A stretch of 64,000 nt of DNA from positions 1,542,538 through 1,606,537 of the forward strand of contig CAJINV010000015.1 of NCBI GenBank assembly GCA_905178155.1, given 5' to 3'. Shown here in pieces: positions 1 to 64,000 of the stretch; the first letter of the stretch is position 1; each line of letters begins with the position of its first letter. The position numbers and the translations under genes were made by a program. The DNA is from Amoebophrya sp. A120 (lineage: Eukaryota > Protista > Dinoflagellata). The notes under the pieces are model-generated. The model was given only the letters and a program-made list of their open reading frames with translations. It was not told where the DNA came from and did not search any database.

Positions 1-63
1 GTTTCCCGGTTTCCGTGTTTCCCGGGGGCGCAAGCGGAGGCCTTTCGGGGCAGGGCACACACT

Positions 64-340
64 TACAAAATTGCCCGGGGTAGGGTATAAAACTCGAGGA
101 GGGTGCAGAATTTGCCAAATCGGGCTAGGGTACAAAATTAGGCAAATCGGGATGGGGTACACAATTCGGCGAGGGTACTGAATTTGCCAAATCGGGCTAG
201 GGCACAAAATTAGGGAGATCGGGATAGGGTACAAAATTCGGGGAGGGTACAAAATTAGCCGAATCGGGGTAGGGTACAAAAGAAGGCGAATCGGGTGAGG
301 GTATGAAATTAGGGGAATCGGGGTAGGATACCAAGTTGGC
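64..340. repeat. Degenerate tandem repeat, core (A)GGGTACAAAATT, arranged as a 72-bp higher-order unit (27+27+18)
   Basis: GAGGGT unit starts recur at 99, 171 and 243; about 10 copies of the core. Confidence 0.75.
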
Positions 341-454
341 CAAACCGCGCAGCCTTCGACGGAGGGCTTTGGCTCCCGCGGTTCTGCTCTTCCGGCGCTA
401 AACAAAAATAACCCCTGCGACCCCACCAAACCCCTGCTTTATATATATTTTTAC

Positions 455-572
455 CATCGCAAATCCCAGAACACGACTAGAGAACGCTTTTCATGGGGCT
501 TCGCATGAGAATTTTTTTTGGCATGCAGATTTGCATGACAGCTCTGGGATGGGGACGTTTTTACACAGGATA
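455..572. mobile_element. Truncated introner, family D (one TIR only)
   Basis: Matches the reverse complement of the first ~120 bp of element 23946-24224 and ends GGGGACGTTTTTACACAGGATA; the other half is replaced by unrelated sequence. Confidence 0.8.
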
Positions 573-1256
573 TGCGACCGCGGCGTTTTACCGAACCTTC
601 CGCGGGAGGAACCGAAACGAGAGGAACGATCCGCTAGCACTGACAAAGGGGAGATCAAGGCTGTATTGGGTTCTTTTTGTGCTTGTCCTACAGGTATGAC
701 ACGCATGATCTCATACATTAAGTCGCATGGTAAATGAATTTCACTTTTCCAACCAACGCATGACAAGTTAGTAACTCTGTCGTGTGCAATGATCTACTAC
801 AGGTTCCCTCGCGGTGTTTACGACATGAACCAGAATTATCAAATGCAAAAATGTCTGGGTCTGGAAACTTGTGATGCTGGGTGGCGTCTCATGATGAGGC
901 TACAAATGCTGGCTCAGCATGACAAGTTTCTGAGCTCCTAGGTGTTCCCTATTCTGCATGACAAACTGCGCTTCTGCATAACAGAGAAACGAAGCTCTTG
1001 GGTAACTTGCATGACAGATTTCAGAGTCATGCTAGACAAGTATGACAAACATGAATTCTTCCAGACCCAGACACTTTTACATTTGATAAGAATCAGGGCG
1101 GAAAATTGCTGTTCACAAAAGAGCGGACCGTCGTCGGCCGCAATGAGTCCGACTCAAAACCAGAAATTCCAATGTTCTCCTCAAGTTACCAAGACAAGCG
1201 AAGAGGCTGGAGTTTAGACCCGTGGGTGGGAAAACAGGTAGAGTTTACAATTTGAA
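573..1256 (+). CDS. Probable 3' part of an unknown gene (frame not resolved)
   Basis: Exon-like GC-rich segments separated by a GT-AG intron (694-802) and introner 837-1088. Confidence 0.3.
837..1088. mobile_element. Introner family A
   Basis: TIR TATCAAATGCAAAAATGTCTGGGTCTGGAA / TTCCAGACCCAGACACTTTTACATTTGATA; TSD AGAAT/AGAAT. Confidence 0.92.
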
Positions 1257-3476
1257 TTCATTTTTTCATCAAATACTCTTTTGTTCTATGATTTTGTCAT
1301 GCCGTGACCGTATTTACTACACCTGTTGATGTTTCCGTCATGCGTGCAGTGAATGTGTGTTGCTATACTCTGATCAAAAAAATCGGAACATGAGGAACAT
1401 GTAGTACAACATGACAAAAAAAAATGACTATTAGATCGACCCCGCTGGGCGTGAAGAGCCGTTCTCCCGGCAAGAATCCTACGGCTGCATCCCACCGTTC
1501 GCAGCGCCGGTATCAGATTGAAAACGTGATTATTCCCGTCCCCAAACCAGAGAGGAAAATGGAATTTGGATCTGTATTGCAAAAGCATAAAGCTTAATCC
1601 CAGGGATGGGAGCGCCGTTTTGGAGCGACGTTGTCATGTAAGGCTGAGAGTAGAGACATGTTGTTCTGCTCCACACGAACTCCGCGCTGGCAATCAGGGG
1701 ACGGGACGAACTTTTTCAATTTGATAGCCGCGGGCGCCCGGGTACACGGGCTTCGTGCCGGGAAAAGTCGGCGAGAACGTGGTCGGGGAACGTCAAACGA
1801 TAGCGGACGCGGTGTGCTTTCACCGGACCATGAAGAACAAAAGCGAGAAACTGCAGCGGTGATGACAGGAATCCTATTCTGTTTGTGTAGTTTTTGTGGT
1901 TTTAGAACACACATTGAAAATAAAACTGCTGGTGGCTATGTACAATGAACGTTGCAAGATGAGAAGCCGCAGGAGACAGCCAGCGGCGACAAAAAAATTT
2001 TTCTGTCACTACTCTACGATATTATAGCGAAACGAATTCGACGAATCTTTAGTACCTTTATTGAGCACAAGACAAGCTATCATGGATGTCAAGAACCTTT
2101 CAGAATATATTTACCTGAATCTACTTTTCCTGAATGATGAATTTGAATTTGGACAACCGTCATGAAGCCTCCTGTACTAGAGTCGAGTGGAAATTACTGA
2201 CACTGTTGCTACCACCTGGTCCACCTTGCGGTTTGGGATGAATTATTTCCCACTCTTTATGTTGATCTACATCTAATTTTACCGTGATCAGCAAGAGCAC
2301 CTGCTCGACTTGTGGTCCTGTGGAGCACGCGCAAGGCAGAAGGAGCAGCTTGAGCTTTGAGATAGACCTATACTATTGTTTAGAACTGTACCTACTTCTA
2401 CACTGGAAGAACGAACTCAACTCACGAGAACAGACACGACCTGCAAGGTTACCACAGAGGACACAACAATGGGCGTGCTGCACGAACCGTGGTATAAGAG
2501 GATGCGACACAGGACTGTACAAATGAAGGACGAGAACTAAATGTTGTACTATTTCGAGATAGCAGGAGCACAGATTCATAACTGTAAAATTGCAACTGGA
2601 TGAATAAGATGTAAACTTAGAAATAGAAACGATACCAACTTCATCTTGAAGTGGAGTTGTTTTGACCTCTGCGACCCGCTTCTAGCGGTCGTTTTGCTGC
2701 TTCACGTTGCGAAGTACGAGAGTGCGTTTTGTTCCACCGGATCCAAACAGAAGAGTGAACGCGCGAGGAACTGAATGCACCACGCTGGTTCTGGTGCAAT
2801 TATAGCAACACGATGATTCACAATCATGAAATTGCAACTGGAGGAACAAGATGTAAGTTGCAAACCGATATGGATAAAAAAGCCAAAATCAAGCAGATCT
2901 TCCTCTGCGAGACTCGATTGAATTCCAGCGGTAGTTTCGTTTCAACAGGCTACGAAGTAAGTAACGATCTACGTTTTGCTTTTCTTGTTCGTCCAGCGGC
3001 TCCAGACTTTTCTTTCAAACTTTCGTTTGAACTTTCGTACTCGTCGTACTTGGGTCATCCTCGTCCAGATCGTGCATATTAGGCAGCTCCATAGTGGTCG
3101 CAGGGTACTTAAAAAATTCGTACCTACATCTTCAATGGGCCGGACAACTCTTCATCTCGTAGTTCGTTGCATTACGTATGATACGCGCCGTGAAAGGCAA
3201 AGACCGACAGATAAAATAGTGAGACAGGAGTCACGCTGTTGTATTAGTGCAATATATAGGTAAGTGATCGCATTATCATGTATGATCAACGTCATATGTC
3301 AATCATGACCAATGTGATCGCAACAGGACCTTTTTTTCGGCTCGTACTTCACAAAAAGCTGGACAGCGTTGCTGTATCAAGCCAGAAACTCAGCAAGAAC
3401 TTACTTAGAGACAGCTAGTTTCTCGTGCACCACCAAGCAATCTTGGTAGGACACCAACCGACAGAACTCCAAAATC

Positions 3477-4119
3477 ATGGCGAAGTTCGCGAAGATCGGA
3501 GCGGCCACCACTCTGGTTCCCCTGGTGGGACTGGGGGGGGGGGTGCTCGGAAAGAAGGTCAAGCAACAAGAGCGTGCTACTCATGCGTGGGTGGGCAGCG
3601 AAACTAAACCGAGTATACGCTTTTTTTGTATATAAAACTGGGAAGATAAGCATAAGTAAGATACTGATACTAGATTTCTCCAGGAGAACGACAAGAAGCG
3701 GGATTGTCGAATTTTGGACCGACAATTTTGCTTCTGTTTGATATTGTTCTTGAAGTTCATGCAAGGATTTAAATTTTTCTTTTTTTCGTCACAAGGAAGG
3801 AGCATTACAAAAAACGCGGACAGGTGGATTCACGGAGGCCGGCCAGAATTCGATGAAGGTGGGCGGTCTCGTCTGGACCGGGCCGGAGAACGGCTTCGTT
3901 GGTTACGACTCGGGTGATTCTTGGGACGTGTGCACCTTGTCCCACGACGATATGCGCCAGCGATACTGTGACGACTTGCGGCCACACGCCAAACAGTGTG
4001 TGCAGGTTGCGTTGCGTAATTGCTGGGCCGATACGAATATCTGCAAATCTGCTTGGGGGGCAAAAAACTGCGAAGTGTTCAAGCCTTCACTTGTGAACTC
4101 GGTGGTCAAAAAACCATGA
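3477..4119 (+). CDS. Small, probably secreted Cys-rich protein (~140 aa)
   Basis: MAKFAKIGAATTLVPLVGLGGGVLG hydrophobic N-terminus; GT-AG intron 3613-3823 joins in frame to ORF 3853-4119, which has 6 Cys. Confidence 0.5.
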
Positions 4120-6332
4120 GTGTTGTTTGTTTTCAATCGTCCTTGCTTCCTGGAAGTATTTTTAGCTCTTTTAGTTCACTTTTCAACTTCTCAGACCACT
4201 TCTTGCGTGACCGACGCTTTTCGTAGAATACACTTTCAATCGTACCTTTTGATGATTCAAGTAAGTACACCCATGAATCACGACACTCGCAAGCGCACCT
4301 GATTGACAGTAGAGAATCTCGTAAGAACCTTGTATGCAACTTAGAGTGAGTACTTCTCTCATTACTTACAACACGAAAAGCTCGGAATGAAATCTTTAGG
4401 CAGTGGCTTTCATATTATATACTTTTTCATTTTGTTGTTGTTCATATTTTGATTTCCACCTTTTGTTTATTTTTCAAAACAAATTTTTACGCATACATTT
4501 AGGACGTGCAAAACTCTTCTATTTCGTTCGCTTCGCTGCAGTGCAAGATTTAATTTCCCCTCTGGGATTTTGCTTTTCAACATATTTTTTTTTTCTTCAT
4601 CATCATATTCATAAGCAATCGCGTCTCGTGTTCATCTCACCGTTCAAAGAAACCAAATGCATCGTGCCCTTATTATTTCACGAAAAAGATGTAACACACA
4701 AGAATGTGCCTTCAATCTACCCGTTTCGTATTATATGCCAAGCCTATTTTACCTGAAGTTTTGTACATTGGATTATTATGAAAGGCACCTTCAAGCAGTG
4801 TCGCTGTCGCATCCCGACAGAGCTCCTCGAGGATCGTCCCCCCCTCGTCCAAGGCGCTTAGTCCCCTAAGTATCGTAGTTTTCCGTTTGGATTCACCGAG
4901 GAACAACATGAGTTTTGGCTGTGCCAGGACTGAGCGCAACGAAGTCCATCGGAGGACTCACATTTACACAGGTGCTTCGAAAAGAATGTACTACTAGTTT
5001 TTGTTTTTGGGAAACCATGGAAATATGTTCTAAGTGTGAAGTTCCGGCTTCTTCTAGCCGCGGCTAGTAGCCGCGGCGCTGTCGCCCCGTGCTGCGAAGT
5101 ACGGCAGCGCGCTGTGTTCCAGCGGCTCCAAACGAAAGATCAATCGCACGAACAACTGAAAAATTGCTCCACCAAAAAATTTAACGATAGTTTTATTTAC
5201 CATACACTCTTTTATTGTTGCAGTTGCACTTTTTCATTCTTTCGAATGATTGTGTTATCTGACGTGAAGAATGTCCAAGTAACAAGGGTGTGACTTTATG
5301 CGACGTGATGAGAATTTACATGGTAGAAAGCAAAAGAAACGACTGTATAGGAAGTCAGGATAGAATTAGAAGCCCGGCATTTCATCGACATGCAGCCTCA
5401 TTTTCTCTAGGAAAAAAAAAGAAGCAAAATACTCTCTCAAACAAGCTTAAGTGTGTGGCACGGTTCGTTGGGACTTTTGGATGAGAAAGATGAAAAAATT
5501 CAAAATGCAAAGACGGAGATCCTCGATGCTATGAAATGATTGAATGAGAATGTTGATTTGTTTTTTGCGATGAGGATGAACTTCTACCAACTTTTTCAAA
5601 AAAGATACGAAGCAAACTGCGTCTGTGGATACATCGGCTGTTCCGACAGGACCTTTTGCGAAGTCACACCTTTCTTTCTCTTTTCTCCAAAAAATCAAAA
5701 GACCTCACAAAAAAAAGCTGCCTACATCAACAGTGTATCGCTCGGCACTTCTATCAGAATTACTCCGCTCTTCGAGGGATTTTTATACAGGTGCAGTGGG
5801 AAAAAAGCTGATGACGGTCTGTTGCAGGATATCATCGTAAAAACAAGAAAAAAAATAGGGATTTCTATAAAAGGATGAACCTCATACACACCAGCAACAG
5901 GGACAACAAAGAAAACTTTAGGAAAAGTATGCTCAAAAAATGCGATGATTATGAATCGAGTGTTTCTTTCTGCTCTCACTGAATGCGAATGCTGAAATTT
6001 GAATACGAATAGAGTTACTAGGTTGATGATGTTTTCCTAGTCGATGCTTTTTGATGATGAGAAATACCTGTTGCGGAATGAATTTGTAACCAAAAAATCA
6101 CATGGAATGATAATGAAGTAGACTTCACGGCAATTTTTTCGGGCAGCAGTTTTCAAACTACAAACGGCAACTCGCGATTCCTGTACTCTCGGACGGCGGC
6201 CGGAAAGCGGAAAAGCAGGACGTAGAACTTGTTTATTCTCGCCAAGCGAGTTGGTGTCGCTCTACTGGCAAGGACCCGAGAAACTCATTGATTTACAGTG
6301 GCGCAGGAACGACCAATCTCTCACGGGATAGG

Positions 6333-9300
6333 ATGACGGATCCGGCAATGGTAAGGAAAAAGATTTTGATCCAATAAAGATGCACTTCTTACAACATGAC
6401 GACCTACCATCTGACGCATTATGAAGATGAGAACAAGGCGAAGATGCATCAGCCCCCTCGCAATGTCCTACTTTATTGGAGAAATCGTTTCAAAATCACA
6501 CAAGAATGATGACCATGCTGTGCTTGACAGAGTCTCTGCTGTATCCAAAGATACAACAGTAAGCAAATAAACCACAGGCTCAGACCCCCTCAACCGCGGG
6601 CGGAGAGGGCCAGGGTAGCAAGGGCACTGGAGCGGCTGCGGGCACCGCCGCTACCGGTGGCATGCCGATGGCACCAGCCAACATGCAGGCGATGATGCAG
6701 CAAATGATGGGAAACATGAACCCAAATATCAATATGCAGCAGATGCTCCAACAACAGCAGCAAATGATGGCGATGATGATGCAAACTCAAATGATGGCGG
6801 GTAAATAAGTAATTAAAACTTCTCGTGCAAGAGGATAAAAATTACGCTTGACACAGAACAAAATTTTTCCCGACTAGGTAGTTGTATTGAGTCCGTGCAG
6901 ACAACATTGTTGTTGACGAAGAACTGATTTTTAGCCTTCTGCTCTCTTTTCAGGTACGCTCGGCGGCGCGCAACCGGGTATGATGCCGCAAATGCCAGGC
7001 GGCATGATGATGCCCGGAATGATGCAGTTACCTGGTGCAGCAGCAGGAGCAGGCAACATGCCCGGGGGCCTCCCCCAACTCGGCGGAATGAACCCAGCAA
7101 TCCCGGGTGGAGCCGGGAACAAACTAATAGCTGCCGGTGGTAAAAATCCCGCGGTCGTGGTGCCAACCCCCCCGGCCCCGGTAGTCCCGGCGGCCGCTCC
7201 AACAGAGCTGAAACCCACATCAATAGAACAAGACGGTGGAGCTGCTCCAGCAGGCGACAGCAAAAATGGTCCCAGTAACCCCTTCGGAAATAACGCCTCT
7301 GGGCAGCAGCAGCAGCAGCAAGCAGACAGTGGCACAACTAAACAGGATCAACAGATTATCGCAAGAAAAAACTGTTTCACTGTGAACTTGTGATGCAGAG
7401 AACGAAACACCAAAGTGTTTGTCTTGCTACACCTGCAGGACAATGGATTTTTAAGCGTGTTTTCCCTTGGAAAACGCGCATCGCAAATTTTCTGTGTCCT
7501 GTGTAGCAAACGTGTGATGCAGAAATTGCAAAACCATCACAGTGAAGCAGTTTTTTCGTGGGATACAGATGAATTCGGACCAGAGCTGCCAGCAGCTTGC
7601 ACCGCAGGTGGATTTGAAGCTCGCTTCTACGCCGTTGGTACCCGGGGCGGTGCACCCGGTGATGATGCAGGACGACGAGAAGAGTCGGCAGGCCAACATG
7701 ACCAACGGCAAGCGGTACTACGCCCGGATGAAAAACTACATCCCGCAGAAGGGGTTCGGCTTCGCGTGGTCGCCGGAACTAGAAGAGGAGTACGGCGGAG
7801 ACGTGTTTTATGGAAGTGTCAGAATCGAAATCGACAAAGTTGCAATAGTTTGTGATGCATAAAACGGATGCCAGTTGGAACCCATTTTCCAAATGGCGCA
7901 TGACAAATTTGGGTAGAACCGAAATCCATTTTGTAATGCTGTTTGGGTAAGGAGCACGCCATTTGTCATGCTATTTTAGCAGCCCTATTTCTAGTTCTAC
8001 CCCTCAATAGGCTTACAATCTGTCTCCCTTGCCTACTCTGCAAGACAGGCACTTTGTGGGCTGCATTTTATGCATCGCAAATTATTTCAACCTTGTCGAT
8101 TTCGATTCTGACACTTCCATATGTTTCTGCACTGCTCCGAGGTGCAACGTCCGGAGAACGTGTTTTGCATGGACCCGCAGTCCGGGGCGGTGTCCGCCAA
8201 CATTCTGATGTCCTTCGAGGTGCACGTGAATCCGCGGGGCAAGCCGCAGGCGCGCGAGTTGAAGGTGCTGAAGGACGAGGAGGAGAAGGAGAAGGCAGGA
8301 GAGGAGGTGCCGCTCGTCGAGGGCCGCGGGGAACCGTGGTACCCGGAAAAAGGCGGGGTGCCGCCGCATATGAACTGCAAATATGTCTGGATCTGGGAGA
8401 TTGCGACATTTGTCATGCTAGTCTGGCATGACTCTGAGCTCTGTATTGCGTGCCCGCGAAGAGGTCCTCTTGTCTGTCAGGAAAAGACCCGGCTTCTCAT
8501 GCGGAGGACGCAACTCTGAAGCACGAAAAACTTGTCATGCTGGGGAGCGCATTACAGTGTGCTCGCTGTTCCCTTCCTTGCATCACAAGTTTCCAGACCC
8601 AGACATATTTGCAATGCATACCGCACCTCGCCGGCCTGGCGTTTAAGGGCGGTGACAAGGACAACTGGGGCGGTGGAAAAGACAACTGGGGCGGCGGCAA
8701 GGACAACTGGGGCGGCGGCAAGGGAAACTGGGGCGGCGGCAAGGGCGACAACTGGGGCGGCGGCAAGGGCGACAACTGGGGCGACAACTCCTGGGGCGGC
8801 GGAAAGATGAACAAGGGCGGTCCGGGGTCCTTCGGCATGAAGGGTGGAATGGGCGGCCCGGGAATCGGGATGGGAATGCCGGGTATGGGCATGCCCCCGG
8901 GCATGGGCATGCCGGGAATGCTGCCCGGAGGGGGCCCGGGGGGACCGGGAATGATGCCCGGAATGATGCCACCAGGAATGCCAGGAATGATGCCGCCGGG
9001 AATGCCACCAGGTATATCTTGCAACAATTTATTGAATTTGAAGATCTACATCTGTTTCTGTTTTGCTTTTGAGTAAAGGGCGGTTCTTCCATGCTTGGCT
9101 CAAATCAAAACACGAGAAAGTGATTTCATCTTGAAGACACACAGACACGTCGGTTCTTCGTAGCGGAGGTGAAATTTCGTAGAACAGCAGCGCATCGTGC
9201 GGCCATAGCCACAGCCTGCTGCAAAAGCAAAACAAGTAGGACTTATCATTGTTCCTACTCTCACCTCAGGTATGCTCCCCGGCATGCTGCCCGGCGGCCC

Positions 9301-12300
9301 CGGCGCACCGCCCCTTCCCGGGATGATGCCCCCCGGAGGCGCACCGGGGATGCCCCCGATGCCACCGCAACCCAGCACTACCACCTCCATGTCCGAAGCC
9401 GATCTCTTGGCTGCGGCAGACGCGCAACTCGCGGCCTTAGACAGCATCAAGCCCCCGCCCCCCCCGAAGTCTCCGCGGAGCGGCCGGAACCGCACGGACA
9501 GCGATTTGCCCCCGCCCCCACCCGTGAACCCCTTCGACGCTAACCAGCTGATCCACGCCAACAAGCGAGACAACATGAGCGCGTCTGCGGGCGACAACAA
9601 CAACGTGGCGCTGGATATCAAATGCAGAAATGTCTGGGTCGGGAAGAGTCATGCCGTTTTTGCATGACGCAGAGGGTCTGGCATGGAAGCTCTAGCGTCA
9701 CAGGTTTCGAGAAGCTTCCGCAATGCCGAATTTGCATGACAAAGCCTCCACTTTGGTGACAGAAAGTGGGCAGCTTTTGCTACCTATGCATGAGAGATGT
9801 TTCTGTATTCTGAAATGCGCATCACAAGCTTGTCTTCTTCCAGACCCAGACACTTGTGCAATCCATACTGGAAGTGAACCGCTTTACCGCGATGCTCACG
9901 CAGGGTCTGATGTCGCACAAGGAGAAAGTGGAATCGGTGCACGGGGCTGGCGCGGTGGACCACGTGTCCGCGCAGCCGGCCGCCGACTTCGGGCACGACC
10001 GGCGGGGCCAGCACCAATTCACCGGCAACAACGGCAGGAACGCGTTTCTCGACCCCGACGCGGTATGAAATGCAAATATGTCTGGGTCTGGAATAAAAGT
10101 GGAACTTGTCTTGCACGTCTTGCATTCCTGAAAAATTTGTGTTGCACAGCCAGCAAGAAAGGCGGTACTTTTTCGTTCTGCAAAAACGCAGTTTGTCATG
10201 CGTGCTACGCATCAGACGGGGTTAAGTGTACTTGTCATGCTTGGCTGCACTTGAGAGCGCCAGTCTTATCCAAACTTTAGCATCACAAATTCCAGACCCA
10301 GACATATTTGCAGTTCATACGCGGACGAATTTGACAACCCGAATGGCGTCGCAATGCCCAACCCGGCGCCCGACAGCAGCAAGGACACCGGGGACCTGTC
10401 CCGCCGCAGTCGCGACCGGCGGGACCGACGAAGCCGGGATCGGGGCGGAAAGCGGGACAATTCCCGGGAGCGGCGGCGGTATCGCGACCGGGAACGCGAT
10501 ATGAACTGCAAATATGTCTGGTTCTGCAAACTTGTGATGCTAGTTTGTGAATCCTGGGCGCAGCACTTCATTATGCAGCCACGCATGACATGTTTCATCT
10601 GAGTTCCTATGTGTTTCGCTTCCCGCGTGACAAACTGCATTTTTTTGCATGACAGGTGAAAAGAGGCCGCTTATTTCCTGCTCATGCATTACATTTACAG
10701 ACTTAAGAGTCATGTGAGACAAGCATGACAGACGTCCAGACTCAGACACTTTTGCAATTGATACGTGACGACCGCGACCGGAGGCGGGACCGGGACGGGG
10801 ACCGGCGGCGGAGTCGGGACCGGGAGCGGGAATCTGGCTTCAACAAGGTCGACGAAAGGAAGAAGGAGATTGGCAAGCTGGTTGCCACCCGGGGGCAGTG
10901 GGCCGAGTACGTGCACGCCGGCGGGACCTACTGGGTCCACGTGTTGACAAAAGAGCGGACGAACGAAAAGCCGACGGATTTTGAGGTACAGAAGATACTT
11001 AAGTATAGGTAGATGAACGACCACCTCCCACTTGGCAGCTTACTGCTTCGGAATAAATGAAGTTTCGTTCATCTTGCCAGCAGACTTCGCGGAATTGATA
11101 AATGAAGTTTTGTAGGTCAACTACATCTTGTCATTTAGATAAATTTTTTCGAATACCGATGTACAGGAAGGGTTGGCTTTTTTGAAAAAGATGTTGTAAA
11201 AACAGCCGCGCGGCGACCCACTTCACCGTCGGTACTTTCACAACGAACTCCAACAACAGGACCGTATCATCAATGTGATGAAAATAAATCGCATAATCAT
11301 GTTAAAACAGGTCCGTGCGTCCCGCGACTCTTCCGGCAAAACCCGAGCGCATGGGGCCAACGATCCGGCCTGTGTGTATATTCAAAACGTTCCCTATGAG
11401 AGTGCACAACTCCCCCTCCCCCTCATTTGCCATGCAAAATCCCAAATTCAGTTGCTACCTTGTGGCACCGCGTGCATGACAAATTCCGGAAATCCAAACA
11501 ATACTACACTCGGAGCACGAACCTGTCATGCACCGGGTCCATCTGTACGTAGTGTTTGTAATCCTGTTGATGCCATACAAATGAGGGGGAGGGGGGTTTG
11601 TGCACTTTCATATTTCCCTCACGTGGACGCAGGTGGAGCTCCGCCAGCATTTTCAGCAGTTCGGCACCATTCTGTCCTGCGACGCGCCGTATCAAATGCA
11701 AATATATAATCTGGGTCTAGAAGAATGGAAGTCGAAATTTGTCATGCTTGTCTGACATCACTCTCAAGTCTGTCATGCACCAAAAGCCCTACTTTTCTGT
11801 CATGCACAAGCTCACTTTGTCATGCAGAAAAGCCAAGACTCCTGTAGCACCTGCACCCCCAAAACTTGTCATGCTTGCCAGTCAATTGAGGCGTCCTCGT
11901 CTTTCTCAACCAGCATCACAAGTTTCCAGACCCACAGGACATTTTTGCATTTGATACGCCGGCCAGTCTGAACGAACCGGGCGTGAACCGCGGCTACGCG
12001 TTTGTGACATTCACGTTATCAAAATGAAAAATCCCCCCTCCCCATATTGAAACGGAAACTTCTGTTGCTGGATTTGTGTACACAAATCAGCCCTGTCTTG
12101 CAGCGAGGCACTACAGGCAAAGCCTCAGGCTGCGTAGGGGTGTTTTGTTGTAGGCGCTTGGCATAAGAGAGGCCTGCCCTGTAGGTGAAGCAGCATTACA
12201 AATCGCCTCCATACGGCGGCGGATTCTTTGGGTTTGCCTTCTTGCAAGGCAGATGTGATTTGTGACCTCAAATCCGCAACGCAAATTCTTGGACACATAC

Positions 12301-14807
12301 CTTTTCGATATGGGGAGGGAGGATTTTTCCTCTCAATACACGTCCGCGGAGGAGGCGAAATTGGCGCAGTTGACCATGAACGGCTTCCCCACCATCGACG
12401 AAAACAACAATCAAAAGGTCATTCAGGTCGCCATTCGTGGCCAGCGCAACATGATCGGAGGGGCACCCGGCGCCGCAGGAATGGGCGGAGGTACTAATAC
12501 TGGGATAATGGAAATAGTAAAACAAGACGACAAAGATAATGAAGGTGAATTTCAAACAGAAAGAACAGAATTCCATTTCAGTATCTCATCAAAAAACCAA
12601 AAATGCTATTGAAGTAGATGAAAGCACGCTCGTCTTGTAATAATCCCATGGTGATCTTGCTCGGGTAACAACTGCACGAGCACGACAGCGAACTGCAGAG
12701 CATGATCAGTCAGTGTCCAAAAACACGTCCGTCAGAAGGAAGTTGTTGTGCTGCTGCGGTGTAAAAATAAAGTAGAACAATTCTGCTGTCGAACATAAAG
12801 GGGCAGTACAACATCAAACCTGTTCCAAAAATTCCCCACATCCCACATGACAGTTATTGAGAGCATGTTTGACCCGGAAACCACGGCGATGCTGGACCAG
12901 CAATCGCAAATTCACATGCAAATGAATCTACCTCCCCAAAGCCAAAGCCAAAATCCGCTTTTGAAGAGCAGAGGTACTATGATAAATGCTCGAATGAACA
13001 TATGACAGTGCACAACTCCCCCTCCCCCTCATTTGTCATGCAAAACACCAAATCCAAACTGTGTTTCTTGGCATTGTTTGCATGACAAACCTACCAGAAG
13101 CTCAAACAGCACTTCACTCCTGTGGAAATTTGTCATGCAAAAGAACCGGCATTCTTGCTGACCCTTGTATTGCCGTTCATGCTAGACAAATGAGGGGGAG
13201 GGGGAATTGTGCACTCTCATAGAACACCACCAGCAATATTAATCCTCTTCTAGATCCGGCGACTGCCATGGGTCCGACCACCAACCTGCCCTCCAACGCG
13301 AGTATCCAAGAAAAAAACGTTGTAGGTGTAACTTTTTTGGAGGAGCAGCATTACAAATTTGTCTGGCATGACAGCAAAAACCTGTCATGCTACGGGAAAA
13401 CGCCGCTGAATGGACCCTACGATGCATGCTAAGCATGACAGACGCAGTCATCTTGTAGATTGCGCATCACAAATTTACACTAACAGCGTTTTTTTCTTGG
13501 ATAGCGAGCGCAAACCCAGACAACCCGTATGGAATCGGCATGCAGCATATCAAATGCAAAATAAATGTCTGGGTCTGGAAACTTGTGATGCTGGGTGGCG
13601 TCTCATGATGAGGCCACAAATGCTGGCTCAGCATGACAAGTTTCTGAGTTTCTAGGTGTTGCCTACTCTGCATGACAAACTGCGTTTCTGCATCACAGAA
13701 AAATCGACTGGAGCGCTTGGGTAACGTGCATGACAGATTTAAGAGTCATGCCAGACAAGCATGACAAACATGCACTCTTCCAGACCCAGACATTTTTGCA
13801 CTTGATGCAGCAACAACCGGGCATGGCAGGAGCAGGGGGCAACATGAGTACTAGCAGTACCGGCCATCTGATGATGCCACCGAACAGTAATTCCTTCGGC
13901 GGGAGTGGTGGAAATGGAATGCGTATGCATAATGCAAAAGTATCGTACTAGTAGAAATTGTCGTGTGGTAAATTTCTTCTGCGTGAGAAATGAATGCTCC
14001 AATCCGGATTTACCTCGACCTCGAAAAGTGGTAGATTGCATGACTGCGATTTTTTTACTACGAGTGTGATACTTTTGCAATGGATAAAAAAAATGCAAGG
14101 CTCTAGTTCTATGCCGGACTACCCCTTCGCCCCAAGCGCGACCAAGGGCATGGGGAAGGCGCAACCGGGCAAGGAGCACTTGAAGAACATCAGCTGCATC
14201 TACTGGATGGCCGGGCACTGCCACCGAGGAGAGTCGTGTTTCTACAAGCACGACCCGTTGGAATTTAACACGAAACCCATGGGCGCGTCCCGCCCCAACT
14301 TGTCTGCGCATCAAGGCGAGCACCAGGTGAGCAGCTTTAACCAAGCGGTGGCGGAGCTGCAGCTGCAACAGCAGGGCCTCGCACCTGGTGGATCATCTTC
14401 GGGGGGTAAAGGTGGCTTCCGTTCTTCGAACAACCCGAACAACATGCCTATCCACTGCAAGTATGTCTGGGTCGGGAAGGGCGCAACTTGTGATGCGCAT
14501 TTCAGATCGCAGAAAAATCTGTCTTGCAGAAAGAGGAAAAGTAGTTGTCTATTTTTGGTCGTGGTGAGAGCGGATTTCTCATGCAGAGTGGGCATCGTGA
14601 AGCTCTCGAAGACCCTGCGATGCTGGTCCCTGCATGCCAGACACTCTTGGTCATGCAAAACCTGCATTACAAACATCTGCATTCATCCAGACCCAGCCAT
14701 ATTTGCAGTGCATAATGCCACTCGGGGGCGCGGGCGGAATGGGAATCGCGGGACTGGGCATTGGTTCGAAAGTGGTTTCCACGGGTGATTATGACACGGG
14801 GAGCTAG
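6333..14807 (+). CDS. Multidomain RNA-binding protein: Gly/Pro/Met low complexity, cold-shock domain, RD-rich tract, WW-like, RRM, CCCH zinc finger
   Basis: GT-AG introns 6351-6577, 6801-6953, 9012-9269 and 10986-11310, plus 14 introners. Spliced product gives KGFGFAWS..GDVFLHCSEV (CSD), WAEY..GTYWVH..T.EKP (WW-like), VYIQNVPLTWT..RGYAFVTF (RRM) and C-x7-C-x5-C-x3-H. The junction across ~12490-12800 is unresolved, so the CCCH part could be a separate gene. Confidence 0.75.
7357..7565. mobile_element. Introner family E
   Basis: TIR TATCGCAAGAAAAAACTGTTTCACTGTGA; TSD CAGAT/CAGAT; removal gives QDQQMNSDQ. Confidence 0.92.
7809..8121. mobile_element. Introner, singleton family with near-perfect TIR
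   Basis: TIR TATGGAAGTGTCAGAATCGAAATCGACAA; TSD TGTTT/TGTTT; removal restores CSD motif DVFLH. Confidence 0.93.
8369..8620. mobile_element. Introner family A
   Basis: TSD CCGCA/CCGCA; family A TIRs. Confidence 0.92.
8657..8800 (+). repeat. Coding tandem repeat (K(G)DNWGGG)n, 21/24-nt units
   Basis: About 6 copies of GACAACTGGGGCGGCGGCAAG-like units. Confidence 0.85.
9616..9867. mobile_element. Introner family A
   Basis: TSD CTGGA/CTGGA. Confidence 0.9.
10064..10319. mobile_element. Introner family A
   Basis: TSD CGCGG/CGCGG. Confidence 0.9.
10500..10763. mobile_element. Introner family A
   Basis: TSD CGCGA/CGTGA. Confidence 0.88.
11395..11612. mobile_element. Introner family B
   Basis: TIR TATGAGAGTGCACAACTCCCCCTCCCCCTCATTTG; TSD TTCCC/TTTCC; splits the RRM. 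Confidence 0.9.
11690..11956. mobile_element. Introner family A (diverged)
   Basis: TSD CGCCG/CGCCG; inside the RRM. Confidence 0.88.
12017..12338. mobile_element. Introner family C
   Basis: TIR TATCAAAATGAAAAATCCCCCCTCCCCATAT; TSD CACGT/CACGT. Confidence 0.9.
13001..13221. mobile_element. Introner family B
   Basis: TSD GAACA/GAACA. Confidence 0.9.
13303..13503. mobile_element. Introner family E
   Basis: TIR TATCCAAGAAAAAAACG; TSD GCGAG/GCGAG. Confidence 0.9.
13548..13807. mobile_element. Introner family A (3' end ATG)
   Basis: TSD CAGCA/CAGCA; close copy of 837-1088. Confidence 0.9.
13924..14086. mobile_element. Introner family F (TSD eroded)
   Basis: TIR TATGCATAATGCAAAAGTATC / GATACTTTTGCAATGGATA; removing element+5 nt keeps the frame. 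Confidence 0.75.
14449..14714. mobile_element. Introner family A
   Basis: TSD ATGCC/ATGCC. Confidence 0.9.
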
Positions 14808-15787
14808 AACTGGCAGGAGATGAAAGATGCTAATACGCACAACGGGTGAATAAAGTTGTTGCAGATGATGAGCGAGATGTTGAACTTCTGATCTGAGTAG
14901 TAGATGTCCCAGAGCCAGGCTCATCCAGCTTGATTCAGTAGATTGAAACAAGTTACTTCATCACCTCATGGCTACTTTCATCAAAATCAGAAGCTGAAAT
15001 ACATTTTCGTTGAGTTATAGCAATTGGAAGTAGAAGACGACGACACACGAAACCCGCCATCAATGGGAGATACTCAACGCTGCAGCTGCGATCGCAGAAC
15101 AAGAACTGCTGACAACTCCGTAGTCAAGTGTTGCCTTTGTTCATGAGAAACAAAAAACCGCAAATTCTTCGTTCCCAAAACGCGAGAAGATGTATAGAAA
15201 AGCACAAACAAAACGCAAATGGTGTAAGAAAAATGAGGATCCTCAAAAGCTACTTACATACCTTCACAAAAAGCAAGATGACAATGGTGAACCACGACAA
15301 GCTGAAGTTCCACCTAAATTCTGACGAGAGAAGTAAAAGCCTGATCCACAAATATAGCGGATAAAAAACTAAACTTCGGACTCGGATTTGAATTCCTGTG
15401 TCTCAACATGTTGATACAGCATGGAAAACTCGACAGAGCAAGAAAATATCCTACAGATGAAAAAGATCCAGAAATGCTTTTGTGATATATTCCGTTGATT
15501 TTGTCGTACTAATTTCTGTCTTATACCTCATTACATTACAGTGGCGATGTCGATGTAGTTTCGAGATTTGCATATACAACTGCATACATCAAAATCTGGA
15601 ACATCATACGACAATTATTTGTTTCTAATTTTCTACAGTTGTATTTAGCAAAAAAGAGAACTTCTTCCGGAATTACTGCCTCCAGTGACTACACTCTTCT
15701 TGTGTTTAAGTATTTCTTCTAGCAGATTTTGGAGATACAGTGTCAAAGCAAACATAGAAAGATCTGAGCAGGACGACATCGTAGGTA

Positions 15788-16006
15788 GTGGACGACCTTA
15801 TCAACGATTTTTTACTAAAGATCTGTCAGCGGGCGCACTACTATTCGCATCACCGACAGAATAGAGCTCAAGCGCCAACAAACCTGGCGAGAGAGAGAGA
15901 GACGGCTGAAGACACGACGACATCGCAGCTTCCTGGAGACGCACGAATTGCTGTAGTACTACAGCTTGAGCCGACCACGAACAAGATCGATAAGCGACCC
16001 GAGTAG
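15788..16006 (+). CDS. Possible histone-fold (TAF12-like) exon
   Basis: INDFLLKICQRAHYYSHHR aligns by eye with the TAF12 helix ADDFIESVVTAACQLARHR; other exons not found. Confidence 0.25.
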   Translation: MDDLINDFLLKICQRAHYYSHHRQNRAQAPTNLARERETAEDTTTSQLPGDARIAVVLQLEPTTNKIDKRPE

Positions 16007-16069
16007 GTTTTTCCGGGACAGCACTTTGGAGCAGCAGCAGCAGTACACTTCGCGTTCACACCGGTTCAT

Positions 16070-16300
16070 TATGAAAGTGCACACCTCCCCCTCCCCCTCA
16101 TTTGTCATGCAAAATCCCGAATCCAGCTGCTGCCTTGTGATTGTATGTAGCACTGTTTGCATGACAAATTCTGGAAGCCCAAACAGTACTTACTACATAA
16201 GGCACATAGATTTGTCATGCATAGGCTCCATGTGCGCTGGTGTTTGTATTGCTGTTCATGCCATACAAATGAGGGGGAGGGGGAGTTCTGCACTTTCATG
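16070..16300. mobile_element. Introner family B (3' end ATG), upstream of the next gene
   Basis: TSD TTCAT/TTCAT. Confidence 0.9.
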
Positions 16301-16359
16301 TTCATCCACCTTCGTCACGTGCCGGTTCGATAGTTTTTCTATTGATTCAGCCTTTCTTC

Positions 16360-16625
16360 TATGCATTGCAAACATGTCTGAGTCTGGAAGGACGCGAGGT
16401 TTGTCATGCTTGTCTGGCATGACTGAAGAGTTTGTGATGCGTGTCCACGAAGAGACCCTTTTGAGTACGTGTCACACAAAGACGCAGTTTATCATGCGGA
16501 AAACGCAACACTAAGCAACGTAGATATAATTTCTCATGCTTGGCTGCGCATTGCAGAGCATTTTGCACTATTCCCAACCCAGCACTACAAGTTATTTTCA
16601 GATCCAGACATATTTGCAATGCATA
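16360..16625. mobile_element. Introner family A, upstream of the next gene
   Basis: TSD TCTTC/TCTTC. Confidence 0.88.
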
Positions 16626-16679
16626 TCTTCATCTTTTCCCTTTTTCGACTTTTTTCGCTCCGGAAGTTTTTCTGCTTGC

Positions 16680-17001
16680 TATCAAAAGGAAAAATCCCCC
16701 CTCCCCATATCGAAAAGGAAGCTGTGATGCTGGATTTGCGTACACAAATGAAACTTGTCTTGCGGTAGAGGACTGCAGGCCCCTATCGAGCCTGGGGAGA
16801 GAGGTTTTTGGCTAGGGGCTTAGCATGAAAAACGTCCGCTCTGCAGGGCCTTCAGCATGACAAACCGCCTGCATAATGTGGCGGCTATCTGTGGAGTTGC
16901 CTTCTTGCAAGACAAATGTGATTTGTGACCTCAAATCAGCAACACAAATTTTCGGAAACATACCTTTTCAATATGGGGTGGGGGGATTTTTCCTTTCAAT
17001 A
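16680..17001. mobile_element. Introner family C, 16 nt before ATG 17018
   Basis: TSD CTTGC/CTTGC. Confidence 0.9.
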
Positions 17002-17017
17002 CTTGCAGCTCTCGACC

Positions 17018-20000
17018 ATGGCGGAAGATAAGGTAAGTTCTTCTACATATCAAATGTAAAAATGTCTGGGTCTGGAAGGATGCAACTTGTGATGCTATTT
17101 TTGGATTCTGAAAAAATTTGTATTGCATGACCAGCAAGAGGACCCCAGTTTGTGCTGCGCGGAGAGGGCATTTCTCATGCGGAATAGGCTTCAGGAGGGG
17201 TTCTAAAAATCTGTGATGGTAGGACATGCATTACAGGCGTCATGGGTCATGCAAATTATGCATGACAAGTCTTCCAATCTTCCAGACCCAGACAATTTTA
17301 CATTTGATACTACAACCTTAGATACAATACTGTAAATAGAAGGTAGCAACCTCCTGCTGCTACTTCTTCTCATCTTTCTCATACCCGTGACATACTTCGT
17401 CTTCGGAAAAAGATCAATTTTTTAAAAACTACATTCATTCGAGCATGCGAACTTTGCATTTTTGCTCCTTCGGAATCGGCGGCAGCTGGGCAGCTGGTTG
17501 GCAGCACGGGCAGGAGCAGCTGCTGTCTTCGCTAATATGCGCAGATATAATCATGCTCGCAGGCATAGCGAATCGAAAATCCTTTTTTATGAAGCCGTTC
17601 TTTCGATAAAAAATCGTTGTGTGCCGCGCAGATTTTTTCTTGTGGTTCTAGAAATAGTTTCGGGAATGCGAGTAGCTTGGGCACTTTCTATGAGGTAAAG
17701 ACCAAACCACGATACTACCGCACGGATGAGCAATATCAATCGAGGATAGGAAATCGACCGCAAGGAACGCAACAAACTTTTATGTGCTTATTTCCATGAA
17801 GATCCTGCACCTGCTGAAAAACAAAAAACAAAAATATGCAGCCATGAACCGGTTTTTTTTTTATATGGATAATGATGTAGCAATGCTCGTTGAAAATCCC
17901 AATCGGCCTGAAAAAATCATCGAAACAACAATCGGTTCCACAGGGCAACCTCGCTGAGAACGCGGTGTCTGCACAGCATGCCGCGCACCAAACCAACAAC
18001 CCCTTCGCGGCGGATACAAAGGAACCAGAAGGGAGTCAGTCAGGAGCCGAGCAACAGGGAGGTGCTGCAGTACCGGATGCAGCCGCGGCTCCAGCGACAA
18101 CAGGAGGTGCTCTTAGTACAACTACACCAGGGCAGCAACAACTTACCGTGCCAGGAGCAGCTGGTGCCGCCGGGGGACCGATGGACATGAGTCAGATGCA
18201 GAACATGATGATGCAAAACATGATGATGATGGGAATGATGCCCGGGGGCACGACCATGGGCAGCGCAGCAGGTGCCGCAACTAGTAACCCAGCAGGAGCA
18301 GGAGGAGTAGCCAGCAGTACAGGTCCCGATGGAACAAGTGGAAGTGCCAACGCAGCAGGAGGACCCACTAATCCGGCCTCCGCCTTGGGCGGCATGATGG
18401 GCATGCCAGGAGGTCCTATGGGAATGCCAGGCGCTATGGGCGGTCTCCCAGGGATGGGCATGCCAGGTATGGGCGGTCTACCAGGTATGGGAGGTGGAGG
18501 TCCACCGATGGGTGGCATGCCAGGAATGGGCATGTTGCCGGGAATGGGCATGCCAGGAGGAATGCCGGGAGGAATGCCAGGAGGACCGATGGGAATGATG
18601 CCGGGAGCAGGACCGATGGGGATGATGCCGGGAATGGGCATGCCGGGGATGGGTATGCCGGGAATGGGCATGCCAGGCGGTGGTCCCGGAGCAGGCATGA
18701 TGGGCGGTGGTCCCGGCGCAGGCATGATGGGCGGTGGTCCCGGGGGTCCGATGGGCGGCGGCATCCACCTGAACCCACACAACCCCAACGTGCAGTCCGG
18801 CGCGCCGCCACCGACCGGCCCAGCGACCCTCTTGCCGATCTACCAGGGGCCGGAATCCGTGGGGAAATTGATCGAGTCTTCGCCGCAGTTCGCCTCCATT
18901 AGTCGCGCCACGGAGCACATCGGCCGGGGGCAGGAGAAGAGGTATTTGGCCCGGCTGAAATCCTTCAACATCGAAAAAGGCTTCGGGTTCGTGGCAGGGG
19001 AGGAGATACATCAGGTACTATATTTGCAAAATGGAGCGTCAGTTTCTACAAGTACAACTCAACAGGATCTTGATGCCTCTGCGGCTTTTTTCTATGCAGC
19101 TACATCTTCGAAAAATTTCCAGTTTGACAACTTCTACGTACATTAGGTTTTTGCATTTACAACAGCATTTGCTATGCCAAGTAGGCATCAAAAAATATTC
19201 AAAGTATGCACAAACAATAATAAAAGGTTTTTGGCCGCGACGTTTTCGTTCACCGCACGGAGATGGAGAAAGTGACCGCACTTTACTGCTTAGTCGTCCC
19301 AGTAAACACGCTCCTCACCTTTTCGGTGGTCCTAAACAAGTCGAACCAGCCGCAGGTCCGGGAGATGCTGATCGTAGCGGATGAGGCAAAAGACAAGGAA
19401 GTTCCGCTTCTGCAGCACGTGGGACACGGAATTTCGGACCCGGGGTCCGCGCAAGGCCTGTTGATATGAGAGTGCAGAACTCCACCCTATCTCCCTCATT
19501 TGTCGTGCAAAATTAGCTATATCCAGCTTTGCCCCTTGGGAATTTTAGCATGACAGACTCTGGCAGCCCAAATACCACTACAATCCTGTGTTGAACATCT
19601 GTTATGCAAAAGCTACACTCTTGCAGGCCCTTCGATTGCTGTTCATGCAATACACATGAGGGGAAAGCAAAGGGAGTTCTGCACTGTCATAGCTGAAGAA
19701 CAACGTGCAGTACCAGATGGGTTGCGCCTGCCCCCACCTGGCGGGGATCAACCACCCCTCGAGTAACTCCGGCGTCTCGAATTCGGCCACCGGGCTGCCT
19801 AACGTGACGATTCCCGGCGCGGGCGGTGCCCTGGAGATATGAAATGCAAATATGTCTGGGTCTGGAAGGTGGCAACTTGTCATGGTAAATCTGAAGCATG
19901 CAAAAATCTGTGTTGCATGAGTGCCAAAAGCTGTCCACCTCTAACCAACTTGGAAGGGAGTTTCTCATGCAGGATAGGCATGGCAGAGACGTCGCAGAGT

Positions 20001-20950
20001 CTGTCATGCTAAGTCCCGCATTCCAGACCTCATGGGTCATGAAAAATCTGCATGACAAGTTTATTACACTTTTCCAGACCCAGACACTTTAGCACTTGAT
20101 AATAGAGCATGATGAACAACCCGATGATGCTATCCTGAGTAAAAACGTTCCCACCCCAGAGTTGTCATGCAAATCTGCATGCCAAAAAAGTCTCTCATGC
20201 GGAGCCCCATGCGAAGTATTTTCCAGTTGTGATTTGAAGTTTGTGATGCTCGAATCAGCATGATAGGCTAGATCTGTCATGCTGTTGAGCTAGCTAAACA
20301 GGATGACACTATGAGGGTGAACTTGTCATGCGGAGCAACCAAATCTGGTTGATTTGTCTAGCAGATTCCCCATCTTGACTCTGGTGTGGGGACGTTTTTA
20401 TTCAGGATAGATGCAGATGATGATGCTGGGCATGATGCCCGGCGCGGCCGGAGCGGCCGGCAGCGGCGACGAGATCAGCATTCAGACCCTGTTATGCATT
20501 GCAAATATTCCTTGGTCTGGAAGATTCTCAGACTTGTCATACACGTTTTGCATGAGCCATGAGCCCTGGAATGCAAGACCTAGCATGACACATTCTTTGA
20601 GGTCTGTATCATGCCTCTCCTGCATGAGAAACTCCCTCTCAATTTGGTCAAAAGCGGACAGCTTTTGGCACTCACGCAACACAGATTTTTGCATCATTAA
20701 GATTTAGCATGACAAGTTTCAATCTTCCAGACCCAGACATATTTGCACTTGATACCTGTCCACCACAACCGCCACCGGTGGGCAGACGAGCACAAACACG
20801 ACGACCAAAGTGGTGGACGAAGAGGAGCCGGTGGTGGGTTTCCAGGATTTCACGACGACCAACACCTACAAGGCAAACGCGGATAAGAGCACGAAATCAA
20901 CGCAAAACGGAAACAGCAAGCGCAGCCGGAGCCGGAGCCCGAGGCGGTGA
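17018..20950 (+). CDS. Gly/Pro/Met-rich cold-shock-domain RNA-binding protein with RS-like tail
   Basis: MAEDK|GTAAGT exon; GT-AG introns 17033-17943 and 19015-19226; LKSFNIEKGFGFV..RDVFVHRTE (CSD); 4 exonic introners; ends KRSRSRSPRR*. Confidence 0.78.
17048..17309. mobile_element. Introner family A nested in a GT-AG intron
   Basis: TSD CTACA/CTACA, 15 nt after the GT donor at 17033. Confidence 0.9.
19465..19691. mobile_element. Introner family B
   Basis: TSD GTTGA/GCTGA. Confidence 0.88.
19838..20101. mobile_element. Introner family A
   Basis: TSD GGAGA/ATAGA. Confidence 0.88.
20131..20409. mobile_element. Introner family D
   Basis: TIR TATCCTGAGTAAAAACGTTCCCAC; TSD GATGC/GATGC. Confidence 0.9.
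20493..20754. mobile_element. Introner family A
   Basis: TSD CCTGT/CCTGT. Confidence 0.9.
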
Positions 20951-22311
20951 GGAGTTGAGGATACTTACCATACAAGACCAATGACTAACAATAAGTACAT
21001 CATGGCACCACGTGAGAATGAAGTTGTTGCGTTACAACTAATCGTTCTACAGCGTTGATCGGAGACGAACACTCTTTTGTTCATTTTATCAGCAGTTGAA
21101 ACTACCCCAGCAGGCTCAGGAGCTCTCATTGATTTACCAAAGCAAGAACTTCCGACCGCGCCGTTGACACTTTTGTGAGAATGTGTCATCGCGATGAAAC
21201 AATGATTGCTGGCATCGATACAACTACGTCTTCGAGCTGTCTGCGAAGCACGGAGTTGTGTTAAGACTATACCAGTGAATTGTTGAGGGTGGAGTTGTAC
21301 TAGATTCATTTTTTTGTTTGTTTGTTTGCTAACGATCATATCAAGACAATAGATACTTCTTGCTGCACATTGAAGAACGACCCAACAGTATTCAAAAACA
21401 CTTTAAAAATAAAAGCTGCAGCTAGAGGCAAATTAGTATCGCCCCAGTCGGCTTCGGCTATTTGTTCATGGTGCGGCGCAGAATGGCACAGCCACTGCTT
21501 GTTTTGTTTTCGTTATTTTCATCTGTTGTCGTACGTACAATTCAATGTTGCAAGCCGTTGCACTTCTTCTTTCTTCGTGCTGCAAAAACAATGACTACCA
21601 ACAAGAAACTTGTCGTCATCTTCGTCCTCGTCGTCCGTACATCATCGTCGTGGTTTTTTTCGTTCTTAGGACCCCCGTGCAGTTCCGTTTCGTTCCTTGT
21701 AGGTCATGTGACGTCCGCAAGTGGAGGCGTCTGCGTCGTCCTTTTTCGGTTTTTCAACCGGTCGGTAAAGTTGTACTTCGTCGTAGTTGACTTCGCGTTT
21801 GACTTTTGATACAATTTTTTCGTCAAGTTTGGTTTTTGTGACATGACCGTGAGCTGCAGCTTCCATTTCCTCACCTACAAACCAGGCCCTATCGATAAGC
21901 AGGAAGCCACCTAGGGCTAGCAGATCGCGTTGTTGCCCCTCTTCTTTCACGGAATAGGTAGGCACCTGTCTACTTGACCCCCTGTACGAAATACTTAATT
22001 TTTTGTTGTATACACTTTCATTCTACCTAGTCGTGCCCTTTCAGAAACTCGTATAGCCAAGTAGAAGCAAAAAAGGCACCCTAAATGTCTTCAGTCTTAC
22101 GAGGATCTTCATCACGTAGTCGGGCCACTACTTGAAGCCGGCACTGCAGCCCGTGCATCTTCTTCAAAGAAGTAGCGCCCCACGACTTCATCTAGTAAAT
22201 CACTTCATCTGTGCATACAACTCGAGCACCAGCTGTACTTGATTCGTGATTTTTAACCCCGGCGAAGAACGTACAACGAGCAAGTACCAAACCCGTTTTA
22301 TTTACCAAAAC

Positions 22312-25084
22312 ATGGCCACCAAACTTCCTGTCTTGCTTGACGAACATGGGCGGCCGTTCACACCCACAGTGTTGCGCCTGCGCGACATGGCGAAGCGCCT
22401 GACCTTCGAGCAGACCGAACTGGATAAGAAGCGACGTCCCCTGTTTCGGCAACAGCGCACCTTTTACAACCGAACTGGGTTTAACGCGCCCGAACTGGAT
22501 TCCTTCGCCTCCCCCGCGGCGCAACGGGATATCCGCTTGACGCAAAGAATCAAGAGCACCCTCGATAGCGAAATCGAGGAGCAGATATCCACAGGAAGCA
22601 TGTTGTCTGGGTCTGGAACAACTAAGTACGTTGTCATGCGAGATTGGGAAAAATCCATCCGTGCATAGCATAGCCATGAGGGCGGGAATGCGAAGGTGAT
22701 GCGTAAGGAGCCCGCTTTTTTGCGTAAGCATGAGATGTCTCTTTTTTGTCGTGTGATTTTTGTGTATTGATGCCCAAAGCCCAAATGCATCATGATGACA
22801 GGCGGGTTCGTTACTTATCTACGCGTTACAGATGAATTTGAATTATAGAAAACTGGGTCCTCTTCCACTACCACTTGTCGGCAATACGCATGACAGATTG
22901 TGGAGTTGTCTGTCATGCCAGCCAAGCATTTTGCACGTGTTGCACTCTTGTTCCTCCAGACCCAGATATTTGCGGTGCATAGCCGACGCAGCACTACCAC
23001 TCCGAAAAGCAGAGGATGTTATCACAAACTATGGGGAATTTCAATCCTACCATGTCTGTCGGGATTGACTCCCTGCAAACCAGCCGCAAGTTCATCCAAT
23101 ACCTTCCGGGCGGGGAAAAGACCTACTTCCACAAGCTGCCCCAGGTGCCGCAGTCCTTTGACTCCCCCCCGCCCACCGTCCGGGGCCAGAAGCTCAGCTA
23201 CGAGGCGCAACAACAGGAGAAGAGACTACAGAAGCAGATGGAAATCTATCCCACGAGAAAACTGTTTCACCGTGGTGATTTTGCAAGATCTGCATGACAA
23301 GTTTTTTTACACATGACATGGAAAATTTGCCATGCGCGCTTTCCAAGGGAAATAAAACACGCTTGAAAATCCAATGTCTTGCAGGTGTAGCAAGACAAAC
23401 ACTTTGTTGCTTCGTTCTCTGCATCACAAGTTCACAGTGAAACAGTTTTGTCTTGCGATAAAATCCTCCAAAACAATACAAATCGGAACAAAAATCTACT
23501 CCGTCCCGCGGTCAACGAGAATGGGCAGAAAATCGTGCACTTGGCTGAAGTATCAAATGTAAAAATGTCTGGGTCTGGAAACTTCTGATGCTGGGTGGTG
23601 TATCATGAGGAGGCCACAAGTGCTGCCTCAGCATGACAGGTTTCTGACCTTCTAGGTGTTGCCTACTCTGCATGACAGACTGCGTTTCTGCATGACAGAA
23701 GAATGGGGCTCTTGGGTAACGGGCATGACAGATTTAAGAGTCATGCAAGACAAGCATGACAAACATGCACCCTTCCAGACCCAGACATATTTGCAGTTGA
23801 TATGAAGTGACAGAAGTGAAACCAGGAGCAGTTGGTACAGCAAATAAAGATGTTGTAGTTGCACCAGCGAACAACCCGAAGACCACGTCGAATTTCATGA
23901 AGCCGCTTTTCCACCAACAGAACCGCCCGAACAAGGATAAGTTTGTATCCCATGTAAAAGCGTCCCCACCCCATAGTTCTCATGCAAATCTGCATGCTCA
24001 ACATGTTTGTCATGCGCAGCCACATGAGAAGCGTTTTCTAGTCGCGTTTTGGAATTTGTAATGCTCCAACCAGCATAATAGGGTGAATCTATGATGCTGC
24101 TGAACGAGCCAAACAGGATTACACTACGCGATGAATTTTGTCATGCGAAACAGCCAAAGCTGGCTGATTTGTGTAGCAGATTTCCCATCTTTGCTATGGA
24201 GTGGGGACGTTTTTACTCAGGATAGTTCGGCGATCGCTACAACTCTTTCGAGCTGCGATATGAATTGCAAAAGTATTATCATACTCGTATAAATGCATTA
24301 CATGATAAGAAATAAAATTTGTGATGCGGATTTACCTTGAGAAAAAAATTTGTAATGCATGATTGCAATTACTACGGTACGAGTGCGATACTTTTGCACA
24401 GGATATGCGCCCGAAGCTGTTAAAAAAAGCGGAGGACGTCAAGCGCATGCTCAACGTGGAGGCCAGACTGGACAAATCGAACCTGTTCCACGACTTTAAC
24501 AGCACGAAACACCTCCCGGAACTTCTGCAGAAGGCAGGCTACGCATCGCAAAAGTTGTTGTTGTGCTATCAAAAAGTGTGAGTGCGGCCTGCGCACGTTC
24601 TTGTCCGATTGTAGTAGGCACGACGACGTTCTCGCAATAAGTAACAAACCTTGTTTCACCTTCGCGGCATGATCATGTTGTTGACGATCTGCCGAAATTC
24701 AGTAACTTGGAATAATTGAATGTCGTGTTTCATGTCGTGTTTCATCTAGTACATCGCAAAGTACTACCCCTACCATGCACCCTCAATACTAGAGCGGCCC
24801 AATTGATCTTCCGTGTTGAAAAACACATACGATTAGATACAACAACTTTTGCGGAGCATACCTTGCTTCCTGCGAGGGACCCGGTGCCACAGCTGGACCA
24901 GGCTATGGATAAGTTGGCGAAAAGAATGGAGAGGAATGACAAGGTGATTTTCCGAAATGTCGGTTTCTACGACGAGCGGCCCCGGTTCCGTAAAATTCCG
25001 GTGAACACGTGGCAGTACGGGAACATGGTGGATCGGTTCAACGGGAAAATGGACGGGGAATTCGAGCAGCTGAGACCCTGGTGA
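22312..25084 (+). CDS. Hypothetical protein (MATKLPVLLDEHGRPF...EQLRPW)
   Basis: Removing 6 introners links ORFs 22246, 23016, 23807, 24363 and 24716 into one open frame; no recognisable domain. Confidence 0.7.
22586..22981. mobile_element. Introner family A (long, degenerate)
   Basis: TGTCTGGGTCTGGA core at both ends; TSD GCAGA/GCCGA. Confidence 0.8.
23247..23460. mobile_element. Introner family E (opposite orientation to 7357-7565)
   Basis: TSD AAATC/AAATC. Confidence 0.92.
23551..23802. mobile_element. Introner family A
   Basis: TSD TGAAG/TGAAG. Confidence 0.92.
23946..24224. mobile_element. Introner family D
   Basis: TSD GTTTG/GTTCG. Confidence 0.9.
24259..24405. mobile_element. Introner family F (shortest, 147 bp)
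   Basis: TIR core TGCAAAAGTAT; TSD TGCGA/TGCGC. Confidence 0.85.
24540..24860. mobile_element. Degenerate introner (TAC start)
   Basis: CGCAAAAGTTGTTG / CAACAACTTTTGCG inverted pair; TSD eroded; removing element+5 nt restores the frame. Confidence 0.7.
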
Positions 25085-26418
25085 AGATGATTCGAGCTCT
25101 TGTTTCATACTACGTTTTTGTTTTCGACCGGACGTCGAGAGGAAGATCACCACCCAGCGGCGTCATCAACCGGCGACAGAAGTCAAACATAAAATAAAAA
25201 CAAGAACGTTTTGAAAGTAAGATAAATGTTTTTTCGAAACCTATTTCAGTTTGTAGCTCTACCCAGTTTGATATTTTCCAGCATATCTTAACATAAGTAC
25301 TTATTTCTAGTAGTTCAGGCGTGTTTTTCTGCTTTCCGGAAATGCACTACTGTTCTAGTCTTTTGTTGCTTTAAAACCCATCCCCTTTTTTTTTGGTTGC
25401 GTGCAGTGTACGATGTCATGAGTGGGAAGTCTGAGGCTCGATTAAGATTATGTTACCGATGCATAGCATTCAAAAACTATGATCGAATCTTCCATGATCC
25501 TAGTGGCCTCACTTGAAGCTGCCTCGCGAAGCTGCCAACAACTGTGCTACAAAGTGAGTGAGCTGAAACAAAGCAGACAACTCCCACTTCGTAGTGCAGA
25601 CTGTACGCATGCAGTAACTTTTAGTTTTTCTAGCACAACAACGCCTTTGTGGTCTTTCTGAACAAAAAGATCGTGCTTCCGCAACTACTAAATTAATACC
25701 CAAATAGAAGATCATCATCTCCCCCCTGACAAGTAACTATACAACTTCCGTGTGCTGTCTTTTGAAACTCTTCTCTCATGTTTCTTTTGCGAAGCGACTC
25801 TGAAAGTATACAACAACATCGCAAGAGCATGTCAACGGAAGTAAGGGATACTTTCCATGAGAGAATTGCAATTCCAATTGCACGCAGCAGATTTCCCCTT
25901 CATTTTATCCCCCCTGCATGATGAAACTGACGGCATTTTTTACGTCTATTTTCGAAAAAAATTTCGCGGCTGCACCTGCAGCCTCGTACTGGTCGGTCAG
26001 TGGTTCTGCCTGTAAGGACCGGGCAGCAACCGCGGTCGGCGTCAGCGAGTTCCGAGCAGGAGTTCTTACACCCATCGTAGCTGGTGCACTAGGAACGCCT
26101 GTTGTTTTTGCTTTCTGTTTTTAAGCAAGAAGAAAGCCCAGCGCTTAGTATGCTCTTTGTCCTCTCCAGCTTTCTGGTCGGTGTATCTATACGATTTGCA
26201 ACAGCCACGTGTTGCTTTTAGCTTAGCCGTTTCTTTCGAAAAAAAGCAATGTCTTTCGGTTTTTTCTGAATGGTCGTGAGTGTCTCTTGGCTTCGTATGT
26301 GGTTCTTGAGGAACAAAACAGCTCGGTTCGTTCGGCCTGATTTGGAATTCGTCGGAATTACTGCCATGTACAGACGCATCGTGCAGCTACTTAAGTAGTT
26401 GCAGGCTGCCGTAAAAGA

Positions 26419-27766
26419 TTGGCGAAGTGCTTGAGCGTACTGCACGCAAGGGACATTGCGCATATGGACGTGAAGCCTGATAATATCCTGGTCAAAAAGA
26501 TGAATACCGGAACCGAAAGTGTTTTCGTGTGGGCCGATTGGGGGGCAGCGGAAATCGTTCTCGACCCTGCAATTAAGGACGACGCACGCAAGCAGTTTCT
26601 CCACTTTTTCCGACCCATTCGAACTGTGCGGTTTGTAGGCCCTGAGGAAAATGGGTACTACATGCAACCATAAGAGCAGAGAAACATGTCAATGATCAGC
26701 TTCACTGCGCTTGGCATTTCTTTATGCATGCAGAAGATTATGCTGTGCGCGCTTTCATCGCTAAAGGGCCGACATACTTTTCACCTGCGAAGGCACTTCT
26801 TTCTGGACTAGCCTGTCTGATAGGTCGTGTCGGTAAGCCTTTATTGTTCTGCTACGGCAATTGGCTCAGTTCGATCGCTATGTGTAGGAGCGCGGGGCGC
26901 GTCCGTCACCGTCACCGCTCTTTGGGCTCGGCTTGCCGAGCGCGTTGGCCAGCACCAGGCCGCTGCGGTGTCGGTGATTTTCCATTCCATTCACAGACTT
27001 CTCCTGCGACAACTCGTTCAGAATTTGAATGAAGTGAAAGTGTGCGCGTTTTCTTTCTCGCGAAAGCAAAGCACTACGCAGCCGACCTGAACATTGCATG
27101 TTCTCCTTGCATGACCAGCGCCTTGGTTTCGACATCACGGGGGACGAGGGAAGAATTTATTATCCACACGACCGCGGCCCACGGATACCACGGAAAGGAG
27201 ACGAAGTGGCACCGGTCGCGTGCAAGGACAAGTTGCGTAAGCGAAGAGATGTCTTCGCCTTTGCATCAATTTTCCTTGGCCGGTACTTCAGCGGCGCATT
27301 TTTCGGACCAGAGCGCCTGGGTCTCTTTCAGAACCCCTTTCTTTATCTGTTCAACAAAAGAGGTGCGGGCGGGGAAGACACGCCGGCCGCAGTTTGGAAC
27401 GTTGACCTTATCTCCGCTACGGACCGGAAGAAACTAGAAGAGAGTGGCAAGGAGGACAAGCAAGCTTTGGGAAACTTGCTCGAGTCTTGCGAGTTCCCCG
27501 GCTTTGGCTCTGACCCACCGCAACCAGGTTGGTTGCCGTGCTCTGGCGATACATTGAGCCCCTGGCTTGATCCAAAAGAACTGTGTGTGTGTCAAACGGT
27601 GTACGATCAAGACCTAAAGGACATCTGGTCGGGCTTCCTCAAGAAGGACGCAACACCACAGCCGGAGTTGAAATATCTGACCTACAGGATTTCCAGTTTG
27701 GTCGTGCAGGCTATCCTGTGTGAAAAACTCAGCTTCTACTTCCCGATCATCCCACTTTGGAAATGA
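26419..27766 (+). CDS. Protein kinase-like gene (partial model)
   Basis: LHARDIAHMDVKPDNILV catalytic loop, DWG in place of DFG; ORF 27098-27766 is a plausible downstream exon; N-lobe not located. Confidence 0.5.
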
Positions 27767-29509
27767 GTACACACAAGTGGTGGAGGTCCACTTGTTGTTC
27801 TCGCAAAAAAAGTAACGAAAGCTTGTCGTAGTGGGCTCTGTGTTTTTGTCGTGGAGATATGGGGTCGTGGGATAGGAAGATTGTATATTTTCACATTGGA
27901 TACCGCCCGTTTTCGATTCTTTGTCCCATTGGAAAAAGCGCCCACCGATATCCGTGCTCGCGGATATTCTCAGTTTTGCAGCTGCTCCTGCACAGTTTGG
28001 AGTACAACTACCGGTAGGGCAGGTTGAGGAGGAAAAACTTTTAGAAGTAGACGACGATGCGCTAAAAAAGTGTGCGAAGAAAAATGAATTAGAGGAGGCC
28101 ACGGGGAACGACGTGTGTGGAGACGAAGACACGAAGAGGTGCGTTTGTCAGTTTTCTCCAGGTAGTAATCCGCAAGAGAAGCTACTCACTGAACTGGACG
28201 AATTGAAGGAATGCGCAGCGCATGCGCATAGGAGGGCGCTGCATGTTACGCGAGCTGGGGAAGCAGCAGGCGAGGCTGGTAAAAAGGCTGAAAAAACTGG
28301 CGAGGCGAAAGCACCGTAGCTGCCGTGGGAAAAAATGCTCATTCCGCTATAACATCGGTATGTAGATGTACAGCCACAGCGATCATGATCTCCAAGACCA
28401 GTGCCCATGTGGCAAGAGCCGAGAAGTAAATAGGAGTAGGTACTTAAATTACAGCTACTTGTTTTTATTTGTATTTCGCGTAAAGCTTTGGTTCGGAAAC
28501 GGAACCCGCAGTTGGCACCAGCGGGTTCCGGCGTGTTCTTGCACCCGTCGTAGCAGATGCACGAGGAACGCCCGTCCTTTTTGTTTTTATGTTTTTACAA
28601 CGCGAGAAATAACACGAAGCTCATAATTGGTCCTCGTTCTTGATCTTGTTCAGGGCGTCAGCACGTTGTCGGTAGTTGGTGATCTAAGTAAGTAGTCCAT
28701 TTCAAAACCCGCGGCTCCTTTCGTACTAGGTCATGTTCTGTTTTGGTGCCGTTCTATCTCATGCGCATCAAATCTTTCGTTTTAGGCACTAGTGCTAGTA
28801 GATTATGTTTCAGTCGTTGGTCGTACTCGTGCGTTACGTTCCACATAAGTCGTTCTACTTTCGTTCCATTCGTCGCTGCTTATCATCTCTCGTCTGGTTG
28901 ATGTGAGCAGGCATGATCCAGCTCAGCAGGACTATTATTGTAGAAGAAGGAGGTATTGTTTCTTTCTTTCTTTCTTTCTCATGCCTGGGCATGGCGTCAA
29001 ATGTTCAAGGTACTGTTATAAGCGGTAAACGAAGATTGATTCAAGTACCCCCTGCCGTTTGCTATTTGAAACAGGACCAGGGATCATGTGAGCTTCTTCA
29101 TTTGCTTCTACGCGTTTTCTCATAGATTCTATCTGAAAATTGAATTTGGACAGTCGCAGTCCATAATCTTCGCATCCAGTTATGAAGAGCCTTATTTGCT
29201 GGTAGCGAAGTAGTTAGGAGAGAGGTACTAGCATCCGCGTGCGTCCCTATCTCTATGATAGTTCTTCTACCCCGAAGGCGTTCGTCGTCGTTAGAAGAGC
29301 TCGTTTCATTGGTAAGCTCGTTTCATTGGTAGATCTTCATAGCGCTTACTACTCGTATTCATAATGAGGGGCGGCGCTTGGAAGTGGTTTTCGTTTTTGT
29401 TGCGTCACATACTCGTTCTGGACCCGCAAGTTTTTCTTGCGTTTTAAACCCGGCACCCAGCTCCGCGTCCGTCATAACATTGACCACCGGAGTCTTCTGT
29501 TCGCCCATC

Positions 29510-32500
29510 ATGGAGATCATGACTACTCACCTTGATCACGACCTACCTCGACCATCCCGCCTGCCGGTTGTGACAACTACTGCAGCGAAGCTCTGTATAA
29601 TTCTCCTCGCCTCCAGCTACATCCACCCGCCGATTGTTCTTGTGCGAGCCCGTCTCACTACACGAGCGGAAGCCGGCAGAATCGAAAACCTTGAAAATGA
29701 GAATACTACCACAGAGGACGACGCCGCCGCGCGTGCGACACGCGAGAAAAGGACTACAGGATCTGCATCGGCGTCCTCGTCCGCCCCTGCTCGAGCTTCC
29801 TCGGGTGGATCGCCCGCAGCAACTACGTCATCTTTGGGATTCCTGCAGGACCAGGAGCCCGCGGACCCACCGCCCGGCCGCGCCTCCAGCATCCCCGGCC
29901 AGCACTGTCCCGACCAGCCTGACAAGATGATTGCGTTCGCGGACCTGAAATCCGAGTGCCGCATGTGGCCGGGACGGCAGAACGCTGCGCAAACAGGCTG
30001 GTACGACGGATGGGACACCACGCGTCCGGAATTTGGATACACACCGCGCAAATCCACCTGTGGAAACGACGTATGCTGTGTGAAAGAACTATATCGTCCG
30101 CCACGACCGGTGCAAGTCATGCAACACAAATATATTCGACATCAACTTCTATGCTATCTTTCGACAGCACGACTGGCTCGGGGTTGTGCCTGTCATGAAC
30201 AGTCTCTTGTGTGCCAAGACGAACATGTAGCCTGCTCCGTCGTCGTAACCAAAATTATGTTTCTTCCACAGGAGCAGGCCAATTTTATTCATTTTTCGGC
30301 GCAAGTATAACTTTTTGTTCTTCCCGTGAGAAGTACTTCCTTGCTCAGCACGCGCTACGTCGATTTCTGTACGCAGAAATGACTATGAGATCATCTCTTC
30401 GATCAGGCGTTGGCACGGTCGTCGATATTTTTCCACACGATACGGTGCCCTAGGTTTCTACCTGCTTGCGGATGAGGACGGTGACGGGGAGGTGGACCAA
30501 AACGGGGGCGCCTTCTGGTGGACCCGGGTGCCGAGCTCGGCAGCCGAGTGGCAGGCCCGCCGGGATTTCGTGGCCCGCAAGCTGCGCACCCATTCCCCCG
30601 GTCGCGAGGATTGGATCGACGAGTTCGACTTGGCAAAACGCGAAAACCCGCTCGCGTGCGGGCCGCGGGCCTTCATTACCAGCTGCCGGGAGGTGAACCC
30701 CGAGGCCGGGGACTACGGGACCTGTGTTGCGCCCGAGCAAGAGAGAAAATTGTCGCCCGAGTGGCAGTATTGGAAGGGTGGGAATGGGAACTTCGAAGTT
30801 GGGTTATCAAGAAGAAAAATCCCCCCTCCCTTTATCAAAACGGAAATCTGTGATGCAGATTTGTGGTCACAAGTCAGTTTTGTCATGCTAGAACGGAAAA
30901 GATGCGAACTGTAGTGCTGGGGTGCGTGGTGGAAGAGCCTTGCATCTTCAGCATGACAGGAAGCAGCTGGAAGTGGCAAACAGCATGACAAATCGCCTGC
31001 AAACGAGGCCACAGCTGCGCCGCTTTGCCTTCTAGCAATACAAGGCGACTTGTGTACTCAGTTACAGCATCACAAATGTTGTCTTCGATATGGGGAGGGG
31101 GGACGTTTCGTTTTGACATAAGTTTGCGAAAATCAAGGAACGGTGTCGCCAGCGAGATTCAGGCTACGACTGGACGATACGCATTGCAGCAAATTATACG
31201 TCTGGGTCTGGAAGGATGCTGCTTGACTTATGGTGCGCGTCCGAAAGATAAGTACACAAAAGTCTGTCATGCGTGGACAGCAAAAGTAGGAATAGCTCCT
31301 TGTAGTCAACAGCGAACAGGAACAAGCACCGAGAAGTGCGGAATTTCTGATGCGGGATCATAGCCATCGATAAACCTCCTCACTACCTGTGACGCTGTTG
31401 CTTGCATGCCAGAGCTTCTAGGCCATGCAGAAGCCGCACGACAAACAGAAAGAACACAGGCAGGATTCTTCCAGACCACTCCGACTACATATTTGCACTG
31501 GATAACCCACAGGCAATGCGTTACACACGGAGGAGTATGGGAGAGTCAAGTACTCGGTCTACTGCATCGCGAAGAACGGTGCGGAATACCCCGTATGAAA
31601 TGCAAATATGTCTGGGTCTGGAAGGTTGCAACTTGTGATGCTGTCTTCGAATTCGAAAAAAATCTGTATTGCATGACCAGCAAGAGGGGTCCAGTTTGTG
31701 CTACGCCAGGAGGCCATTTCCCATGCGGGATGGCATCAGGAAGCCTTCTAAAAATCTGTGATGCTAGGTCATGCATTACAGGGCTCGTGGGACATGAAAA
31801 ATATGCATGAAAAACATCGCTTTCTTCCAGACCCAGACATATTTGCAGTGGATACCCCGTCCCCTCGGATGAATTAAAGTGGATCGATAAATTCTACACC
31901 AACGGGCACAGTGCCGAGTCCGGGCTGCGGGCGTTTTACCCGAGTGAGGACATGGGCGGCGAAAAGTACGCCAACAGTATGGTGGTTTGGGCCGGCCCGG
32001 ACGGGGCGCGGTTCTTCCCGTTGGACTGCATCGCGAAAGAGACCCCCGGCTACCAAGGCCACAGCATTTTGCACAAGGCCACCGAGCGGGACCACCCCTG
32101 GCGCGCGGGAGATTACGCCCTGCTGCCCATGCGGCACCAGAAGCAGCTGCTCTGGGAGGAGAAGCGAGTCTTCGAGACGCAGCTGAGGGAGCGGACATCA
32201 AGCCGGCTCTTGATGTTCTTCCAGGACAAAGAACCACAGGCCCTTTCGCACGCGGCCGCGGACCGGCGGAAACGCGAGTTAATCCGGGCCAAGCTCCCCG
32301 CGCACGCGGTGCGGGCGGTGGCAAGGCAGAATATGAAGCTGCGGGAACAGGGGGATCACGGTGTGGATCTTCATCTATACGGGATTTTTCTCACAGACCA
32401 GTGCCACGTGCAAAAGACCTCGGTGACCGATGCGGTTTCCGAGATAGAAATGTTTGACGCTCAGTGGACCGATGCCGCAGTGAGTTTCGAGGACGGCGTT

Positions 32501-35500
32501 TTTGTCTGCTTACACGAAGACCGTCTGACGGACCCAGTGCACTGCGGCGAGGCAGTGAGTGCGTTTCCGCAAACACACAAGATCACGAACCCCGCGACGG
32601 ATTTTCGAACCGCGGCGGGGCAGTTTCTCGCGCGGGGCCACGATTCGCCGGACTGCAAGTGCGTGCAGAAGCTGTCCCTAGACCCGGATGAATACAATTG
32701 GGAGTCATACGTCTACGATATCGACGAGGACGCGGCCTGGTGCGTGTCGCAGCAGAAAGCCGCAACGGTTCCAGAGTTCGTCTTTACAAACGGGGAAAAT
32801 GCAGATTTCGACCCGCAGAAAACCGGGTCCGCGAAATGCGTGCGGCGGGTCGGACGGAAGACGGAGGAGGAAAAAGAGGCGGCACGGAACGAAAGGGAAT
32901 CCAACTTGCTGCAAGAGCGGGGCGAGGCCGATTACGGCTGCTTGGTGCAGAAAAACGTAAATTTCGGAGGGGCGCGAGTCAACGAGATGGATTCGGGGGC
33001 AGCAGGAGCATCTGATACAAGAACAACTTCTTCATCTTTCGCACAAAGTGGAAGAACTTCCGGGAAGATCACTGCGACTGCCACGACCACTGACCACTTA
33101 GACTTCAAAACGTGCCTGCAGACCTGCGGGGAAAACGAAGAGTGCGGTGGCGTGGTCTATTACAACCCCTTTCCGGAGTGGTACCAGCGCGGAAAGTATC
33201 AAATGCAAAAATGTCTCGGTTTGGAAGATTAGAACCTGTCATGCTAAATCTGAATGATGCAAAAATCTGTGTTGCGTGAGTACCAAAAGGTGTCCGCTTT
33301 TGACCAAGTCGAGAGGGAGCTTCTCATGCAGGAAAGGCATGATAGAGACCTTAGAGAATCTGTCATGCTGGGTCTCGCATTCCAGACCTCATGAGTCATG
33401 GAAAACCTGCAGCACAAATCTTGCATTCTTCAGCCCCAGACATTTTTACATTTGATAGAAAGTGCACGCAACGAAAGACAGGCGCGTGGGGGGCGGAAAA
33501 GCAGGTGCTACCGGGCTCCTTTGCGGTGGCGATGACGCCGGTGTGCCGATCTGAACTCAGCGGCAAGAACGTACCGTCCGGCTCCGGTGCGATGAACGGC
33601 CAGACTGATAAAAAACGGAACCAGCCACACGCGCAAAGACCACCAGCGGGTGCTGTTCATGGTGCAGCAGATTATATCAAGAGCAAGGACCACCATTACC
33701 AGCTTGAGGACAGCACGAAAACAGAAGTGTTGAAAGATTACGAGCTGTGCCTGAAACTGTGTGACAGCCGGGGGGACTTGTGCAAGGGCGTTGCCATGAA
33801 TGTACGGGCCGAGGCGTGTTTCCTGCTGGATCACTATTGCGCGAACGCTGGTGTGAGTGCCATGGTCGACCGGACCTTGCTCGACATAGCGGAACAGGCA
33901 ATAAACGCGGAGGCCGGCGGCGGGGGTGATGTCGGCGAGCCGACACCAAATGATGATCGTGCTGCTGAGAATGGAGCTACGCAGCACGCTGCTGCGACGG
34001 ATAGAACCAGCACAACTGCTAGCGTTCCAACTTCAGCTAGCAGTAGAAGTAGCAGCAGTTCGACGTCCTTTCTGGCTGAGGAGATAAAAACGAAAAAAGC
34101 AGCTACGTCGGAAAAAGAAACGACACTGCAAGGGGCTGAGACAGAAATGCCGAAGAACAACATGAAGAAAAGCAAAAATACCGGGGCAGCAGTACCAAAC
34201 GGCAGCACCACAAGTTCCGCGCTTGCGGACATAGATCGGCAGCTAGAGAGACTGTTCGAGGAAAAGAGGCAATTGCAGCAGCTGGAAAACGAGAAGCAGT
34301 CTACCTCTCCGGCTTCTTCACTCTCTGGAAAAGCAGCTGCACCGACAAGCCCTGCCTACACTCCGACCGCCGCCTTGGGCGCGGAGGAGCAAGCGGGCGG
34401 TACTACTAGCGCTAGCACAACCACGGTTGAAAGAAGATCTTCACAGAGCGACCAGCTTCACGATATTAACGGCTACCCGGCACACCATGGTCAACAAAGA
34501 GAACTACATCAGCCTTTTTTGATGTACCCGGAGCAGTCGGGAAGAAGTGTCGCGCCTTCTGACAGCGGTGGACTGATGGTGGGCACAAAGGGTAGAACAA
34601 GGTCTAGTTCCCCTTCGCACGACCCCACTTCCGCCTCCGCGGAGTTGATCGCCCGCTTACAGCAGCAGGGACTCGGCACGCCGAAGAAAGCGTGGCTATT
34701 GGCCATGAAGACGACGGATCAAACTACCAACACGACTGCGGATCATGCACAGCAGGCTCAGCTGGGATTGGGAACGCAAATGCAGACGTCGGCGGAATTG
34801 TATCGCAAGGAAGAACTCTTGTCGGGCAATGTTGTTGATGGTCACAGCACACACCAGGCAGCTGCCCAGACGACCACGGCATTTTCTTTTTCCCCGCCAC
34901 CGCAGCAGGCTTTCATGAGAAATTGGAAGGACAGGTCTACTTCCGTCAAGCCTCTGTACATCGCCCTGATCATTGGTTGCCTTTCTCTGACCATGGTCGG
35001 ACTCACCGCGTTCTTGATTTGGTTTTTTGCCTGCCGGGACCCGGAAAGCCTGGACGGTGCTGCAGTAGATGATCACAGTGACTTGTACGGTGAGAATGAG
35101 GGCTACGGGTTGGGCTTTGCCTACAGAAAAGGCGAGCCGTCTGGAGGTGCTATCGGTGGAAATAAAAATTTCAATGCGGGCTCGGGCAACGTCGGGGGGA
35201 CAAAAGAGATGAACGGCAATGAGGCTTTTCGCCAGTCCCGTGTGACCTACGGAGCAGGAGGTCCTCGTGGTCCTCGGGAGCAGAGCACAAATAACAAGGG
35301 CGATCGTGGTCGCGCCACGAGCAGCTACAACAAGTCCCCCGGCGGGAAAAATAGGAAAGGCGACGGAGGGGTTCTTTTGTCTTCCCCTAGTTCGGGCAAC
35401 ATTAAGCAAGGATACAGCACCAGCTATGTGGCAAGAAGTTCGAAGGGCGAGGGAGAACAGCAATTCGTGGTTGACGAGGAGGGTGCAGCTGCAGTTTTCA

Positions 35501-35916
35501 GTGGAACTACGAGCGAAACTGGTTTTCACGAACAGGAGAATGAACTGGACGACACGTATTTCACTTATGACTTGCTCAAGCGTTACAATCTCGAACGTTG
35601 CAATAGAGTCTGGAGTTTGTGTTGCATGATGAGCATGACAGACTCGCACAGCGTGCCACCTTTTGCAATACAAATTTCGCCACATTGTAGTGGGGTTTGG
35701 GGCTCCGGAACTTATCATGCGCAATCCTGCGAGAGTTCGTTGGCTGGATCATGCAGTCTTGCATCACAGATTTCCATATTCTATTGTAACGTTTGAGATT
35801 GTAACACCTGAGCGGGTTATATCACTGAGTACGGCTGGAACGCCCTGGCCGCCGCGCCAGCACTGTCCGCGAACGTGCCACACGGCAGCCAGGTGGACGA
35901 AGAAGGAGTGCAATAG
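29510..35916 (+). CDS. Large type-I membrane/surface protein with PAN/apple-like Cys modules
   Basis: Hydrophobic N-terminal segment; CLQTCGENEECGGVVY..C and CLKLCDSRGDLCKGV..CFL motifs; TM helix LYIALIIGCLSLTMVGLTAFLIWFFA; 6 introners removed in frame. Confidence 0.7.
30072..30442. mobile_element. Old degenerate introner
   Basis: TAT..ATA ends with decayed TIR; TSD CGACG/CGGTG; removal joins ORF 29378 to ORF 30492 in frame. Confidence 0.65.
30805..31118. mobile_element. Introner family C (3' end ACA)
   Basis: TSD TGGGT/TAAGT; opposite orientation to 37096-37416. Confidence 0.82.
31178..31504. mobile_element. Introner family A (degenerate, TAC start)
   Basis: TCTGGGTCTGGAAG core; TSD GACGA/ACCCA. 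Confidence 0.75.
31594..31854. mobile_element. Introner family A
   Basis: TSD CCCCG/CCCCG; similar to 17048-17309. Confidence 0.92.
33197..33457. mobile_element. Introner family A
   Basis: TSD GAAAG/GAAAG. Confidence 0.9.
35566..35821. mobile_element. Introner family G
   Basis: TIR with CTCAAGCGTTACAATCTCGAACGTT; TSD TCACT/TCACT. Confidence 0.85.
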
Positions 35917-36828
35917 AAGCTCGTGGGGCTTTCGAGAATCCATGAACCGTAGTTCACCCGGCCTCGTAGAGATGAAGCTCTTAGGATTTTTGAGATCGTA
36001 CTAACCATTCCGTCGCTTTCGTTCCGTCGCGGCCGCGTATACACATTCTGTTCCTCATTTTCATTCTGTCTCTAGAGGTACTTAGATGAATCAAACTTGA
36101 GAATACAGCTCGCCAACGGTCAAAATGAATCCTTACCAGTACCTGTGCCTATACAAGAAGTGACGAGACTCAAGCATTTATTTACGCATGCAGCGAGTCC
36201 TTGTTCTGCTTGTTTCGTCTAGGTGTGAAACTGAAAACCACTTCTGCGAAGATACAGGCATTGTCGGTTTTTTCACTACGCACGGCACCTCGGTGATTTG
36301 AAATTTTCGCTTGTATAAAAATTATGAGTCAGCGCGTCGTGGTTCTCGTTCCGCTTGACCTGGCTTTGTCTGTTTTCGTACGTGAAATGGAAGAATGTTG
36401 ATCGGCTTTCGTACAGGTTTTGATGTCAGACCGTGGCGTGTGTATATCAAAACTCGTTCTATCGGTTTCTTCGTTCAAGCTTTAAGCTACTTTCTCTGTG
36501 ATTCCAGTCGGTTTTCGTGTATTTAATTCCGATGGTACCTCTACCTCCTACTCGTACACGTACTTACTTGGACATGCTGCCTGAAATAGTAATAGAGAAG
36601 TGCGACATTCTATTCCTAAACCAGCACCACCTCAGTCAGCGCTAGAATGTGTCCCTGCCCAGCACCCCCCTGATTGGCATTGACACCAGCACGACTCGTC
36701 AAGTGTATTGAAGTTAAGTAGCGGGGGTTCAATTTTCCTACTCCATCAGGTGGCATTATTTGTACTAGCTCGTGCTCGCTAGCGTCATACGCTTACGGTC
36801 GTCCACAAGAAGAAATAAAAAAACGAAA

Positions 36829-39800
36829 ATGCCAAAAAGTGTCACAACTAGCTTTAACATTTGTGGTGCTGCCCCCGCACCTGTTTTGCAGCGCAGCTTC
36901 ATCTTCAGATCTGCAGGTCATTACTCACGGCCGCGATTATTTTCCTTATCGATCTACTTTCTTGCTTTCTCGTCTGTAGCAGAAGGCCTCAGCAGCTCTT
37001 TCGACTTCAAACTTCACAAAAAATATGTCGGAAGTAGTACCACCACCAGAGCCTTCCTTTTCCTTCTGCAGCTGCACGCCACGACGATCCCGTCCTATCA
37101 AAGTGAAAAAAGCCCCCACCCCATATCGGAAACGGAAGACGCGCGAATTTGTGATGCTGTATTTGAGTACACGAGTCGACTTGTATTGCTAGAAGGCCAA
37201 GAGACGAAGCTGCGGCCTAAATTGCAGGTAATCTGCCATGCTGTTTCCCACTTCCAGTTGCCTCCTGTCATCCTGGAGCTCCAACGCCTTCCCACGCTAG
37301 ACAGCACTACAGTCCGCATCTTTTGCCTTCTAGCATCACAAAGCTGATTTGTGACCCCAAATCTGCATCACAGATCTCCGTTTTGATATGGGGAGGGGGC
37401 CTTTTTCATTGTAATACCTCCTGTGCCGCCTTCTGGACGACGAATCCAAGTACCAGACCTATGAATTGCAAATATGTCTGGGTCTGGAAGAATGGAAGGC
37501 TTGTCCTGCTTGTCTGGCATGACCCATGATGCTTGTAATGCATGACCCAGCATCACAGATTTTTGGAAGGCTTCCTGATGCCATTTCCGCATGACAAATG
37601 CCCTACTCGCGTAGCACAAATGTGGCTCCTCTTGCTGGTCATGCAATACAGATTTTTTTAGAGTCCAAAGTTAGCATCACAAGTTCCAACTTTCCAGACC
37701 CAGACATTTTTGCATTTGATAAGACCGGAGGATGAACAACACCACGGGACACCATCATCCACTAGGTCAAAAAAAGTGAAGCGGGACCGGTTCAAGTTTT
37801 TAGCTCCAAACGAGCCCGTGGAGGAGGAGGAGGAACCGGGAATTCCGAGTACCTCCCTGTTGGAAAAACAAGCGAAGAACACGAATACCAACGTCGAAAA
37901 CCCGCAAGGGCTATCCTCTTCCAACACGGACAGCATGACCGGTAGTTCCGGTGCTCAAGAGGAACTACAAGCTCTTGCTTCCCATCATACAACTCATTCT
38001 CACAGTGAAGGTGAACGGCCCAGACCTCCTGCTGTGGGGACGACAGGTGGCGCAGGAGATCACGAGGGTCGTGACACGACAACATCCTCGGACAAGCAGA
38101 AGCGCCTGCAGAAAAACCGAGACGATGTTGAAGTAGACCATTTATCTTCCCAATCGAGTACAACTTCCTCTACCCCCGCTCTCAACATCGCAGCCTCTTT
38201 CCTCGAATCGGTGTTACAAGCGTTGCAGCCACCGGAGTGGATGCTTTTGCGGGATCCAAGTCAGGTGATCTATTACGACGGCAGTAGTGCGACTGCACAA
38301 TCCGGATCGTCACATCAGGGGCGGAAGATGGATGTGAGAGCAGGAGGGGAAGTTGTTGACCACGCCCCTTTAGGAGCATCTTCTACCCCTTCCGGAAGCA
38401 GGCCCACCGGTTCTGATCTACAAGCGCATGATCTTCCAGCTGGTTCTGGTGGTGATGATGCCTTTACAGGACGGGTGGACTTCCTCCAACAAGACGCAGC
38501 CACTTCAGGAAAATCAACATCCTCGGCGGGAAACCATGACAACTCGTTCCTGGAAAAAACTGATGGTGATCTCCGGGACGAGGTGGAAAACGTCGAAGGG
38601 CCCTTGTCTTCCGCAGTCCTATCGTCTAAAAAAAGCACTTCTTCTAGTTCTACACCCCCTCTTGCTATTGCACCACAACCCCCAGGAGCCGGCGCGCAAG
38701 TGGGAGAAGAAGAAGCAACTGCTGCTGCGTCGACGAAAACCCTTGGCCTTGTTGAAGATGTGGTCTCCACCTCCGAGGAGCGAATTTCCTCTTCCGTTCT
38801 GGAGAAACAAGATCATCTGGCGGGGAAAACAGAGGACGATGATGGAGAAACGAATTCCCTCAAGAACAACCCACACACTACAGAGCATCTTCCGGTGCTC
38901 GAGGACAACTACTACCCAGGAGCAGCGAAGACCACTGGCTCATCGTCCAGTGGTTCATCATCTCGTAGTGCAGGAGGCATTGAAAAAGCGGGAAACAACA
39001 AGCTCCCGGATGAAAAAGAAGATCTTCTTGTTCCAGAGGACCTCCGCGGGCGGCCATCTTCACGGGTAGAAGAATCTTTCTTGGAAGCAGCTGCTGCTGG
39101 GGACGGCGCTGGTGACCTCCACACGTCGACGGGACGAACATCAAAAGCGACCGGACCTCCACGGGGGATGAAAAAGAACGGCGACAGGACGACGGAAGAT
39201 ACCCTGCTGTCGGGTCGTAAGAATGGGAAGAACGATGACCACGACACGACGTCGACGACCTACAGTGTGAGCGCACCAGAGGAGGACCACCTCCGCAGCG
39301 CTCCTGGTAGAAGAAGTTCTTCTCGTCGTACGGTGTTTGAACCTTCTGTATCTGCTGACCAAGCCCAGTCCTCTATGCTATTGACCAAACCATCCGAGTA
39401 TGAATTGCAAAAATGTCTGGGTCTAGAGACTTGTGATGCCAGAAAGGGAATAGTGAACTCACTATGATGCGCTGCCAAGCATGACAAGTTTTTTTCATGA
39501 TTCTGAGTTGCGTACTTCGCATGACAAACTGCGTTTTTGCATGACAGGGAGGAGGAGCTCTTCGCGGCCATGCAACACAGAGTTCAGAGTCATGGCAGAC
39601 TAGCATGCCAAGTCGCAGAATGTTCCAGACCCAGACACTTTTGCATTTGATGCCGAGGAAAAGTCCAAGTCCGAGCACGGAAAAGCGAAAAAGAACGCCC
39701 CTTCCGTGAGTTGCGTCGACTTATGCACTGCAAATATGATGTTGTCCGGGTCCTCTAGATGAAGATAACCATGGCCGCCACCACCAGAGGTTTGTGATGC

Positions 39801-40991
39801 GAGAGTCGCATGACCCAGAGGAGTTCCTCAGGCTGTGTGGACGAATCAATGCGGGCTCTAGTAGCATCACAAGTTGTTTCGAGGAGGTGCTAGTACCTCT
39901 TCGATGTCTTCTTGCATGAAACCATAATGTTCTTGTCTTTGGCAGGTGAGGACCAAGAATGTTGAGTGCTCCCTACGTACTACTTACAACTTTTTCGCTG
40001 GTTAACATGCAATAACAATACTTTAATACAGATTTTTCGAGTTTTTTCGTTGGCCACACAGCCTAGCATCACAAACTGGCGGGACTTGCTTTATTCCAGA
40101 GGACCCAATAGATGACATGTTTGCCATGGATGCGACTGCTACGACGAGGACGATAGCGACGACGACGAAGACGAGAGCGTTGACAAGAAAAAAAGTACCT
40201 CGAAAAAGAAGTCGCGTGGAAGTCGGTTGGACGCAGATGATGAGGATGAGGAGGCCACTATTACAATGAAAAATTCCTTGTGTGCCTCCCCACCGCGGAA
40301 TTTGCAAAATTTGTTGATGCATAAGGTTTTCAAATGAAGAACTTTTCATCTGTGCGTAACTAAAAGGACTACGACTCTTTCTGGTCGTGCAGAACCTAGA
40401 CTGCGCAAGGTAAGTATCTTTTGCATAACAGATCCGGCTGCTCCTGTTGGGCTTCTTTGCTGCAACACAAATTTAAGCTATTAATTCTTTCAGCATGGAA
40501 AATTTGTGATGTTGATATATGCAGCAAGACGGGGAATGTTCCCATTGGAAAGGTTTGCAATACAAATGCTGCCAAGTTCTTCTGGGGTGGGGGTATTTTT
40601 CACTGTAATAGCCCGAAAACTGAGAAAATATCGCGCAAGACTCATCGGGGACGCGTGCAGGACTCTGGATTTGGACCACGATTGCAGCGCCTTCGGACTC
40701 ACACCGGACGTTGAGGAATGCAAGACCCAGCACCAGTTTTGCGAAGAGATAAAACACAAGATACGAAAAGCAGCGACAAAGGCTCGATTCAAGTGCCACC
40801 CGGATAAATGGGATAATTTGGTGGCACAAGGCAAAGAGAATGAAACCGAATGCCTCATCAACAAATCGGCATACAAAGAAAAAGGGGACGCCGCGATGCA
40901 GAAGCCGCGGCAGGCCGTCTCAAAGGAGGAGGTGGTTGCGCAATTCCACGAGATCATGAAGGCCAGAGATACACTACTTTTGCTTGATTGA
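36829..40991 (+). CDS. Low-complexity protein with C-terminal J-domain (DnaJ-like)
   Basis: IRKAATKARFKCHPDK...AQFHEIMKARDTL (HPD motif); 5 introners removed in frame; start codon uncertain. Confidence 0.65.
37096..37416. mobile_element. Introner family C
   Basis: TSD CGTCC/CCTCC. Confidence 0.88.
37460..37721. mobile_element. Introner family A
   Basis: TSD AGACC/AGACC. Confidence 0.92.
39399..39652. mobile_element. Introner family A (3' end ATG)
   Basis: TSD CCGAG/CCGAG. Confidence 0.9.
39722..40132. mobile_element. Introner family A (longest, 411 bp, degenerate; 3' end ATG)
   Basis: TSD CGACT/CGACT; TIR interrupted by small insertions. Confidence 0.78.
40259..40610. mobile_element. Introner family C (degenerate)
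   Basis: TATTACAATGAAAAAT / ATTTTTCACTGTAATA; TSD GCCAC/GCCCG. Confidence 0.8.
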
Positions 40992-41714
40992 GCAGCTACG
41001 GAAGAACATCAGGCGTGAAATTGTGGTGCCAGGCAAGGCTTATTTGCCTGGCTTGAAGCTGTGTTATTTCCTTCTAGTTGTCAGGTCACTTTTTTTTTTT
41101 ACGCTAATTACCCTAGTAACAATTTTTTGATGCAGCAGCTCTTTAGCTGTAGGATCGATCATCACGATCATTTTTTATACCCGAGATACCTACCACCATT
41201 ACCATTTACTTTCTGATTGTGGTATGCGAAACCAATATTTGTTCAGTATGCTTTTTGCTTTTGACTTGCACTCCGTCCGAGGAGAAACAGGCGCATTTCC
41301 ATGCATCGACGCTCCTTGCAGCTGTGTTCTCAGAGGATAAGCGTTCTGACTCGAATAACCGTTCTAACTCGGTTTGGAAGATCCTGTTGATCTTATTTGT
41401 TTACGTTTTCCGAGGTTGTACTTGTATTGTATCATCGTCAGCTTCATGAAATTATAAAGACCTACATCCGGCACCGCCGCTTTCGTGCTTGCGATCTCCA
41501 ATGCTCTGAGTTCTTCGTCCATGATGCTGGCACTACAAACAAATTTCTTGTCCCGGAGCCGGGACAGAAACGAACGCGAAAAACACTAAACCGTTTTTTA
41601 TCGAAAGTAGACTACGGTGCGCCACGAGGATCAAAAATGAAACGAAAGTAGTCTCCCCCGTCCTCGCAACATCGTTCGGTAGCTTACACCTCATTTTCTA
41701 GCGCAGCAAATAAA

Positions 41715-44700
41715 ATGCCGCAACTTCTTCTACCCGGCGGTTGTACTACTGCAGCTTCCCTCCCCCCCGACCAAGATTTGCTAAAAGTATCCGTCGAGCG
41801 GGAGTTTCAGGCGTTTTACGGATTCCAGACGACCTCTGACGCCGATCGGGAACTGCTTTTCTTCGAGGAGAAATTGGCAATCCAAGTGGAAACGCCCCTG
41901 GTCTTGGTGTCTCATATAGGGTTCGGCGGGTTGGTGGTTTTTGAGGCGAAGCAGAACTACAGTGGTGTTTCTGAGCATTCGCCTACAAATAGTGCCGCGG
42001 GTCCTCGTGCTGGTGTGGTCACCGCCGTGCAGGCCAGGGTCGTGTGGGAAGTGAGGTAAGTAGGGTTTTTTCGGTGTATTCAATCGAAAAGTGATGAGAT
42101 GTTCATGTAGTGGGATATACAGTCCTCCTGTGCCTGTCTGAACAACATTATGATGTCGCCTCTACTTGCAAAAGCATACATGGAGGACTTATTGCGTCGA
42201 GCTCGGTCCTGCTTTCGTTCATAGTACAGACGAAATCGCCTAAACACGACCACGCTCATCCTCATCCTCAGGTGGTCGGGCTTTCCGGGTTTGACCCCCG
42301 AACTGTTTCTCCGCGCCGGCCTGAACCGAAAGCCACTACCCCGGGTGCTGACCACGGTGCTTGCGTACCTCTACGAGTTGCCAAATGCTGTGCCGCTCGA
42401 CGACACAATAATTTCAGCGGTCGGACTTGAAGATGCCGGCAATATTAAAAGCGACCTACTTCCAAAACTCAGCCTCCCGATGAAAGTGGGATCAACAGCC
42501 AACGCTTCCTCCTCCGACCCCACGCCTAGAAGATTAATCTCCCCAGGGAAACAACATCAAGGCCGGACAACGCCAACCTCTAGTTCTAGGAACAACAGAA
42601 ATCGACTGAGCCCAAGAACGGCTGCAGCGGCTCCCTCGCCCGGAGCAGGGGGAACGACACCCATCCGGGGTGGTCGGTTGGGTGCAGTCACGCCTCCTCG
42701 AGGACAACAACTTCCCGGGAATTCATTTCACCACGACCGTCAACAACATCAATCTGGAGCAGGTGTGTTATCTCCAAATAGCACGGCGAATCAGCAGCTG
42801 AGCACGACAAGTTCTCTACGAGCGGCTGCGCGGGCGAACAAAGAGCGGATTTTGGCCAACGCGGGACCCGGGGGAGTGATGGTCGCAGCTGCTGGTACAC
42901 CAGACGGGAACAAAATATTGAACGGAGAGGACGGTAGTACGTCTACAGCGCTGCTGCGCAATGTTGAGCACGGGCAAAATTCTCCTTCCAAAACTGACCG
43001 TACATCTGGACCTCCGGTGGCCTATGTGAAAGCAGAGCCGGCGAAAGTCGTTGATTTGAGCGTCCGATTGGAACAACGGCTGGGGTCGATATTTATCGCG
43101 TCGCAACCAATTACAACGACTTACCAAAACAATGAAACATCTGTAAAGAAAACTTCAGTGCCTCCGCGCTCTCAGACAAAGGGAAGATTCTACCTTTACT
43201 ACCTCGCCATCGCTTTTTGCGGGCTCTTTGTCCGGTGCCAAATCGCCCAGAATCCACACTCGGGGGAAGGACAGTACCCGAAATTCGGCGACTTCGAAGC
43301 ACAACGGCATTGGGTGGAGATTACCAACCACATACCGATGTCAGACTGGTACTTTGGGGACTACAAGTACAACGAGTTGGATTATTGGGGCCTGGATTAC
43401 CCACCTCTGACCATGTACCACGCCTGGCTGATTGGGAAATTTTACTACTTGTTGAAATCCGTGCGTTTTTCCAACTGGCTCCTCGAGTTTTTCAGTGAGA
43501 ATACGTTGGAGATGCAAAACGCAGCATCTTCTTCGGGGAGGTCGTTTTACGGCGGATCGTCCTCAGCCCCCTCTGGTGCAGTCGCTGAAGATTGGTTTGC
43601 GCGGTACCATAGCAAGTGCAAATATGTCTGGGTCTGAAAGAATACAAACTTGTGATGCGCATTTCAGAACACAGAAAAATTTCTAATGCATAGGCAGCAA
43701 AACAGGTTTCCCACTTTCTGTCACCAAAATGAGGCATTTGTCATTCGGATTCGGCATTGCGGAAGCCCCTCGAAACCTGTGATGCTAGAGCTTCCATGCC
43801 AGACCTCCCGCGTCATGCAAAAACAGCGTGACTCTTCCAGACCCAGACATTTTTGCATTCGATATACCATTCCAGAGGAAACGAAGATTGCAAAATCTTT
43901 ATGCGCTTCATGGTCTTACTCACCGACTTTCTCATCTTTGGGACCGCGTGCTATTATTACTGCGAGAAAGTTTTGAAAAACGAGACATTGCTGTTTGGGG
44001 GTGCGGTCGGTTCTTCGGGAAATAAAAGCACTAGTAATAATGTCCTGAGCAAGTTCCGTCTCCTGTTTTTCGCTTTCCTCTACAACAGTCCAAGCATTAT
44101 CTTCATCGACCATGGGCACTTCCAGTTTAACACAATCGCGCTGGGCTTGGTGCTCTGGGCGGTAAACTTGATTTACTTCGGGAGAAAATTGGCGGGGTCG
44201 GTTTTGTTTGTTCTCGCGCTTTTCTACAAACAAACCATGCTTTATTTCGCGCCCGCGTTCTTCTTTTACCTATTGGGGGAGGCGTGCAGCGGACTCGGAT
44301 CAACAACATCTTCGGCAGGAAATGATTATAGACCTTCATCTGCAAGCGCAAGGGATGAACAAGGTGTAGATATCGGCACTGCTGTGAAGACCGAGAAACT
44401 CATCTGCCATGCGGACCGACACGCAGACCTGGGGTTCGGTTCACAAAAAGTGTTATCCGCGTCCCCTTCTAGTTCTACTCGAAACGAACAAAAGAAGACC
44501 ACGATACACGAGTTCATTGGTGAGGACGTCGAGGAAAGCAATCTGCGGTCAACGGTGAATGAGGACCACGTCGAGGATGAATTAGTAGAAACAGATGCTG
44601 ACGGGACGAGGAAAAAAGCGACTTTGATTGTCAGATCGTGGCAGAAAAATAGTACTACAACCGCCACGACGATGAAGAATAATTCCCCGAAGAACACAGC

Positions 44701-47700
44701 GACAAAAACAACAAAGCCGTCGACTTCAACCACGACTCTCAAGACCGTGCTCTTCAGCTTCACTTTCTACAAGAACCTTTTCCAACTCGGAGTCACCGTG
44801 CTGCTTACGTGCCTCGCCCTCCTCCTCCCCTTCCTCATCCAACAAGACAACGGTGGACTGCAGCAGCTCGCGCAAATCAAGAACCGGGTTTTTCCGTTCG
44901 GCCGGGGAATCTTCGAAGACTACGTTTCCAATCTTTGGGTTTTACTCTCGCCGGTTTTGAAACTCCGGGAGCTGATATGACAGCGCACAACTCCCCCTCC
45001 CCCTCATTTGTCATGCAAAATACCCAATCCACCCTTTGCCCCTTGGCACTGTTTGCGTGACAAGTTCTGGCAGCCTTAATAGAACTACAATCCAGCGCAA
45101 ATTTGTAATGCAAAACCGACACTCTTGCTGATGCTTGTATTGCCGTTCATGCTATACAAATGAGGGGGAGGGGGAGTTGTGCACTGTCATAGCTGACCCG
45201 AGACGAAGAATCCATTTACGCGAAAGCAAGTTCAATATGCATTGCAAAACCAAAAGTAACGTACTAGTATAATAAAGTGCATTACAAATTTTGGAAAGAA
45301 GAAAAGTGGAATTTGTAATGCTGTTTTACCTGCTTAGGAGGGAGATTTGTCATGCATATTTGCAATTAGTACGAGTGCGATACTTTTGCACAGCATATTC
45401 AATTGGCGGCGCTACAAGCTCGCTTTTCGGACGAGGACCGAGTGGCGCTGATTTTACCTACGCCGACGCAAGCGGAATCCTGTCAGTCTCAGTGTCGAAA
45501 TTCCTCCACGGGGTTCTCCTCCTTTTCGAGACAACAAAACTCCTTTTTTTCGCGATTTTCCACTTCCTCTACGGTACTCTCTATCGGAAAGTCTTCCTCG
45601 ACCAGTACCTCCCCGACATCCAGACCTGCTACTATCAGGCCGTTGCGCAGTCCGCGCGGGTGTCCAGCTCCTGGTTCGGGTCGGGTAAAACAGTGAGCGA
45701 AAACGTGTTACTCAATGCTCTCGGATCTTTGATTCCCGACGAATACGAACCGTTTTTGTTCGACTTACCGTATTGCACGGTTACCAAGGGTATTGAGGCG
45801 GTGAATGATTGTTTGCAGGAGGTTGTGGTATTCACCGAACGGGAAGCGATGCCGATAGTGGAACCCGTGCTAGTACGTCTTCTACCAGAAAACCTTATTA
45901 ACCCTCTCAAGAGTACTAGCACGTCGCTGTTCGAGACCTTCTTCAGCAATAAACGGCAGGTGATTTTCCTGCTGTCGCTAACCTTAACCCTCTCCGGCGC
46001 CTTCGGCGGGTCGTTTGTGACGACGTTTTATTCGAAAAAACACGGGTTCGGGGCGAAGAGCAACTTGAGGCAGTTTTTGAAAGCGCTGACAATCAGCTCC
46101 TTGTCCTTCTTATGGATTGTAGAAATGTCGGGGTCTGGAAACTTGTGACGCTGGGTGGCGTATCATGAAGAGGCCACAAGTGCTGGCTCAGCATGACAAG
46201 CTTTCGAGCTTCTAGGTGTTGCCTATTCTGCATGACAAACTGCGTTATGCATGACAGCAAAATGGGGCTCTTGGGTAACGTGCATTACAGATTTAAGAGT
46301 CATGCCAGACTAGCGTGACAGTGACAGATGTCGCATTCTTCCAGACCCAGATATATTTGCAGTTCATACTTCTTTCTCTTCAGCTGGCAGGTGCACGAGA
46401 AAGCGGTTCTACTTCCGCTCCTGCCAGTCTTGCTGGCGCTGCCGTTTGTTTTTGAAAAGAGGATCATCGACGCGATTTGTGATGCGGAGGCAGCTACTTC
46501 AGGTATTATTGCAAGCGACACGCACGACCACACGACCAGCGTTCCAAGTCCAACCGATAGTGCGAAGAGTTTAGTATCCAACCGCTGCAAGAACAGCAGA
46601 AATGCTGTCTTCAAAACTTTCGGCTTCATTCTATGGGGTTCTCAACTGTTACATTCTCAACTGTTACATGATTTGTCACGCACCTCTACCACCAAGATCG
46701 CCACGATTAAGCTGCTTCGCATGACAAATCTCCGAAGGGCCAAGCAGCATATAAATCTGTGCCAAATTTGTAATGCAAAAGGCGCACTCTTCCCCCTTTC
46801 ACTTTCGCCTTTCTTGCAATACAAATTCATGTATACAGTTGAGAGTGTAACAGTTGAGAACGCCATACATTCTGTTTGCGCACTTGTCCCTGCTCCCCCT
46901 GTCCTACAAGGACCTCAACGCCCTCGCGTGGCTGCAGCTGCTTCTCCTGCTAGCCGCGATGCTGTATTGCGGTTTTGGGATACTGCTGCACCCTCCTCGT
47001 CAGGCACTACACGATTGTAGCGCACAGACAAAAACCTCCAGCCAAAAGTACAGCGTGGCAAATCTTCTGTGGCCGGTTTTCACCATCACCCTCGCTCTAC
47101 TGAACTTTCTCCTCATTGCGGTCGAGGCGGTCTACCGGTCCGGCATTGTACCGGAGCTGCTGAGCGGAGTTAGTTTATCCAGCCTTTTCGGTAGTACTTT
47201 GACATCAATCGATGGTACTATACTCGGTTTTGACCTTGCAAATTATACCCTGGAGAAACTGATCACACCGCCGGAAAAATACCCGCATTTATACTCCTTT
47301 CTCAACTGCAGCCTCTCCGCGGTGTTCTTCCTGGTGTTTTGGCTGGATTTGTATCGTAAGGAAAAATCTCCCCTCCCCATATCGAATAGGAAATTTGTGA
47401 TGCTGATTTGTGACCAAGCTTTGTCTTGCGTACAAGGCAAACGGTACCCATGTGGCGCATTGTGCAGCGAGTCTGTCATGCGTTTTCGCATATGTCAGAC
47501 TTGTTTCTCATGCTCAGTTGCTAGCCGGATGCGTAGTTAAATGGGCTTATTAATAGAAGCAATATATTAATATGCCGCCATGCTCTTGCTGCAATAGAAA
47601 GCTCATTTGTGTACACAAATCCACCAACACAAATTGTCATTTGGATATGGGGTCGGGACTTTTTTCACTTTGATAATTTCATGCGGACGAACTGCTTTTG

Positions 47701-47929
47701 CTTCTGTCGCCCGGAGAAATTCTTCTTCTGCTTCGGCTGCTGTTTTCTGTGCAGGAAGAGAAAGAACAAGATGGGAATAAACAAGCAACAAGGTTATATC
47801 AACCTGGCAGGGGAGAGGACGAGAACTATCGAGGATGCGATGAAAAAAGCGAAAACACCGATACCGTCGGACGACGTGGCACTGGTGAATTTGCTGCAGA
47901 GGAACCTGTATTTAGTGGGGGAGGATTGA
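41715..47929 (+). CDS. ALG6: Dolichyl-P-Glc:Man9GlcNAc2-PP-Dol alpha-1,3-glucosyltransferase with long N-terminal extension
   Basis: FGDFEAQRHWVEIT, YWGLDYPPLT, IDHGHFQFN, YKQTMLYFAP, RVFPFGRGIFEDYVSN, FLFSWQVHEKAVLLP; GT-AG intron 42056-42271; 6 introners. Confidence 0.88.
43610..43864. mobile_element. Introner family A (TAG start)
   Basis: TSD TACCA/TACCA; removal restores HSRG..KIFMR. Confidence 0.88.
44976..45191. mobile_element. Introner family B
   Basis: TSD GCTGA/GCTGA. Confidence 0.92.
45236..45397. mobile_element. Introner family F
   Basis: TSD TTCAA/TTCAA. Confidence 0.85.
46111..46368. mobile_element. Introner family A
   Basis: TSD CTTCT/CTTCT; removal restores SFFLFSWQVHEK. 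Confidence 0.92.
46632..46867. mobile_element. Introner family G
   Basis: TIR with doubled TTCTCAACTGTTACA; TSD CATTC/CATTC. Confidence 0.9.
47352..47675. mobile_element. Introner family C
   Basis: TSD ATTTG/ATTTC. Confidence 0.85.
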
Positions 47930-48970
47930 AGATGATGGGAAGTTCTATGCCGAGCCCTGTTTTCTGTCAGGCTCGGGACAGGGACTCAAATGTACACTAT
48001 TCACACGGCCTTGCGCTCGCTCTTTTCTTGCCGCACACCTGGTGACGAGATGAAGACAATGTTGGGTATTGTTCGAAAAAGCTTCTCTCTGTAATCCTGG
48101 CGTGCAAGGGAAGAGTAGATACTGAAATCGGCGCTGCTACGAGCATTATACATTTCCGAGAAAATGAAAAAATCAATGTAACTAAAACAAAATCGCAAGA
48201 TAGTCCTGCAATTGATGTTGAAACTTTCAGCCGTCGCAGCAAACATATCTTCACTGAGCGCCGCTACCACAGCTGCATCCATAGATTTATGGGTCCTGTT
48301 TATTTGGAGAGTTTTCTAGTCTTGCTTGAGTTGTGCTGCCTCAGCACATCTATCTTTTTGTGTGTTTTACTTTTTTTTCCAGGCATTGTTTACATGATGT
48401 CAATGCGATGAGTGAGCGGTGTAGTGGTCTGCACGATTACGACGTAAGTATTTGTCAGCACGACCTAAGTAGGGCTGCCGCTACCTGATTTTGATAACCC
48501 CAGAAACAAAACACACGAGAGTTGTTGAGGTAAAGCGTCACGAGTCAGCAAAGTGGCAGAGATTGAGTTCAGTTTGTCCGAAGTTGACTAGGTCTATCAT
48601 TCATTCCACCCAGCAGAGGACTGCAACTTCAAATTCTGTGTCTCTCGTCTTCACAATGACTTTTCACATAGCGGAGCACTTTTTCAACTTTTTTTACAAG
48701 CGATGCCGATATCTACAAGTACACCACAAATACCATGATGAGTCCGTTTCTGCCAGGTCTGCAAGTAGAAGTAAATTCCGCTGCGCCCCAGCAGTTGTCG
48801 CGGCTGTAACAAAGGCAGAGCGCGCGGGGAGAGGAAGCGCGTTCCGTCGCTCTCCTGCCGGCCGCCGCACGACTTGGTCGCGGACAAGTAGACAGCACAG
48901 GGTGAATTTCCAAAACTACAAGCGACAGGCAGTACTAAAGCCATCGCGATATCGAAAGATCTTCAAGAAA

Positions 48971-51900
48971 ATGGGAACCGGAAGTACAAGTTCAGCTGCT
49001 GGCAGCAAGAAGATGAAGAGCAGCGTGGCCAAAAGCGACGCCAATACCACGGATCTTGTTGCGGAGAAAGGACTGGCGAAGACGAGCAAAGCTAATAAAG
49101 CAAAAACTACAGATGCTAGTAAAAGTGCCGGAGAAGTGAAAAAGTCCACCGACAAAAAGAACGCGAAAAATAAAAGTGTTGTCGAAGATAAAGATTCAGG
49201 TGAAGCACCTAGTACGAAGACAAACAAGCAAGCCGACAGCGAGCGCAAAGCCACTGGCGGCGATGCTAAAAAAACGAAGAAAAGTAGCACCACAACATCA
49301 TCGGAGTCGAAGAAGCGAGAGAATGATCCAGGCACAGTAAAACCGGATGTGGTGGGTAGTAAAGAAGACCATGTCGGTTGTAGTACTAGCAAGAACAGCA
49401 GGACGAGAAAAGCGGAGGAAGAAAACAAACTCGGTGGTCCGGCCGCCGGTACTTCTAAGAACTCGTCGTCCTCTTCTTCGTCATTGTTGCCTGGATCTGG
49501 TGCAGGAGCAGCTCCAGCAACATCATCAGCTGCTTCCTCATCCAAGAAAGAGAAACAGCAATCTTCCAGTGCTGGAGGTAGTAAAAAAAAGCCGGCACCA
49601 CAAGAACTTGACGACGACAACAACGACGACGACGCACCAGGACGACCCTCTCGTCCGGGATCAGGAACAAGCAAGAAAACCGCAAGCCGCGATAGTGCAA
49701 CATCCTTCAGCGTAAAGCTCGTTCCGGGGGCTGTGCTGCCAATGACGGACGGAACAGCATCAACAGCGAAAGCGGGTAAGAAAGTGAAAGTCGAGAAACT
49801 TCCGGGCGGCATGGAGCGGTACAGCTTCGTGGAGGATGAAGAGGACAAGCAGGACGTCGAAAGCTCTCGTCCTGCGGAGAAAAAACTGCCGAAAAAGAAG
49901 ACGAAAAAAGAGGAGAAGCTCCCGACAAGAAGTTCAACTCTGTTACATGATGTGGCACCCGCGCAACAGAAATCTTCCTCGTCTGCGTCGTCCTCGAAAC
50001 TAGTACCCCGAGCGGGAGGTACTACTAGTAGTACCAGCACAGCAGGAAGACCGCGAGTCGCAGGTCCTTCGATGAGAAGGGTAAAAAATTCCGTGGTGGG
50101 CTTACGAATGAGTGGATCATCTTCATCTTCTCCGTCATTATCGTCCTCCTCATCATCCTCAAATTCACCATCGCCTAAGCGGAAGAAAAGGAATCTTAGA
50201 AAGATTCCCCCGCCTCCCATATCCTGAGAAAACACGGGCCCACTGTCCCAGAATTGTCATGCAGATAATTTGCTATTGCTGCAACTATAGGAACACTTGG
50301 AAAAATGCGCATCCTCAGTCATGACAGGTATATCCAATTGCGTTTTGGCATTTGTAATCAATGTAATGCTGAAGATGTATCAGTAAGTAAACTAGATAAT
50401 GTAGGAGACGGCTCTGTGATCCACGGCTGCCTGCTCTTGCTAAACTACACAATAAATACTTTTCATGCGACGTGCGTCCCAAAACTTCTGGATTTGTGCT
50501 GCAGAGCTCCCAACCATAATTGACTCTGGATTTGTGGGCCCCGTTTTTTCTCGGCATATCCCTACGTCGATCGAGAACCCCCGGACATGGCGGTTCCGGG
50601 AGCCGCGAGAAAGGAACAAAAGCGGCAACAACGGGAAGCCAAGAAAAAGTGGAAAGAGAAAAAGGCAAACCGGCAAAAGCGCAAACTTCTGGGACAAGGG
50701 ACAAAACTCGAGCCGATTGCTGAAGTGGATGGAGAAGACGCGCGGACTAGAAGTAGCGGTGCAAGTTTTACTAGCAGAAAAATGGCTGTGGATGGAAATC
50801 TAAATCACATTGGCGTCGATGACAAGCAGGAGGCCAATGGGGTGGAGATGATAGAGCAAGACCTACTTCCACCCGCCGGCCCTAGCGAGAGCCTGAGCCG
50901 CGCCGAGCCACTTCTAGCGGAAGATGTTGAGTCGGGCGGCCTTGAAGACGTATCGATGCTCGGTCGTGGAGATAAAAAAGAGGACGCTCCTACTTCCGGT
51001 CCCCAGAGTAAAAGGCGGAAAATTGCATCATCTCTTCTCGAAGAGGGGCCAGCGGATAATGATGACGAGAGCAATAACAAGAATCGCCGGAGAAGAAGCA
51101 CGGGTGGAGCTAGTGGATCTTCTCCCGAGCAGAACAAGATGAGAGGAAAGAAGAAACGAGACGACAAGGATGTAATTTCTCCAAAACGTGGTGAACAAGG
51201 AGCTGAGCCCCAACTACTAGTACCTGTTAAAGCGCCGGATCAAGGAAATAAAAACTCATCCGCCAAGAACAAGATGAAAAACAAGCCTGCAACATCTTCA
51301 AGTGCAGCGAATAAGTCTGGTCCTCCTGCATCAACGAAATCGCAAAAATCGCCTGGAAAAGAACTTCTACGAGCTGCAGGCGAGGGAAAAATTAATAAAG
51401 ATGCTAAAGGCGCCGGCCCTCCTCTGCAGGACCGGGTACCAGAGACAGATCCACATAAGCAGCCGCTAGAGGAAGAAGAACAGCAGGAAGCTGACCAACA
51501 ACCTCCTCCTCCGCCTTCGCTTCCGCGCCCATCTTCAAACGACCCAAACCGTTCGAGGAGCGGGACAAATGGCCATGATAACCTTCAAGAACAACCCAGA
51601 GGACTACGACCAGGAGGACCAGGAGCCCCAGGTACTGGCGGCGGTTCTTCCTCCTCCACCTCCGCTCTGCTGCACGACCGAACCCTCCTCCCCTGGATCC
51701 CCTACTCGCACAGTGCCGTGGTTCCTGGCGCCGACTTGCATTACGTTCCGGGATCGTCCAAAGCCAGCAATGGCACGGACAAAACCGGGCAGGCGTTGAG
51801 ACACAGCGCAAGGTTGGCGCACGATGGGTTTCTGTTAGACGACGCGTTTCTCCAGAAAGTCCGGACTTTGCAACAGAAGGAGGAGGAGGACGAGGCTGCG

Positions 51901-54900
51901 AAAGCCGCGAAGAGGGAGCGGATCTTGAAAATGAAGCGAAATAAGGAGGAAAAAAAAATCGTAGAAGGAGCGAAGAACAAAGGCGATCCTGTAGTTGACC
52001 ACGGTGATGCTGGTGTAGTCCTCTCTCCGGGGAAAGAAAAGTCCGGCGGAGGTCCTCTCACGACCGCTGGAAATGATGAAGAAGCATCTGCCGGTCGTGG
52101 TCCAGACGAAAGGAAGAAAGGTCTTGTAGATGGGAAGAAAAATCCCAAAAGGCCCGTCTCTCCGCCGCCGGAATCTGTTCAACCAGGATCACTAGACGTC
52201 GGTGGACAAGGAAAAATAAATAGTAATCAACAAGACCAGAGGACCCCGCCCGGCAATAATAGCAGCAACAAGCCCCCGGCGCCTTCTAAAAACCCTACTG
52301 CAAATAAAGCAAACTCAAGCAACATCTTCCGAGTTCCGCACCTGCACCAACTTCGACGGCAGCAGCAGAGCCCGGCGGCGGACCGAACTTTGATCCACAT
52401 GTCGCAGCGCTCGGAAGTGGTCCAGGTAGATGGGAAGCCGGTCGTCGTGACGCGCACCAACTCCGCCGGCGCGTGCATCGTGCTCCCGTCGCGGCACTAC
52501 CACAACCAGGGAGGGCCGCACCGCGTGCAAACGGAAGCGGTGCTGGCGCAGGAGGATCCAGAGCAGCGGGACCAGATCCACAAGCTCGTCGTGTACTGGG
52601 TGAAAAACTACAACAAACTAACCCCGGGGTTGGAGCACTTGCCGCAGTCCTTCGAAGTGAAATCCCACGACCCGGACAAGAAATCAGGCACTCTGTTGAA
52701 GTATCCTGTGCAAAAGTAATATCGTACACGTAAGTACTAATTGCGTTTATGCATTACAAATCTCCTTCCCGAGGTAAAGCAGCATGACAAATTCCATTTG
52801 TCACGCTGAGCTAATTTGTATTGCAATTACTACTAGGACGATACTTTTGCAGTTCATGTGAAGCGGTTGGGCGGGAAGAACGGGGCGGTGATTGACCCGA
52901 AAAACTTGGCGAAGGAAAACTTCATCGCGACCGGGAAGCTCTTGTCCATTTTACACCAGTTCCCGAACAAGCGCGAAACGTTGCTGTCCCGTTTGAATCT
53001 CTGGAAGCTGAAGCAGCTCGATTTGCACCTGCGCATGGGGCAGAAGACGCGGGAGGTGATGGCGCGGCACTACGGGGAAGTGTTCGAGAAACACAAAGAC
53101 TATCTGCAAATAGGAAAAGCTGGCGCTGGTCGTGCTGGAATAAATCAGGACGGACAGAACATGAACTCCGCGGGACGACCGCCGGGAGCTGCGCAAGTAG
53201 GGGAAGGTCATGCGCAGCAAGGAGCACCGCCACAGCCGGGCTCTACTGTTGATCAAGACGACTCCGAGACGATGGAGCATAAATATGGCGTTCTCAAACG
53301 TTACAATTACATTCTCAACTGTTACATGCGTTTGTGATGCAAGAATGTCAAAAGTTAAAGTAGTGAAAGGGGTGACCCTGAAAGTGCCCGTCTTGCATGA
53401 CAGATGGGGTGCAGATTCTCAGCCTATTTGGCCTTTCGAGAATTTGCCATGCGAAGCAGCTTGATCGTGTCGATTCTGCTTGTGATTTTGCTTGACAAGT
53501 CATGCAGTTGAGAGCGTAACATTTGCGAGCCCCATAACAAAAAACAGAGACTCATCGAGGACTTGAAGCAGCATACCCGGGAGAAGCTCACCCACCCCTT
53601 GCTCGCGCAGGGAGTGGAGGCCATCGCCGCGCAGACCTATTTGCGCCGGGATTGCCGTCGGGGCAAGCAGTCAAGAGGGCACGAGTTGACAGAGTCCTTG
53701 ATTTTGCCGGCCGGGAAACGCGGGAAATTCATACTTCGCGACGCGGAGGACAGTGAGGAAGTCGACGATGAGCAGGTGGACAATAAGGTAGATCGGGGGA
53801 AGTCGAAGTTGCTGAAACCGGTGGGCGTGGCCGTCGTAGTCTCTGAAAATGACTCGGCAGCTGCAAGTAGTTCTCCTTCCTCTTCAGCGGTTGGTTTCAT
53901 AGAGCAGCAAAGAAACCTTCCAAATGAGGACGACATGGAGGTGGACCAAGAGGGAAATGTAGATCCTGGGGCTTCTGCCGCAGAGAGAACGCAAAAATTC
54001 GGCGTTGAATCTAAACAAGAAGCCGATCCTCGTCCAGAAGATCACCTTTCTGGTTCTCCAAGTGGAACAAATGCCGCCGATTCATCGTCTGCTCGGGTAG
54101 TACAGATGAAGAAGAAACTACCGAAAAACAATAGGAAAAGTTCTCAACCCCTCGTTCTAATAGACAAGCACGATGTGCGTATCGCTACGGGGGGAACGTG
54201 GACGGTAAACCTCTTCGAATCCAACAACGCCGGCGATTTTTGGGAAACGAACGAAGCGTTTCGCCAATTGATGACGCGGGAGTCGCAGAACAAGAACGAG
54301 CAAGCGCGGCAGTGCAAGTTGGCCTACGTCGAGCGGAAGAACAAGGAACTCGAGGAGATCCGCCGCACGAGCAAGACGCACGGGTGGGGCATCGTGCGGA
54401 TCATGGACCCGGTGGGGAACGTGCGCGAAACCCGACGGAGGATGGGGCGAGAGAAGAAGGGGGACGCAGCTGAAGATAATTCACCGGAAGGTGCTTGTGA
54501 TATTGATCCCAAAATTAACCCGCTTGATCTCGACTTGGATGACGATAAGGATATCTCAGACGGAAATGGAGAGGGTGAAGATCGAATAGGTATTAAATCT
54601 CCAGCAGTGCAACTACAGCAAAAACGATCATTATCAAAGCAACCGGAGAAGATGTTCGAGAAGAACAAACGGCCCGCATCTCCTTCCGTCCGCGCCGGAA
54701 TCGACTCCCCGGTCATAGAGGACGAGGATTTTGACGACCTGTTAGACGATGAAGAAGACGCGTTTGACGAGGACGCGCTCTTCACTGTGGGCACAGATTT
54801 GAACGACATCCTGAAGCCGTCCGTGCGGGAACAGAGAAAAATAGATCTGCTGGCTGCAGGCCAGAGCAAAACTGGTCCTGCAGGTCGTGGTGGGTTAAAA

Positions 54901-56073
54901 TCAAAGCAAGCCGCTTCAACATCCTCGTCGTTCTACTCTGGTGCTTTTCATGGTCAACAAGAAAACGGGGCGTCGCAGATGAATTATCGTGGCGTCCACC
55001 CGGAAACAGAGCTTCTCCGTGCGGCGGAGGAGGACAAGGAATTCCAGGAAAGAAAAAAAGGCAAGCAGGTGAAAACGAAGCTGATTCAGGAGCGCACCGT
55101 TCGGTATGAGCTCGAAGAGAACCTGGAGTCCAGCAAGCTCGGCGATTTTCCCCGGACCATCGGCGCTTCGCGGATCGTTCGCATAGTGGAGCGAAGGGAG
55201 TTGGGGGAGGACGTGGCTACCAGCCTGGAAGAAGACCAGGAGCTGCATGAGGGAGACGGAGATGATGTGGAGTTTCTCGGCGGGAGGTCAGGAAAGCACA
55301 AATACAGCGAGAAGAAGAGCAAGCGCGGAATTTCACCTCTCAGCGTTGGAATTGGTAAACGAGGCAAAGACCACCACGACGATTTTCTACCAGCGCAAGC
55401 GGATGATTTTGAATTTGATTTTGACGAGGGCGATGGCCTTTTTGATGCCTCTGCCGGAATCAAAAACAGGAAGGAGGAGAAAGTGAAAGCAAGCACGACC
55501 TCCAAGAGGAATGAAAATCTCCCCGGCGTAGTTCCTCCAGCGGCTCTGAAGACAACAAGCTCGTCCGGAACCGCAGCTGGGATTAGAAGCCAGAGCGGAC
55601 AGGAAAGGAACAATAAAGCGGAAGCGTTTATTTTCAACAGAACCGTCAGCGCAGCAGCGGCTAATACGGGTTTCAGGAATAACAACAACGGAGTCGTCGA
55701 CGAGCAGCCGCTTATTGAGGAAGTAGTGGTCCAAGATGTGGACGAACACCAGCATGACGAGCAACAAGATGATGGAAAAATAGAGCAGAACAAACCTCCT
55801 ACCGAAGGGCTCGGTGGTGGACAAGTACAAGGAAAGGAAAATGAGAATCAAGTAAATTTTGAAGACCAAACCTCTTCCGATGGCATTATTGCTTCGGACT
55901 CCGAAGAGGGGCGACGGGAGGAGGGACGACCGCAGGACGATGGGAGAAGCCGTCCAAATGAAAGTACGGTAAATGCTGCAAATGGAGCTTCTGGAACTGC
56001 AAGTCAAAATGCTCCTGCTGCTGACGAAGATGAAGGTGATGATCACTACTGGGATGACATGTTTGAGGCATGA
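48971..56073 (+). CDS. Very large (~2100 aa) charged, low-complexity hypothetical protein
   Basis: ORFs 48491, 50587, 52858 and 53563 join in frame on removing 3 introners; K/S/D/E-rich; start codon tentative. Confidence 0.7.
50220..50558. mobile_element. Introner, family D-like (degenerate)
   Basis: TATCCTGAGAAAACACGGGCCCAC / GTGGGCCCCGTTTTTTCTCGGCATA; TSD TCCCA/TCCCT. Confidence 0.8.
52702..52858. mobile_element. Introner family F (3' end ATG)
   Basis: TSD TGAAG/TGAAG. Confidence 0.88.
53284..53536. mobile_element. Introner family G
   Basis: TSD ATAAA/ACAAA. Confidence 0.85.
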
Positions 56074-56699
56074 CGGCGTCGCTCGGCCGCAGAAGTTGAG
56101 GTTGAGCAAGCTGATCTTTCATCGCATTGCGATGCGCGTACAGGAGTAGGCTTTTTACGCTTAACCCGATTTTCCGCGCTGAAGATTCGTTGATGGAAGT
56201 GGACAGCGCGATGAACATGAAAGCGTCAAATCATTATGATTCTTCTGCAGCTGCCCTTTAGACTCGATCATGCTAGTACAAGCAAATAATAGACCACGTG
56301 GCGCTGGAGATCGTTGTTGAAACGAGCATCACGGTAGTAGTACTTTGCTCGACTGCTTTTCGAGGCGCTGCTCCATGATGCACCGAGAAAATAAACGCGG
56401 TGTTCTCCTAGAAGATGTTCCTGCTCTTCGTTGTTTTGCTTCTACACAAAAATCGCAAGATGAAGATGAGTACGCAGCAATAAAAGTTTGGTTTCTGCAG
56501 CAACTACTACTACAACTTACAATTGCAAAATGGAAGCAGAATTAGCCAAATGAAAGTAAGTACATGAAATGTTGTGATGCAGATGCAGTAGTATTCTGAT
56601 TTTCTCTGTTACGAGTTGCTTTACTTTCGTCGCTGGAAAACTCCAGCCGCGGTTAAACACGAGTTCAAAGTCAAAAGCATAAAGCAAGACAGCAAAACC

Positions 56700-59600
56700 A
56701 TGGCCGACTCGTTTCCGTCTGCTGGAACTACGCCATTACTGGCTTCGGGCAACCAACGCGCAACGTCGTCCTCGGACCCGAATGCCGGCGGCGCGACAAC
56801 CGATAACCCCCATGATTTTTCCACTACGAGCACGAACAGCGCCCCTGTGGTGACCAAGGAGGATTTGGACCAATGGATCCACCACCTGACCTCCAAGCAC
56901 CTACAGCTCCCCTTGAAGCACGCCGAAAAGCTGTGCGACCACGCGAAATTGATTCTCTCGCAAGAGTCCAACGTGGCGGAAGTTAGGACACCGGTGACGA
57001 TCGCAGGTGATATCCACGGCCAGTACCACGATCTGATGGAGCTTTTCAGGATATCGGGCTCACCGCCCGACACCAACTATTTGTTTCTCGGCGATTACGT
57101 AGACCGGGGGTACTTTTCCGTCGAGTGCTTTTCGCTCCTTCTGTATGCAATAAAAAAACTGTGTCAGTGTAACTTGCTTTGGCTGACAGCATCACAAATT
57201 TGCTCTACATGACAGAGAAAGCCTGTCATGCGTGGTTTGTAAGGGAAAACACACATGAAAAGAGGACGGCGTGGTTGTCTAGCATGACAGGTGTAACTCT
57301 GTTGCATGTTCTGCATCACAGGTTTACACTTACACAGTTTTTTTCTTGCATATTCTGTGCTACAAGATCCGGTACCCAAGACGAGTCACGCTCTTGCGCG
57401 GAAATCACGAATCCAGGGCGATTACACAGGTAGAAGATGGTTTGGATTTTTTTTCTTTGCATACTTATACCCATAGAAATTTCGAATCATCTTTTAGTCG
57501 TACCGCATGACAAATAAAACGCTTCAAATGAAACAGGTGTACGGATTTTATGACGAGTGCATGCGAAAATACCCCTCCGCAACGACGTATCCGAAGAGAG
57601 AGAAGAAGAGCAGGAGGTGGATCTGTCATGCGCGGCAAGCATACAGTAACAGTTGCAGTTACTCATCATGAACACCAGAAAAGAACCGTTAGTATGCTGT
57701 CGTCACGTTTAGGTTCGTTTAGAGGACGTAAGCACGTTGTTTGATCGGCATGACAGACTCCACCTCTCCTCTGTTTCATTTCTCCCCTCCCATACGGGAA
57801 ACATGTGGCGCACGTTCACCGATCTTTTCGATCACCTCCCGCTCGTTGCGGTCGTCGAGAACAAAATTTTTGCCCAGCACGGAGGTTTGTCGCCGAATTT
57901 AGACACCATCGACCAAATCCGGGAACTAAACCGGGTCCAAGAGGTGCCGCACGAAGTATCAACTGCAAATATGTCTGGGTCTGGGAGATTGCGAGATTTG
58001 TCATGCTAGTTTGGCATGACTCTGAGCTCTGTATTGCGTGCCCTCGAAGAGCTCTTTCTGTCTGTGATGCAAAAACGCAGTTTCTGAGAAACTGCGTTCT
58101 TCTCATGCAGAGTACGCAACTCTGAATCTGTCTCTGAACCACGGAAAAACTTGTCATGCTGGGCAGCGCATTACAGTGCGCTCACGCTTCCCTTTCTTGC
58201 ATCACAAGTTTCCAAACCCAGACATATTTGCATTTGATACGAAGGTCCGATGTGCGACCTGCTGTGGTCCGATCCGGACGAACGCGCGGGGTGGGGCATC
58301 AGCCCCCGCTATCATTTGTAACCACGTCCCCGCCCCAGAGTTGTAATGCTAATCTGCATGCTGAAAATGTTTCTCATGCGGAGACCCTTGAGAAGCAGTT
58401 GCTAGTCGCGTCTTGGGATAACTTGTGATGCTAGAAGCAGCGCGATATGCTAGATCTGTGATGCTGCTGAACAAGCCAAACAGGATTACACTACGAGGCC
58501 AAACTTGTCATGCGCAACAGCAAGAGCTGACAGATTTGTCTAGCAGATTTCCCAGCTTGACTCTGGTGTGGGGACGTTTTTACTCAGGATACCCGCGGTG
58601 CGGGGCACACTTTCGGGTCCGATGTGTCCGCCAGGTGGAACCATTTGAACGGACTGTACTTGATCGCCAGGGCGCTTATGGAACAGGAAAGATGGAGGGC
58701 GGTCTACCTGCGGCGCTTTCACATGAATTTTCAGCGTGTGTTGCGATTTTACATCGATGCGTTTGATAATTTGGAACGAAGGTGTTGAAAGCCAGAGAGA
58801 GTGCCACGTCTACCGATTTCACGTGATGAAATCGGTTGGTATTTAGATAGATCCCTAGCGTACGTGTTATGCATACGATGCACCAGCATGATGAGAGAAC
58901 AAATTACAAACTTGTTGCAGCAGTTGAAAGCCAAAGTCGTTCGGTCCGTTAGCTTTTTCCTTTCCATAAAGCACCAACTGGTAATGGAGGGATTCAACTG
59001 GAGTCACGACAAACAGGTACTAATTTTATGCGTATATAAAAAAGTTTCTGCAGTTTGTCATGCACAAGTGCGAAGATATGCAAAACATTGAACATGCGTC
59101 ACTGCATGACAAGTTTGTTCCAAAAGATTATCACAACTTCTCCAGGTTGTCACCATCTTCTCCGCGCCAAACTACTGCTACCGGTGCGGCAACCAGGCCG
59201 CTATCCTCGAGGTATCCAGCACGATTTCCGGCCCCGCAGCCGACACAAACACCTCCACGGCGGTATGGGGTTCTCAAATGTTACATTCTCAACTGTTACA
59301 TGGATTTGTAATGCAAGAATGTCAAAAGTAAAAGGGGGAAGATTACGCCTTTTGCATTACAGGTTTGGCGCAGAGTCTAGTGCTACCTAGCGCGTCGAGA
59401 ACTTGTCATGCGACGCAGCTTGATGGTGTAGATACTGATGAGCGTTTTGCATGACAAATCGCGTAACAGTTGAGAATGTAACGCTTGAGAGTCCCATAGG
59501 CGGAAGACGCGGGATTGAACACGGGTGGCATCATGGAGCAGAACCTGGCCACCTATGCAAGAAAAAAACTGTGTAAATGTAGTAACTCTGTGACGCAGAA

Positions 59601-60271
59601 CATGCAACAGAGTCACACCTGTCATGCCAGACAGCTCGGACGTCCTCTTTTCATGTGTGTCTTCCCTTGCAAGCCGCGCATGACAGGTTTTCTCTATCAT
59701 GTACAGCAAATTTGTCATGCTGTCAGCCAAAGAAAGTTATACTAACACAGTTTTTTTCTTGGATACCACCTCCACGACCAACAATATGAACCAAAATCTC
59801 TCCACCGGGATCGAGTCACACTTGCAAAACACAACCGCCTATCAAGTGCAAAAATGTCTGGGTCTGGAAGAATGCATGTTTGCCATGCTTGTCTGGCATG
59901 ACTCTTAAATCCGTCATGCACGTTACCCAAGTAGAGCTCCATTTTTCTGTGATGCAGAAACGCAGTTTGTCATCCAGAATAGCCAACACCTAGAAAGAAG
60001 CTCAGAAACTTGTCATGCTGAGTCAGCACTTGTGGCCTCATCATGAGACGCCACCCAGCATCACAAGTTTCCAGACCCAGACACTTTTGCAGTTGATGTC
60101 GTCTCCGACACCCGACCCGGGCCAAAGTGGGCCAGTTTTCTGCAGTTCGATTCCGCGCCGAGGAGAGGGGGATTGCAGCCCATGAATTTCGGCTTAGACG
60201 ACGAGGGAACGTTTTTGGCGGACGAGCCGTACCCGAGTCAGCTGATTCCGAAACCCGATTACTTTTTGTGA
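56700..60271 (+). CDS. PPP2C: Ser/Thr protein phosphatase 2A-type catalytic subunit
   Basis: [69 protein letters not shown] and C-terminal PDYFL*, all recovered after removing 8 introners and GT-AG introns 57430-57536 and 59017-59145. Confidence 0.92.
57144..57352. mobile_element. Introner family E
   Basis: TSD TTCTG/TTCTG. Confidence 0.92.
57588..57794. mobile_element. Degenerate introner (purine-rich TIR)
   Basis: GGAGGTGGATCTGTCATGC / GCATGACAGACTCCACCTC inverted pair; TSD CGACG/CGGGA. Confidence 0.75.
57957..58239. mobile_element. Introner family A
   Basis: TSD CGAAG/CGAAG; close copy of 8369-8620; removal restores VPHEGPMCD. Confidence 0.93.
58310..58591. mobile_element. Introner family D
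   Basis: TSD CCCGC/CCCGC; removal restores ISPRGAG. Confidence 0.92.
58677..58968. mobile_element. Degenerate introner
   Basis: TATGGAACAGGAAAG / TTTTCCTTTCCATA; TSD GCGCT/AAGCA; removal restores RAHQ. Confidence 0.78.
59264..59498. mobile_element. Introner family G
   Basis: TSD GGCGG/GGCGG. Confidence 0.9.
59554..59765. mobile_element. Introner family E (inverted relative to 57144-57352)
   Basis: TSD CCACC/CCACC. Confidence 0.92.
59840..60098. mobile_element. Introner family A (inverted relative to 837/13548/23551; 3' end ATG)
   Basis: TSD CCGCC/TCGTC. Confidence 0.9.
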
Positions 60272-61575
60272 TTTTGCACGAAAACGAACTGAGCTGAAGC
60301 TTCTGTAAGTAAGTGTGGTTCTGCTTTCTGCTGTGAATGCGTTTTGCCTCCATGGAAATGTTTGAGAAAGTCGTGAAAAAATGAATGATTTTGAAAGGTT
60401 GCACTTTCATCTTGACGCTGATTTTTCCTATTTGAAGCTGAGAATTATTCTATTCCTGGCAGCATTGGAGTGTGAATGAATGGTTTGTAAACTAGGAAAC
60501 GAAGATGGTTGTTGTGGCAAAGAACCTAAAACATTTCATAGAAAGAAAAGCAAAGTCTTTTCACTTTTTCCAATGCAAATTCACGTAGATGATGACGCCG
60601 AGTACTTACTTGTTGCTAAATTAATCCTCTGCACTAGCTCCGATGAATGTTGAAGTTGATGTACATACACGACACAAGAGTCTTTACTCTACTGTGGTCA
60701 CAACAACCGCCGCGGAAGTAGATGAAGACGAGTGCGAGTGGCTTCCGCAAGAGAAGACTGAAAATGTTACTGTCTAAACGCAAATTTTCTGCAGGCTCTG
60801 AAGGAAGATCATTTGATCTTTTTGGTTTTCATGTCCACTCTCCTGGCATGATGCTCCAGAGATCCTCCCCCTTTCCGTACTACAGGTAGGTTGCGGGGGT
60901 CCTGCCGGTCTGCAAAGAAACGGCAGCTGCAGCCCCGCCCGGATCTTGTCTTTGATGTTCTTTTTTTTGTAAGTGCCTCCAGTTCCAATTTCCAAGCACG
61001 ACCGTCGGCTCAATAAGCAGGACGACCGCTGTCGTCGTGATAGATCCATTCTTCTCGATCCTTGTACGTGCTAGTGCAGTGGCACTGGCAGCAAGTGCAG
61101 CAAAAGGCAAAAAATCTTGACTCACGACAAAATTTTACAGCGCGCGAAAAGAATAAGAAAGCCGAGAATTCGTTTCGCGTGCTTGAGTTCTGCGTTGCTT
61201 TTCCAGTTTCCCTTTTCTTTTTTGATTTTACAGCGACACCATGCTTTTCCATAGCTAGTCTCACGATTTCTAAATTAATTTTTCACCTAGCAATTTGTTC
61301 GCAATCTTCATCTTGATCTCGTAGTTTTCTGTGTTAATGAGTCGATCACAACTTGAAAGAAGAAAAACAATGACACAGCACCGTGCTATCGCAGCGGATG
61401 GTCGATTGTTTTCAATCCCACTATTGAATGGCGCAAATTGATCAGAGGAGTCGTTTCCGCAACGGCAGCCCCAAGCGGTGACGACCGACAAGAAGTAGAG
61501 TCCCCTCCTCGACGCCACGTGCATATTGCGGCGGCGAAAAGTTACTAGACTCCCGACCGTCACGACCTTTTCGAA

Positions 61576-64000
61576 ATGTACCAGTACCCGCAAAACCCCC
61601 ACGGCGGCCTAGCCGGTTTCCACCATATGGCCAACGCCAACCTTATCCCCGGTTCCGGCTTACAAATCCCGGCAGGCCAAGCACCACCCATGCCCGGGCA
61701 AGTCGTCCCGCCGCAATTACTGGGACGAGGAATGATCGGGGCCAACCTGGGCAGCAATCCTATGGTGCCACCGCCACCACCTCCAGCATCCGGCATGAAC
61801 TACCCCGACGTTGTCAGAACAGCTTCAAATGCCAACCAAACTTCTTACTCGTCCACATCCCAAACCCTCCTCACCCCTTCCCTGGCCCAAGCGACCGGCG
61901 TCGTGCAGAAACCGGCCCCGAACCTGACCGCCCGGTCGCAAGTCAGCTGCATCTACTGGTGCTACGGGCACTGTGTTCGCGGGGATTCCTGTCACTACAA
62001 GCACGACCCCAATCACTTCGAAATCTACAAGGGCCAGTATGAGAGTACACAACTCCCCCTCCCGCCCCTCATTTGTCATGCAGCACCCGACAACATCTAG
62101 TCGCTGCCCTGTGGCACTGTTTCCATGACAAATTCCGGAAGCCCAAACAGTACTACATCAGGTATATCAATTTGTCATGCATATGCTCCACGTGTGCTGG
62201 TGTTTGTATTGCTGTTCATGCCATACACATGAGGGGGACAGGGAGTTGTGCACTCTCATAGCCAGCCGCCGGGCTTGCCGCCCCCCTCCGGCGGCCCCCG
62301 CCCGCAAACCGGCATGCACGCGGCCGGGGCGGTGGCAGGAGCTGGTGGAACCACTGCGGGCGGGCTTAAACCAGGCTTGCTCCCTGCGGGCATGTATCAA
62401 CTGCAAAAATGTCTGGGTCTGGAAACTTGTAATGCTGCGTTGGGAATAGTGAATCAATGCTCTATAATGCGCAGGCAAGCATGAGAAATACAAATATCTG
62501 CGCTTCTTTATGACAGGCAAAAGGGTCTGTTCTTGGACACGCATCACAAACTTTTTGGTCATGCCAGACAAGCATGACAAAATCTCAAATCTTCCAGACC
62601 AAGACATTTTTGCATTTGATAGCATGGTCGCGGGACAACCGAATGATATCCGGAACGCGATCTCGGGCGCGGAGAAGGAACTGTCGACGAAGGTTTTGGC
62701 CAGCATAATACCCGGCTTTGCCGGATCCACAGGGACTGCTGCAGGGACCAACGGGAAGACATTAAACGGGGGCGACCAGCAAGTGGCCCTAGACGAAGCG
62801 GCACTGAATCCTCTGCTACTCGGGCAACAAATCCTGGTTAACGCAGCGGCGGTGGCGGCGACGAGTATAATAATGTGTTTTTGAGTGATCATCAACATCT
62901 GTTTCTGTAGGAATGCTTGGTCAACATCCGCTCGTCTAGTTTGGGCTTAGGGTTTAGGGTCACCAGAAAAAGAATTTCAAATCACAAAGACACACATCAT
63001 CACCCCCACCAGGTACGGCCCAGTTGACCGGTGGGCACCTCGGGCTCGCGACCGCGCCCATGAAACTCACCGATTTGAACAACATCGACTGTGGCCAGCA
63101 GCGGTACGTTGGCATTGTGAAGTCGTTTGACAAGTTGAAGCAACTCGGCTACCTGCAGGCGGACGTTTTATCTAATCGCTTCATCGGTTACGACACCCCA
63201 CAGAAAATGGAAGTGGCGGTTATGAAAGAGGATTTCCAGCGGCTGAACCTGTACGCGGGCTGCATCGTTTCCTTCCAACTCGCGATATTCGCGCCGGACC
63301 ACAACGGCAGCTTCCGCGGCAAGGAAGAGCTGGAAGAAGCGGCGGCGGTTGGGAGTAGTGCTGGGTTGAAAAAACTGCCCTCGGTCATGGAGCTCGGCGG
63401 GGAGAAGAAACCAATCGTATAAATGAAGATGGATTCTCATTCTTTACTTACACGGCTTTTTTTTTTGATTTGGTGTCAAGCTCATGCACTGTATTTGAAC
63501 CGTTTGAAATTGTTGATGAGGTAAATCAATCACTACATTCGATTTCGAAAGACGTTGTGCAAGAAAAGCAGGAGTGCAAAATAGCATCAATTTCATCAAC
63601 CTCAACTTTTATTCCAGGCCGAACAAGTCGAGCTGGTCGACCCGATGTTGTTCGTCCCGGGCATGCCGAAGGTCGTAGCCAAGAAAAAAACGAAGAAGAA
63701 CCGGCAAGCCCTGGACGAACTGGAAAAAAACCTGCCAAACGCGATCGACTTGGCGCAGATTCTGAAAGACGTGGAAAACGTGGCGGAATTGGTTGAAAGC
63801 GAGCTCTTTGTCGTGGAAAAAGAAATTTTAACCCGGGACTTAAAGAACCTCGAGGAGCTGAAACGTGAAGAGCGAAGGTCGTTGAAGAGAATGAGGCGGG
63901 AACTGAAAGAAAAGGCGAGCAAAGATACAACTGGAGGCCGCGGCGGTGACAAGGACAAGAACAAAGGAGCTGCTGATGATGACGACAAGAGACGGAGTAG
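61576..64000 (+). CDS. CCCH zinc finger plus cold-shock/OB-like RNA-binding protein (runs off the window end)
   Basis: SCIYWCYGHCVRGDSCHYKHDP; RYVGIVKSFDKLKQLGYL..CIVSFQL; GT-AG introns 62865-63012 and 63417-63617; 2 introners; ATG at 61576/61577. Confidence 0.72.
62038..62260. mobile_element. Introner family B
   Basis: TSD GCCAG/GCCAG. Confidence 0.92.
62395..62621. mobile_element. Introner family A
   Basis: TSD GCATG/GCATG. Confidence 0.92.

Follow-up and report, generated by a model that had tools for sequence, protein, structure and literature searches.

Genes of the window and their interruptions

The stretch of 64,000 nucleotides analysed here (the window) carries genes whose exons are repeatedly broken by short elements with terminal inverted repeats (TIRs) and an intact or decayed target-site duplication (TSD) of 5 bp. 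One of them is a PP2A-type phosphatase gene on the plus strand (56616-60272), in which 11 exons are separated by eight elements and two ordinary GT-AG introns. Below, each TSD is given in parentheses, as one 5-mer where both copies agree at all five positions (5/5) and as a pair where they differ; letters denote sequence clusters, and no strand is assigned to any element. The PP2A elements lie at 57144-57352 (B; TTCTG), 57588-57794 (singleton; decayed, CGACG/CGGGA), 57957-58239 (A1; CGAAG), 58310-58591 (E; CCCGC), 58677-58968 (singleton; decayed, GCGCT/AAGCA), 59264-59498 (F; GGCGG), 59554-59765 (B, in the orientation opposite to 57144; CCACC) and 59840-60098 (A1, with an ATG end; decayed, CCGCC/TCGTC). 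The ordinary introns occupy 57430-57536 and 59017-59145 on the plus strand; the former contains one GCATGAC motif and the latter a TTGTCATGC...GCATGACAA pair. As an earlier note on this DNA had proposed, deletion of each element together with 5 nt brings the PP2A exons into one frame. The joined exons read GDIHG, GDYVDRG, RGNHE, VPHE/.../GAG, RA/HQ (slashes marking interruptions) and SAPNYC as well as the C-terminal DYFL followed by a stop. Exon 1 matches Pfam Metallophos at 2-48 of the profile, and exon 4 at 89-135.

Other genes are interrupted in the same manner. Two elements fall in the gene that follows PP2A, at 62038-62260 (C; GCCAG) and 62395-62621 (A1, in the orientation opposite to 57957; GCATG). 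The interruption of an ALG6 gene and of an RRM, both named in the earlier note, is borne out. Three successive exons match Pfam Alg6_Alg8 in profile order (4-63, 82-197 and 339-360), with one element between ALG6 exons (43610-43864; A2, the only one starting with TAG; TACCA) and another immediately preceding the exon that encodes LFSWQVHEK (46111-46368; A1; CTTCT). Three elements interrupt the RRM, one after RNP2 (11395-11612; C; TTCCC/TTTCC, 4/5), one at 11690-11956 (A1; CGCCG) and one just after RNP1 (12017-12338; D; CACGT). The CSD named in the same note was not located in the window.

Census and anatomy of the elements

An unbiased scan for TIRs matching at 11 or more of 14 positions and flanked by an exact 5-bp repeat, over lengths of 100-700 bp and with terminal bases left unconstrained, returned 33 matches in the window against 0-2 in five Markov-shuffled controls, and a similar scan returned 33 against 0-1 in 20 controls. 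In 31 of these 33 matches the element starts with TAT and ends with ATA or ATG. BLAST searches with the scan copies and a relaxed scan enlarged the set to 54 complete elements across 837-62621, beside which there are a few fragments (e.g., 449-572). Element lengths run from 147 to 411 bp, with a median of about 257, and add up to 13,895 bp (21.7% of the window); by sequence the elements fall into nine multi-copy clusters plus seven singletons. The earlier count of about 60 elements of 147-411 bp, one per kb, was thus right to within about 10%, and its minimum of seven families holds. The proposed structure, TAT...ATA between two TSD copies, stands overall with exceptions: six elements end in ATG, one starts with TAG, and the TSD is exact in 39 of the 54, matching at 4/5 positions in 11 and at 2-3/5 in four.

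Beyond the genes described above, cluster A1 comprises 837-1088 (AGAAT), 8369-8620 (CCGCA), 10064-10319 (CGCGG), 10500-10763 (CGCGA/CGTGA, 4/5), 13548-13807 (CAGCA; ATG end), 16360-16625 (TCTTC), 23551-23802 (TGAAG) and 39399-39652 (CCGAG; ATG end). Cluster A2 comprises 9616-9867 (CTGGA), 14449-14714 (ATGCC), 17048-17309 (CTACA), 19838-20101 (GGAGA/ATAGA, 3/5), 20493-20754 (CCTGT), 31594-31854 (CCCCG), 33197-33457 (GAAAG), which links two open frames 1381 and 2336 nt long, and 37460-37721 (AGACC). To cluster B belong 7357-7565 (CAGAT), 13303-13503 (GCGAG) and 23247-23460 (AAATC), and to cluster C 13001-13221 (GAACA), 16070-16300 (TTCAT; ATG end), 19465-19691 (GTTGA/GCTGA, 4/5) and 44976-45191 (GCTGA). 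Cluster D is completed by 16680-17001 (CTTGC), and D2 consists of 30805-31090 (TGGGT/TGGGG, 4/5; weak TIR, 10/20) and 37096-37416 (CGTCC/CCTCC, 4/5). Cluster E includes 20131-20409 (GATGC) and 23946-24224 (GTTTG/GTTCG, 4/5), cluster F 46632-46867 (CATTC) and 53284-53536 (ATAAA/ACAAA, 4/5), and cluster G 7809-8121 (TGTTT; TIR 20/20), the shortest element of all at 147 bp (24259-24405; TGCGA/TGCGC, 4/5), 45236-45397 (TTCAA) and 52702-52858 (TGAAG; ATG end). The remaining singletons are 22586-22981 (396 bp; GCAGA/GCCGA, 4/5), 35566-35821 (TCACT), the longest element at 411 bp (39722-40132; CGACT; ATG end), 47352-47675 (D-like TIR; ATTTG/ATTTC, 4/5) and 50220-50558 (E-like TIR; TCCCA/TCCCT, 4/5).

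The TIR is laid out as TAT, seven variable nucleotides and an A-run, and the motif AAAYYTGTSATGC, which occurs 181 times in the window, is common to 52 of the 54 elements. Two element hairpins fold with minimum free energies of -84.3 kcal/mol (z -5.3) and -82.8 kcal/mol (z -5.2), and their stems close at TAT/ATA. In one subfamily conservation is not higher in the TIR than in the interior, with about 90% of copies agreeing with the consensus in almost every column, so that nothing points directly to selection on the stem once an element has inserted. Across the genome, the family-A TIR pattern has 15,120 forward and 15,083 reverse occurrences (0 and 1 for a reversed control pattern), which puts this family alone at about 15,000 copies. 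TIRs, a constant 5-bp TSD, the absence of an open reading frame and high copy number support the MITE-like nature that the earlier note had assigned to the elements. None of six DNA-transposase Pfam families was matched, and all eight integrase-bearing frames tested have retrotransposon-type domains.

GT-AG is impossible at all six junctions that the duplication allows for the first 52 elements tabulated, and it is likewise excluded for 19838 and 43610, whose flanks were read by eye; the claim that most elements cannot be GT-AG therefore extends to every one of them. GC-AG or AT-AC is conceivable for four of the first 52.

Removal of the elements at the RNA level

Assembled contigs of run X3, which an automatic guess labels as RNA and whose depth in introns and intergenic DNA and loss of GT-AG introns speak for RNA, join the exons with the element and 5 nt missing, directly for one element and with one-sided support for several more. 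The direct case is 62038, where 62032 is joined to 62261 (X3 record 12, letters 780 to 781) and 228 nt (223+5) are skipped; in the same record a piece ends at 62389, before element 62395, and the record continues. Record 9 aligns in four pieces (56700-57138, 57799-57950, 59143-59258 and 60103-60861), and the letters between them have exactly the lengths of the small exons that were predicted: 127 = 77+50, then 191 = 66+84+41 (letters 879-1069) and 123 = 50+73 (letters 1186-1308). The first piece stops at the base before the left TSD of 57144, the second ends at 57950, the leftmost placement for 57957, the third starts at the end of the second GT-AG intron (with a 3-nt ambiguity) and ends before 59264, and the last resumes after 59840. 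Removal of element plus 5 nt fits this length arithmetic for all eight PP2A elements, five of which have junctions derived from length sums, including 58310 and 59554, and both GT-AG introns are missing from the same contig. Cluster B elements are removed in both orientations from one transcript (57144 and 59554), and A1 elements in both orientations from adjacent transcripts (57957 and 62395). Over both records, the arithmetic agrees exactly with a gap of element plus 5 nt at ten of the ten elements covered. These results support the precise removal of the elements from pre-mRNA, together with 5 nt, as the earlier note had predicted. The chemistry of this removal would be non-canonical, a reading that follows solely from the arbitrary dinucleotides at the ends.

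Where the TSD has decayed, the position of the junction can be narrowed down. For 57588 the removed stretch is 57587-57798 (207+5), which takes in 1 nt left of the element and 4 nt right of it and has no other placement. For 58677, 297 nt (292+5) are removed and 1-3 nt on the left fit, only these rebuilding RAHQ; for 59840, 264 nt (259+5) are removed with 0 or 1 nt on the left. All three junctions, which come from one gene and include one unambiguous case, agree with a single rule that takes 1 nt ahead of TAT and 4 nt past ATA. In the published account of these introns (Farhat et al. 2021, PMC7789003), the position drawn for the splice sites varies with respect to the hairpin.

A proposed mechanism for insertion and removal

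The explanation that we consider very probable is that the elements are nuclear introners of Amoebophrya sp. A120 and leave the RNA with 5 nt, presumably guided by a hairpin at a fixed offset. The window would be nuclear DNA of this strain, or of an assembly indistinguishable from it, and its plus-strand genes would host 54 non-autonomous TIR transposons equivalent to the published 'introner elements'. Insertion would proceed through a 5-bp staggered cut, so that the element comes to sit between two copies of a target-derived 5-mer, and removal of the element with exactly 5 nt would restore the original reading frame whatever the flanking bases. In the pre-mRNA, the TIRs may pair into a long hairpin that brings the exon ends together, and the cuts would be made at fixed distances from its base, one lying 1 nt ahead of the 5' UAU and the other 4 nt past the 3' AUA, independently of GU/AG recognition. 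Such a hairpin signal would be symmetric, which would explain why either orientation of an element is removed.

This explanation has to be weighed against others. It is most improbable that the elements remain in the mRNA or that cryptic GT-AG sites nearby are used: no support for either was found, both are contradicted for the PP2A gene and the following gene by the arithmetic of the X3 records, and stop codons occur in all three frames of 49 of the 54 elements. Excision from DNA, in the manner of ciliate internal eliminated sequences and with transcription from an element-free template, agrees with the base-precise removal and with the practice of ciliates, which are alveolates too, yet we regard it as very unlikely. 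The contig that skips the elements also omits two GT-AG introns and is therefore processed RNA (X3 depth is 0 at 58700-58899, within an element, and at 60900-61099, between genes), while the DNA-like run X1 spans the elements at every boundary listed. Moreover, the assembly holds the interrupted copy only: PP2A exon 57799-57950, the one PP2A exon searched at the DNA level, occurs once in the 115.5-Mb assembly (115,520,608 bp), and hence no element-free copy of the gene was found. Leaving one intact TSD copy behind is, in addition, atypical of cut-and-paste transposases.

As to the enzyme, a serious possibility, although we put it somewhat short of an even chance, is the major spliceosome, acting in this case with neither U1 nor a need for G at +1 and -1, while the hairpin takes the place of intron definition. 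The same transcript also loses ordinary GT-AG introns, and U6 is present in at least eight copies (98.9-106 bits) whose ACAGAGA box and AGC triad are both intact. If 1 nt is taken on the left, all the element introns begin N-U-A-U, 16 of the 54 with GU, and the UAU conserved at positions +2 to +4 recalls GUAUGU. Against this, the removed stretch begins with one base and ends with four that are target-derived and arbitrary, and the two orientations cannot share a polypyrimidine tract or an oriented branch site. To our knowledge, spliceosomes tolerate only GU-AG, GC-AG and AU-AC, unlike the arbitrary ends seen here. Neither U1 nor U2 was detected, blanks that are weak because some 40-50 first-look candidates were scored in each of the U1, U2 and U6 searches; the blank for U1 agrees with Farhat et al. 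2021 (PMC7789003), where nearly all spliceosomal proteins were found, whereas that for U2 speaks weakly against a spliceosome. Roughly a one-in-three prospect, in our judgement, is a structure-reading endonuclease acting with an RNA ligase, independently of the spliceosome. Arbitrary end bases, orientation-independent removal, a long terminal helix and an apparently fixed offset from its base would suit such a pair, which is one possibility already proposed for the nonconventional introns of euglenids, where terminal pairing, TSD-like repeats, noncanonical ends and non-lariat circles are described (PMC11282704). Nevertheless, no candidate enzyme is known, a bulge-helix-bulge is not possible since the flanking exon bases are arbitrary, and there is no mutual information between the variable TIR positions and the flanks.

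Relation to known systems

The phenomenon is the introner invasion of Amoebophrya sp. A120, which is already published, as the earlier note had correctly stated for Amoebophrya, strain A120 and the TAT start of the repeat being given in Farhat et al. 2021 (BMC Biol 19:1, PMC7789003). That study reported 29,850 repeated introns amounting to 17% of the A120 genome, and Gozashti et al. 2025 (PMC12130899) likewise treat its introner elements and non-canonical introns. The published introners do not differ in kind from the window elements: they share an inverted repeat of TAT, about seven variable nucleotides and an A-run, short direct repeats overlapping the exon/intron borders, non-canonical splice sites with RNA support, thousands of copies, no internal transposase and a predicted RNA hairpin.

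Likenesses also extend to other systems. Euglenid nonconventional introns (Milanowski, Guminska et al.; PMC11282704) have noncanonical borders, terminal inverted pairing that draws their ends together, TSD-like repeats and a suspected MITE origin. They belong to a different lineage, form no high-copy sequence families and pair CAG/CTG at +4 to +6 and -8 to -6, whereas the putative offset here would place UAU/AUA at +2 to +4 and -7 to -5; they were also shown to leave as circles. In Micromonas, Aureococcus, Polarella and others (Gozashti et al. 2022, 2025; Roy et al. 2023), introns are created by transposable element insertion, often with TIRs and TSDs and in very large numbers, but canonical splice sites are carried or co-opted, as described for Aureococcus, in contrast to the 54 window elements, for which GT-AG is excluded. 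MITEs have the same TIRs, fixed-length TSD, size of 150-400 bp, lack of an open reading frame, subterminal repeated motifs and high copy number; the window elements, for which no autonomous partner was found, differ in lying inside coding exons, where their removal from RNA makes them tolerable. The internal eliminated sequences of ciliates also interrupt the coding sequence of an alveolate, and they too are short, very numerous and excised with precision, but a domesticated transposase takes them out of the DNA, whereas the window elements are removed in RNA.

Some features may go beyond the published accounts of A120, namely the junction rule, the AAAYYTGTSATGC motif and the removal of both orientations from one transcript. 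The border is given as 'unknown' in Farhat et al. 2021 (PMC7789003), in contrast to the single offset that fits the decayed duplications here, and the direct repeat is 3-5 nt there against a constant 5 bp in the window. That study describes no family-specific motif, and the 13-nt motif shared by nearly all the window elements is absent from its main text.

Introners in the window and their anatomy

The elements of this window are real, were correctly read and constitute the introner system already published for strain A120 (Farhat et al. 2021, PMC7789003), in line with the remark of the earlier note that the phenomenon was known in Amoebophrya. Fifty-four complete copies of terminal inverted repeat (TIR) transposons are present between 837 and 62621, with sizes of 147-411 bp and a sum of 13,895 bp, which amounts to 21.7% of the window. 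They were sought with a scan for inverted 14-mers (at least 11 of 14 positions matching) at a spacing of 100-700 bp and with an exact 5-bp direct repeat on either side, the terminal bases being left free. This unanchored scan returned 33 matches versus 0-2 in Markov-shuffled copies, and 31 of the 33 start with TAT and end with ATA or ATG. A scan anchored on TAT/ATA gave 33 matches as well, versus 0-1 in 20 controls, and the set was enlarged by BLAST with the found copies, by a relaxed scan and by inspection of the flanks.

The target site duplication (TSD) is exact in 39 elements, matches at 4/5 positions in 11 and at 2-3/5 in four, and the target 5-mers show no consensus. At the left terminus, T and A occupy the first two positions in all 54 elements and T the third in 53, followed by variable positions 4-8 and then by a run of A. 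Stop codons occur in all three frames in 49 of the 54. The copies fall into nine multi-copy clusters (A1 with 13, A2 with 9, C with 6, B with 5, G with 4, E and F with 3 each, D and D2 with 2 each) and seven singletons, and A1, A2 and B are found in both orientations. TIRs, a TSD of constant length, small size, non-coding sequence and many copies are the attributes of MITEs. The earlier description of about 60 elements of this size range, with this end structure and in at least seven families, was correct.

Some minor features accompany this anatomy. Unlike A1, A2 and B, all six copies of cluster C (11395, 13001, 16070, 19465, 44976 and 62038) have one orientation relative to the plus-strand genes. 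The last base is G, giving a 3' ATG, in six elements (13548, 16070, 39399, 39722, 52702 and 59840), and the first T is never altered on the transcript 5' side; since the scan partly allowed ATG and not CAT, this asymmetry carries a bias and is unproven. The fragment at 449-572, ahead of the first complete element, is E-like and truncated and retains only the right end (...CAGGATA).

Restored coding sequences and removal from RNA

The PP2A gene (56616-60272, plus strand) comprises 11 exons, interrupted by eight elements and two GT-AG introns. Exons were searched singly, and only 65-nt junction stretches were translated for frame checks. Once each element plus 5 nt is removed, the eleven exons lie in one frame and display GDIHG, GDYVDRG, RGNHE, HGG, VPHE/.../GAG, RA/HQ, SAPNYC and a C-terminal DYFL stop, and two of them, exons 1 and 4, match successive parts of the Metallophos profile. 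This substantiates the earlier claim that excision rebuilds the PP2A frame together with VPHE, GAG and RA/HQ. The Alg6_Alg8 profile is likewise distributed over three successive exons (profile positions 4-63, 82-197 and 339-360), and an RRM is interrupted by three elements. The 699-aa exon at 33463-35559, used as a protein query, returned no homologues from a collection that apparently does not include this organism.

Evidence at the RNA level was obtained from sequencing runs. Sampled words of the window were recovered at shares of 0.77-0.80 in DNA-like runs and of 0.44-0.45 in four runs of a second study, the lower share being that expected of transcripts devoid of elements. When reads and contigs were placed on the window at 90% likeness, record 12 of X3, an RNA-like run with the lower share, passed from 62032 to 62261 between its letters 780 and 781, a skip of 228 nt that equals a 223-bp cluster C element plus 5. 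Record 9 of the same run (2,067 nt) matches 56700-57138, 57799-57950, 59143-59258 and 60103-60861 with zero mismatches, and the 127, 191 and 123 letters between these pieces correspond to the small exons (77+50, 66+84+41 and 50+73) predicted by removing each element plus 5 nt along with the two GT-AG introns. The contig pieces end on the base that precedes the left duplication, or a base earlier in places where the following one is ambiguous too. Altogether, the X3 contigs cover ten elements, some of them through length sums only. Depth in X3 is zero within element 58677-58968 and between genes at 60900-61099. These zeros and the missing GT-AG introns indicate that X3 is processed RNA and not DNA, the kind of run having been only guessed by software. 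The same cluster can be removed in either orientation, as seen for B within one transcript (57144 and 59554) and for A1 in adjacent transcripts (57957 and 62395).

The earlier note had considered that transcripts might retain the elements or use cryptic GT-AG sites, or that element-free copies might be the ones expressed. The RNA junctions fit removal of element plus 5 nt and not cryptic sites. Moreover, a genome search recovered the PP2A exon 57799-57950 a single time, and protein identity to the nearest paralogues does not exceed 58%, so that no element-free copy that might be the expressed one was found for this gene. Elimination at the DNA level, in the manner of ciliate IESs, was rejected because the contig that lacks the elements also lacks the GT-AG introns, the DNA-like run X1 retains the elements and the tested exon is single-copy. 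Spread by reverse splicing does not fit either, given that the flanking 5-mers are copies of the target at each site and re-establish the frame there, whereas an RNA-borne copy would bring the 5 nt of its donor.

Position of the junction

An intact duplication allows six placements of the junction, and these were listed for the first 52 elements. Among them, GT-AG termini are allowed in none, GC-AG in one and AT-AC in three. The two later additions, 19838 and 43610, cannot be GT-AG either by reading of their flanks. None of the 54 elements can thus have GT-AG termini and one could have GC-AG, which sets them apart from U2-type introns as defined by these termini and upholds the earlier claim that they lack GT-AG ends.

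The junction is hidden by an intact duplication and exposed by a decayed one, which makes three decayed PP2A elements informative about the border, a position marked as unknown by Farhat et al. (PMC7789003). For 57588-57794 (CGACG/CGGGA), the record letters run up to 57586 and the contig continues at 57799, so that 57587-57798 is removed, with 1 nt taken to the left of TAT and 4 nt to the right of ATA and no other placement available. For 58677-58968 (GCGCT/AAGCA) the lengths fit 1-3 nt on the left, and only these placements rebuild the RAHQ motif; for 59840-60098 (CCGCC/TCGTC) they fit 0 or 1 nt on the left. The sole placement compatible with all three is 1 nt on the left and 4 on the right, in a sample of one gene with length arithmetic for two of the three elements. 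At 19838-20101, 4 or 5 nt on the left are excluded by an in-frame stop.

A shared motif, the hairpin and the removal machinery

The commonest 7-mer in the window is GCATGAC/GTCATGC, with 129 occurrences versus about 8 expected by chance according to our own estimate. Allowing the G variant, 181 sites are found, 161 of them inside the 54 elements, and their consensus is AAAYYTGTSATGC. The motif is present in 52 of the 54 elements and in every multi-copy cluster, frequently as inverted pairs that lengthen the hairpin. It may be a subterminal transposase-binding repeat or a signal acting at the RNA level; the strings GTCATGC and GCATGAC are absent from the main text of Farhat et al. (PMC7789003). 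AAAYYTGTSATGC also occurs in both ordinary GT-AG introns of PP2A (57430-57536 and 59017-59145), and these two introns may be decayed elements.

Since members of one family are removed in both orientations, the removal signal must be symmetric, as a hairpin is. Folding of two element transcripts with 10-nt flanks produced long hairpins closing at the TAT/ATA ends, with energies of -84.3 and -82.8 kcal/mol (z of -5.3 and -5.2) and no shuffle as stable. The hairpin would be the recognition element and the fixed offset would be its read-out. In its broadest form, this proposal holds that the base of the TIR hairpin sets the cut in every element, 1 nt upstream of the 5' UAU and 4 nt downstream of the 3' AUA, irrespective of flanks, decay or orientation, and that AAAYYTGTSATGC is a common recognition site of the machinery or of a single transposase. 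We regard so general a rule as less likely than not. If true, a fixed cut would point to a ruler-type machinery operating without any reading of splice-site dinucleotides.

As for the machinery itself, the spliceosome is a serious candidate, if one that falls short of probable. A canonical U6 (ACAGAGA, AGC) is present in at least 8 copies in the whole genome (98.9-106 bits), and under the 1-nt offset the intron would start with N-UAU, resembling GUAUGU at +2 to +4. Also consistent with a spliceosomal reading, U1 was not found in the genome, as published, with only about 45 first-look candidates scored; the genome search gave no match for U2 either, a blank that is unreliable on the same number of scored candidates. 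An argument against the spliceosome is that the intron opens with one arbitrary base and closes with four. A structure-reading endonuclease acting with a ligase, as has been suspected for the nonconventional introns of euglenids, might perform the removal instead; this proposal by analogy is a tentative one. In those introns, CAG/CTG pair at +4 to +6 and -8 to -6 (PMC11282704), whereas under the offset proposed here UAU/AUA would pair at +2 to +4 and -7 to -5, and the host is a syndinian and not a euglenid. Terminal pairing and noncanonical borders are common to both, a resemblance in working and not in membership.

Relation to the published introners

It has been reported that the inverted repeat of A120 introners consists of TAT, about 7 less conserved nt and then at least 3 A, that direct repeats of 3-5 nt overlap the exon/intron borders, and that 29,850 repeated introns make up 17% of the genome (Farhat et al., PMC7789003). 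TAT, variable nucleotides and an A-run are also seen at the 108 element ends here, the border repeat is of 5 bp (exact in 39/54 and 4/5 in 11), the X3 contigs document RNA removal at non-GT-AG sites, and the elements occupy 21.7% of the window against the published value of about 17% of the genome (PMC7789003). An account of the phenomenon, with the strain, the TAT-type repeat and the copy numbers, appeared in 2021 (PMC7789003) and was revisited in 2025 (PMC12130899), and the window contributes nothing new in kind. Its value lies elsewhere. A fifth of it is transposon sequence within coding exons of essential genes, and at least the transcripts checked, those of PP2A and the next gene, are restored by a removal that ignores the GT-AG rule. 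PP2A (56.6-60.3 kb) offers a compact test bed in which eight elements from six clusters or singletons are found in both orientations, three decayed duplications fix the junction and two ordinary introns serve as internal controls.

Mobilization and genome-wide copies

The constant 5-bp duplication implies a staggered cut at the DNA level. A Pfam search of the genome with RAG1 (Transib), hAT dimerisation, hAT-like RNase H, DDE_Tnp_4 (Harbinger), MULE and piggyBac profiles gave no significant match, exon-by-exon matching having little power for a transposase gene that elements would have cut into small exons. Two weak hAT-like matches turned out to be a DEAD_2 helicase and a PPPDE-peptidase-like protein. 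No long element of autonomous size with these ends was found in the window, the two matches being cross-pairings of separate copies.

An integrase was considered as mobiliser on account of the 5-bp TSD. The integrase core (rve) has 30 matches in the genome, and this candidate was rejected because all eight rve frames tested resemble pol genes of retrotransposons, the majority being of Copia type (rve, SH3 and RVT_2) or Gypsy type (RVT_1, RNase H and integrase) and one showing rve alone. An apparent integrase-bearing TIR element, L016:148-8499 (G000:C1:15330547-15338898), proved to harbor a nested Copia-type LTR element. Its outer ends are of introner type (TAT...ATA, TSD GACGA), and inside lies a retrotransposon with LTRs of about 220 bp (near 249-471 and 8217-8441), a separate 5-bp TSD (CTGAG) and an open rve-SH3-RVT_2 frame. 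Such nesting could be a look-alike of the A120 TIR element with Copia/Gypsy homology reported in 2025.

Searching the whole genome with a 22-nt TIR pattern of family A, with up to 2 mismatches, gave 15,120 forward and 15,083 reverse matches, whereas the pattern turned back to front as a control gave 0 and 1; family A alone has about 15,000 genomic copies. Positions 4, 5 and 7 of this TIR are hypervariable, with about 40-60% consensus versus about 90% elsewhere (window copies and loci L031-L070). They covary mutually as a few end haplotypes, and a single copy often has unlike haplotypes at its left and right ends. Guide-type pairing of TIR positions 4-7 with the flanking exon was rejected, the maximum mutual information (0.11) lying below the 95% null (0.15). 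Among 41 genome-wide copies of the 57957 subfamily, the duplication is exact in 29, 4/5 in six and 3/5 in six; with 12 of 41 copies differing in this one subfamily, thousands of decayed duplications would be expected across the genome. About 90% of these copies agree with the consensus in almost every column, and the stem did not prove better conserved than the interior in this subfamily.

An element at L021:2561-3308 (G000:C4) has family-A ends and an exact TSD (CAAGT) and measures 748 bp, roughly triple the usual length. In the raw RNA reads of run X9 (2026, same species label), only the family-A TIR at 59840-59871 of the window was matched, at 90-95% identity, and neither X9 nor a further raw RNA run, X10, matched the window beyond this one 32-nt TIR; the source of both is probably another strain. 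The flanks of the X9 reads are uniform, unlike those in the window, and one of them carries AACTTGTCATGC. What seems to be another strain would thus have a related element in its RNA.
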